Shown here piece after piece: positions 1 through 64,000 of a stretch of DNA of 64,000 bases. The stretch is taken from contig NC_091980.1 of the NCBI RefSeq assembly GCF_044704955.1, positions 129,394,001 through 129,458,000 on the forward strand, written 5' to 3'. This DNA is from Pristiophorus japonicus (lineage: Eukaryota). The first letter of the stretch is position 1; the number at the start of each line of letters is the position of its first letter. The position numbers were made by a program, and so were the translations under genes. Below the pieces are notes generated by a model that was not told the origin of the DNA, made no database searches, and worked only from the letters and a program-made list of their open reading frames with translations.

Positions 1-681
1 GCACAGAAGGAGGCCATTCAGCCCAACGTGCCTGTGCAGGCTCTTTGAAAGAGGGATCCAATTAGTCCCACTCCTCAGCTCCTTCCCCATAGCCCTGCAA
101 TGTTTTTCTTTCCTCCTATATATCTAATTCCCTTTTCAAAGTTACTGTTGAATCTGCTTCCACGGCCCTTTCATGGCAGCACGTTCCAGATCACAACAAA
201 TTGCTGCGTAAAAAAAATTCTCATCTCTCTGCTCTGGTCCTTTGCCATTCATGTTGGTGTTTCTCTGAGATCCAAAGCTGTAATGTCTGGTTTCAGTGCA
301 GAAGTGGTTCAGTCCTGGATTAGCTGATGAGAGGCGTTCGGTGGATTAAAACTCTGCTTTAGATGGGGCAGAGAGGATGGCAATGATTCAGATCCGGAGC
401 CACCAATCACACCACAGGTCCTTATAATTATGAAAGTTTTGATGGAGTGGATAGAGAGAGAGAATGTTGAACCACCTGAATCAAACATGTATCTGGGTAT
501 TTACACCTGTATTGGTCAAAGGATCCATGATGCAGTCACAAAGGGCTTTGAGCAAACTGATGGACATCACATGGTCACACTCAATGGCCACCCCGATGGG
601 CACCAGAGACTTCGATTCAGGCCTGTTACTGGGTCTGAGGGAACCTTTGATTCTTTCCACAGGATCTCTTTGAATTCATCA

Positions 682-1590
682 TGTAATGGGAACCCATCAG
701 TGAGAGATCAGGTAAACTGGTCAGTGCTCAAACCATCATCCTGAAATGAGATAGACCCGGAACTTCGGAACAAAGGAAGTTATTGGCACCCAGACTCGCT
801 GAAGCCTTTGTCCCCAGGAAGAGCCCGGTAACAAAGACACAGGCCAGAGATGTGATTCATGCTCTTCAGTTGGGCCTTCACAGGCAAAGGACAGTTTTTT
901 GGCGCAAGGATTCAGTAACATTTTTTAGGTATAAGAGAAGACAGTTTGCTGCCATCTCTCATTCCTCTTCTACACTTGCTTGCTTCGTTCAACGCATTCA
1001 GGGACCGAGTACTCTGTCTGGGACAGAGAGAATAAACCATCTACGAGAAAAAAGAGCCTCACTATTTTGACTGGGAACCTGACCTTGAGACTCGGACTTG
1101 CAAACCACAGGTTGGTACCGAACCAGAAGATACGACGCATCGGGAGAAGCAGCGAGTAAGCCAGAGGGGTAACTGGTGAGCATTATCCCAGCCCACATAT
1201 CCTTTAGACCACCGCATAGTGTGAAGGGGTGTCGTGTGTCCCATTCAAGCATTAGGAGTTTAGGCATAAGCACAGTCTGTTGGACAGATTGGATCAATAT
1301 TGCACCACTCAATCAGGAGTGTGTTAGTAGTGGATACTTTGCAGTAGGGGCCTGTTCAGATGGGGCAGTGTTGTGTGTTTTACTGTGTTTGTTTCACACC
1401 ACCAGGGTGTTTTATACTGGAAGCAAGTGTGTGCTTTAACTCGAATAAAAGCATTGTGATGGTTGAGACTGAAAGATCTGTCTATAATGGTGTATGCTGT
1501 TCACTACTATAATCCTGGGGTCTAGAAGTGATTAAGGGGGTGGGGGAATGGGGAAGGGTGATTTGAAATAACAGAGCAAAACCACTTACA
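682..1590 (+). mobile_element. Probable solo LTR of about 0.9 kb
   Basis: Termini tgtaa...ttaca, AATAAA at 1444, not present in the paralogous spacer 5985-8300. No clean TSD. Confidence 0.5.
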
Positions 1591-2572
1591 ATACCATGGG
1601 TTCAGGGAGCTCCCACAATGAGCTCAGACATTGCTGGTCTCCACAATCATTCCATGCTACTTTATCCACAAAATTGACCAGAAAGTCTACAGCAGCAGCA
1701 TGGAGTTTGGTTGTGTGAGTGACCTGCAGTGTATCCCACAGGGACAACTCAGTGGGATTGGTAGAAGCTTACTTTAAAATACCTAGACTGTTCTTCCCAG
1801 GGCAGATACCATACTTGAAATTGGATTGTTCCTGGAATTAAATGGTGTCACTCTAATTCATTGTTAAAATGCAAGGAGAGTTTGCCAACATTACAGCAGC
1901 TGAGAGTTTGTTATGTTGAGGGACTAAAGAGAGCTGCCATTGATGCAAAGAGCAGAAAGAATATTTACCAGTAGAAGCAGTTACTGTGGCCCAAGCTCAG
2001 TGTTCACACCCCGAAAATTCTCTTCCCTCCCACCTCCTTTAAGACACACCCTTAAAGCCTCCCTGTTTGACCAAGAGTTTGTTCATCTTTCCTGTCTCAT
2101 TCAAATATACTGACACTCCTGCAAAATGCTTTGGAACATTTACTATGTTAAAGGAGCTATATAATCAGCAAGTTGTGTTACAGCATTTCTCTTCACCTAT
2201 TGTTGCAACACAATATAGAAATGCATGAAGACAATTTGCTCCCAAGGTATAAACAGAATTGAAATTAGATCTTCAACCATGAATATCCAGCTCAATAAAT
2301 TAGACTTACTCCTGAAGGAAAGAGGAAAATAAAGCGGTTACATAGCCCAGTGTAATTCTTGTCTGAAGTAAACCAAATGTTAATCTGAAGAGAAGTAACC
2401 ACTCAAATTTACAAGGAGACAAAACCCAGTCCAATATTGGAAAGTATATTTGCAGTTAATTACATTTCACATCAATAGCCCAGTTCTCACAGCCTGTACA
2501 AATTCACAAGCCATCATTCTCTACAGGACAGAGTCTCACACTTATATAAAACACAAGTACAGAACACAAGAT

Positions 2573-5113
2573 TCAGTCACTCTCCCCTAGGGTGTGCTTG
2601 TCAAACAGGTACTCCCCCACACCATTCTGAGGGGCTCCCAGTCTCTTCAAGTTGGTGATGTGATCGCCAAGCTTCTTGAACATCTTCACTTGTTCATCCA
2701 AGTAGTGGGTCTCCAGGAAGTCACACAACTGAAAGAGGGAAACTAGTTATGGCCAGTAGCAGATATCACACAACATCAGAGCTTCCCCTCGAGGTGGGAT
2801 GTTAAGTCTTGGACTGGAGGAGGGTCAAGTTGGGCAATTGAGATTGATGTAAATTTGCTCTAATGATCCAGTAACTCCTGTACAATGTGAGCTTAGATCC
2901 TAGAATCACTGGGACACATTTACTTCTCGATGTCCACAGTAGGCCAACTTCCTAGTCCTCTCCCCACCCGCTGAAGAACCCACGAGTGACACCGAAAAAC
3001 AAAGGGGGTCATGGGCATGGAGCTCTTTTGAAACAGCTCAAGGACAGCAATGTTCCACCACCTCCAACTTAACCAGAAACCCACATGAGGAACTTACATG
3101 AGGGTCAGTGCTCCCAGTGGAGAGTCTGTGCAGATCCAGCAGTCTCTGGTTCACATTCTTCTCCATCTGCAGAGCTCTCTGCATCACCTCCAGACCATTG
3201 CTCCACTCATCCTGCTCTGGTTTCTGAAGAGGAAAGTCACAGGTAGTTCACTTACAATGGAACAAACAAAATACACAAGACAGAACAAGGAAAATAGTGG
3301 TGAAAAAGCAACCAGACGTCCATGTTACCATAAACAATGTGTCAGAAATATAGAATTACTGCATTCCACCACCAGAACCACGGAATCAAATTGGAACCAA
3401 TTGCTTCAGAAAGTATTTCAAACAATCAATCAGTCCAAGGGGAGCCAGACAGAAGGCCACTCATTTATTGAATCAAACCTTGATGTCAGACATGATGATC
3501 CGTCCTCCACGCCGATTCAAGAATTGCATCAGTTTCTCAGCATGCTCACGTTCCTCGTGTGACTGCTCCTTGAAGAACTCAGCAAAGTGACTCAGGGCAA
3601 CATCATCCCGGTCAAAATAGAAGGACTACAGAGAGAATTTTAAACAGCTTCTTCAGACTTAGATCTTCATACACAATGCAAGATTATTATTTTCCCCTTA
3701 GTTAGCTAATTCTGAGTCTTTCAAAAATAAATACCATTTGTGAACTAGCTAAAGTGCATTTCACTTCACTAATCGGAGTTGGATAACCACTCCTCCCTGT
3801 AACAGGATTAGGGATGCCCAGTAAAACTCAATTCTACTCCTGGACAAGTAATACTTCCGGTCAAACAGAGGCCCCGTCTCAGGTGGATGTGAAAGATCTC
3901 AAGGAAGAGACATTTACACTAGGCCTATATTATCTAGAGTTAAGAAAAAGAATTAGAGGTGATCTCAATGAAACATACAAAATTCTTACAGCGCTGGACA
4001 GGGTAGATGCAGGGAGGATGTTTCCCCTGGCTGGGTAGTCAAGAATAAGACTGAGTGGAGGAGAAATTTCCATTCAGGACTGAGGGGAGGAGAAATTTCT
4101 TCCCTCAGAGGGTGGTGAATCTTTGGAATTCACTACCCCAGAAGAGTATATTCAAGACAGATCAATAGATTATTGGATATTAAGGGAACAAAGGGATATA
4201 GGGACACTGCAGGAAACTAGAGTTGAGGTAGAAGATCAGCAATGATCTTATTGAATGACAGAGCAGGCTCGAGGGGCCAATGGCCTACTCCTATGTTCCA
4301 TGTACTACTGCAGGGAGCTCTCTGCAGTGTCCTGGCTAATACTTATCCCTCAACCAACACCACTAAAACAGATGATCTGATCATTATCTCATTGCTGTTT
4401 GTGGGAGCTTACTGTGCACTTATTGGGTGCAACATTTCCCACATAACAGGTAACTACACTTAACTCCTTCATTGGCTACAAAGCACTTTGGGACATTCCA
4501 AGGTAGTGAAAGGCACTATAGAAATGATTATTCTCCATTCTACTTCAAGATTCAGATAGTGCGAACAATCCTCTACTCCAGTAGTTTACACACCAATAGT
4601 GTAATAGAGATCTCAGCAGTGAGCAAGGCTCCAACACCAGGATTCTCAGTACTTCACCTCCAATTAATGAGAACACTAGTGAGGAGCTGTCCACATTTCA
4701 CTCACTACAGTCCCCCCACTGAAACTGAACATTGTCTCAGGTCAACAGGCCCCTGACCAGGTTTGTGCTCTTCTGTCACACACTCAGGCAGCAGCTGAGC
4801 TGGTTTCAGATATTAAACCTCAATAGAGGGTAGCTGCTACAAGGAGCAGTCCATTAACTCAACAAGATCCCCCTGTATTACACACCTGAAGTCCTCACTG
4901 CCCATAGACTCTTCTCCCCCAGGAAAGGAAGTCCAGAAAAATACAGTTTAAAGACAGTTCATCAAACTGGAGAATTTCCAACTTTTCAGAATACAAAAAT
5001 ACAAGACTCACCATAGAGTGGTAAACTTAGGAGGAACAGAGCTCCATATTGATCTGCTTGTTGACAGCAGCCTCACAGTCCTTGTGGTAGTTCTGACACA
5101 CTTGAGAGGCCAT
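2573..5113 (-). pseudogene. Ferritin heavy/middle-subunit-like gene, copy A1, with a premature stop
   Basis: Four GT-AG exons: 5113-5012, 3625-3479, 3223-3098, 2728-2573 (102+147+126+156 nt). Translation [33 protein letters not shown] / [32 protein letters not shown]... / ...[13 protein letters not shown] at 5029-5027 replaces the Tyr codon of paralogs. The polyA signal reads AATATA (2450-2445). Confidence 0.9.
3865..4535 (+). mobile_element. Deu-domain SINE (SacSINE1/AmnSINE-like) interrupted by a CR1 3' fragment, intron 1 of A1
   Basis: caggtggatgtgaaagatc ... tatccctcaaccaacacc..attgctgtttgtgggagctt..gcactttgggac. Same structure at about 34390-34990 and from about 63750. Confidence 0.6.
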
Positions 5114-5189
5114 CTTCACTATCTATATTATACTATTATTTCTCACAATCACCTGCCACGTTCTAACACTGACCCTTTCTCACACAAGC

Positions 5190-5280
5190 TCCTGTATTTA
5201 TACGACTGGGACAGCCTGAATTCAAAGAAGGAATGACATCACCAATGATGATTGACAATCCCTGAGAGCCAATCAGGAAT
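5190..5280 (-). promoter_or_regulatory. Core promoter of A1: TATA box, CRE-like site, CCAAT boxes
   Basis: TATAAATA on the minus strand at 5202-5195, about 80 nt upstream of the ATG. TGACATCA near 5233 and CCAAT near 5242 and 5269. The same layout occurs upstream of A2. Confidence 0.6.
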
Positions 5281-5309
5281 CTTCCTTGAATCCAGTTACC
5301 AATTAACAA

Positions 5310-5960
5310 AGAAAACATAGAAAAATAGGAGCAGTCGTAGGTCATTCGGCCCCTAGAGTCTGCACCATCATTCAATTTGATCATGGCTGATCCTCTATCT
5401 CAACACCATATTCTTGCTTTTTTTTTGGGGGGGGCGGGGTGGGGCTGAAGCCCAGAGCCAATCAGAGCTTTGGAAAATATGCCATTTGGCCCAATCAGTC
5501 CATGCCGGTGTTTATGTTCCAGTCGAGCCTCGCCTTTCCTCTACATCTATCAGCATAACCCTCTATTCCCTTCTCCATCTTATGCTTGTCTATCCTCCCC
5601 TTAAATGCTTCCATACTGTTCACTTAAACCACTACCTGTGGTAGCGAGTTCAACGTTCTCACCACTCTCTGCGTAAAGACGGTTGTCCTGAATTCCCTAT
5701 TGGATTTCTTGGTGTCTATCATATATTGATGGCCTCTAGTTTTGCTCTTCCCCACAAGTGGAAATATTCTCTCTGTATCCACTCTATCAAACCTTTCATA
5801 ATTATAAGGACCTCTATTAGGTCACCCCCCCGCCCCCCCTCAGCGTTCTCTTTTCAAGAGTAAAGAGACTCAGCCTGTTTATCCATTCACGATAGGTATA
5901 CCCTCACATTTCTGGTATTATCCTTGTAAATCTTTTTTGCACCCTCTTCAGTTGTTCTGT
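5310..5960 (-). mobile_element. CR1/SINE 3' fragments
   Basis: Reverse-complement matches to the CR1 3' ends elsewhere in the window. Confidence 0.55.
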
Positions 5961-8351
5961 AACTGTGCCTCGTCATAGATTCATACAGCACAGAAGGAGG
6001 CCATCATGCCTGTGCAGGCTCTTTGAAAGAGTGATCCAATTAGTCCCACTCCTCAGTTCCTTCCCCATCGCCCGACAATATTTTTCTTTCCTCTTATATA
6101 TCCAATTCCCTTTTCAAAGTTACTGTTGAATCTGCTTCCATGGCCCTTTCAGGCAGTGTGTTCCAGATCACAACAACTCGCTGTGTAAAAACAATTCTCA
6201 TCTCTCCTCTCTGGTCCTTTGCCTTTCATGTTGGTGTTTCTCTGAGATCCAAAGCCATGATGTCTGGTTTCAGTGCAGAAGTGGTTCAGTCCTGGATTAG
6301 CTGATGAGAGGCATTCGCTTGGATTAAAACTCTGCTTTAGATGGGGCAGAGGGAGTGGCAATGAATCAGATCCGGAGCCACCAATCACACCACAGATCCT
6401 TATAATTATGAAAAGTTTGATAGAGTGGATAGAGAGAGAATGTTGACCCACCTGAACCAAACATGGATCTGGGTATTTACACCTGTATTGGTCAAAGGAT
6501 CCATGATGCAGTCACAAAGGGCTTTGAGCAAACTGATGGACATCACATAGTCACACTCAATGGCCACCCCGGTGGGCACTCGAGACTTTGATTCAGGCCT
6601 ATGGTTACTGGGTCTGAGGGAACCTTTGATCCTTTCCACAGGATCTCTTCGAATTCAGTGTCACTCCCTGTGGGGAATCGAGATGGTGATAGGCACAGAA
6701 AGCCCAAGGTGGTGAGATGCTTCCTTGGCCCTTGATGAATTTTCATACAATAGCAAATAAGGTGACTGGAAACTTGGAGAGATGTAAAGACATTAACAAG
6801 GAATGACTGAAGATGGCAATTTTATTGCACGCAGTGCAGTTCTCAAATAATTAATTTATAAACATTGGATAAACAGTTGTAGTGTGAACATTTGAATCCA
6901 TTCCTGCAGTGAAAGAGACACATGGGGATCCAGCAGGATTTGGAGAGGCTGATTGCTATTTGGTATGAAATGCACAAATGGATAAGATTATGGAGGAGCT
7001 GTATTGGGTTTATTAATTTGTGGAAGGGTGTGGTGAGGCAGGAGAAATATCTATTGTTTTTGCTTGGTGTTTAAGTTAACTGCTTTTTGCATTTAATGAA
7101 ATACATTTACTCTTTCCCGAAGAATTACATGTTATTCGAGTGCAATTCATGATTACTTCTCCCTTTAATGCCTTGTACAACTTTTTATACATGTAGGAGT
7201 CGAAGTAGACAGGTTATTCAATCCAGAGAGAGACAAAACAGAGAAAATGTTAAGAACCAAATTCAGTCCTCTCCCCTAAAAGGAATCCACACTTTTTGCC
7301 CCAAGAGGCCAGTAAGTAAATATATTATTTCAGGTGTATTTCACAATCATAGTTACCTTTAGTACCCTGGGTTCAGGGAGCTCCCACAATGAGCTCAGAC
7401 ATTGCTGGTCGCCACAGTCGTTCTGGTCAATTTTGTGGGTAAAGTAGCACAGAAATTCTGCAGCAGCAGCATGGAGCTTGGTTCCGTGAGCGACCTGCAG
7501 TGTATCCCACAGGTACTACTCAGTGGGATTGGTAGAAGCTGACAATAAATACCTAGACTGTTCTTCCCAAGCAGATACCATTCTTGAAATTGGATTGTTT
7601 CTGGGAATGAAATAATGTCACTCTAATTCATTGGCAAACTCTCCTTGCATTTTAATACAGTTACAGCAGCTGAGAGTTTGTTGTATTGAGGGATTAAAGA
7701 GAGTTGCCATTGATGCAGAGAGCAGAAAGAATATTTACCAGTAGAAGCAGTTACTTTGGCCCAAGCTCAAAGTTCACACCCCGAAAATTCTCTTCCCTCC
7801 CCCCTCGTCCAAGACACTCCTTAATACCTTCCTGTCTCATGTGTCTCACTCAAATTGTATTTAGTGACACTCCTGCAAAATGTCTTAGTGAAATGTACTA
7901 TGTTAAAGGAGCTATATAAAATCGGCAAATTGTTGTGTTACAGCATTTATCTTCACCTCTGCTGCAACACAATCACTGAAAGGCAAGAAGACAATTTGCT
8001 CCCAAGTTATAAACCAAATTGAAATTAGATCTTCGACATGCAACACTGAATATCCAGCTCAGTAAATTAAACTTACATCTAAAGGAAAATCGAAAATAAA
8101 GCTGTTACACAGCCCAGTGTAATTCTAGTCTGATGTAAACCAATTCATGTTAATCTGAAGATAAGCAACCACTCGAATTTACAAGGAGACAAAACACAGT
8201 CCAATATTGGGCAGTTTATTTACAGTTAATTACATTTCACACCAAGAGCACAGGTCTCAACCTATACAAAGTCACTAGTCATCATTCTCTACTTGATTGA
8301 ATCTCGCACACAATTATATAAAACACAATAAGCTTGTTCCTGGCAGTCAGT

Positions 8352-11855
<3,504 letters not shown>

Positions 11856-11867
11856 CCTAATTTGCTT

Positions 11868-11900
11868 TTCCAAAATTCTAAGCCTTATTGAAGCAAGAAG
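11868..11900 (-). promoter_or_regulatory. Degenerate iron-responsive element in the 5' UTR of B1
   Basis: Gene strand CTTCTTG-C-TTCAA-TAAGGC-TTAGAATTTTGGAA. The 5' arm matches the ferritin IRE (TTCTTGCTTCAA) but the loop is not CAGUGN. Confidence 0.6.
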
Positions 11901-12149
11901 CTGAGACTTAGCTCATTTCAAACTCCTGTCTTGAAACTGCTGGATAATCCAGGGGTGGACAGCCTAGCTGTGAGTGACATTCCTCAATACCCAATCACAA
12001 GTTGCAGCCTCTGTCAGAGCACCAATCAAGTAAAGGGAGGAGGGGCCATGACTCCCAGCGCCAGTCATGAACTTTGAAGAATGAACATCATTGACTGACT
12101 CTGCTTTTTGCCGGCAATTGTCAATATAAAGTCAAGCATGTACCCCCTT

Positions 12150-12420
12150 TTTAAAGGAGCATAACCAATAAAGACTGCTAAAAAATATGTTAAAGGAAAC
12201 TTAAGAAATTAAATTAAAATTCTATACCCGGGGTGATGATGCACTCCAGTCTCTTCTCTCACGGAAGGCTACGAGCGTGCCGATGGACACCGCATGCTCC
12301 ATCTCCAGGGACACCCGGGCGCGAACGTAGCCGCGGAAGAGAGATGGGCAGTCGGACCGAATGAACACCTCGAACAGCCGCTGCCCGACCCTGTTGATGG
12401 CCCACTTGCCCAGGTTAATT
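12150..12420 (-). mobile_element. Tx1/L1-like LINE 3' fragment (paralogs about 20720-20995, 46340-46615, 55080-55350)
   Basis: KWAINR..DCPSLFRGYVRARVSLEMEHAVSIGTLVAFRER resembles the Tx1 ORF2 C-terminus. Confidence 0.55.
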
Positions 12421-12824
12421 GAAGCCTCCGTTGTTTGCAAGTCAGTGTCTTTTTAATAGTTCTGCGCGGTTCAGTGGGTTGAACATTTTCAGGTATCTGC
12501 GGATGCAACATCCAAAGGCAGACCAGTGAGTCTGCAAAGCAACCGACAGCGGGTCAGGTGACTGGACAGTGCGTGTGAGGAATGTGACAAGCGCAAGTGC
12601 TCAGATACTCCATCACTTCCAAGTTTAGTGAGCACCTGTACACACAGGAGCTAGAATGTGGCGAGGACCGTGGGATTTTGAGTTCTTGTTATGTTACCAT
12701 GACATTTTACAAACAATGAAATGGACTGCTGTCCAAAAAGAAAGAAAGACTTGCATCCGAATATCTCCTTGCATCTAGACTTCATTGTGGCAGCCTTGGG
12801 AACGCTTATCCTATTAGAAAGAAG

Positions 12825-13140
12825 AAATAATTACATTTATATAGCGCCTTTCATGGTCTCAAGATGTCCCAAAGGTCTTTACAACAAATGAAGTATTTTT
12901 GGAAGTATAGTCAATGTTGTAATGTAGGAAATTACAACAATGCGTGCGGCAGACAATTTGCGCACAGCAAGCTCCCGCAAACAGCAGTGTGATAATGACC
13001 AGATAATCTGTTTAGGTTGAGGGATAAATATTGTCAAGGACAACAGAGAGAACTCCCCCTGCGCTTCTTCGAAATACCATCCTGAGATCTTTTATGTCCA
13101 CCTAAGTGAGCAGCGGTCTGGCGCCTCATCCGAAAGGCAG
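12825..13140 (-). mobile_element. Deu-domain SINE fragment (paralog about 47000-47240)
   Basis: Reverse complement of the SINE body at 4305-4530, running directly into the 33-bp array. Confidence 0.65.
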
Positions 13141-13535
13141 CACCTCCGACAGTGTTGGTCTTCCTCAGTACTGCCCCTCCGACAGTGCTGGTCTCCCTCA
13201 GTACTGCCCCTCCGACAGTGCAGCGCTTCCTCAGTACTGCCCCTCTGACAGTGCAGCGCTCCCGCAGTGCTGCCCCTCCGACAGTGCAGCACTCCCTCAG
13301 TACTGCGCCTTTGACAGTGCAGCGCTCCCTCAGTACTGCCCCTCCAATAGTGCAGTAGTTCCTTAGTACTGCCGTTCCAACAGTGCAGCACTCCTCAGTA
13401 CTGCACCTCTGACAGTGCAACACTCCCTCAGTACTGCCCCTCCGAAAGTGCAGCGCTCCTTCAGTACTGTCCCTCTGACAGTGCAATGCTCCCTCAGTAC
13501 TGCACCTCTGACAGTGCAGCACTCCCTCAGTACTA
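13140..13535. repeat. 33-bp minisatellite, about 12 units
   Basis: Unit cagtactgcccctccgacagtgcagcactccct. It explains the 11-aa periodic ORFs in several frames. Confidence 0.92.
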
Positions 13536-14369
13536 CCTCTTGTCTGTCAATATCTAGCTCAATCATCTCTAAATTCTCCACGGTCTCTGCCTCCGCGATT
13601 CCCAGACTCAACTCCTGTGTTGGTGGCTTGTGGCCCAGAGCCATTTAGTTTGTGTTCCCACTGTCGAATTAACTTCCCTTCTCTCATTCTCTTGCATGTT
13701 CCCAAATTTAATGCTATTTCCCACCCAGCAGCGCATCTCGATACCTTTGTATTTGTAGGACTGCCTCGCCCCTATTATTAGATCCATGCAAGTTTTGAAT
13801 GTGTATGTGTTTTTTTTTATGTTTTAAATATCTGAGAAGACACCTTTTGCACTTGTGCATTCTGTCTGATTTTACATGTACTACGGTAATTCTGCAGTAC
13901 ATTCTGATGGGGCTTGACAGGATAGATGTAGGGAGGATGTTTCCCCTGGCTGGGGAGTCTAGAATACGTGCTCACAGTTTCAGAATAAGCAGTCGGCCAT
14001 TTAGGATTGAGATGAGGAGAAATTTCTTCACTCAGTCGGTGGTGAATCTTTGGAATTCTCAACCCCAGAGAGCTGTGGAGGCTGCGTCATTGAATACATT
14101 TAAGGTGGAGATAGATGGATTTTTGAACGATAAGGGAGACAAAGGTTATGGGGAACAGGCAGGAAATTGTTGAGGCCAAGATCAGATCAGTCATGATATT
14201 ACTGAATGGAGGTGCAGGCTTGAGGGGCCAAATGGACTAATCACATGATGTAAACCTCTCTGCCTCCTTTAAGACACTTGACCAGTTCAGCTGTTGTATT
14301 ACAGCATTGCAACACAAGAATGAAATGCATGAATAGAATTTGCAAGATATACGTAGAATTGAAATGAGG

Positions 14370-15490
14370 TCTTCAACATGTCTGGATATCTGTCGTAGAT
14401 TGGGTTTTGTGCAATGAAAAGGGGTTAATTAATTGTCTTTTTATGCAGGGTCCTTTAAGGAAGAGTGACCATAACATGATTGAATTCATGAAGAAATTCT
14501 TCAAGAAGATGGAAAGTGAAGTAGTCCAATCCAAAACTCGGGTCATAAATCTAAACAAAGGAAACTACGAAGGTGTAAGGAATTAATTGTCTATGATAGA
14601 TTGAGAATATTAATTAAAAGTCATGACGATAGATAGTAAACGGCTAACATTTAAGGAACGAATGCATGAATTGCGACATTTATACATTCCTTTCTGGTAC
14701 AAAAACACAAAAGGAAAATTGGCCCAACCACATCTTACAAAATAAATTAAGGGTAATATTCGATCCAAAGAGGAGTTATACAAAATTGCCAGAAAAAATA
14801 GCAAGCCTGAGGATTGGGAACAGTTTAGAATTCATCAAAAAAGGATCAAGAGATTGATTAAGAGGGAAAAATGAGTATGAGATTAAACTTGCAAAGATCA
14901 TAAAAACCGACAGCAAAAGTTTCTACAAGTACGTAAAAAGAAAAAGATATTGAAGATAAATGTAGGTCCTTTACAGTCAGAAACAGGAGAATTTATAATG
15001 GGGAACAAGGAAATGGCAGAACAATTAAATACTTCAGCTGTCTTCACAGAAGAGGACACAAATAACATCCCAGAAATGCTAGGAAACTAAAGGTCTAGTG
15101 AGCAAGAGAAATTAAAGGGAATGAATATGAGTAAGAAAATAGTGCTGGAAAAATTAATGGGACTGAAAGCTGATAAATCGCCAGGGCCCTGATAATCTGC
15201 ATCCCAGAGTATTAAAAGTGATAACCATCGAAATAGTGAATGCATTGGTTGTCATCTTTCAAAATTCTATAGATTATGGAACAGTTGCTGCGGATTGGAT
15301 GGTGGCAAATGTAACCTCACTATTTAAAAAGGAGGAAGAAAGATAGATATCTTGATACAAAAGGCATCAAGGGCTATGGGGTAAAAGCATGAACATGGTG
15401 ATGTTAAAGGATCAGTTTTGATCATATTGAATGGCGGTGCAGGCTTAAAAGACTGAATGGCCTACTACTGCTCCTATATGTTTTTATGAA
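14370..15490 (+). mobile_element. CR1 LINE ORF2 fragment
   Basis: LKADKSPGPDNLHPRVL-like segment and a CR1 3' end. Internally deleted relative to the paralog at 48010-49875. Confidence 0.75.
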
Positions 15491-16012
15491 TATAAATATT
15501 AAAATTAACCCAGCAAAAAGAGAAAAATTATTAGGACTGTTCCCACTGGCAGAAGGGTTGAGAACCAGCAGACACAGATTTAAGGTGATTGACAGAAGAA
15601 CCACAGCGGACATGAGGAAAAACTTTTATGCAGTGAGTGCTTAGTATCTGGACTGCACTGCCTGAGAGGGTGGTGGAGGCAGATTCAATCGTGGAATTGA
15701 ACAAGTAGCTGAAAGAATAAAAATTGCAGTGCTACAGGGAAAGTGCAGGGGAATAGGACTAGCTGAAGTGCTCTTGGCAAGCCAGCACAGGTTCGATGGG
15801 CTGAATGGCCTCGCGGGCTGTAACCAATGTATGACTGTTGCATAGCTGAGTGCAATACTTGTGCTGCAAACAAGTTATGGTAAATGGAAAATAAGCAACC
15901 ACTCAAACTTGCAAGGAGACAAAACCCAGTCCAATGTTGAACAGTTTATTTAGTTAATTACATTTCACATCAAGAGCCCAGGACACCCACACACGAGTAC
16001 TGGTCAGAAGCT

Positions 16013-20333
<4,321 letters not shown>

Positions 20334-20404
20334 CTTAATGTTTTATTTTTTTCAAAGTAAAAAATTTATCAAATTACAAAGGTAACATTGAGCAAAGCTC
20401 AAAC

Positions 20405-20580
20405 TCCTATATTTACACTGAGGGATAATCCAGGGTGTGGCACTCTTGATGATGAGTGACAGTCATCAATACCCAATCAGAAGTTGCAGCCTCTCAGAGC
20501 ACCAATCAAATAAAGGGAGGAGGGGGATGGACTCCCAGAGCCAGTCAGATCTTTGAAGAATGAGCTTCATTGGCTGACAA
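20405..20580 (-). promoter_or_regulatory. Proximal promoter of C1
   Basis: TATA variant TGTAAATATA (20417-20408), CCACACCC (20440-20433), CCAAT at 20473 and 20502. The block is conserved upstream of B1, B2 and C2. Confidence 0.6.
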
Positions 20581-21129
20581 CTCAATGAGGATCTCAATTG
20601 TCCGAACTTTCCTCAAACACAGTTCAAATATCCCGAGTCACAGGTTTAATTGGATCCTCTATTCTTTGGGCTAATTATTGGAATGTTTAATTCAACTATC
20701 GGAAACACTTAAACAATAAGTGCCCCCTTTATAAGAGGGATTAAACTGTAAGATCCACATTATGACAAATCTAACATAAAAACTTGAAAAATGTTACTTT
20801 ATTTCCCTGTATCCACGCTGCACTCCAGTCCCTCTGATGCCTACCGGTCACGGAAAGCCTCAAGCATATCGGCAGACACCGCGTGCTCCCATTCCAGGGG
20901 CACTCGGGCACGGAAAAAGTCGCGGAAGAGAGGCAGGCAGATGGAGAGAACACCCCATCGACCGTGCTCTGTCTGGACCAGTTAATGGCCACCTTGAAAG
21001 ATTCATTGAATCCTCTGTTGTTTGCGAGTCAGTGTCTTTTTAATAGTTCTGGATTGTTCAGTAGGTTGGTCATTTGCAGGTATCTGCGGGTTTGAAGCAA
21101 CATCCAAAGAACTCATTGGACATTTGTCG

Positions 21130-21310
21130 CTAGACTTATGTCTAGAAATAGAGACAGAGAAGTCGAGAAAGGGAAGTGAAGTGACCGAGATGGACCATGT
21201 GAAGGTGAGTGAAGGGTGGAAATTGGGAACATAGTGAATTAAATTTTCCAGTTTATTGTGAGAGCAGGAAAAGGCACCGATGTTATCAATGTGCTGGAAA
21301 AAGAGGTGAG
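21130..21310 (-). mobile_element. Penelope-like RT fragment (paralog about 55495-55660)
   Basis: HIDNIGAF..NFHPSLTFTWSISVTSLPFLDFSV. Confidence 0.6.
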
Positions 21311-21596
21311 TGAGGGGCCATGGTGGGATTTTAATACAAGGATAAGAATCTTGAATTTGAGGCGCTGTCAGACCGGGAGCCAATGATGGTCCACAAGCAC
21401 AGGGGTCATGGGTGAGTGGGACTAGATGTGTGTTAGGATACGGGCAGCAGAGTTTTGGATAAGCTTAAGTTTATGGAGCATGTAAGGCTAGCAGGAGAGC
21501 ATTGAAATAGTCAATTCTAGAGATAAAAAGGCACAGATGAGTGTTAACCATTGGCGCAGTTCTGAGCTCAGAGCGAGGAATACCTGCAGCTGAACC

Positions 21597-23088
21597 CATC
21601 ATCATAGGCAGTCGCTCGGCATCGAGGAAGACTTGCTTTCACTCCTAAAGTGAGTTCTTTGGTGGCTGAACAGTCCAACATGAAAGCCACAGACCCTGTC
21701 ACAGATGGGACAGATATTCATCGGGGGAAGGGGGTGGGTGGCACTGATTTACCACATGCTCCTTCCGCTGCCTGCGCCTGACCTCTTCATGTTCGCAGCT
21801 TTGAGATTCGAAGAGCTCAACACCCTCCCGGATGCACTTTCTCCACCTAGGGACGTCTTCGGCCAGGGTCTCCCAGGCATCAGTGGTGCTGTCGCACTTC
21901 TTCAGGGAGGCTTTGAGGGTGTCCTTGAAACATGTCCGCTGACCACTTTTGGCTCGTTTGCCATGAAGGAGTTCTGCATAGAGCAGTTGCTTACGGAGTC
22001 TCATGTCTGGCATGTGGACTAAGTGGCCTGCCCAGCAAAGCTGATCGAGTGAGGTTATTGCTTCAATGCTGGGGATGTTAGCCCGGGCGAGGAAACTGAT
22101 GTTGGTGCATCTGTCTTCCCAGGGGATTTGCAGGATCTTCCGGAGACATCTTTGGCGATATATCTCTAGCGACTTGATGTGCCTTCTGTAAGTCGTCAAT
22201 GCCTCTGATCCATACAGGAGGGTGGGTATTGCTACAGCCCTGTAGACCGTGAGCTTGGTGGTAGATTTGAGGGCCTGGTCTTCGAACACTCTTTCCTCAG
22301 GCAGCCGAAGACTGCACTGGCGCACTGGAGGCGATGTTGAATCTCCGCATCAATGTCTGCCTTTGTTGACAGGAGGCTCCCAAGGTATGGGAAGTGGTCC
22401 ACGTTGTCGAGGGCCACGTCGTGAATCTTGATGTCTGGAGGGCAGTGCTGTGCGGTGAGGACAGGCTGGTGGACAACCTTTGTATTACAGATGTTAATCG
22501 TAAGACCTATGATTTCATATGCCTCGGTGAATACATCGAATATATCCTGGAGTTCAGCCTCAGAATGTGCGCAGACACAGGCGTCGTCCGCATACTGCAG
22601 TTGAACGACAGAGGTTTGGGTGGTCTTGGACCAGGTCTGGAGACGGCATAGGTTAAACTGCTTCCCACTGGTTCTGTAGTTTAGTTCCTCTCCAGCGGGG
22701 AGCTTGTTGACAGTGAGGTGGAGCGTGGCAGCGAGGAAGATTGAGAAAAGCGTTGGAGCAATGACGCAGCCCTGTTTGACCCCGCTTTAGACGAGGAATG
22801 GGTCTGCAACAAATCCGCTGATACGGATCACGGCCTGCATGTCGTCGTGGAGCAGGCGAAGGAAGTTGACAAACTTTTGGGGGCAGCCAAAACGGAGGAG
22901 GACGCTCCATAAGCCCTCACGGTCGACAGTGTCAAAGGCCTTTGTAAGATCGAAAAATGCCACGTATAAGGGCTGGTGCTGCTCCCTGCACTTTTCCGGC
23001 AGTTGGCGTGCTGCAAAGATCATGTCCATTGTTCCCCGTAGGGGACGAAATCCGCACTGTGACTCTGGGATGAGCTCCTCGGCCACAC
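21597..23088 (-). mobile_element. 5'-truncated RTE-clade LINE, decayed reverse transcriptase
   Basis: ESQCGFRPLRGTMDMIFAARQL..FFDLTKAFDTV, GVKQGCVIAP, QYADD and FPYLGS motifs, with a (TGA)n tail. Confidence 0.88.
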
Positions 23089-23766
23089 GGACATGGTGAA
23101 CTGAACCACATCCCTGTGTAGCATGTTAAATTTATATAGAACCTTGGCGAGACAACACTTGGAGTATTGTGCACAGTTCTGTTCTCCATAGAATTATATA
23201 GAAAGTTAGAATTCATAATCGAAGAGAGACTTCAAAAGAAACTTCTTTACTCAGAGAGTATTAAGAATGTTTAACTCGCTATCGAAAGGAATAGTTGAGG
23301 CAAAAAGCATAGATGCATTTAAAGGGAAGCTAGATAAACACATGAGGGAGGAAGGATTGGAAGGATATGCTGATAGGGTTAAATGAAGTTGGGAGGAGGC
23401 TCAGTGTGTGAAGTCAAGTCCTCTCACTCTCCATGCTCATGATTGAAAGACTATTAAATCAATCTTGTCCCATTCGGTTCATCACCTCATCCTTGATGCG
23501 TTTTACATTCGGGAAGAACCGCTCACCACTGCAATTTGCCAGACTGAATGGCCTTTTTCTGTGCTGTAAATTCTATGTAATTCTTAAAACACGGGCACCT
23601 GTAAAGTTTTTCACAATCAGTGAGCTGAAGAATTTGTTTTGTCGGAAACATGAAGCCATCAAACCCATCAGCATGCAAAACCAACCTGAATTGTAGAATT
23701 GTGCGTCTTCAACGTATGAATTGTGGTGACATCGATACTCCAAAAATGCCATTGAGATATGCAAAG

Positions 23767-23979
23767 TTTTATGTATTTAACCCCTTGCACCCTGTATTAC
23801 ATCACCACCAGAGGGCCTAACTGTAGGAGTCCAAAGGGATCCGAGCATCCCTTGGGAGCACGGTATATAAGCATGCCACCCACGAGGTACCTGCACACTG
23901 GAGTGTTATTAAAGGAGCTAAGGTCACAATTGCTCATTGTTCACAGTACTCAGTTTTATCCTTTATAGAGAAAGCATCA
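23767..23979 (+). mobile_element. Solo LTR (Gypsy-type)
   Basis: About 213 bp flanked by a caaag TSD, with TATATAA and an ATTAAAG..AGGTCAC motif like the other LTRs. Empty site near 58103. Confidence 0.75.
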
Positions 23980-23994
23980 CAAAGAGTACGGTAA

Positions 23995-26560
23995 CATAAT
24001 GGTTATGTTACTGGACGAGTAATCCAGAGGCCTGGACTAATGATCCAAAGTCCCATCACAGCAGCTGGGGAAATTAAATTCAGTTAAGTAAATTAAAATC
24101 TGGAATAAAAAGCTAGTATCAGTAATGTTGCCCAGGGAACTAGCGGATTGTCTTAAAAACCCATCTGCTTCACTAATGTCCTTAGGGAAGGAAATCTGCC
24201 ATCCTTACCTGGCCTGGCCTATATGCGACTCCAAACTCAAAGCAATGTGGTTGAGTCTTAACTGCCCTCCGAAAAGGCCTAGCAAGCCACTCAGTTACAA
24301 CAAACCGCTACGAGAAACAATAATAAAAATAAACAGGACGGACCACCCGGCATCGACATCGGCACCGGCTTCTGACATGACAGTGGTACACCCTGCCCAG
24401 TCGACCCTGCAAAGTCCTCCTCACTAACATCTGGTATCTTCTGCCAAAATGGGGAGAGCTGTCCCACAGGTTAGTCAAGCAACAGCCCGACATAGTCATA
24501 ATCAAAGAATCATACATTTCAGCCAATGTCCCAGATTCCTCCATCACCATCCCTGCGTATGTCATGTCCCACCAGAATGGCAGATCCACCAGAGGTGGCG
24601 ACACAGAGGTTTACAGTCGGGAGGGAGTAGTGGTAGGAGTCCTCAACTGTTACTCTGGTCCCGATCAAGTCCCATGGGTTGAGGTCAAGCATGGGCAGGG
24701 ATACCTCCTGCTGATTACCACCTACCGCCCTCCTTCAGCTGGTGAATCAGTACTCCTCCATGTTGAAGGCCACTTGTAAGATGCACTGATAGTAGCAATG
24801 GGCTTCAGTGGCCATCACCCAGAGTGGCTCGGTAGCACTGACCAAGCGGGCTGAGTCCTGAAGGACAAAGCTGCCGGATTGGGCTTGTGACAGATGGTGA
24901 GAGAATCAACACAAGGGAAAAATCTACTAAACTCGTCCTCACCAATCAACTGTCACAGATTCATCTGTCCATGACAGTATTGGTAGCAGTGACCACCACA
25001 CAGTCCTTGTGGATACAAAGTCTTGTCTTCACTTTGAGGACACCCTCCTTCGTAGCGAGTGTCTCGACCACAGTGTTAAATGCAATAGATTCAAAAACAG
25101 ATCTAGCAGCTCAAAACTGGGCATCCATGAGGCATTGTGATCCTTCAACAACTACAGATTTGTATTGCACCACGCCTCTAGCCAAGCTGTTCCAGTACAG
25201 AGACACTGGCATCTAGCCAACAATTTGAAAAACTGCCCAGGTAAGTCCTGTCCAGAAAAAGCAGGACAAATCCATTCAGGCCAATTACCTCCCCATCAGC
25301 AATCATCAGCAAAGTGATGGAAGATTTGTTGACAATAATCTGCTCACCGATGCCCAGTTTGCGTTGTGCCAGGAACACTCGGCTCCTGATCTGATTGCAG
25401 CCTTGGTCCAAATATGTACAAAGGATCTGAATTCCAGGTGAGGTGAGAGTGACTGCCTTTCACAGCAAGGCAGCATCTGATGCCGTGCGGCATCAAGTAG
25501 CCCTTGTAAAATTGAAGTCAATGCGAATATAGAAAACTCTCGATGAGCTGGACTCATATCTAGCACAAAGGAAGTGGTTGTTGGAGGTCAATCATCTCAG
25601 CCCCAGGACATCACTGCAGGAATACCTCAGGGCCGTGTCCTTGGCCCAGCTATCTTAAGCTGCTTCATCAATAATCTTCCCTCTATCATAAAGGCCAGAA
25701 GTGGGAATGTTCGCTGATGATTACACAGTGTTCTGTTCCATTTGCAAGACATCAGAAAATGAACCAGTCCATGCTCACATGCAGCAAGACCTGGATGACA
25801 TTCAGTGTGGGGCTGATAATGGGCAAGTAACAATGGCACCACACAAGTGCCAGGCAATGACTATCTGCAAAAAGCAAGAGTCTAACCACCTGCCCTTAAC
25901 ATTCACTGTCGCTGAATTCACCGGCTTTAACCCTGAGGGTCACCTCTGATCAGAAACTGAACTAGCCTGGCTGCATCAATACTCTGGTAATAAGAACGGG
26001 CCAGAGGCTGGGTATTTTGCAGTGAGTGTTTCACCTCCTGACACCCTAAAGTCTTTCCAGCATCGACAAGGCACAAGTCAGGAATGTGGTGGAATACTCT
26101 CCACTTGACTGGCTGAGTGCAGCTTCAGCAATCATCAAGAAGCTCGACACCATCCAGGACAAAGCAGGCCGCTTGATTGGCACCCCATCCACCACCTTCT
26201 ACATTCACTGCTTCCACCACCGGTGCACCATGGCTGCAGTGTGTACCATCGACAAGATGCACTGCAGCAACTCGCCAAGGCTTTTTCAGCAGCACAAGCC
26301 ATCCCACGAGCTCTAGCAATTAGAAGGACAAGGGCAGCAGAAGTTTGGGAACACTATCACCTGCAAGTTCACCTCCACGTTACACACCAACCAGACTTGG
26401 AAATATATCACCATTCCTTTTTCGTCACTGCGGCAAAATCCAGGAACTCCCTCCCTAAAAGCACTGTGGAAGTATCTTCACCACAAGACTGCAGCGGTTC
26501 AAGAAGATGGCTGATCAGCACCTTCTCAAAGGCAATTAGTGATGGGCAATAAAAGCTGTC
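23995..26560 (+). mobile_element. Decayed CR1/L2-group LINE (endonuclease and RT fragments)
   Basis: Endonuclease fragment LLITTYRPPS, RT fragments GMFADD and VEYSPLDW, 3' AATAAA at 26548. Confidence 0.75.
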
Positions 26561-27697
26561 CTTGAGCTCAAACATTGCGGGTCTCTATAGCTGTTACTCA
26601 CTTCTTTACCCACACAGCTTAACAGAAAATCCACAGCAGCAGCGGTGCGTTTAGTGAGCTACTCACAGTAATAACTCTGAATGCAAAGGGTATAGATGCA
26701 TTTAAGGGAAAGCCAGATAAATATAAGGGAGAAAGGATTAGAAGGATATGCTAATAAGTCTAGATGAAGTGGGGTGGGAGAAGCTTAAACCACAGCATGG
26801 GCCAGTTGGCCCGAATGGTCTTTTCCTGTGCTGTAAATTGTAAGTAATTCTTAAAACATGAGCACCTGTAAAGTTTCACATCGAGTGAGCTGGAGATTTT
26901 GTTGAATACATGAAGCTATCAAACGCATCAGCACGCAAACCCAGGCTGACTCATGGAACTGTGGCTCATCAATATATGAAAATTTGTAACATTGATATAC
27001 CAAAGGTGCTTGAATGTTGCTAATACATTAACCTGGAATGTCTGTACACAACAATTTAATTGCACTCAATACAGTTCTCAGCTAAATTCTTAAAAATAAC
27101 TTGTAAACACTGGATTATTGGAACTGCAGCAATACCATTTGAATCCATTCATCGCCTCGAAGGAGAGAAATGGAGATCTAATCCAGGGTGATAGTAATGA
27201 AATTCACAATGGTACTAAAAATAAAATTGATAGTAGCTTATAAATTGAGTGTTTAGGCATTGCGGCCAGGGCAGGGTAGAAATGGTTTTAACATCTTGGG
27301 CCTTTTGCTTTGTGGAATTAAATACTTTTACTCCTTCCAGATGTATTAAATTTTGTTAGAATATCGTTAGTCTTTCAATACTTTACCCAATTCCTTATTC
27401 ATGTGTGTCATGTTTGTAACCTTCACATAACTGTAACCTTTATGTAACAACACTGTACACTGTATACACCTGAGAAATGCACACCTTGACCACAGGGGGT
27501 GGACTTGCAGGAGACACTTCTCCGTTGGTCATCCAGGTATATAAAGGGAGGTCCCACGCAGGGTCAGCTCTTCTTGGATCTGGAAATAAAGGTTCAGGTC
27601 ACGTCGTGACTTTTTCTGCAGTACATGACTTGTGTGATTCTATAGTAAGGTGTAAGGACACTACATTTGGCGACGGGAAAACGAGAATGAGCGACCC

Positions 27698-28630
27698 ATG
27701 AGGATGGTCACTGGTAGCACAGAGGAACGGTACTGTGTTGGTGAGGACTGGGACGATTTCGTTGAGAGGCTCCAGCAGAACTTTGTCACGAACGACTGGC
27801 TGGAAGAGGAAGCGGCTGAGAAGCGGAGGGCACATCTACTGAGCAGCTGCGGATCCAAGACGTATGCGCTGATGAAAGACCTGCTCGCATCTGAGAAGCC
27901 GGTGGACAAGTCCTTTGAAGAGCTCAGCACACTGATCGGTGAGCACCTCAAACCGGCGAGCAGTATACACATGGCCCAGCACCGGTTCTACACACACCGG
28001 CGTCGGGAGGGACAAAGCATATCGGACTTCATTGCGGACCTTCGGCGATTGGCCAGCCTCTGTAAGTTCACAGATGCCTGCAGGGGGGAGATGTTAAGGG
28101 GTTTCTTCATTGAGGGCATTGGTCAAGCCAGGATTTTCAGGAAGCTTATTGAGACTAAGGACTTGACTTTGGAAAGGGCAGCGTTGATAGCTCAGACCTT
28201 CATGGCAGGGGAAGAGGAGACCAAGATAATTTACGTGCGCAGTCCTGGTTCCAACGTAGCGATGGACCAGGGAGTTAACATTGTAAACGTGACTCAGAAC
28301 CCCGCAGGCAGGCAAGGGCAATTCGACACCGCCCAGGCAGCAACAGACTCTCGGGTGGGCCGGCAACAGAGACAATGGCAGGGGGATCGGCAATTCATGC
28401 CATCACAAGGGACAATGCGTCCTGGGATGGGACCATTGACACTCACCAACAGAGTGCTCAGGAGTAATCAAAGAGACAATTAGAGAGGAATGCCTGGTAA
28501 TAGTTCCTTTGTTCACAACAATCTCAGCTCATGCTGGAGGTGCGGTGGCAGACATGCTGCGAAAACCTGTGGTTTCAACAATTTATCTGTAGAAACTGTA
28601 ATTTCAGTGGACATTTGGTCAGAATGTGCA
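27698..28630 (+). pseudogene. Gypsy gag with zinc knuckles, interrupted
   Basis: ORF 27698-28483 (WDDFVERLQQNFVTND...FYTHRRREGQSISDFIADLRRLA). Cys/His knuckles CWRCGGRH and CRNCNFSGHLVRMC follow a TAG stop. Confidence 0.85.
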
Positions 28631-28739
28631 GAAAACCCGTTGCGAGGCTAATTTACGAGGCAGAGGAACAAGACGAGGGGTCTGCAAGGCAGGTTGATGC
28701 TTGGGGCAAAGCCATGGACGCTGAAGTCCAGCGGGTTCA

Positions 28740-31650
28740 TGTGGCAGACATCCACAGCTCGTATACCAAAACGCCACCTATGATGATGAAAGTACTATTA
28801 AATGGCATCCCGGTACACATGGAGCTGGACACAGGAGCCAGCCAGTCACTTATGAGTGCCCAACAATTTGAAAAACTATGGCCACTCAGAGCTAACAGGC
28901 CCAAACTGGAACGCATTGACATGCAGTTAGGAACTACACCAGAGAGATCATCCCAGTGCTAGGCAGTGCAAACTTGGTGGTCACACACAATGGATCGGAG
29001 AACTGGCTGCCACTCTGGATTGTCCCGGGAATGGTCCCACGCTCTTGGGGAGGAGCTGGTTGGCCGAGATGAACTGGAAATGGGAGGATGTGAACACCAT
29101 TTCATCTGTGGAGAAAAGTTCATGCTCACAGGTCCTACAGAAATTTGAGTCACTTTTTCAACCAGGTGTTGGGACTTTTAAGGGCACCAAAGTAGTGACC
29201 AGTGCCGTATGTGATGCGTGAGAGGATTGAGAGTGAGTTGGACAGGCTGCTAAGAGAGGGTATAATTTCGCCTGTTGAATTCAGTGACTGGGCAAGCCCC
29301 ATCGTTCCTGTCCTTAAAGCGGATGGCTCGGTCAGGATTTGTGGCGACTACAAGGCCACCATCAACCGAGTGTCACTACAGGACCAATACCCGTTTCCGA
29401 GAGCAGAGGACCTTTTTGCCACACTGGCAGGTGGCAAGCTGTTTACCAAGTTGGACCTCACTTCAGCCAACATGACTCAGGAACTGGCTGAAGAATCCAA
29501 GCTTCTGACCACCATCACTAAGCACAAGGGGCTATTTGTTTACAACAGGTGTCCATTTGGCATTCATTCAGCGGCCGCTATCTTCCAGAAGAACATGGAA
29601 AGCCTGCTTAAATCCATTCCTGGAACAATCGTATTCCAAGATGACCTCCTAATCACGGATCGAGACAACCGAGTAACACCTCCACAATCAAGGAGATGCT
29701 ATGCCGACTGGACCGGGTAGGCCTGTGACTAAAGAAGTCCAAGTGCGTGTTTTTGGCCCCAGAGGTCGCATTTTTGGGCAGGTGCGTTGCGCAGATGGGA
29801 TCTGGCCTACCGAATCCAAAATGGAGGTGATCCGTCGTGCGCCCAGGCCCGGCAACACATCGGAGCTGCGGTCATTCCTGGGACTCTTGAACTACTTCGG
29901 GAACTTTCTGCCGAACTTAAGCACATTGTTGGAGCCGCTACATGTACTCCTGCATAAGGGTTGCGAATGGTTTTGGGGGGACTGTCAAGAACGGGCTTTC
30001 AACCGGGCACGGAACCCGTTTTGTTCTAACAAGCTGTTGACCTTGTCCAACCCCTGTAAGAAACTGGTTTTAACGTATGATGCATCATCCTATGGGGTTG
30101 GGTGCGTGTTGCAGCAGAGTAATGATGAGGGCCAACTCCAACCTGTGGCTTATGTCTCCAGGTCACTCTCCCAGGCAGAACGGGCACACGAGATGGTTGA
30201 AAAGGAAACACTCGCATGTGTCTATGGGGTGAAAAAGATGCACCAGTACCTTTTCGGTAGAAGGTTCGAGTTAGAAACGGACCACAAGCCATTAACATCC
30301 CTGTTGTCCAACAGCAAGGCTGTCAATGCCAATGCGTCAACTCACATACAGCGGTGGGCCCTCACATGGCTGTGTATGACTACACCATATGGCACCGGCC
30401 TGGCACCGCAAATTGTGCTGACGCGCTCATCAGGCGCCCACTGGCGACCACTGAGGGGACGTCGGAGCAAAGCGCGGAGATGGTCATGGCTGTTGAGGCT
30501 TTCGACACTGCAGGCTCCCCCATCACAGCCCGCCAGATCAAAATCTGGACCAACAGAGATCCCCTCCTATCCCTGATAAAGAAATGTGTCCTGACTGGGG
30601 ATTGGGCACCCGCACACGGAGCTTGCCCCGAGGAAGTCAGACCGTTTCACAGACGGATGGACGAGCTCTCCATTCAAGCCGACTGCCTGCTATGGGGCAG
30701 CCGGGTAGTCATGCCCCAGAAAGGAAGGGAAGAATTCATCAGGGAACTCTACAGCGAGCACCCTGGCATCGTGTTATTGAAGGCCATTGCCCGGTCACAT
30801 GTATAGTGGCCGGGAATTGATTCAGACCTGGAACACTTTGTTCGCAGGTGCACGACGTGTGCTCAGCTGGGAAATGCCCCCAGGGAGGCCCCACTCAGCC
30901 TGTGGCCCTGGCCCACCAGGCCATGGTCATGCATTCACGTCGACTATGCGGGTCCGCTCATGGGAAAAATGTTCCTGATTGTTGTCGATGCACACTCGAA
31001 ATGGATCGAGTGCATCATATTGATTTCGTGCACGACATCCACCACTGTGGAGAGTCTGCGTTCGGTCTTTGCGACCCACGGCTTGCCGGACATCCTGGTT
31101 AGCAACAGTGTCCCGTGTTTCACTAGCTATGAATTCCAGGAGTTTATGTCGGGTAATGGTATCAAACATTTCAGGACAGCACCATTCAAGCCGGCTTCCA
31201 ATGGCCAGGCGGAACGTGCGTTTCAAATCATAAAACAGGGCATGCTCCGGATTCAAGGACCCTCCCTTCAGTAGCGCCTATCGAGCCTCCTGCTGGCCTA
31301 TAGGTCCCGATCGCATTTGCTCACGGAAGTCCCGCCCGCGGAACTACTCATGAAATGCGGCTGTCCCTCATTCATCCAATCCTGTCAGACATTTTTGAGG
31401 GCAAGCGCCAGTCCCAAAGCGGGTGCCATGATCGCAACTCAGTGGGGAGATGCATAGAAATCAATGACCCTGTATTCGTTATTATGCTTTTGGACACAAG
31501 TGGCTTGAGGGTACCGTAATTGGCAAAATTACGGCAAAAAAAGAGGGGAATAGGGTCATAGTGGTCAGACTTAACAATGGGCAGATATGCCGCAAACATC
31601 TGGACCAAGTAAAGAAAAGGTTCAACATGGACATGGAGGAAGAACATGAG
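28740..31650 (+). pseudogene. Gypsy pol (protease, RT, RNase H, integrase), frameshifted
   Basis: Protease LDTGAS; RT WASPIVPV..RICGDYK..FQDD; RNase H DASSYGVG..TDHKPL; integrase HPG..IVVDAHSKW..SNGQAER. These motifs are spread over several broken ORFs. Confidence 0.9.
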
Positions 31651-33042
31651 ATGTTACCTACACCACTGCCAGTGAACGAGCAACAAGGACATGCACCAAC
31701 ATGCACAGTCCCTGCGGTCAGCCCAGACAGACCTCAGGTGACAGAGACGTATGCCAAGGTTCAACCACCAGAGCCCCAACTGCGGTGCTTCAAGAGAGAG
31801 CGTCGAGCGCCTAAAAGACTGAATCTTTGACCCAAAGATGGTGGCAAGGGCGGGGTGCGGGGGGAAGGTGATGTCATGTTTGTAACCGGCACATAACTGT
31901 CACCTTTATGTAACAACACTATACACACCTGAGAAATGCACACCTTGACCACAGGGGGTGAACGTGTGGCAGACACTCCTCACCTGGTCATCCAGGAATA
32001 TAACGGGAGGTCCCACGCAGGGTCAGCACTTCTTGGTCCTGGGAATAAAGGTTCAGGTCACGTAGTGATTTTGACTGCAGTACATGCCTCATGTGAAACT
32101 ATAGTAAGGTTTAAGGACACTACACTGTGAATGGTGGTTGTGTTGGCAAGTTATTCAACCATGATGGGAGCAGGTGGAAGAGAAGCTATCCCACAACCAC
32201 ACGCACTAGGATATCCACACTAACCAATGAAGCTGTGACAGCAAGCTGATAACACCTGTTGCTTTCCCTCCTCACCCAATTGTAGTGCCCCGCCATTTTG
32301 CTTGTCTGCCAACAAAGCTTCACTGCTGCTATAGGCTTTGTGTTGTGAGTCCACTTACTGAATTACCTGGATAACTGAACAGGATGTGGTGCAGCTACTG
32401 AATACAAACTGTTTTTCACAAGGCAGATACACTAAATAGGAAGCTAATCCAGGACTTTTTCTTCACTGGACTGAAATGGTGCGACAATGAATTACTGGTA
32501 AACTGACCATGTGTTTAACAGATGTTACATCTTGTTGGATTGAATTGTCATTTGTCCAAAGACATAGTTGGAACAGGTAATTTTATACAGCTTCTAAGTC
32601 CCAAGCTCTAGAGATGCCTCCCTAAACATGTCTATATTCCATACCTCTGACCAGGCTTGTGGTCAGTAGGCCAATATCCTTTGGGGCTGTCAGTTATCCA
32701 AACACATTCTTGAACATTTTAGATCTTACAACAGCTGCCTGAATATCCCAATCAATACGTATACATTACACTAGAGGATAAACACATTTCATAGGACTGA
32801 ATCCCATATAACTATTGCACAGCTGAGTGTAATTCTTGTTTGAGGGAAACCAAGTTATGTTAATGAAAAATAAGTAACCACTTAAACTTACAAGGTAACA
32901 CAGCCCACTGTTGAAAAGTTTATTTACAGTTATGGGTCTTCGCTCTTTGTACAAAGTCACAAGCCATCATTCCCTACAGGACAGGGGCCTGATTATATAA
33001 ATACAAGTTCTAAACACAATAAGCTTGATCCCATCAGTCAGT

Positions 33043-35564
<2,522 letters not shown>

Positions 35565-35629
35565 CTTCACTATCTATATTTCACTGTCACCTGCACAGTT
35601 CTGGAACTCACTCTGTCTTGCACAAGCTC

Positions 35630-35720
35630 CTGTATTTATACTATTGGAACAGCTGCATTCAAACAGGGTATGACATCACCAATGATGATTGGCTCTCAAG
35701 GATTGTCAATCAGGAATCTT
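35630..35720 (-). promoter_or_regulatory. Core promoter of A2
   Basis: TATAAATA at 35640-35633, TGACATCA and CCAAT/ATTGG motifs, homologous to 5190-5280. Confidence 0.5.
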
Positions 35721-37241
35721 CCCTGAATTCAGGCACAAAATAACAAAGGAGAGGGGATTTGGGGGAGGGGTCTGGGGGAGATCAGTCTTGGTGATGTCAC
35801 TGCCTTTGGGTTCCTTGAACCTCTTCAAATCTGAAAGTGTGTCATTGTTTAACGCTCTCACTTGAATGAAATGATAATTTTCTACTTTCGCCGAAGGGGT
35901 TTTTCATAATCTGGCAAAGTTTGTTACTTGCAAGTTTCTGTGGCACTGAGACAATATTCAAACCAACCATTGGCCAGTGGAATGGGAATTCCATCCTGTG
36001 GATGGTGTGAACTGCCCCCAGTTCGAATATAGAGAATGGGCATGTGTCTGAGGATTGGCTACATGGGGGCATCAATGATCTGTCATTTTTATTCTCATGG
36101 AATGATGCCTGGTAAAATTCAGTATAGTGAGTGAGAATGAGAGGGAGTGAACATTACTGAACACATTGTCACCCACATTTCCATTTGATAGAGAGATTCA
36201 AAATCATGAGGTGTCTGGACAGAGTCGATAGTCAGTAACTGTTCCCATTGGTGGAAGGGTCGAGAACCAGAGGACACAGATTTAAAGTGACTGGCAAAAG
36301 AACCAAAGGCGTCATGTTTACGCAGCGAGTGGTTGGGATCTGGAATGCAATGCCCGAGAGGGTGGTGGAGGTAGACTCAATCGTGGCTTTCAAAAGGGAA
36401 TTGGATAAGTACCTGAAGGAAAAATTAATAGCAGGGTTGCGGGGAAAGGATGGAGGAGTGGGACTAGCTGAAGAGCTCTATCAGAGAGCCGGCACGGGTT
36501 TGATGTGCCGAATGGCCACCCTCTGTGCTGTAACCATTCTATCATTCTATGATTTACTCCGGCATGTTTTGGGGCAGGCTTGATGGACCAGCTGATCTTT
36601 TCCTGCCCCTCATTTTGGTGTGTTGGACGCGTCCTTTTACAGTCGCCTTTCAGTGAGGCAAAATAATATTTAAATCTGATTGAAATGATGAGGCTCAGAT
36701 ATGCTCTAACTGTCTGGCTCATCATAGATTCTATCAGCAGAGAAAGAGACCATTCGGCCCATCGTGCCTGTGCAGGCTCTTTGAAAGAGCGATCCAATTA
36801 GCCCCACTCCTCAGCACCTTCCCCATAGCCCTGCAAATTTTGTCAAGTATATATGCAATTCACTCTTCAAAGGTACTGTTGAATCTGATTCCACCGCCCT
36901 TTCAGGCAGTGTGTTCCAGATCACACCGACACGCTGCGTAAAAATAATCATCCTCATCTCTCCCCTCTGGTCATTGGCCTTTCACGTTGGTGTTTCTCAG
37001 AGATCCAAAGCCCTGACGTCGGATTTCAGTGCAGAAGTGGTTCAGTCCTGGATTAGCTGATGAGAGGTGTTCCCTTGGATTAAAACTCTGCTTTAGATTG
37101 GGCAGAGGGTGCGGCAGTGATTCAGATCCAGAGCCACCAATCACAACACAGGCACTGCCCTTTCAGGGGAGATGCCACCAATTAGCATAGTTGACCCACG
37201 TGAATCAAACATGTGTCTGTGTATTTACACCTGTATTGTTC

Positions 37242-37852
37242 ATAGGAGCCGGGAGGTCTTACTGCAGTTGTACAGAGCCTTAGTGAGGCCTCACCTGGAA
37301 TATTGTGTTCTGTTTTGGTCTCCTAATCTGAGGAAGGATGTTCTTGCTGTTGACGGAGTGCAGCGAAGGTTCACCAGACTGATTCCCGCGATAGCAGGAC
37401 TGACATATGAGGAGAGACTGGATCGACTAGGCCTGTATTCACTGGAATTTAGAAGTACGAGAGAGGATCCCATAGAAACATATAAAATTCTGACGGGACT
37501 GGACAGGTTAGATGCAGGAAGAATGTTCCCAATGTTGGGGAAGTCCTAAATCAGGGGACATAGTCGAAGGAAGGAGTAAGCCATTTCGGACTTTAGGACT
37601 GAGATGAGGAGAAATTTTTTCAGAGAGTTGTTAACCTGTGGAATTCCCTACCGCAGAGTGTTGTTGATGCCAGTTCATTGGATATATTCCAGAAGAACTT
37701 AGATATGGCCTTTACAGCTAAAGGGATCAAGGATTATGGAGAGAAAGCAGGAAAGGGGTACTGAGGTGAATGATCAGCCATGATCTTGTTGAATAATGGT
37801 GCAGGCTGGAAGGGCCAAATGACCTACTCCTGCACCTATTTACTATGTTTCT
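37242..37852 (+). mobile_element. CR1 LINE 3' fragment
   Basis: LYRALVRPHLEYCVLFWSP..VQRRFTRLIP..YEERLDRLGLYSLE. Absent at the paralogous sites near 515 and 6493. Confidence 0.82.
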
Positions 37853-38223
37853 AAGCAGTGAATGTCCTGCAGTCACACAGGGCTTCGAGCAAACTGATGG
37901 ACATCACATGGTCACACTCAATGGTGACCCCGATGGGCACCAGATACTGCCATTTGATATATGGTGACTGGAAACTTCTTTGTGATGCAAATACATGGAA
38001 TGACACAACAGCAATTTCATTGCACTCACTACAGCTCTGAACTAATTTTATAAAGTTAACTTGTGTAAATGAAGTTGAGCGTGGATTTCCCAGTCACCCA
38101 ATTGTACTTCCATTGACCCCTTGTATCATGGCTCACTCAATGAGCTCAGTCATTGGGGGTGGAGATCAGTAGTATGTGCAATTTGCCCACAAAGCTGACC
38201 AGAAAGTCGATAGCAGCAACAAT

Positions 38224-39240
38224 GGGCCCAAGTTTCCACATGATTCGCGCCTGATTTTTAGGAGCAACTGGTGGAGAACGGACTATTTTAGAAATCGCAA
38301 TTCTCCACATTTTTTTTTCTGCAGTTCTAGTCAGGTAGAACAGTTCGAGTTTCGAACAGAATTTTTTCTTCAAAAGGGGGCGTGTCTGACCACTGACGCC
38401 TGATTTGAAAGTTTCCAGAGTGAAAATGTACTCCAAACTGAAGTAGAATGGAGCCAGTGAAGATTTTTGTAGAACTGAAAAAACCTGTTCTACACATTAA
38501 AAAATCAGGCGCAGGTTACAAATTAGGCGTCCAGAACGAGGTGGGGGGGGAGGGGAACTCATTAAATTCGACAATAAATCCTTATTTATACTTCTACAAA
38601 TAAATCCAACCTGAATAAACATTTATAAGCCACGAAAAGATTAAATAAACCATCTTCCTACCTGTGTGAAAGTGCTTCAGCCAGGGAGAATTCTGCAGCC
38701 GTTTGTGCCGCTGAGCGGGAGAGGGGGGGGGGGGGGGGAAGAGGAGAGAGATAGCGAGAGCGAGAGCGAGGAGAGGGGGGGGGCGTCGGGTCGGGTCAGT
38801 CCGGTGGGGGGGGGGAAGAGCGGGTGTCGGGTCGATGCTGGGGGGGGAGCGGGTGTCGGGTCGGGTCTGGTCGGCTGGGGGGGGGAAAAAAGAGAGCGAG
38901 TGGCGGGTCTGGTCAGGCGGGGAGCAGGAGCTGGCCATGGGAGGAGCCCCACTGAGGCCATTGGGCCAGGGCTAGGGGCTGCGTGCTTCGGGCCCCTCCC
39001 ACAAAGTTCGGCGCCTGGAGCTACTGCACTTGCGTGCCGACTGTAGCGCGCATGTGCAGAGGTCCCGGCCCTGTTTTCAGCGCCGGGACCTGACTCCGCC
39101 CCCCCACAGCTCGTGCTGACTGTGCCAAGGGCCAGAGGATCTGTAAGTAGGTGCAGACTACCGAGGATTGTTTTAGGCATGAAAATCGGGCGCCCAGCTC
39201 GGAGGGGTGCCTGTTTTTTTTCTTGTGGAAACTTAGGCCC
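38224..39240. mobile_element. Non-autonomous DNA transposon (PIF/Harbinger-like MITE)
   Basis: About 20-bp TIRs gggcccaagtttccacatga / tcttgtggaaacttaggccc and a 3-bp TSD aat (38221-38223, 39241-39243). GC-rich low-complexity core, no transposase. Absent from the paralogous spacers near 1700 and 7470. Confidence 0.8.
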
Positions 39241-40127
39241 AATGTGTTTATATGCTACAGGAGTAACTCAGAAGCAGCATTGGTAGTTTACTTTAACTAA
39301 ATAATACCTAAACTGGGAGGGTTCATTTAGAATGAAATAGTTAAACAAACACTCTTCCTACATTGAACATTACAGCAGTTGACATTTTGTTGTATCGAGG
39401 GGTTAAATTGTTGCTATTGATGCAAAGGGCAGAGAGAATATTCATCACCAGTGGGAGTGGTTACTCGTATTCAGTTGCCTTGGCCCCCTATTGTAGAGTC
39501 CCCTCCCTACATAAGAAATAGGAGCAGGAATTGACTATTTGGCCCCTCAAGCCTGCTGTATTATTCAGTAAGATCACGACTGATGTGATCTTGGCCTCAA
39601 ATCCACTTTCCTGCATGCTCCCCAGAATCATCGACGCCCAAAGAGCTTACCTCTTGGACTATGCTCCTGGGTATCTGTTCCATGCACATGTGGTTCAGGT
39701 CTTTTTACAGGTACGACATGAATGCAAGTTGTTGGATTACAGCATTGCAACAATCATTGAAAGGCACCAAATAATTTACTCTAAATGGATACACAGACTT
39801 GGAATGACATCTTCAACACGAGACCTTGATGATGCAACTCAACAAATCAGATGTACACCCAAAGAAAAGGAGGAACAATAAAGTGGTTACACAGCCCAGT
39901 GTAATTCTGGGCTGACATTAATCTGAAAATAAGCAACCACTCACTCAAATTTACAATGAGACAAAATCCAGTCCAATACTGAACAGTTTTTTTACATTTC
40001 ACATCATACAGCCAGGTCTCACAGCCTGTACAAAGTCACAGGCTGTCATTCTCTACAGGACAGGGTCTCACACACAATTATATAAACACTCGTACTGAAC
40101 ACAATAAGCTTGTTCCTGGCAGTCTGT

Positions 40128-46048
<5,921 letters not shown>

Positions 46049-46060
46049 CCTAATTTGCTT

Positions 46061-46093
46061 TTCCAAAAATCTAAGCCTTGTTAAAGCAAGAAG
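46061..46093 (-). promoter_or_regulatory. IRE-like hairpin with a variant loop in the 5' UTR of B2
   Basis: Gene strand CTTCTTG-C-TTTAA-CAAGGC-TTAGA-TTTTTGGAA: C bulge, 5-bp upper stem with one U-G pair, 6-nt loop with C1 and G5. It lies about 30 nt downstream of TATAAA (46129-46124). Confidence 0.6.
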
Positions 46094-46119
46094 CTGAGAG
46101 TTAGCTAATTTCAAACTCC

Positions 46120-46295
46120 TGTCTTTATACTGCTGGATAATCCAGGGCGGGACAGTCTAGCTGTGAGTGACATTCCTCAATACCCAATCACAAGTTGCAG
46201 CCTCTGTCAGAGCACCAATCAAGTAAAGGGAGGAGGAGACATGACTCCCAGAGCCAGTCATGAACTTTGAAGAATGAGCATCATTGGCTGACTCT
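46120..46295 (-). promoter_or_regulatory. Proximal promoter of B2
   Basis: TATAAAG at 46129-46123, GC box GGGCGG near 46145, two CCAAT boxes about 30 bp apart. Confidence 0.6.
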
Positions 46296-47239
46296 TCTTT
46301 TTGTCAGCAGCAATTGTCAATTTAAAGTTAAGCATGGGCCGCTTTTTAAAGAGGCACAACCAATAAAGACTGCAACTTCACAAAAGATGTTAAAAGAAAC
46401 TTAACAAGTTAAATAAAAATTCTATACCCGGGGTGATGATGCACTCCAGTCCCTCCTCTCACAGAAGGCTGCGAGCGTGTCGATGGACACCACATGCTCC
46501 ATCTCCAGGGACACCCAGGCGCAAATGTAGCCACGGAAGAGAAGCGGGTTGTCGGGCCGAATGACCACCTGGAATGCCCGCTGGCCAGCCCTGTTGACGG
46601 CCTCTTGCCCAGGTTACTTGAATCTTCCGTTGTGTGCGAGTCAGTGTCTTTTTAATAGTTCTGTGTGGTTCAGTGGGTTGGTCATTTTCAGGTATCTGTG
46701 GATGCAACATCCAAAGACAGTGCAGTGATGTTGCAACGCAACCGGCAGCGGGTCAGGTGAATGGACAGTGCGTGTGAGGAATTTGACAAGCTCAAGTGCT
46801 CAGATACTCCATCACTTCCAAGTTTAGTGAGCACCTGTACACACAGGAGCTAGAATGTGGCATGGACCGTGGGATTTTGAGTTCTTGTTATGTTACCATG
46901 ACATTTTACAAGTAATGAAATGGACTGAAGTCCAAAAAGAAAGAATATCTCCTTGCACCTGGACTTAATTGTGGCAGCCTTGGGAACGTTTATCCTCTTA
47001 GAAAGAAGAAATAATTCCATTTATATAGCCCTTTCATGGCCTCAGGATGTCTCAAAGCTCTTTACAACCAATCAAGTTCAGCAGTGTGTTAATGACCAGA
47101 GAATCTGTTTTGGTTGCGGGATAAATATTGTCAAGGGCACTGGAGAGAACTCCCCCTCCGCTTCTTCGAAATAGCATCCTGAGATCTTTTACGTCTACCT
47201 AAGAGAGCAGACAGTCGAGCATCTCATCTGAAAGACGGC

Positions 47240-47437
47240 ACCTTCGACAGTGCAGCAATCCCTAAGTACTGCCCCTCTGACAGTGCAGCAATCCCTCAGC
47301 ACTGCCCCTCTGACAATGCAACGCTCCCTCAGCACTTCCCCTCCAACACTGCGGCACTCCCTTAGTACTGCCCCTCCGACAGTGCGGCGCTCCCTCAGTA
47401 CTGCCCCTCTGAAAGTGCGGCACTCCCTCAGTACTGT
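47240..47437. repeat. 33-bp minisatellite, about 6 units, followed by a short (TG)n
   Basis: Same unit as 13140-13535 at the paralogous site. Confidence 0.9.
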
Positions 47438-47777
47438 GTGAGTGTGTGTGTGTGTGGAGGCAGGGTCATTGAATAAATTTAAGGTGGAGGTAGATAGATT
47501 TTTGAACAATAGGTGAGTCAAGGGTTATGGGGAACAGGCAGGAAAGTGTTGAGACCAAGATCAGACCAGCCATTGTTTTATTGAATGGCGGTGCAGGCTC
47601 GAGGTGCCAAATGACATATGCATGTTATTATGTAAACCTCTCTACCTCCTTTAAGACACTAACATTTACCTGTGGTCCCACTGCCTTATGTGGCTGAACA
47701 AACGTGAACATTTTCAACTGTTGTATTGCAGCATTGCAATGCTAGATTGAAATGCATGAATAGAATTTGCAAGATAT

Positions 47778-47984
47778 TCTCTTATGTATTAATGCGTGGG
47801 GGTCACAAGACACCAGAGGGTGCCACAGTCGGAGATCATCGGGCTGTACACACGTGGCATGTGTGCTTGATCACCTGTATGTAAGCTGGGTGTCTTTGTC
47901 ATGCTGGCACTCTTGGGCTGGAATAAAGATGGATGATGTTGCACCTGAGTGAGTTTACAGTAACCAGATTTTTGAGACATTACA
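47778..47984 (+). mobile_element. Probable solo LTR
   Basis: About 205 bp absent from the paralog near 14350, with caccagaggg, AATAAAG and a ..ttaca end. Confidence 0.55.
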
Positions 47985-48009
47985 TATACATACAATTGAA
48001 ATTAGGTCT

Positions 48010-49875
48010 TCAACATGTCTGAATACCTATCATAGATTGGTATTATGCAATGAGAAGGGATTAATTAATAGTGTTTTTGTGTGGGGTCCTTTAGGGAAGA
48101 ATAATCATAACATGATTGAATTTTTCATGAAGATTGAAAGTGAAGTTGTCCAATCCAAAACTAGGTCCTAAATCTAAACAAAGGAAACTACGAAGGTATG
48201 AGGAATGGTTATGATAGATTGGGAAGAGTCATTAAAAGGCATGATGGTGGATAGTCAATGGCTAACATTTAAGGAACGAATGCATGAATTGCAACAATTA
48301 TACATTCCTTCCTGCTGCAAAAACACAAAAGGAAAAGTGGCCCAACCATGGTTTACAAAAGCAATTAAGAATAGTATTAGATCCGAAGAGGAGTTATACA
48401 AAGTTGCCAGAAAAAGTAACAAGCCTGAGTATGGAGCAGTTTAGAATTCAGCAAAAAACGACCAAGAGATTGTTTAAGAGGGGGAAAATAGTATCTGAGA
48501 CTAAACTTGCAATGATCATAAAAACCGACTGTAAAGGTTTCTCCCAGTATGTAAAAAGAAAAAGATTAGTGAAGACAAATGTAGGTCCTTTTCAGTCACA
48601 AATGGGATAATTTATAATGGGGAACAAGGAAATGGCAGAACAATTAAATACCTCGGTTCTGTCTTCACAGAAGAGGACACAAATAACATCCCAGAAATGC
48701 TAGGAAACTAAGGGTCTAGTGACCAAGAGAAATTAAAGGAAAGGATTATTAGTAAGAAAACAGTGCTGGAGAAACGAATGGGACTGAAAGCTGATAAATC
48801 CCCAGGGCCTGATAATCTGCATCCCAGAGTACTAAAAGTGGTAGCCATGGAAATAGTGGATGCATTGGTTATCATCTTCCTAAATTCTACAGATTATGGA
48901 ACAGTTGCTGCAAATTGGAGGGTGGCACATGTAACCCCACTATTTTAAAAAGGAAGGAAAAAGAAAACAGGTAACTGCAGCCCGGTTCACCTAACATTAG
49001 TAGAATGTGATAAAGGGACTCTTAGAAAATATCAACGGGATTAGACAAAGTCAATATGGATTTACGAAAAGAAAATTGTGTTTGACAAACCGACTGGAGT
49101 TATTTTTTTGAGGATGTAACTGAGATTAGATAAGGGGGAACTAGTGGATGTCGTGTATTTGGATTTTCAGAAGGCCTTTGATAAAGTCCCACAAGAGGTT
49201 AGTGTGCAAAATTAAAGAACATGGGATTGGGGGTAATATATTGCTATGGATTGAAAATTGGTTAATTGATAGAAAACAGTTGGAATAAACAGGTCTTTTC
49301 CTGGGTGGTGGGTGGTGACGAGTGGGATACCACAGGGATCAGTGCTTGGGCCACAGCTAATCACATAAATAGAAACTACACCTGGTGTATTGTGCACAGT
49401 TTTGGGTCTCCGAAAGAGCGCAGCAAAGTTCCACCAGACTGATCCCTTGGATGGAAAGATTGTCATGTGAAGAGAGAATAGCTTGACCAGGCCTGTTCAC
49501 CAGAAGAGTGAAAGGGGATCTTATTAAATCATAAAATTCAGACTGGTTTGGAGAAATTGGATGTGGGGAGGAAGTACCCCTTTGCTGGGAAGTGAATAAA
49601 AAGTGACAGGCTCAGAATACGAGGTAGGAAATTTAGCGCAGAGATGAGAAATGTTTTCACTCAGGATGGGGAAGCTGGGGAACTATTGACTACAGAAGGC
49701 AGTGGAGCCCAATTGCTGAATATATTTAAGAAGATACGATATCTTGATACAAAAGGCATCAGGGGCTATGGGGTACAAGCATGACATGGTGGTGGTAAAG
49801 TATTAGTTATCATATTTAATGGTGGTGCAGTCCTTAAAGAAGGACCAAATGGACAACAACTGCTCTTTATGTTTT
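48010..49875 (+). mobile_element. CR1 LINE ORF2 fragment
   Basis: [32 protein letters not shown] and GIPQGSVLGP motifs. Confidence 0.8.
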
Positions 49876-50436
49876 TGTGAATATAACTCAATATATTGAA
49901 ATTACGCCAGCAAAGAGCAAAATTATAGGACTGTTAACACTGGCAGAAGGGATGAGAACCTCCAGACACAAATTTAAGACAATTGGTAGAAGAACCACAG
50001 CTGACATGAGGATAAACTTTTATGCAGTGAGTGGTTAATATCTAGATTGCACTGCTCGAGAGAGAGTGGTGAAGGCAGTTTCAATCATAGGATTGAACAA
50101 GTACATGAAGGAAAAACATTGCAGGGATACAGGGAAAATGCAAGGGAGTAGGACTAGCTGAAGTGTTCTTGGAGAGCCAGCTGAGTGGTTACAGCACAGG
50201 AGGCCAATGTATGATTGTTGCATAGCCTAGTGCAATACTTATGCTGCAAACAAGTTATGGTAAATGGAAAATAAGCAACTTGCAAGGAGACAAAACCCAG
50301 TCCAATATTGAACAGTTTATTTACAGTTAATTACATTTCACATCAAGAGCCCAGGTCTCAGCCTGTACAAAGCCACCATTCTATGTAGGACAGAGTCTCA
50401 CACACATTGTATAAACATGAGTACTGATCAGAAGCT

Positions 50437-53400
50437 TCAGTCACTCTCCCCCAGAGTGTGCTTGTCAAACAGGTACTCTCCCAAGCCATTCTCAAGGGCT
50501 CCCAGTCTCTTCAGGTTGGTGATGTGATCGCCAAGCTTCTTGATCATCTTCACTTGTTTATCCAAGTAGTTGGTCTTCAGGAAGTCACACAACTGAAGGA
50601 GGAACAGAAAGGAGTTATGGCCAGTAGCAGATATCAAGGAACATTGGAGCTTACTGCTTGAGAGTTTGAATTTTAGTCCTCTTGGACTGAGGATAGTTCA
50701 GTGGTGCAATTGAAATTGATGGAATTACTGCATCATTTCGATGAAAACTTGCTATACAAAAAGGAGCTGGGATCAGACACTTACAATATCTACCCTAAAA
50801 TAGACCCAACACAAAGCTATTGGGCACAGAGATCTTTTTAAATTAAGTCCAAGGACAGCAACTTACCCAAAAGCCCACATTGAAGCATTAGGAACTTACA
50901 TGAGGGTCAGTGCTCCCAGTGGAGAGTTTGTGCAGATCCAACAGACTCTGGTTCACATTCTTCTCCATTTGTAGAGCTCTCTGCATGACCTCCAGACCAT
51001 TGCTCCACTCATCCTGCTCTGGTTTCTGAAGAGAAAAGTCAGATTAAAACAAACAAGTATTTTTTGTCTTTAGATGCTCTGATAATGACTCCACGAGGCA
51101 ATGTATTGTACATTAACTGTATTGACCCTAGTGCGTTTAATGGAACTCCAGTGGTGAGGATCACACCTGGTGGCCTGCCACACCTGTGCAGGTAACCTGC
51201 AAGTCTGACTGCAGTGCCCTGTAGTGGCATATATGCAATACTACAAGCAGTAAAAACAAGTTTGGAAATAGGACCGTATTGAAGGAAATTAAGGATAAAA
51301 AAATGCAATCGGAAGTCTAGGTTACCATGAAACAATGTTTTAAAATATTGAATTACTGCATTAAGTCAACTACTGGTGTCAAATTTATGAGGTGAATAGC
51401 ATAGATGTATTTAAGGGGAAGCTAAATAAGTACATGAGGGAAAAAGGATTAGAACGACATGTTGCTGGATAAAGCAAGGTGGGAGGACAACATCTGGAGC
51501 CTGATCACCAGCATGGACCAGTTTGTCCAAATTGCTGGTTCCTGTGGAATTGGAACCAACTCCTTTACAATGTATTGTGAACAATCAGTTTAAGGGGAAC
51601 CAAACAGAAGGGCCCTCGTTTATGGAGCCAAACCTTGATGTCTGCCAAGATGATTCGGCCTCCACGCCGATTCTGGAATTGCATCAGTTTCTCAGCATGC
51701 TCACGTTCCTCATGTGACTGCTCCTTGAAGAACTCAGCAAAGTGACGCAGGGCAACATCATCCCGGTCAAAGTAGAAGGACTGCGGAGTGATCAGAAGAG
51801 TAGTTGATTATTGCATGGCAGACCCATCATGGGCACTGTACATGAAGCCAAACTCATGTTTCTTGTTTTAAGGGCTCAGTCTCACTGAACTTATGTATAG
51901 TTATGGAAACTAGCACCTACTCAAGTAACCTGGTAAAGATATTGGATAATCTCAGCTCCAGCCATAGGGAAACTTAACATGAGAAATATGAACAGGAGTA
52001 GACCACACAGCTGAGCCTGTTCCACCATTGAAGATTATGGCTGATCTGGTCATGGACTCATCCCCACCCATTCCCACATAACCCTTTAGCGTTTAAGAAA
52101 CTATTACAGTCTTAAATTTATTCAATGTCTCAGCTTTCCACAGCTGAGGCAGCAAATTCCACAGATTGACAACCCTCAAGAAATTTATCAGTTCTAAATG
52201 GGCAGCCCCTTATTCTAAGATCATGCCTCTAGTTGTTGTCTCCCCCATCAGTGGAAACATCTTCTGTATCCACCCAGCCATGCCCCCTCAATCTTATACA
52301 TTTCAATAAAATCACCTCATTCTTCTGAATTCCAATGAGTAGATGCAGCCCCCCCACCCCCCTCCACTCCTGCTGTACTGTGGCACTTAGCAATCTTGCT
52401 CCATTTAAATAAACATTTGCTCTTTGATTTTTTTTTTTTGCGCTAAAGTGCATGACCTCACTTTCCAATAGTCACATTTTTGCCCACTCACTTAGCCTGC
52501 CTATGTCCTTTTGCAGAAGTGTGTTCTCCTCACACATTACAGATACAAAGTTGGGAGGAATAGCAAACTAGGCTACGTTACCGAATTGGAAGGAGGGACA
52601 GAGTGTAATATATAGATTGTAAACAGTTGGGGTCCCAGCACTGATCCCTGCAGCACTCTACTGGATACTGGTTGCCAACCAGAGAATGAACCATTTATCC
52701 TGACTCTGTTCTTTAGCCAATCCTCTATCCATGCTAATATATTACCCCAAAGCCTATGAACTTTCATCTTGTGCAGTAATCTTTTGTGGCAACTTGTCAA
52801 ATGCCTTCTGGAAGTCCAAATACACCACAGCCACTGGTTCACCTTTAACCACCCTGTTTGTTACATCCTCAAAGAATTCCAGCAAATTTGTCAAACACTA
52901 CTTCCCTTCATAAATACATGCACACACTGCCTGATCAAATTTTGCTTTTCCAAATGTCCTGCTATGTTAATAATGGAAACCAACATTTTCCCCGTCACAG
53001 ATTAGACTAACTGGTCTATAGTTTCATCCTTTTTATAAAAAAATAGGGGCATTACATTTGCAGCTTTCCAAACTGCTGGGAGCTCCCCAGAATCCAGGGA
53101 ATTTTAGTAAATTACAACCAATGCATCCACAATCCCTGCCGCTACTTCTCAAGACCCGAGGATGCAAGGCATCAGGACCATTTATCTGCCTTTAGCCCAA
53201 TTATCTTACTGAGTACGACCTCCTTCGGTGATTGTTACTGCATTAAGTCCCTCCCCCCTATAGCCCCTTGACTATCCATCATTGGAATGTTGTTACTCTC
53301 CTCTACTGTAAAGACAGATACAAGATATTTGTACAGATTTTCTGCCATCTCTATGTTGCCTATTACTAATTTCCCAGTCTCATCCTCTTGTGATTTAGAA

Positions 53401-54689
53401 AAATCTGCAGACTATGGAAATATGGAGTTGTATCACTCCACCCAACATTCAGCAAGGCACAATGGACTGAATGGCCTCCTGTAGTGCATCACTCCATGAT
53501 CACCAATTCAGCTTTGGTTGAACAGGCTTAAAACTGGAACATGAATCTTGGCACCCAATATTCATTGCAGCTCTGGAAATTAGTGAAGGAATTGCCACAA
53601 GATTTATACCCTGGTCACCAGTAGCATGTTCCAATAATAGTTTATTAACCCAAATACATTTTGTACAGGCTAGTTGAGGGGGTAGTATTAGAAGTCAAAG
53701 CAACTTCCAAAACTAGAGATCTAGTCACAGTGCAGAATTCATATGTATGAAAAAAAAAGTGAAGAACTAGCTGAATTTTACTGGCTACAATCATGCCAAG
53801 GAACTAAAACTACCACAAGCAGCATTAATTTGGCACACAGTCTATACCAAATCAAAGCATTGTAGAGGAGAACCAGAGACCACAGAATAAAAGTTTAGAG
53901 AACCCCTCAAAATTTGAGGTGCTTGGTGAAGGTCACAGGGGTTAAGGGAGTCCACTGAGTACAGACAATTGATGATTAACTTTCTTTGCTGTATTGATGC
54001 TAAAAGCTAGGGGAAAGACAGAATGATACAAACTGGTATTTAAAATTAAGAGGTTAGAAACACTTGGAACAGGAGGGAAGCAGAAACATTTGTAACACTT
54101 TCTTCCCATCCTCCCCCTGTGGAGGTGAGGGATGGCTGGGAAAGAAAGTGTTTCAGATTTCCATCTGGGAAAGAATACTTCCTGACATCCCTCCAAAAAA
54201 ATACAGCGAGGCCATTTATGACATCACCCATTGAACCAGCAAGGTAAGGAAAGTCCATGGAGTGATTTAGAATGAGGATACAAATTCTGAATTCCTTGCA
54301 TTGTGTGCAGAATATATTCCAAATAAACTTCATCAAGCTCAAGATCCCAGGAAAAAGAAAGATAATCAGATAATACATTTGCTGCAAGGAACAGAGAGAA
54401 TGTTAATAAATTCAAATTAAGATAAATTGTATCATATTATAGCTTTAAAAGTGAATTCAATGCATAGATTCAGTGGGGTGGGGGTGGGGCAGAAAGAGAG
54501 AAATAGGTGGGCTGAGTACAGCACAGGATTTCATAAATTTACATTACAAAGTCTCCATTGTGAAGTGGCAAAAAACACAAAACTCACCATAGAGATATAA
54601 ACATAGGAGGAATAGAGCTCCATGTTGATCTGCTTGTTGACAGCATGCTCACAGTCCTGGTGGTAATTCTGACACACTTGGGAAGCCAT
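50437..54689 (-). CDS. Ferritin heavy/middle-subunit-like protein, copy C2, intact ORF with altered channel residues
   Basis: Exons 54689-54588, 51780-51634, 51025-50900, 50592-50437, GT-AG, open frame. Exon 4 reads [23 protein letters not shown] at 54772-54765 and AATAAA at 50321-50316. Confidence 0.88.
51975..53390 (-). mobile_element. CR1 LINE fragments in intron 1 of C2
   Basis: [26 protein letters not shown]; paralog of 17600-19015. Confidence 0.78.
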
Positions 54690-54759
54690 CTTAATATTTT
54701 ATTTTTCCAAAGTAAAAACTTTGTAGAAGTACAAAGGTAACATTTCACCAAACTCAAAC

Positions 54760-54935
54760 TCCTTTATTTATACTGAGGGATAATCCAGGGTGTGGCACTC
54801 TTGATGATGAGTGACAGTCATCAATACCCAATCAGAAGTTGCATCTTCTCAGAGCACCAATCAAGTAAAGGGAGGAGGGAGATGGACTCCCAGAGTCAGT
54901 CAGATCTTTGAAGAATGAACATCATTGGCTGATTT
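54760..54935 (-). promoter_or_regulatory. Proximal promoter of C2
   Basis: TATAAATA at 54772-54765, CCACACCC at 54795-54788, paired CCAAT boxes. Confidence 0.6.
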
Positions 54936-55945
54936 CTCAATAAGGATCTCAATTGTCCGAACTTTCCTCAAACACAGTTCAAATATTCAGAGTCACAGGT
55001 TTAATTGGATTCTCTATTCTTTGGGCTAATTAATTAGAATGTTTAATTCAGCTATCGGAAACACTTAAACCATAAGTGCTCCCTTTATAAGGGGGAATCA
55101 ACTGTCAGATCCACATTATGACAAAACTAACATAAAAACTAAAAACAATTTACATTATTTCCCTGTATCCACGCTGCGCTCCCCTCCCGCTGGTGCCCTC
55201 CGATGACAAAAAGCCTCAAGCATACCGGGAGACACCGCGTGCTCCCAATCCAGGGATACCCGGGCACGGAAAAAGCCATGGAAGAGAGGCAGGCAGACGG
55301 AGAGAACATCCCATCGACCGTGCTCTGCCTGGACCAGTTAATGGCCACCTTGAAAGGTTCATTGAATCCTCTGTTGTTTGCGAGTCAGTGTTTTTTTAAT
55401 AGTTCTGGATTGTTCAGTAGGTTGATCATTTGCAGGTATCTGCGGTTTGAAGCAACATCCAAACAACTTATTGGATATTTGTCTAATAGACTGAGACGAT
55501 AGACAGAGAAGTCGAGAAAGGGAAGTGAAGTGACAGAAATGGACCATGTGAAGGTGAGTGAAGGGTGGAAATTGGGAACATAGTGAATTAAATGTTCCAG
55601 TTTATTGTGAGAGCAGGAAAAGGCACCAATATTATCAATGTGCTGGGAAAAGAGGTGAGGGAGGGGCCATGGTGGGATTTTAATACAAGGATAAGAATCT
55701 TGAATTTGAGGCGCTGTCAGACTGGGAGCCAATGATGGTCCACAAGCACAGGGGCCATGGGTGAGTGGGACTCGGTGTGTGTTAGGATACGGGCAGCAGA
55801 GTTTTGGATAAGCTTAAGTTTATGGAGCATGTAAGGCTAGCAGGAGAGCATTGAAATAGTCAATTCTAGAGATAAAAAGGCACAGATGAGTGTTAACCAT
55901 TAGCGCAGTTCTGAGCTCAGACCGAGAAATACCTACAGCTGAACC

Positions 55946-57428
55946 CATCATCATAGGCAGTCACTCGGCATCCAGGAAGACTTGCTTTCACACCTAAAGT
56001 GAGTTCTTTGGTGGCTGAACAGTCCAACATGAAAGCCACAGGCCCTGTCACAGATGGGACAGATATTCATCGGGGGAAGGGGGTGGGTGGCACTGATTTA
56101 CCACATGCTCCTTCCGCTGCCTGACCTCTTCACGCTCGCAGCGTTGAGATTCGAAGAGCTCAACGCCCTCCCGGATGCACTTTTTCCAACTAGGATGGTC
56201 TTCGGCCAGGGTCTCCCAGGCATCAGTGGTGCTGTCGCAGGGAGGTTTTGAGGGTGTCCTTGTAACGTTTCCACTGCTCAACTTTGGCTCGTTTGCCATA
56301 AAGGTGTTCCGCATAGAGCAGTTGCTTAGGGAGTCTCATGTCTGGCATGTGGACTAAGTGGCCTGCCCAGCAAAGCTGATCACATGTGGTCAGTGCTTCA
56401 ATGTTGGGGATGTTAGCCTGCACGAGGATACTGATGTCGGTGCGTCTGTCCTCCCAGGGAATTTGCAGGATCTTACGGAGGCATCTTTGGTGATATATCT
56501 CCAGCGACTGGTGTGCCTTCTGTAAGTCGTCCATGCCTCTGATCCATGCAGTAGGGTGGTATTACTGCAGCCCTGTAGAGCGTGAGCTTGGTGGTAGGTT
56601 TGAGGGCCTGGTCTTCGAACACTCGTTTCCGCAGGCAGCCGAAGGCTGCACTGGTGCACTGGAGGCGATATTGAATCTCCGCATCAATGTCTGCCTTTGT
56701 TGACAGGAGGCTCCCGAGGTATGGGAAGTGGTCCACGTTTTCGAGGGCCACGCCGTGAATCTTGATGTCTGGGGGTCGTGCTGTGCGACGAAGACAGGCT
56801 GATGTGGACATTTGTCTTAAGGATCTTAAGTGCAAGGCCCATGATTTCATATGCCTCGGTGAATACATCGACTATATCCTGGAGTTCAGCCTCAGAATGT
56901 GCGCAGACGCAGGCGTCGTCCGCATACTGCAGTTCAACGACAGAGGTTTGGGTGGTCTTGCACTGGTCTGGAGAGGGCATAGGTTAAACTGCTTCTCACT
57001 GATTCTGTAGTTTAGTTCCACTCCAGCAGGGAGCTTGTTGACAGTAAGGTGGAGTTGGCAGCGAGAAAGATTGAGAAAAGCGTTGGAGCGATGACGCAGC
57101 CCTGTTTGACCCCGCTTCGGACGTGGAACGGGTCTGTAACAAATCCGCTGATAAGGATCATGGGCTGCATGACGCCGTGGAGCAGGCGAAGGATGTTGAC
57201 AAAGCTTTGGGCGTATCCAAAATGGAGGTAGGACGCACCATAAGCCCTCACAGTCGACAGTCTCAAAGGCCTTTATAAGATCGAAAAATGCCATGTATAA
57301 GGGCTGGCACTGCTCCCTGCATTTTTCCTGCAATTGGAGTGCTGCAGAGATCATGTCCGTTGTTACCCGTAGGGGACGAAATACGCACTGTGACTCCAGG
57401 AGGAGCTCCTCGGCCACAGGGAGAACAC
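55946..57428 (-). mobile_element. RTE-clade LINE, duplicate of 21597-23088
   Basis: Same motifs, same truncation point and same flanks. Confidence 0.88.
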
Positions 57429-58119
57429 GGTTGAGGTGAACTGAACCACATCCCTGTGCAGCATGTAAAGTTTATATAGAACCTTGGCTAGACAACACTT
57501 GGAGTATTGTGCACAGTTCTGATCTCCATAGAATTATATAGAAAGTTAGAATCAATAATCTAAGAGAGACTTCAAAAGAAACTTCTTTACTCAGAGAGTG
57601 TTCAGAATGTTTAACTCGCTATCAAAAGGAATAGTTGAGACAAAAAGCATAGACGCGGTTAAGGGGAAGCTGGATGAACACTTGAGGGAGGAAGGATTGG
57701 AAGGATATGCTGATAGGGTTAAATGAAGTTGGGAGGAGGCTCAGTGTGTGAAGTCAAGTCCTCTCAGTACTTCGCTCTCCATGCTCATGATTGAAAGACT
57801 ATTAAATCGATCTTGTCTCATTCGGTTCCTCACCTCATCATTGATGTGTTTTACGTTCAAGAAGAACCGCTCACCACTGCAATTTGCCAGGCCTATTTCT
57901 GTGCTGTAAATTCGATGTAATTCTTAAAACAAGGGCATCTGTAAAGTTTTTCACATCGAGTGAGCTGAAGAATTTGTTTTATCTGAAACATGAAGCCGTC
58001 AAACCCATCAGCACGCAAAACCCAACATGACTTGTAGAATTGTGACTCATCAATGTATGAATTGTGGTGACATCTATACTCCAAAAGTGCCATTGAGAGA
58101 TGCAAAGAGTACAGTAAAA

Positions 58120-60680
58120 TAGTGGTTATGTTACTGGACAAGTAATTCAGAGGCCTGGACTAATGATCCAAAGTCCCACCACGGCAGCTGGGGAATTGAA
58201 ATTCAGTTAATTAAATTAAAATCTGGAATAAAAAGCAAGTATCAGTAATGTTGCCCAGGGAGCTATCGGATTGTTGTAAAAACCCATCTGCTTCACTAAT
58301 GTCCTTCGGGAAGGAAATCTGGCCAATATGACTCCGAACCCAAAGCAATGTGGCTAAGTCTTAACTGCCCTCTGAAATGGCCTAGCAAGCCAATCAGTTA
58401 TAACAAACCGCTACGAGAAACAATAATTCGAATAAAACAGGATGGACAACACGGCATTGACCTCAGCACCGGCTTCTGACATGACAATGGTACGCCCAGC
58501 CCAGTCGACCCTGCAATGTCCTCCTCACTAACATCTGGTATCTTGTGCCTAAATGGGGAGAGCTGTCCTACAGGTTAGTCAAGCAACAGCCCGACATATT
58601 CACAAGCACAGAATCATACCTTTCAGCCAATGTCCCAGATTCCTCCTTCACCATCCCTGCGTATGTCCTGTCCCACCAGAAGGGCAGACACACCAGAAGT
58701 GGCGGCTCAGTGGTATATAGTCGGGAGGGAGTAGCAGTAGGAGTCCTGAACATTTACTCTGGACCTTATCAAGTCTCAAGGGTTCAGGTCAAGCTTGGGC
58801 ATGGAAACCTCCTGCTGATTACCACCGACCGCCCTCCCTCAGCTGATGAATTAGTACTCCTTCATGTTGAAGGCCACTTGGAAGAAGCACTGATATTAGC
58901 AGCAGGCTTCAATATCCATCACCAAGAGGGGCTCGGTCGCACTGAGCAAGCGGGCTGAGTCCTGAAGGACATAGCATCCAGATTGGGCTTCCGACAGATG
59001 GTGAGAGAATCAACACAAGGGAAAAACCTACTGATCTTATCCTCAGCAATCTACCTGTCACAGATTCATCTGTCCATGACAGTATTGGTAGCAATGACCA
59101 CCACACAGTCCTTGTGGAGACAAAGTCTTGTCTTCACACTGAGGACACCCTCCTTCGTGGTGAGTGGCTTGACCACAGTGTTAAATGGAATAGATTCAAA
59201 ACAGATCTAGCAGCTCAAAACTGGTCATCCATGAGGCACTGTGGGTCATCAGCAACTGCAGAATTGTATTGCACCACAATCTGTAAATTCCTGGCCACAC
59301 CTCTTGCCAAGCTGTTCCAGTACAGAGACACTGGCATCTACCCGACAATGTGAAAAATTGCCCTGGTACGTCCTGTCCAGAAAAAGCAGGACAAATCCAT
59401 TCAGGCCAATTTCCGCCCCATCAGTCTACACTCAATCATCAGCAAAGTGAGGGAAGATTTTGTCGCCAACAATCTGCTCACCGATGCCCAGTTTGGGTTG
59501 TGCCAGGACCACACGGCTCTTGATCTCATTGCAGCCTTGGTCCAAACATGTACAAAGGAGCTGAATTCCAGGTGAGGTGAGAGTGACTGCCTTTCACAGC
59601 AAGGCAGCATCTGATGGAGTGTGGCATCAAGTAGACCTTGTAAAAGTGAAGTCAATGCGAATATCGAAAACTCTCGATGAGCTGGACTCATATCTAACAC
59701 AAAGGAAGTGGTTGTTGGAGGTCAATCATCTCAGCCCCAGGACATCTCTGCAGGAATACCTCAGGGCAATGTCCTTGGCCCAGCTATCTTAAGCTGCTTC
59801 ATCAATGAACTTCCCTCCATCATAAACACCAGAAGTGGGAATGTTTGCTGATGATTACACAGTGTTCTGTTCCATTTGCAAAACATCAGAAAATGAAGCA
59901 GTCCATGCCCACATGCAGCAAGACCTGGATGACATTCAGTGTGGGGCTGATAATGGGCAAGTAGAAATGGCAACACACAAGTGCCAGGCAATGACTATCT
60001 GCAAAAAGCAAGAGTCTAACCACCTGCCCTTAACATTCACTGTCACTGAATTCCCCAGCATTAACCCCTGGGGGTCATCGCTGATCAGGAACTGAACTCG
60101 CCCAGCCGCATAAATACTCTGGTGATAAGAGCAGGCCAGAGGCAGGGTATTTTGCGGTGAATGTCTCACCTCCTGACACCGAAAGTCTTTCCAGCATTGA
60201 CAAGGCACAAGTCAGGAGTGTGGTGGAATACTCTCCACTTGACTGGCTGAGTGCAGCTTCAGCAATCATGAAGAAGCTCGACACCATCCAGGACAAAGGA
60301 GGCCGCTTGATTGGCACCCCATCCACCACCTTCCACATTCACTGTTTCCACCACCGGTGCACCATGGCTGCAGTGTTTACCATCGACAAGATGCACTGCA
60401 GCAACTCGCCAAGGCTTTTTCAGCAGCACAAGCCATCCCACGAGCTCTAGCAATTAGAAGGACAAGGGCAGCAGAAGTTTGGGAATACTATCGCCTGCAA
60501 GTTCACCTCCACGTTATACAACAACCTGACTTGGAAGTATATCACCATTCCTTTTTCATCACTGTGGCAAAATCCAGGAACTCCCTCCCGAAAAGCACTG
60601 TTGGAGCACCTTCTCCACAAGACTGCAGCGGTTCAAGAAGATGGCTGACCAGCAATTAGTGACAGACAATAAATGCTGTC
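58120..60680 (+). mobile_element. CR1/L2-group LINE, duplicate of 23995-26560
   Basis: QQPDIFTSTESYL, RSGGSVVY, ITTDRPPS and GMFADD fragments, collinear with the first copy. Confidence 0.75.
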
Positions 60681-62392
60681 CTTGAGCTCAAACATTGCGG
60701 GTCTCTATAGCTGTTACTCACTTCTTTACCCACACAGCTTAACAGAAAATCCACAGCAGCAGTGGTGCGTTTACTGAGCTACCTGCAGTAATAACTCTGA
60801 ATGCAAAGAGCATCGATGCATTTAAGGGAAAGCTCGATAAACACAAGGGCGAAAGGAATAGAAGGATATGCTGATAGGTCTAGATGAAGTGGGGTGGGAC
60901 AAGTTTCACATGGAGCATAAACCACAGCATGGGCCAGTTAGCCCAAATGGTCTTTTTCCTGTGCTGTAAATTGTAAGTAATTCTTAAAACACAAGCACCT
61001 GTAAAGTTTCACATCGAGTGAGCTGGAAAGTTGATACATGCAACCATCAACACGCAAACCCAGGCCGACTCATGGAACTGTGGCTCATCAATATTTGAAA
61101 TGTTGTAACATCGATACCCGAAAGGCGCTTGAGTGTTGCTAAGACATTAACGTGTAATGTCTGTACTTGGCAATTTAATTGCACACACAGTTCTTAGCTA
61201 AATTCCAAAAAATAACTCAAACACTGGATTATTGGAGCTGCAGCAATACCATTTGGATGGATTCATCGCCACGAAGGAGATAAATGGACATGTAGTCCAT
61301 GATGACAGTAATGAAATTCACACTGGTACTTACAAAAAAAAAAATTTGCTTATAAATTGTGGCCAGCAATGTGTTTAACAGCTTGTGCCTTTTGCTTTGT
61401 GGAATTAAATACATTTGCTCATTCCCCATGTATTAAATGTTGTTGGAGTATTGTTAGTCTTGTAATACCTTATTCATGTGAATGGAGTTTGTGTTGACAA
61501 GTTATTCAACCATTACAGAAGCAGGCAGAAGAGAACCTGTCCCAGAACCACTCAGGTATCCACACTAAGTACTGAAGCTTTGACAGCTGTTGCTTTCCCT
61601 CCTCACCCAATTGTAATGCCCAGAGTTCAGGGTGCTGAGATATTATTTTTCTGCCTACAAAGCTTAACAGCAAGCCTATAGGAGCAGTGGTGAGACCCAT
61701 TACTGAACTACCTAGATAACTGCAAAGGATCTGATGCAGCAATTGAATACAAACTGCTGTTCGTTCACAAGGCAGATAGATTAAATAGGAAGCTAATCCA
61801 GGACTTTTTCTTCACTGGACTGAAATGGTGCAATAATGAATTACTGGCAAATTGGCCCTGAGTTTAGCAGATGTTACATCTTGTTGGATTGAATTGTCAT
61901 TTGTACAAAGACAGATCGTTGGAACAAGTAATTGTATACAGCTTATCAGTCCCAAGCTCTCGAGATGCCTTCCTAAACATCTCTGTACCTCCGCAATACA
62001 TACCTCTGACCAGACTTTTGGTCACTGGGCCAACATCCCATGGGGCTGTCAGTTGTCCAAACATACCGTTGAACATTTTAGATCTTATAACAGGTGCCTG
62101 AATGGCCTAGTCAATACACAAGGGGAAAACACATTTCATAGGACTGAATCCCATATAAATGTTGCACAGCTCAGTGTAATTCTTGTTTCATGGAAACCAA
62201 GCTCTGTTAAATGAAAAATAAATAACCACTCAAACTTACAAGGCAACAAAACACAGCCCAATGTTGAACAGTTTATTTACTGTTATGGGTTTCAGCTTTT
62301 TGTACAAAGTCACAAGCCTTCATTCCCTACAGGATAGGGGCCTGATTATATAAATACAAGTACTAAACACAATAAGCTTGATCCCAGTCAGT

Positions 62393-63446
62393 TTAGTCAC
62401 TATCCCCCAGAGTGTGCTTGTCAAAAAGGTACACCCCCATGCCATTCTCAGAAGCTCCCAGTCTCTTCAGGTTGGTGATGTGATCACCAAGCTTCTTGAT
62501 CATCTTCACTTGTTCATCCAAGTAGTGGGTCTCCAGGAAGTCACACAACTGAAAAAGAGGGAAATGAGTTATGGCCAGTAGCAGATATCAAGGATCAGAG
62601 CATCCCCCCCAAGTTAGGATTTTAATTCTCTAGGAGTGGAGAAGGATCAGGTAGGGCAATTGAAATTGATGTACATATGCTCTAATGATCCAGTAGCCAA
62701 TGTACAATGTGAGCTTAGATCCAGGAAACATTGGGACCCATTTATTTCTCCATGTCCTCAGTAGGCCAACTTCATGGTCCTCTTCCCCCACTCCCTGAAG
62801 AACCCAAGAGAGAACCCCCCCACCCCCAAAAAACAAAGCTATTGGGCATGGAGCACTTTTGAAACAGCTCAAGGATAGCAATGTTCCACCACCTCCAAGT
62901 TACCCAGAAACCCACATGAGGAACTTACATGAGGGTCAGTGCTCCCAGTGGAGATTTTGTGCAGATCCAGCAGACTCTGGTTCACATTCTTCTCCATCTG
63001 CAGAGCTCTCTGCATTGCATCCAGACCATTGCTCCACTCATCCTGCTCTGGTTTCTGAAGAGGAAAATCACAGGTAGTTCACTTATAATGGAACAAACAA
63101 AATACAAAAGACAGTACAAAGGAAAATAAGATTAAAAAAAGCAACCAGAAGTCCATTTTACCATAAACAATGTGTCACAGGAATAAAGAATTACTGAATT
63201 CCACTACTACAACCATGGAATCAATTGCTTTAGGAGGTATTTGAATCAATCAGGTCTAAGGGTATCCAGACAGAAGGCCACTAGATAATTGAACCAAACC
63301 TTGATGTCAGACAAGATGATCCGTCCTCCACGGCGATTCTGGAATTGCATCAATTTCTCAGCATGCTCACGTTCCTCATGTGACTGCTCCTTGAAGAACT
63401 CAGCAAAGTGACACAGGGCAACATCATCCCGGTCAAAGTAGAACGA
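62393..63446 (-). CDS. Ferritin heavy/middle-subunit-like protein, copy A3, exons 2-4 only (exon 1 lies beyond the window end)
   Basis: Exons 63446-63300, 63054-62929, 62548-62393 are of normal length and open. Introns align with A1/A2. AATAAA at 62277-62272. Confidence 0.85.
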
Positions 63447-64000
63447 CTGCAGAGAGAAATTAAGACAGCCTATTTAGACCTTGATCTTCATATACAATGC
63501 AAGAGTTATTTTTCCCCCGATTGAAGAAATTCAAAAGATAGAAACCATTTGTAAACTAGCAAAATGCAATTTACTTCATCAATTGGAGTTGAGCCTCACC
63601 TCCCCATAGCATGATGAAAGTTTTTCCTTTGCTGGTTGAACATATAAAACTAAAGTTCAGGATTACATTTCATGTCCAGTCAAACTAAATTCTACTCCTG
63701 GATAAGCAATACCTCCTCTACTTTCTGTCATTCACACGAGAGTGTGTCAGTCATCAGGTGGATGTGAAAGATCAAGGAGGAGAGATTGAGCAGACTGAGC
63801 CTCTATTCTAGAGGCTTGAAGGATGAGGTGATGTCACTAGGAATGTACAAAATTCTTACAGGACTTGAAGGATTGGATGCAGGGAGGATGGTTCCTCTTG
63901 CTGGAGAGTCTAGAACCAGGGGTCATTGAGGACTGAGACAAGGAGGAATTTCTTCACTATGATGACTCTGAGCCTCCACAACTCCTGGGGGAGAGAATTC

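What the first reader, a model, noticed from the sequence alone, without database searches (positions are those of the whole stretch)
2573..63446. Expanded tandem array of intron-containing ferritin genes built from a three-gene (A-B-C) higher-order repeat
Seen: seven co-oriented 4-exon ferritin genes in 61 kb, sorting by introns and promoters into A1 B1 C1 A2 B2 C2 A3, with shared LINE insertions at matching positions. Known: mammals have single FTH1 and FTL loci plus mostly intronless copies, and ferritin is a 24-mer, so co-expressed paralogs can form mixed cages. Inference: a lineage-specific birth-and-death ferritin cluster serving a specialised high-output role. I cannot tell from the sequence whether it has been described before.
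Basis: partly seen in the sequence, partly recalled or inferred. Interest (0 to 1): 0.8.

Follow-up and report, generated by a model that had tools for sequence, protein, structure and literature searches.

The report
Giant shark ovarian ferritin gene array
These seven iron-storage genes are a small slice of a roughly 300-copy ferritin array of a kind already reported in sharks; here the copies appear to have lost their iron off-switch and probably stock eggs with iron.

Summary
The seven co-oriented ferritin genes and their A/B/C sorting by introns and promoters are real. Three are pseudogenes, and gene 7's first exon lies outside the window. The window is about 1% of an array on G000:C4, roughly 127.8-133.4 Mb. 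An exon-2 probe finds 325 matches genome-wide (control 0), and 22 of 51 sampled copies are intact, so perhaps 140 overall. A-B-C is a local duplication unit; elsewhere the repeat is a C-A pair or irregular, on both strands. The family is shared across cartilaginous fishes. Such clusters, with ovary-specific expression, are already reported for Greenland and white sharks (bioRxiv 10.1101/2024.09.09.611499). What this analysis adds: the copies form their own clade apart from shark H and M ferritins; the ferroxidase centre is intact in 22 of 22 (dN/dS 0.22); no iron-responsive element in 0 of 54 upstream regions, with decayed remnants in place; promoters rich in CCAAT boxes; exons homogenised while introns diverge; six spliced retrocopies pointing to germ-line mRNA. 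Best reading: a gene-dosage array making IRP-independent ferritin to stock oocytes with iron. Known kind; the mechanism is inferred, not shown.

The parts
2573..5113 (-). g1 (A1): ferritin pseudogene; exons 5113-5012, 3625-3479, 3223-3098, 2728-2573; TAA at codon 29; no AATAAA within 300 nt downstream
5159..5171 (-). 13-nt match to the 3' half of the ferritin IRE in the g1 5' UTR; no hairpin (seen in only 1 of 14 class A upstream regions at p<0.01)
   Evidence: p 0.006
8352..11855 (-). g2 (B1): pseudogene; 2-nt deletion at the start of exon 4; TATA box altered
11876..11899 (-). decayed IRE in the g2 5' UTR: 5' arm kept, loop and upper stem changed
   Evidence: p 0.002; no Rfam IRE hit
13137..13540 (.). 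minisatellite of about 33 bp period, shared with unit 2 (47235-47437)
16013..20333 (-). g3 (C1): intact 176-aa ORF; TATA box reads TGTAAA
22235..22786 (-). reverse-transcriptase remnant (LINE-type by inference), at the same place as 56875-57471 in unit 2
27406..32124 (+). LTR retrotransposon (gag, protease, RT, RNase H, integrase in Gypsy order, split over several frames; LTRs 86% alike); present only in unit 1
33043..35564 (-). g4 (A2): pseudogene; frameshifts in exons 1 and 2, stop in exon 3
40128..46048 (-). g5 (B2): intact 176-aa ORF; LTR-bounded insert in intron 1; no AATAAA within 300 nt downstream
42694..45356 (+). LTR-bounded element (LTRs 94% alike, protease remnant) inside g5 intron 1; absent from g2
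46069..46092 (-). decayed IRE in the g5 5' UTR, about 35 nt below the TATA box; CCAAT/ATTGG boxes further upstream
   Evidence: (p 0.004)
50437..54689 (-). g6 (C2): intact 176-aa ORF; E131K and E137K (human E134, E140)
56875..57471 (-). reverse-transcriptase remnant matching 22235-22786
62393..63446 (-). g7 (A3): exons 2-4; exon 1 lies outside the window at G000:C4:129458962; the whole gene is intact

Best explanation
The window is a slice of a ferritin gene-dosage array of about 5.6 Mb and about 300 copies, belonging to a ferritin subfamily of cartilaginous fishes. Shown here: size, about 40% intact copies, intact H-type ferroxidase centre, purifying selection, no canonical IRE, TATA plus 2-5 CCAAT boxes, and spliced mRNA that was retrotransposed. 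Inferred: (1) an IRE-bearing ferritin gene duplicated, probably at the ferritin-M locus now on C19, and a copy founded the C4 array; (2) the IRE decayed, so translation is no longer blocked by IRP1/2 when cytosolic iron is low; (3) many near-identical copies supply a large amount of cytosolic ferritin in growing oocytes, which oxidises and stores maternal iron for the embryo and limits iron-driven oxidative damage in the egg; (4) unequal crossing-over and segmental duplication (A-B-C here, C-A elsewhere, inversions) add and remove copies, while gene conversion confined to exons keeps the product uniform and dead copies accumulate. The identity as a shark ferritin array is about 95% certain; the oocyte iron-store mechanism about 65%.
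For: Size: 325 matches of a 26-nt exon-2 probe at up to 3 mismatches, control 0; all 150 scored protein hits (of 367 candidates) lie on C4 127.9-133.4 Mb. 22 of 51 sampled copies with exon 2 are strictly intact in 754 kb. Seven ferroxidase-centre positions are invariant in 22 of 22; dN/dS 0.22 over 231 pairs. IRE: hairpin scan 0 of 54 upstream regions with 2 of 2 controls positive; Rfam finds IRE_I only in the H and M control loci, none in the window or in 140 kb of array; remnant at p<0.01 in 6 of 6 class B and 11 of 33 class C upstream regions. Loop mutations are the commonest IRE lesions that raise ferritin in people (PMC3585816, passages). 52 of 53 promoters have at least 2 CCAAT boxes, against 8% of shuffles. 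Conversion: dS follows intron-3 divergence up to about 0.17, then stays at 0.15-0.17 while intron divergence reaches 0.6; exon-3 third positions are 92.9% identical both within and between classes, while mid-intron identity between classes is 50-65%; chimeric genes occur (B promoter with A introns). Germ line: 6 of 9 intronless ferritin loci among the top ten hits derive from the array (90-97% identity, spanning exon junctions, one with a poly(A) tract); 3 derive from ferritin H. Ovary-specific expression of the largest cluster in the Greenland shark. A run from a related organism shows exon3-exon4 and exon1-exon2 joints at the splice sites, the first at depth 9529. Origin: the C19 paralogue x3 shares the TATA-box context (score 45, null maximum 25) and has the highest third-position identity to the array (0.64 against 0.52-0.60).
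Against: No tissue data for this organism; the ovary result comes from another shark and from one paragraph of a preprint. Retrocopies show germ-line or early-embryo mRNA of either sex, not oocytes. Run X1 is only guessed to be RNA, its tissue is unknown, and at 80% likeness it may include M-type reads. No CPE in 48 of 51 3' UTRs, so there is no sign of classic maternal-mRNA control. The link between CCAAT boxes and oocyte promoters is recalled; the paper checked did not support it. More than half the copies are dead, which drift-driven amplification would also give. Between-class intron divergence may be inflated by misalignment. Tree support is SH-aLRT from a quick search only (89-93 at the key nodes), and x3 is unresolved in the protein tree.
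Confidence: 0.68

Rival explanations
1. Mostly neutral amplification: a few useful ferritin genes sit in a rearrangement-prone region, and copy number is a by-product of segmental duplication; conversion from a few active genes keeps many passengers looking intact.
For: 29 of 51 sampled copies are not strictly intact; several intact ORFs have altered TATA or poly(A) signals (g3, g5); very recent tandem and inverted duplicates of the window block (97-99.9%); intactness varies from 1 of 6 to 7 of 8 between blocks.
Against: Multi-copy families are kept across many sharks (clusters of 69-180 member sequences); synteny of the clusters is reported as conserved between two sharks about 250 My apart; dN/dS 0.22 and an invariant active site.
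Confidence: 0.17
2. Somatic antioxidant or immune role: the array buffers iron against oxidative stress, ferroptosis or infection in adult tissues, for example in deep-water or long-lived sharks.
For: Ferroxidase-competent ferritin protects against iron toxicity (PMC11719527, passages); IRE loss would also suit stress-driven expression. I recall a later shark genome paper linking an FTH1b expansion to ferroptosis; searches did not find it, so it is unverified.
Against: The one expression report found is ovary-specific; the family is also expanded in shallow-water, shorter-lived carpet sharks and catsharks (life history from own knowledge); array retrocopies outnumber those of housekeeping H 6 to 3 among the top hits.
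Confidence: 0.1
3. The three promoter classes are functionally distinct genes (stage- or cell-specific), and the A-B-C unit is kept to deliver subunits in fixed proportion to mixed cages.
For: Class promoters are old and stable (A versus B/C under 50% alike); A- and C-type copies alternate over 100 kb with 7 of 8 intact; small class-linked residue differences exist.
Against: The order is irregular across the array, B is rare (6 of 53), both flanking A copies and B1 in the window are dead, chimeras mix promoters and bodies, and conversion erases coding differences between classes.
Confidence: 0.1
4. The array, or much of it, is an assembly artefact (haplotypes written in tandem).
For: The window has a twin 260.7 kb upstream at 99.0-99.9% identity (4 stretches, 37 kb compared); other near-identical blocks are implied by repeated spacings.
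Against: Units inside the window are about 84% alike with unit-specific insertions; a third, inverted copy is 97.2-98.8% alike; mean dS among intact copies is 0.156. Artefact could inflate the count but cannot create the array.
Confidence: 0.05

Closest known systems
Greenland shark and white shark FTH1/FTL clusters (bioRxiv 10.1101/2024.09.09.611499; passage and first quarter of the text read, supplements not seen)
   Same: Hundreds of ferritin copies in Mb-scale clusters (222 labelled copies in about 4 Mb there; about 325 in 5.6 Mb here); ancient and shared between sharks; ovary-specific expression reported there.
   Different: The preprint labels copies FTH1 and FTL, reports over 85% full length and at least 90% identity to human orthologues. 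Here the 22 intact copies form one clade apart from shark H and M, are 72-73% identical to mammalian H (g3 as query), only 43% are intact, and no L-type copy was found. IRE loss, promoter classes and conversion are not mentioned in the part read.
RefSeq/UniRef 'ferritin heavy chain(-B, oocyte isoform)-like' proteins of sharks, rays and chimaera
   Same: Same subfamily (K at the human R23 position, M at 141, intact centre in most); three array proteins and the M-type protein of G000 are identical to entries labelled Pristiophorus japonicus.
   Different: Automatic names only. Carpet sharks and Heptranchias also carry a related group with K at the E62 position (P0076, P0079, P0097, P0113), which was not seen among the top 150 hits in G000.
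Vertebrate cytosolic ferritin H and amphibian/fish ferritin M
   Same: PF00210; best PDB matches are frog M and human H chains; four exons; ferroxidase centre.
   Different: The genome's own H (C14) and M (C19) genes carry canonical IREs and R at the NCOA4-binding position; array copies have neither (K in 20, Q in 2 of 22).
Amphibian Fth cluster (PMC13003380, passages) and mouse Fthl17 family (PMC2887969, PMC5312872, listings only)
   Same: Tandem ferritin paralogues; Fthl17 is biased to germ line and early embryo.
   Different: Four to seven copies in frog and newt rather than hundreds; from recall, Fthl17 is intronless and largely lacks ferroxidase activity.

Membership tests
Eukaryotic ferritin | Ferritin domain and close similarity to solved ferritin chains | tested here: met
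   An array-derived retrocopy used as proxy: PF00210 E 2.8e-36; PDB frog M and human H at E about 1e-69
Eukaryotic ferritin | 24-subunit cage assembly and iron mineralisation | not testable with these tools
   Inferred from homology only
H/M-type (catalytic) subunit | Ferroxidase centre E27, Y34, E61, E62, H65, E107, Q141 (residue list recalled; register checked against rabbit H) | tested here: met
   Invariant in 22 of 22 intact copies
FTH1 orthologue | Groups with vertebrate H chains | tested here: not met
   The H clade (SH-aLRT 96) holds G000's C14 gene, not the array (quick tree)
Shark ferritin M orthologue | Groups with shark M-like chains | tested here: not met
   That clade (SH-aLRT 97) holds G000's C19 M gene; the array forms a separate 49-row chondrichthyan clade (SH-aLRT 91)
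FTL (L-type subunit) | Loss of ferroxidase ligands | tested here: not met
   0 of 22 intact copies lose a ligand; no true FTL sequence was in the tree
IRE/IRP-regulated ferritin | 5' UTR hairpin with C bulge, 5-bp stem and CAGUGN loop | tested here: not met
   0 of 54 by hairpin scan; Rfam none in the window or 140 kb of array, controls 45-46 bits; IRP binding itself not tested
NCOA4 ferritinophagy substrate | R23 in helix A (PMC11076521, passages) | tested here: inconclusive
   K in 20 and Q in 2 of 22; R23A abolishes binding, R23L and R23I keep part of it; K was not among the mutants seen
Secreted or yolk ferritin with signal peptide | N-terminal extension before the ferritin domain | tested here: not met
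   ORFs start at the canonical Met, 176 aa; in-frame stops or no upstream ATG in the printed upstream frames; no predictor run
Regular higher-order repeat (A-B-C)n | Constant three-gene period along the array | tested here: not met
   Promoter-class order over 264 kb: A A C B C A B C ? A B A [A B C A B C A] C, then inverted C A; C-A pairs at 130.25-130.35 Mb; C-like only in blocks P and S
Shark ovarian ferritin clusters (bioRxiv 2024.09.09.611499) | Mb-scale multi-copy cluster | tested here: met
Shark ovarian ferritin clusters (bioRxiv 2024.09.09.611499) | Ovary-specific expression and synteny with the reported clusters | not testable with these tools
   No tissue-labelled RNA run was offered; flanking genes were not identified

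The most novel reading that the evidence does not exclude
Cartilaginous fishes have their own ferritin subfamily, older than the shark-chimaera split, that traded the IRE for a CCAAT/TATA germ-cell promoter and is kept in hundreds of copies by exon-limited gene conversion, like histone or egg-coat arrays. It would be a dedicated, iron-sensor-independent maternal iron depot for very large eggs, possibly resistant to NCOA4-driven breakdown until development. The published FTH1/FTL labels would then be misassignments, and copy number should follow egg size and reproductive mode rather than lifespan.
Probability: 0.45. Interest if true: 0.62.

Novelty: new member of a known kind. Interest (0 to 1): 0.4.

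Why it matters
Ferritin is normally a few-gene, IRE-throttled housekeeping system. An array of about 300 copies that has dropped the throttle gives a testable model of how yolk-rich vertebrate eggs are loaded with iron, and an alternative to longevity or stress explanations of shark ferritin expansions. It is also a clear natural case of birth-and-death turnover and exon-limited concerted evolution acting together. The existence of such clusters is already in print, which limits the surprise.

Tried and rejected
Haplotype concatenation of units 1 and 2: rejected (about 84% identity, unit-specific insertions). Array-wide A-B-C repeat: rejected. L-type subunits in the array: none in 22 intact copies; a search with the E62K subfamily protein P0079 showed no closer exon among 150 scored of 1396 candidates, which is not proof of absence. 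CPE motifs: 3 of 51 3' UTRs; E-boxes 0.39 per promoter, not pursued. The look-up of sequencing runs: no RNA holder listed; only one small-share run, laid. Literature support for CCAAT-driven oocyte promoters: the paper checked had none. Searches for a fuller description of the array: ferritin+shark+expansion+genome (145 papers, 30 listed), fth1b+copies (1), shark/ferroptosis/longevity/fth1 (573, 20 listed), ferritin/chondrichthyan/gene cluster/ovary (149, 20 listed), ferritin+elasmobranch+duplicat+genome assembly (2); only the 2024 preprint described it. The library lacks most subscription journals, and that preprint's supplements were not seen. No earlier scan notes on this genome. The careful protein tree did not finish; the quick tree was used. 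Rays nest among G000 copies there on long branches, which I treat as unreliable. One ORF (42910-43500) was left out of the Pfam scan. No structure or complex prediction was run, as the fold is not in question. Flanking genes and synteny were not determined.
Full report
OBSERVATION. The window holds seven minus-strand ferritin genes with exons of 102, 147, 126 and 156 nt and GT-AG introns. g1 has a stop at codon 29, g2 a 2-nt deletion in exon 4, and g4 two frameshifts and a stop. g3, g5 and g6 have intact 176-aa frames. g7's exon 1 lies 962 nt beyond the window end, and the gene is intact. Introns and promoters sort the genes as A1 B1 C1 A2 B2 C2 A3: intron 3 is 85-90% identical within a class and 66-78% between classes. 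The two units align at about 84% over 24.5 kb. They share RT remnants and a minisatellite, and differ by a Gypsy-order LTR element (27406-32124) and an LTR-bounded insert in g5 intron 1. The collinear unit is B-C-A twice; g1 is an older A-type copy. The coding exons, in contrast, are 92-96% identical whatever the class.

SCALE. The window is G000:C4:129394001-129458000 in a 5.92-Gb genome. An exon-2 peptide gave 367 candidates; all 150 scored lie on C4 between 127.9 and 133.4 Mb, on both strands. A 26-nt exon-2 probe with up to 3 mismatches gave 325 matches, control 0; 99 of the 100 listed are on C4. The outermost genes seen are at 127.78 and 133.41 Mb, with 16 kb and 62 kb of empty flank checked; both flank blocks contain an assembly gap. 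I annotated 754 kb in seven hand-picked blocks: 58 loci, 51 with exon 2, 22 strictly intact, 25 if in-frame indels are allowed. That extrapolates to about 140 intact genes, a rough figure since blocks range from 1 of 6 to 7 of 8. Class order beside the window is irregular, with an inversion just downstream; at 130.25-130.35 Mb the unit is a C-A pair; blocks P and S hold only C-like promoters. The window block has a twin 260.7 kb upstream (99.0-99.9%), which may be a recent duplication or an assembly duplicate, and an inverted copy near 129.77-129.79 Mb (97.2-98.8%).

WHAT THE GENES ARE. Homologues at 78-93% identity come from many sharks, rays and a chimaera, in clusters of 69-180 sequences. 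In a quick tree of 94 proteins the array and these homologues form one clade (49 rows, SH-aLRT 91), separate from the H clade, which holds G000's C14 gene, and from the shark M-like clade, which holds G000's C19 gene. Within it, sequences group largely by lineage, as expected under turnover. Three array proteins and the M protein are identical to public entries labelled Pristiophorus japonicus. The C19 locus has three ferritin genes. One of them (x3) shares the array's TATA context and has the highest third-position identity to it, which suggests, without proving, an origin there. All 22 intact copies keep the seven ferroxidase-centre residues; dN/dS is 0.22. The NCOA4-binding R23 is K or Q; the effect is unknown.

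REGULATION. Rfam finds canonical IREs at the H and M genes but none in the window or in 140 kb of array. A hairpin scan found none in 54 upstream regions (53 array genes and one retrocopy flank) and both controls. Between the TATA box and the ATG, an IRE-like remnant is significant at p<0.01 in 6 of 6 class B, 11 of 33 class C and 1 of 14 class A regions; the 5' arm survives while the loop and upper stem are changed. In people, loop and bulge mutations give the highest ferritin levels (PMC3585816, passages), so loss of IRP repression is the likely result; this is inference. 52 of 53 promoters carry at least two CCAAT boxes (mean 3.1, shuffles 0.45); the four canonical genes have 0-2.

EXPRESSION. 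Of nine intronless ferritin loci among the top ten hits, six derive from the array (90-97% identity, across exon junctions; one with 5' UTR and near-full coding sequence, one with 3' UTR and poly(A)) and three from H. Array mRNA was therefore spliced and available for heritable retrotransposition. A public run from a related organism, guessed to be RNA, shows joints at the exon 3-4 and exon 1-2 splice sites and almost no depth on unique non-exonic stretches; tissue unknown. The preprint 10.1101/2024.09.09.611499 reports 155 FTL and 179 FTH1 copies in the Greenland shark, clusters syntenic with the white shark, and ovary-specific expression of the largest. Ferritin heavy-chain transcripts are abundant in zebrafish follicles and other vertebrate ovaries (PMC1488847, passages).

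EVOLUTION. Among intact pairs with alignable intron 3 (210 of 231), dS rises in step with intron divergence to about 0.17 and then stays at 0.15-0.17 while intron divergence reaches 0.6. In the window, exon-3 third positions are 92.9% identical both within and between classes; between classes, intron identity falls from 91% next to the exon to 50-65% mid-intron. Synonymous sites can diverge much further (dS 0.7-1.6 to the canonical genes), so codon constraint alone is an unlikely cause. Exon-centred gene conversion fits, as do chimeric genes. Birth-and-death and concerted evolution act together.

MECHANISM AND RIVALS. Best reading (0.68): a dosage array making IRP-independent, catalytically active cytosolic ferritin that stores maternal iron in oocytes. 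Size, coding selection, IRE absence and germ-line mRNA are shown; oocyte localisation, IRP independence and iron loading are inferred. Rivals: largely neutral amplification (0.17), a somatic antioxidant or immune role (0.10), stoichiometric A-B-C mixed cages (0.10), assembly artefact (0.05; it may inflate the count).

NOVELTY. The kind of cluster is in print and its proteins are in public databases. In five literature searches I found no description of the separate clade, the IRE decay, the promoter classes or the conversion pattern; the library lacks most subscription journals and the preprint's supplements were not seen. Verdict: new member of a known kind, interest 0.4. The A-B-C repeat itself is a local duplication and not the point.

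Noticed in passing
G000:C19 about 93128520-93141730 (L110, L109, L070): A four-exon ferritin gene next to ferritin M with an in-frame N-terminal extension of about 31 residues, rich in Arg and free of acidic residues, like a mitochondrial presequence (DNA, read by eye; no predictor run). Mammalian mitochondrial ferritin is intronless, so an intron-bearing shark counterpart would bear on its origin.
   Followed up: partly
G000:C19 93109381-93121556 (L111, L110): Third C19 ferritin gene (x3) with K at E61 and Q at H65, so probably non-catalytic; no CCAAT boxes; shares its TATA context with the array.
   Followed up: partly
L032-L035 (C10, C12, C17, C18): Four dispersed copies of only the first 60-90 nt of the ferritin M mRNA, each with a perfect IRE (45.2 bits) and no coding sequence.
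   Followed up: no
G000:C4 129.00-129.26 Mb versus 129.26-129.52 Mb: Tandem duplicate of about 261 kb, 99.0-99.9% identical where compared; a possible false duplication in the assembly.
   Followed up: partly
G000:C4 129469418-129504111 (window coordinates 75418-110111): Palindrome with 11-kb arms at 98.5% identity just downstream of the window, where gene orientation flips.
   Followed up: no
P0076, P0079, P0097, P0113: A second expanded ferritin group in carpet sharks and Heptranchias with K at the E62 position; in four carpet sharks it lies on contigs of the same length as the catalytic group. It could be the 'FTL' of the preprint; not found in G000.
   Followed up: partly
L130 (G000:C20:22404824-22405327): Ferritin H retrocopy with an open frame of 207 codons and a short internal deletion, 95% identical to the C14 gene.
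   Followed up: no
window 1-678, 5988-6657, 36695-37250: A non-coding block repeated next to the A-type genes (80-91% alike); not identified.
   Followed up: no

Follow-up and report, generated by a model that had tools for sequence, protein, structure and literature searches.

The roughly 300 intron-containing, ferroxidase-type ferritin paralogs that form a tandem array of ~5.6 Mb in Pristiophorus japonicus (C4:127.78-133.41 Mb) have no canonical IRE, and the leaders of types B, C and D point to one loss followed by decay rather than to a separate loss in each type. The window, i.e. the whole stretch of 64,000 nucleotides that was analysed, contains seven of these ferritin genes, about 2% of the array (Table 1). 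We favor, as the somewhat more probable reading overall, a model in which the array derived from the ferritin-M locus on C19, the B/C/D majority inherited a single dead IRE, and IRP1 and IRP2 do not repress the array mRNAs, so that output would be set by copy number and by the CCAAT/TATA promoter. By analogy with a Greenland shark cluster, expression would take place in the ovary and would provision eggs with ferritin independently of how much iron the cytosol contains, whereas iron-responsive control would be kept by the single-copy H and M genes.

Table 1. Ferritin genes and leader features of the window (positions within the 64,000 nucleotides).
Feature	Position	Strand	Remarks
G1, type A1 ferritin gene, 4 exons	2573..5113	-	in-frame TAA at codon 29; pseudogene
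G1 TCAGTGT at TATA+31..37	5166..5172	-	predicted initiator (putative role), not IRE loop
G1 TATA box	5197..5202	-	89 nt before ATG
G2, type B ferritin gene	8352..11855	-	2-nt loss at exon 4 start, frame shifted; TATA altered; pseudogene
G2 decayed IRE	11877..11899	-	C8 at 11893, loop TAAGGC, 17/23 to ferritin-M IRE
G3, type C ferritin gene	16013..20333	-	open 176-aa frame, GT-AG introns; TATA altered
G3 IRE-remnant position, heavily decayed	20357..20379	-	12/23, not significant alone (p=0.78); colinear with G6
G4, type A2 ferritin gene	33043..35564	-	exon 1 frameshift, exon 3 TGA; pseudogene; TATA at 35640
G5, type B ferritin gene	40128..46048	-	open 176-aa frame, GT-AG introns
G5 decayed IRE	46070..46092	-	C8 at 46086, loop CAAGGC, 17/23; five upper-stem pairs still possible
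G5 promoter	46124..46287	-	three CCAAT boxes (239, 171, 140 nt before ATG), TATA at 46129
G6, type C ferritin gene	50437..54689	-	open 176-aa frame
G6 decayed IRE	54713..54735	-	C8 at 54729, loop CAAAGT, 15/23, shuffle p=0.035
G6 promoter	54767..54928	-	three CCAAT boxes (239, 172, 143 nt before ATG), TATA at 54772
G7 exons 2-4	62393..63446	-	type A exon 1 just past window end (locus L106)

The first-pass annotation had claimed that no leader in the window carries a canonical IRE and had suggested a check with Rfam or SIREs, and all the scans agree with it. With Rfam cmscan, the whole window had no match at the gathering threshold, and the seven matches at E<=10 included no IRE family; a scan focused on the 121-nt leader of G5 gave no IRE match; four C-N5-CAGWGH-N5 sites with at least four pairs are present on the coding strand of the window, all far from ferritin leaders. 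The 22 SIREs motifs combined with a pairing requirement (our own script, not the SIREs server) were applied to 107 distinct leaders out of the roughly 300 in the array: none passed (0/87, 0/20), whereas both single-copy controls did (2/2). These controls, the canonical H (C14) and M (C19) genes, have intact IREs of 45-46 bits in Rfam; the genome-wide Rfam search scored 82 of about 2.8 million candidates and served for controls only. A CAGWGH lies 18-48 nt upstream in 19 of the 222 exon-1 anchors (18 type A, one type D), and these were rejected as IREs, because scans of these loci, or of leaders identical to theirs, gave no pairing in any of them. The leaders are also short, as had been described, with 89, 76, 81 and 83 nt from TATA to ATG in G1, G4, G5 and G6 respectively; in G2 and G3 the TATA box is altered and lies about 81 and about 84 nt away. 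In the mainly open-access literature, we found no report on IRE loss in this array, nor on whether ferritin paralogs of sharks or fishes carry an IRE.

An IRE has an A15-G16-U17 triplet that contacts IRP, a C14-G18 cross-loop pair, a bulged C8 and an upper helix of five base pairs; G16 and U17 are IRP1 contacts described as required (PMC8466369). Types B, C and D, the last of which is the majority type and is absent from the window, have one colinear, decayed version of this element, and they align without gaps from TATA through the remnant. Compared with the canonical element, the loop CAGUGU has become CAA(A/G)GY and the 3' arm TTGAA has become TTAGA, the outer lower stem is gone and the leader is about 100 nt shorter. 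The A15-G16-U17 triplet is found in 0/77 B/C/D remnants, G16 being replaced by A in 76 and kept in one; counted separately, C14 is kept in 67/77 and G18 in 53/77. Position 8 is C in 54 and T in 20 of the 77, the 3' arm is TTAGA in 47, and the upper helix can form all five pairs in only eight remnants, four in 39 and three or fewer in 30. That type B keeps the 5' arm of an IRE with a changed loop, as first reported, was confirmed (17/23 nt match the ferritin-M IRE of the same genome, with p=0.005 against shuffles). The statement that type C has no trace of it was not: the leader of G6 matches at 15/23 (p=0.035), at the same offset as type B and in gap-free alignment with it, while that of G3, at 12/23, is not significant on its own. 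The derived loop is thus shared by B, C and D, as is, mostly, the 3' arm, which suggests one loss and then decay and contradicts the proposal of a different route for each gene type. Conservation of the remnant does not exceed that of the remaining promoter (heterozygosity 0.237, compared with a promoter mean of 0.189). A core-anchored comparison had suggested special constraint on it, but was biased because it selected on the core; this reading was rejected, as an unbiased alignment gave none. Its consensus (18/23) nevertheless resembles the IRE more closely than would be expected from synonymous sites near saturation (dS 1.5); P is about 0.01-0.10, according to the branch length that is assumed.

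Type A leaders, G4 included, have no recognisable remnant (11-12/23, shuffle p 0.6-0.9), and type A is the only type that might represent a second route of IRE loss. The A1 gene was said to keep the loop as CAGTGT-TAGAACG; this string is indeed present at 5171-5159 without a pairing 5' arm, but its position rules it out as a retained loop, since it sits at the predicted initiator offset, TATA+31..37. In 19 tabulated type A leaders this offset reads TGAG in 16, TTAG in two and TCAG in one, which puts A1 in the minority for its type, and A1 shares the offset with the TCAG at which, of the dispersed copies of the ferritin-M leader, the longest one starts. The A2 gene was said to have lost even CAGTGT; in fact CAGTGA occurs in it at 35586 and CAGAGT at 35615, neither of them paired. 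A CAG trinucleotide lies 15 nt past the initiator A, which is the loop offset of B, C and D, in many type A leaders; the type A CAGGTG is rightly placed for a loop remnant, yet its overall match is no better than that of shuffles. An intact C19 paralog, with a much shorter leader, likewise has no remnant.

The array lies within a 317-Mb contig, and the ORFs listed on its flanks are repeats only. The exon-4 motif has 323 matches genome-wide and the exon-1 motif 222, and 149 of the best 150 protein matches fall in C4:127.8-133.4 Mb. Recent duplications of 260.7 kb reach up to 100% identity. Relatives of the array were found by sequence search in sharks, rays and one chimaera; the paralog family thus occurs across cartilaginous fishes and the expansion is old and common to sharks, in agreement with the text of a Greenland shark preprint (bioRxiv 10.1101/2024.09.09.611499). 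The canonical genes are single-copy, ferritin H on C14 (L031) and ferritin-M on C19 (L036), and differ from the array by a dS of about 1.5. The most likely origin of the array is the ferritin-M locus on C19, where one IRE-bearing housekeeping gene stands alongside IRE-less relatives that carry the same CCAAT/TATA promoter as the array; in a DNA tree, the array and one C19 paralog fall together (support 99/99). Trees internal to the array are largely unresolved and do not give the order of types A-D. Glycogen synthase, a neighbor of human FTL, was discarded as a synteny marker: its matches lie on C13, on C14 and on C19 (there at a distance of 4.3 Mb), none of them on C4, and it is too loose for orthology.

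Roughly half of the copies sampled (31 of 58 gene models, the other 27 being broken) have kept an open frame under purifying selection, with a dN/dS of 0.25 for array genes. The sample was taken from best matches, so that the intact fraction is probably overestimated, and stretches L152, L169, L175, L178 and L187, which have no exon 1, were left out of the 58. All seven ferroxidase ligands, at the positions of the H-chain literature, are kept in 27/31 open frames, G3, G5 and G6 included. The protein P0023 is similar over its full length to human H (E 1e-89) and frog M (4e-85), and identical to G3, G5 and G6 at 164-165 of 176 residues, which places array proteins in the ferroxidase-type (H/M) vertebrate ferritins. 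Three of the six complete genes in the window (G1, G2 and G4, among them both type A genes) are broken, and for these three the inference of iron-independent translation is therefore moot.

The absence of A15-G16-U17 from the loops of all 77 remnants, together with the failure to find an IRE-bearing upstream exon, strongly suggests that array mRNAs are independent of IRP. The cluster-wide escape from IRE/IRP control that had been proposed is in this respect supported by the sequence, the "whole cluster" on which it was based being only ~2% of the array. A canonical IRE contributed by a non-coding exon further upstream is extremely improbable, as no ferritin-type IRE core was found within three mismatches on the 317-Mb contig, and a conserved CCAAT/TATA promoter (2-5 CCAAT boxes plus TATA), alignable to the ferritin-M core promoter, immediately precedes each leader, array start sites being predicted ones. 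Contigs of run X1 (from a relative, and possibly RNA) join across introns 1 and 3 at the G5 boundaries, and also include canonical ferritin-M-like sequence; they contain no credible joint between exon 1 and an upstream exon, which weighs neither way, and a run of this kind shows neither start sites nor levels nor tissue. We also consider it quite unlikely that the type B hairpin is a weak IRE still bound by a shark IRP. The frequent conservation of C8, C14 and G18, the five pairs possible in eight remnants and the closeness of the consensus to the IRE would fit such a residual activity, but the required G16 and U17 contacts are not kept together with A15 in any copy, the loops CAAGGY and CAAAGT are outside the 22 SIREs motifs, there is no excess conservation, and the G5 leader has no Rfam match and a different hairpin as its minimum-energy fold. 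Independent loss in each gene type, by its own route, is also improbable, if less so. Deletion or overwriting would be compatible with the lack of a remnant in type A and in the short leader of the intact C19 paralog, and the CAG at the B/C/D loop offset in many type A leaders could be read in the same direction. Against independent loss stand A16 in 76/77 copies, the mostly shared TTAGA arm, the gap-free B/C/D alignment, and an A1 CAGTGT that sits at the predicted initiator offset.

Two further alternatives accept the loss of the IRE and question what it means. Loss of the IRE could be a passive by-product, a tissue-restricted promoter having come first and the IRE having decayed afterwards, with growth of the array by segmental duplication and birth-and-death and no selection for iron independence. 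This is a serious though less favored possibility: the 27 broken models, the recent near-identical duplications and the lack of special constraint on the remnant all fit it, and the points that could be opposed to it, namely selection on the proteins (dN/dS and kept ligands) and an old expansion common to sharks (according to the text of bioRxiv 10.1101/2024.09.09.611499), say nothing on selection for the loss itself. Alternatively, mRNAs that escape IRP could be under another translational control, such as masking of maternal mRNAs via the 3' UTR, in which case "mainly transcriptional" regulation would be wrong; we hold this to be rather unlikely. A presumed Pumilio-type 8-mer overlaps the poly(A) signal in 46/80 array 3' ends and in 0/7 C14/C19 3' ends examined, but the copies are related, so that these are not 46 independent events, and the 8-mer shares five bases with AATAAA. 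Strict CPEs are not enriched in array 3' UTRs (3/80, below the shuffled mean of 7.5), and G5 has no A[AT]TAAA within 400 nt of its stop.

Returning to a C19-derived, IRP-free array, its proteins would probably serve bulk ferritin production in the ovary, as the Greenland shark cluster suggests. We propose only tentatively that inactivation of the IRE loop by one change was the step that enabled amplification. If this is correct, an oocyte in need of iron would have repressed hundreds of highly transcribed ferritin mRNAs bearing an IRE, and these would have titrated IRP1/IRP2 as well, so that control of transferrin receptor, ferroportin and ALAS2 would have been upset. Prior inactivation of the IRE would then have allowed a 300-gene ferritin battery for the iron loading of shark eggs, a vertebrate parallel, by gene dosage, of IRE-less yolk ferritin, and the array would be a natural allelic series of the decay of a regulatory RNA element. 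Should loss have preceded amplification, it would be a clear case of cis-element loss enabling gene-dosage evolution, and would bear on oocyte iron supply in large-egged sharks. These observations offer a regulatory explanation for a reported and uninterpreted shark ferritin expansion, whose copies appear freed from the best-known vertebrate translational switch, two housekeeping genes retaining it. They also call for caution: shark ferritin copy numbers should not be taken as somatic or longevity traits unless pseudogenes are counted and the tissue is checked.

Giant ovary-expressed shark ferritin clusters and IRE-less ferritins are already known, and the new part is the IRE loss in the array. 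The Greenland shark preprint describes 155 "FTL" and 179 "FTH1" copies, mostly in large clusters, the largest having 222 copies over about 4 Mb, with synteny to white shark and ovary-specific expression; its main text mentions neither IRE nor iron (bioRxiv 10.1101/2024.09.09.611499). Hundreds of clustered copies are common to both species, but over 85% are described as full-length there, compared with 31/58 sampled models open here, the clusters being compared by description. The canonical H/M genes (RF00037) have in common with the array a four-exon layout, the ferroxidase ligands, the place of the IRE and a core promoter that can be aligned; they differ in being single-copy, with an intact IRE and a leader that exceeds that of the array by about 100 nt. 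Snail yolk ferritin (Lymnaea, Biomphalaria), as described in PMC10799875, is linked to reproduction and shares with the array a 5' UTR without IRE; it is the secreted product of a single gene, made in the digestive gland, and contains a signal peptide and an insert of 42 aa, neither of which is present in the 176-aa array proteins. Mammalian FTMT and FTHL17 are, like the array, vertebrate ferritin paralogs outside ordinary control: in the account of PMC7760355, FTMT is not IRE/IRP regulated and is an intronless mitochondrial retrogene, and FTHL17, expressed in germ cells and present in six copies in mouse, is without ferroxidase activity, whereas array genes have kept introns, ferroxidase ligands and, in place, a decayed IRE. 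Finally, teleost fthl27 (14 copies in hadal snailfish) is, like the array, a tandemly amplified fish ferritin, but it is twenty-fold smaller and is described as broadly expressed (PMC10746142).

No IRE is present in the array. Searching the window with the Rfam IRE family returned none, and as a positive control the same family gave intact IREs (45–46 bits) on the single-copy ferritin H gene (contig C14), the M-type gene (C19) and four dispersed fragments of the ferritin-M leader. The genome-wide Rfam search scored 82 candidates only, and exhaustive pattern searches were therefore used: the exact IRE core occurs at 6 places in the genome and the 23-nt core with up to three mismatches at 22, none of them on C4, which carries the window. 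IRE-like cores with two mismatches lie at C20:22,404,665 and C3:267,221,567. With our own script, which applied the 22 motifs that PMC12230718 (Table 2) gives for SIREs under the pairing rules of PMC2896125, 0/87 and 0/20 distinct array upstream regions were positive, as against 2/2 single-copy controls. CAGWGH is found 18–48 nt upstream in 19 of 222 exon-1 anchors, with pairing in none of those leaders. The first-pass annotation had seen no canonical IRE in the window leaders, and two of the checks that it named, the Rfam model and SIREs (here as our script of its motifs), bear this out. Since pattern, Rfam and motif scans all lack an IRE, an upstream exon supplying one to array genes appears very unlikely.

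The same annotation proposed that the whole cluster had escaped IRE/IRP control by a different route in each gene type. IRE absence holds array-wide, but the leaders indicate mostly one shared lesion rather than parallel escapes. Leaders of types B, C and D (D being the majority type in array sampling and absent from the window) align without gaps from the TATA box through a decayed remnant, of consensus C-TTCAA-CAAAGT-TTAGA compared with C-TTCAA-CAGTGT-TTGAA in ferritin-M. Among 77 such leaders, selected for matching 12/23 or better at the expected offset, 76 have A at position 16, none has the AGU triplet and 8 can form five upper-stem pairs. A15, G16, U17 and C8 are given as required IRP contacts in PMC8466369. 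Because the derived state is common to B, C and D, their IRE loss is best read as one event. In the window, the remnant matches at 17/23 in G5 and G2 (type B, p=0.005) and 15/23 in G6 (type C, p=0.035), and not significantly in G3 (type C, 12/23, p=0.78); type C, described as having no trace, thus has one in G6. The remnant is not conserved above the surrounding promoter: its heterozygosity is 0.237 against a promoter mean of 0.189, and 65% of windows show at least as much conservation.

Type A leaders, which might have lost the IRE by a second route, show no remnant (11–12/23). The A1 CAGTGT, initially taken for a kept loop, was rejected as such: it starts at TATA+32, whereas the true ferritin-M loop starts at TATA+60. 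Given this position, the TGAG present there in 16 of the 19 type A leaders tabulated, and the TCAG at the equivalent place in ferritin-M, from which the longest dispersed copy of the leader begins, it would be an initiator-like site, whose C is probably not even transcribed. Trees inside the array did not resolve its branching.

The window, at C4:129.39–129.46 Mb of the 5.9-Gb genome, contains seven ferritin genes, all on the minus strand: six are complete, with four exons each, and the seventh (G7) is represented by exons 2–4. Half of its genes are broken. Tandem 33-bp repeats of one family lie at 13143–13534 and 47246–47436.

Complete ferritin genes of the window (window coordinates)
Gene	Type	ATG	Strand	State
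G1	A1	5113	-	in-frame TAA
G2	B	11855	-	frameshift at exon 4 start
G3	C	20333	-	176-codon open frame, GT-AG introns
G4	A2	35564	-	frameshift and stop
G5	B	46048	-	176-codon open frame, GT-AG introns
G6	C	54689	-	176-codon open frame, GT-AG introns

Copy number is very high, and the array proteins are ferroxidase-type and under selection. Of 404 exon-4 candidates in the genome, 149 of the best 150 fall within C4:127.8–133.4 Mb; a 23-nt exon-4 motif (at most one mismatch) has 323 matches, with 97 of the 100 listed inside the array, and an exon-1 motif has 222. Flanking stretches place the array ends near 127.78 and 133.41 Mb. In a sample that favours good hits, frames are open in 31 of the 58 gene models, and 27 of these 31 keep all seven ferroxidase ligands; mean dN/dS is 0.25 across 32 stop-free coding sequences. 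Database relatives of exon 3 come from cartilaginous fishes in all but 2 of 116, and in a protein tree including 37 of the 116, a branch with 99/94 support sets array-type proteins of shark, ray and chimaera apart from the canonical H and M of this genome.

A direct duplication, recent or of the assembly, relates C4:129.00–129.24 to 129.26–129.50 Mb (offset about 260.7 kb, window included); by ungapped comparison 3 of 5 locus pairs are 99.9–100% identical and 2 lower. Leaders matching this stretch recur inverted near 129.5–129.8 Mb. In two copies (L154, L166) some 450 nt separate exons 1 and 4, and exons 2–3 were not found there. Additional motif matches are dispersed on C1 and C3. L037 (C4:113,437,280–113,437,611), a frameshifted and intronless retrocopy in which exons 2–4 of an array-type mRNA are contiguous, implies germline transcription of array genes.

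The array core promoter is alignable to that of ferritin-M. On C19 the IRE-bearing M gene adjoins IRE-less relatives, one of which has an array-like CCAAT/TATA promoter and groups with the array at 99/99. Synonymous sites between array and ferritin-M are near saturation (dS 1.5), and because the remnant consensus nevertheless keeps 18/23 of the ferritin-M IRE (P 0.01–0.10 under simple assumptions), there is a weak hint that the IRE outlasted the duplication and broke afterwards. Besides ferritin-M, the small parent-type cluster on C19 (93.05–93.15 Mb) holds two open IRE-less paralogs, both without several ferroxidase ligands, three broken array-like copies and an N-terminally extended gene. 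Four dispersed copies (about 95 nt) of the ferritin-M leader 5' end, on C10, C12, C17 and C18 (L032–L035), each with an intact IRE core, begin on the predicted start site or shortly beyond it, share an end point at one T-rich site and resemble tailless 5' retro-fragments.

From these leaders we infer that IRPs do not repress array mRNAs; their regulation may, as first proposed, be mainly transcriptional. All 87 upstream regions, from related copies, have 2–5 CCAAT boxes, against 0.67 expected per 210 nt. In a relative's run, which may be RNA, contigs show exact joints at G5 introns 1 and 3, though these contigs include canonical M-like sequence. Of 80 array 3' ends, 46, among them those of G2, G4, G6 and G7, have TGTAAATA, a Pumilio-type 8-mer and candidate site for Pumilio or CFIm, overlapping their poly(A) signal; strict CPEs are not enriched in these 80. 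Shark ferritin expansion has already been reported: the Greenland shark is reported to have 334 copies and clusters syntenic with white shark, the largest cluster with ovary-specific expression (bioRxiv 10.1101/2024.09.09.611499). If of the same family, the present array would most likely supply oocytes with ferritin whatever the cytosolic iron.

Loss of the IRE across this array of about 300 genes is real and apparently unreported before: 'IRE' and 'iron' do not occur in the main text of that preprint, and our search, mostly outside subscription journals, found no report on the IRE status of shark ferritin arrays (PMC11719527 gives background only). A tentative and rather unlikely proposal is that amplification became possible through the loss, since copies without an IRE would escape repression and would not titrate IRPs; PMC7760355 brings up competition from copies that carry an IRE. 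Tandem ferritin expansion is known in fish (PMC10746142), and IRE-independent ferritins include snail yolk ferritin (PMC10799875) and FTMT (PMC7760355). The extended C19 gene (C19:93,128,523–93,141,730, plus strand; L110:1523–1723) has intact ferroxidase ligands and no IRE. With its 31-residue Arg/Leu/Ala/Gly-rich extension and the high GC content upstream, it looks like a candidate mitochondrial ferritin; it contains introns, whereas mammalian FTMT is intronless (PMC7760355).

Follow-up and report, generated by a model that had tools for sequence, protein, structure and literature searches.

In frog M ferritin, residues D127 and E130 (131 and 134 in human H numbering) lie in the 3-fold pore, and E136 and E57 are given as transit sites in the available text of PMC10114856. 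Alanine variants have been made at three of the corresponding positions of mitochondrial ferritin. D131A lost rapid oxidation, E134A left mineralization unchanged (80 vs. 79) and slowed Fe2+ binding (1.7 vs. 3.0), and E140A slowed both (mineralization 29, Fe2+ binding 0.76), according to the available text and Table 3 of PMC12022971. Multicopy ferritin-heavy-like genes have also been described. The hadal snailfish carries a 14-copy tandem expansion of fthl27, presented as a deep-sea adaptation and proposed to buffer reactive oxygen species (PMC10746142, available text). Mammalian FTHL17/Fthl17 genes are multicopy, evolve in concert and are expressed in the germ line, and FTHL17 is reported there, citing Ruzzenenti 2015, to be unstable and without ferroxidase activity (PMC5363321, available text).

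We analyzed a 64-kb stretch of Pristiophorus japonicus DNA (the window; G000:C4:129,394,001-129,458,000), in which six-frame motif scans and exon mapping located seven ferritin copies, all on the minus strand. One of them, C2, has an open frame of 176 codons over four exons with AG/GT intron ends. Its TATA box (TATAAATAAA) lies at 54763..54772 and its polyadenylation signal, AATAAA, at 50316..50321. Exon 1 (54588..54689) comprises the ATG and codons 1-34 and holds E27 and Y34; exon 2 (51634..51780) holds E57, E61, E62 and H65; exon 3 (50900..51025) holds E107 and H118; and exon 4 (50437..50592) holds C130, D131 and Q141, all unchanged, and the stop codon. C2 thus keeps E27, Y34, E62, H65, E107, Q141, H118, C130 and D131. 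We found no disabling lesion in its ORF, splice sites or core promoter.

C2 reads K134/N136/K140 where all six other copies in the window read E/H/E. The changes are E134K in the 3-fold channel (codon 50575..50577, GAG>AAG at base 50577), H136N (codon 50569..50571, CAC>AAC at base 50571) and E140K at the transit site (codon 50557..50559, GAA>AAA at base 50559), each a single-base change to A, and all inside 19 nt. Two further changes are private to C2: E71Q in exon 2 (51679-51681) and P161L in exon 4 (50494-50496). Human H numbering equals the codon number plus 3, as established by alignment of the paralog C5 (public protein P0197) to human H chains. The original prediction had described the same triple, the same numbering, and an intact ORF, splice sites, TATA box, polyadenylation signal and set of ferroxidase ligands, and our codon comparison bore it out on each of these points. 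The short 5' UTR of C2 contains a hairpin (54713-54730) whose 7-bp stem is perfect and whose loop is 4 nt long; by Rfam and by its loop sequence this hairpin is not an iron-responsive element (IRE). By eye, we also noted decayed, apparently LINE/reverse-transcriptase-like fragments at 48500-49500, 52500-53400 and 56000-57400, between genes and in C2 intron 1.

The C2 product has a ferritin domain and about 176 residues and is colinear with solved H/M chains, as judged from C2 exon 4 and paralog C5; C5 aligned with bullfrog M (PDB 1mfr) over residues 1-175 (E 6e-83). C2 resembles the vertebrate M/H' subunits (annotated as 'middle', 'higher', 'heavy chain A/B' or 'oocyte isoform'-like) in its E27/E62/H65/E107/Q141 site and its four-exon gene, and the ferroxidase ligands of H/M-type ferritins are all present. 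It differs from them in K134 and K140 and in having no IRE that we could find. The acidic 3-fold channel (D131, E134) and transit residue E140 are thus only partly kept, with D131 retained and lysine at the other two positions. C2 is predicted to behave as an H/M-type subunit with a damaged entry path. At position 57 the array to which C2 belongs carries Glu instead of the His of human H, and length and E57 together suggest orthology to M/H'. A PDB search scored human H slightly above frog M, and deep nodes were poorly supported in a 37-protein tree built without an FTH1 or frog M reference. Residue 144 is Met in the majority of the array and Ala in human H, and in frog M it is the ferroxidase ligand D140 (PMC10114856, Table 1). 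Nearly every copy sampled has this Met, which adjoins the ferroxidase site; the C2 codon is at 50545-50547.

The other copies in the window are in varied condition. C1 (62393..63446) has exons 2-4 in an open frame, with exon 1 outside the window, in locus L211. C3 (40128..46048) is intact, carries T135A and encodes a protein identical to public P0131, and C5 (16013..20333) has an intact ORF whose protein is identical to P0197. Copy C4 (33043..35564) is a pseudogene with two frameshifts and a stop in exon 3, C6 (8352..11855) has lost the exon-4 acceptor at its usual position and has an altered TATA box, and C7 (2573..5113) is a pseudogene with a stop at codon 29. Half of the six copies that C2 is compared with (C4, C6 and C7) are themselves broken. 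The seven neighbors are the wrong baseline for judging C2; the window samples an array of about 300 genes.

The ferritin genes of that array, about 300 in number, stand in tandem and have introns. The array spans G000:C4:127,780,000-133,360,000 in a 5.9-Gb genome, and the window is a small part of it. Genome-wide pattern counts gave 321 exon-4 and 298 exon-3 matches; among the first 100 listed of each, all but one exon-4 match and two exon-3 matches fall in the array. A search with C2 exon 4 gave 386 candidates, and the 150 that were scored were all on contig C4, at 127.8-133.4 Mb. A further exon-3 match was seen on contig C1 at 388,828,248. For comparison we used 147 gene models, comprising 140 loci picked by exon-4 match and the seven window copies; picking in this way biases the sample toward intact exon 4 and toward K variants. 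All four exons lay within a 7-kb stretch in 121 of the 147. Among these complete copies, 51 were disabled and 70 had no disabling lesion, with exon-4 indels and stop loss not counted as disabling. An iron-handling residue was changed in 23 of the 70 undisabled copies and a ferroxidase ligand in seven.

For the 135 copies that have exons 2-4 we built a tree and mapped 1667 coding changes on it by parsimony. Nonsynonymous and synonymous changes (N/S) numbered 579/290 on the all-broken branches; intact tips had 252/240 and internal branches 148/158. Omega on intact tips was about 0.26-0.4, depending on the transition/transversion weight. On branches no longer than 0.015, N/S was 81/27 in all-broken lineages, which is the neutral ratio, vs. 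53/61 in intact tips. The array evolves by birth-and-death under moderate purifying selection: it has many tandem copies, lineage-specific clades, frequent pseudogenes and relaxed rates in dead copies. Its nearest named proteins are sawshark entries labeled 'ferritin heavy chain B-like' or 'higher subunit-like'. We retrieved 254 public relatives, 22 of them identical to one of the 147 gene models; the spliced C2 protein was absent from the set.

Tandem duplication of a ferritin-heavy-like gene recalls snailfish fthl27, at about twenty times the scale (about 300 vs. 14 copies; PMC10746142, available text). A habitat-specific explanation is unneeded for the sawshark array because many of its copies are dead and expansions occur across sharks. 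Other sharks have many ferritin copies among the members listed of mixed-species clusters (180, 127 and 69 members; per cluster, 40 members were read and 15 listed). A search of literature listings, mostly of openly available papers, turned up no account of such an array in sharks; the array copies are annotated automatically in public databases. The main text of the whale shark genome paper (PMC8455134) mentions ferritin 0 times.

The K134/N136/K140 triple occurs in two of about 320 copies, C2 itself (L001) and a twin (L075) 260.7 kb away. The two are 99.9% identical and differ at five positions and by one 15-nt indel over about 4.8 kb. The twin sits in a 260.7-kb direct duplication that is about 0.1% divergent. 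This may reflect either very recent copying or the double placement of one haplotype. Such arrays are often collapsed or misassembled, and with a doubly placed haplotype the three letters could come from a faulty assembly or consensus, or from a variant private to the animal that was sequenced. We consider this highly improbable. A random base-call error is unlikely because the twin, despite differing elsewhere, has the same three letters. In addition, an exact 56-nt contig over the C2 L161 codon is present in DNA run X3, which may be from the assembly's source sample; among the loci compared, that 56-nt stretch occurs only in C2 and the twin. Gene conversion from a K/N/K donor was also considered and rejected, as the triple is found in no third copy; a short converted tract could in principle still have carried K134 in from a neighboring lineage.

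The sister of C2 is L088, which reads E/H/E and has introns 1.6% different from those of C2. It belongs to a block duplicated in inverted orientation, with a divergence of about 1-2%; this block and the direct duplication lie around the window, at G000:C4:129.0-129.8 Mb. Comparison of the two sequences indicates that the triple arose after they split. Since then the stem leading to C2 has accumulated five nonsynonymous changes (E71Q, E134K, H136N, E140K and P161L) and no synonymous ones, while L088 has three silent changes, no amino-acid changes and a 1-nt insertion directly before the stop. Noncoding changes polarized over 4202 columns numbered 24 on the C2 stem and 32 on L088, with 12 ambiguous; noncoding divergence on the C2 stem is about 0.7%. 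From 24-36 noncoding changes, neutrality predicts about 2.8-3.0 nonsynonymous changes on the stem (P for five or more, 0.15-0.19). An omega of 0.35, the average constraint of the array, predicts about one (post hoc P of about 0.004). C2 thus seems to have escaped constraint, at a rate not measurably above neutral. The same 5/0 count is also expected under positive selection, with a point estimate of omega of about 1.8 that is not significant; five events give the rate test little power, and gene conversion confounds the tree. The original prediction had proposed dN/dS of C2 against C1 as a check. That value is 0.22, and it comes from the wrong comparison because it mainly measures older history common to the two genes. 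We rejected it as a test together with the pairwise value for C2 and L088 (0.30), since both blend the C2 branch with constrained history.

Together, these results suggest that the triple is recent and most likely the product of unselected drift in a redundant, intact copy of the array. Constraint on C2 would be relaxed in one of about 300 redundant tandem copies, many of them broken, and with all three changes being to A within 19 nt, a single clustered mutational event may be their source. Counting against drift, C2 has no lesion, keeps its TATA box and polyadenylation signal, and was recently duplicated intact (L075). The original prediction had offered early pseudogenization on one hand and a gating or non-iron subunit on the other. 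Of these, the former, taken as early decay or relaxed constraint, fits best. The gating or non-iron role gained no positive support: the triple marks one recent lineage, its rate is compatible with neutrality, and the single changes also occur in pseudogenes.

A stronger form of relaxation is that C2 is already a silent, untranscribed pseudogene whose ORF is intact only through youth. Its neutral-like branch would fit, as would the roughly 40% of sampled copies that are dead, and the intact TATA box says little because 39 of 55 broken copies also have one. We nevertheless think this unlikely, given the lack of any lesion in the ORF, splice sites or promoter core; C2 also matches its conserved sister L088 at every one of the 140 nt directly before the ATG.

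The position of the three changes could instead point to selection, with C2 and its twin forming a tuning or gating subunit in which K134 and K140 throttle cation entry into mixed cages, or one shifted to a non-iron or antioxidant role. Three of the five private changes fall on the entry path. Using mutation weights from the array's own spectrum and an eight-codon entry set chosen after seeing C2, the probability of at least three of five changes in that set was 0.0006 for one branch. However, the sample has 131 non-broken branches that carry amino-acid changes, and the probability that any of them would do so was 0.07 for the eight-codon set and 0.39 for a 15-residue iron set, in a sample of less than half of the array. 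C2 was the only sampled non-broken branch with three hits, in both sets. Three-codon clusters within 19 nt were expected on 2.5 non-broken branches and observed on six, and differences between 26 close copy pairs (exons 2-4 plus introns) were clustered 2.2-fold over random (41 vs. 18.7). With a small per-branch probability and an array-wide one of 0.07-0.39, the C2 cluster is mildly unusual and not significant.

Also in favor of a selected subunit are the intact gene signals of C2, the absence of silent changes on its stem, and the recurrence of K134 in three lineages here and five other species. The carpet-shark T135R, in 33 of 67 proteins, would be another positive charge beside the channel. 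We still regard selection as quite improbable. The lineage is very young, its branch rate is not above neutral, and the triple is confined to two copies and is absent from the public relatives. Mitochondrial E134A mineralizes as the wild type does (80 vs. 79; PMC12022971, Table 3), and C2 keeps the critical D131.

Drift in a redundant copy, the reading we favor, also agrees with how often the single changes recur. K134 is found in 12 array copies from three origins, one of which includes a pseudogene (L097); the two lineages other than that of C2 have it in three and six intact or nearly intact copies. Six copies (L076, L078, L212, L213, L214 and L216) combine K134 with a loss of 2 nt close to the stop, which leaves the chain a few residues shorter, and they form inverted pairs with exon-3 fragments between them. 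K140 is present in at least six copies, namely C2, its twin and four others, two of which are broken (L201 and L205). N136 is present in five copies in the genome, and the three besides C2 and its twin (L174, L202 and L203) are all broken. We counted 39 E>K events over 18 Glu codons, most often at E71 (14), E177 (5), E57 (4) and E62 (4). In this K-enriched sample, E134K and E140K have three inferred origins each. Silent non-CpG G>A sites average 2.26 events, and the two lysine changes are no more recurrent than silent G>A changes.

The original prediction had also suggested looking for K/N/K in related species. It occurs in 0 of the 254 public relatives, a set that includes no congeneric genome. 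K134 alone is present in five other elasmobranch species, and K140 in one sawshark protein only. Sites 134 and 140 normally matter, because unselected proteins of other sharks keep E134 in 65 of 67 cases and E140 in 67 of 67. T135R was seen in 33 of these 67 non-sawshark proteins (carpet sharks, P0157-P0254), a lineage-wide positive charge beside the 3-fold channel.

The original prediction held that E134K, H136N and E140K together would hinder cation entry. The structural roles it assigned to E134 (3-fold channel) and E140 (transit) are supported by the available text of PMC12022971 and PMC10114856, and slower entry is a reasonable prediction. H136N, though, probably does no harm: of 120 representative relatives, 11 naturally have N136, including members of a second shark ferritin clade and turtles. 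D131 is kept. The mitochondrial ferritin variants share positions with C2 and differ from it in being single alanine changes in homopolymers, where C2 has two lysines together (PMC12022971, available text). Lysine at 134 and 140 is expected to be more harmful than alanine, and iron loading of a C2 homopolymer would therefore probably be slow, with the catalytic site retained. In such a cage, lysines would line the 3-fold channel, the E140 relay would be lost, and Fe2+ would be slower to reach an intact ferroxidase site. FTHL17 is a precedent for a ferritin that has lost ordinary iron function (PMC5363321, available text); unlike it, C2 retains all ferroxidase ligands, has changed very recently, and belongs to an intron-bearing array of hundreds.

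Mixed cages would dilute such an effect. Two C2-type genes are among about 170 undisabled ones, a number extrapolated by applying the 58% seen in a biased sample to about 300 genes. With equal expression assumed, about 3-4% of channels would hold at least one C2 subunit. Because of that small fraction, selection would barely see the variant.

Among the sequencing runs listed as matching the C2 exon 4/3' UTR stretch, none is on record as RNA. At 98% likeness, DNA runs X1, X3 and X4 (one sample) gave no contig over 50559-50605, and X22 gave no contig. At 88% likeness, the letters listed for X22, X23 and X1 at 50559 and 50571 matched the E/H majority. Contigs drop variants and the filter removes some, and these letters neither confirm nor refute the C2 letters or its expression. 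Contigs from X22 and X23, runs of unrecorded kind that carry the same species label as the best DNA runs, are joined across intron 3. Some array-type copies therefore appear to be spliced, and a processed retrocopy could give the same join. Retrocopies of this kind exist: L204 (G000:C3:216,270,519-216,271,014) is an intronless, broken, processed retrocopy of an array gene, and L203 (G000:C17:124,770,514-124,770,679) is a broken retrocopy with exon 2 joined straight to exon 4. These intronless broken copies point to past germ-line transcription of array genes. Germ-line expression is reported directly for FTHL17 (PMC5363321, available text), and for the sawshark array we infer it from retrocopies only.

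Cytosolic vertebrate ferritin mRNAs usually carry a 5' IRE. Rfam gave 0 IRE matches in the window, and an IRE-like hairpin was seen in 0 of 125 upstream 300-nt regions, C2 included; an upstream non-coding exon could nevertheless carry one.

C2 illustrates that a striking substitution in an active path can arise by drift among hundreds of redundant copies, and the variant itself matters little. The array, apparently without an IRE and expanded in other sharks too, is of more interest. If it is indeed undescribed, it raises the question of why sharks would require such a quantity of iron-independent ferritin, perhaps in germ cells. Its copies also amount to a naturally occurring collection of mutants at ferritin channel and ferroxidase residues. 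A broader proposal would be that sharks run a germ-line-expressed, IRE-less array that builds mixed cages, in which channel-lysine subunits (K134/K140, the K134 lineages, T135R) and E62N/E57G subunits are selected to tune iron uptake and release; we find this quite unlikely. One clade of four intact copies (L177, L179, L181 and L184; G000:C4:131.5-131.8 Mb) combines E62N, at a ferroxidase ligand, with E57G and R63L. By its residues, this clade has a better claim than C2 to being a candidate non-ferroxidase subunit.
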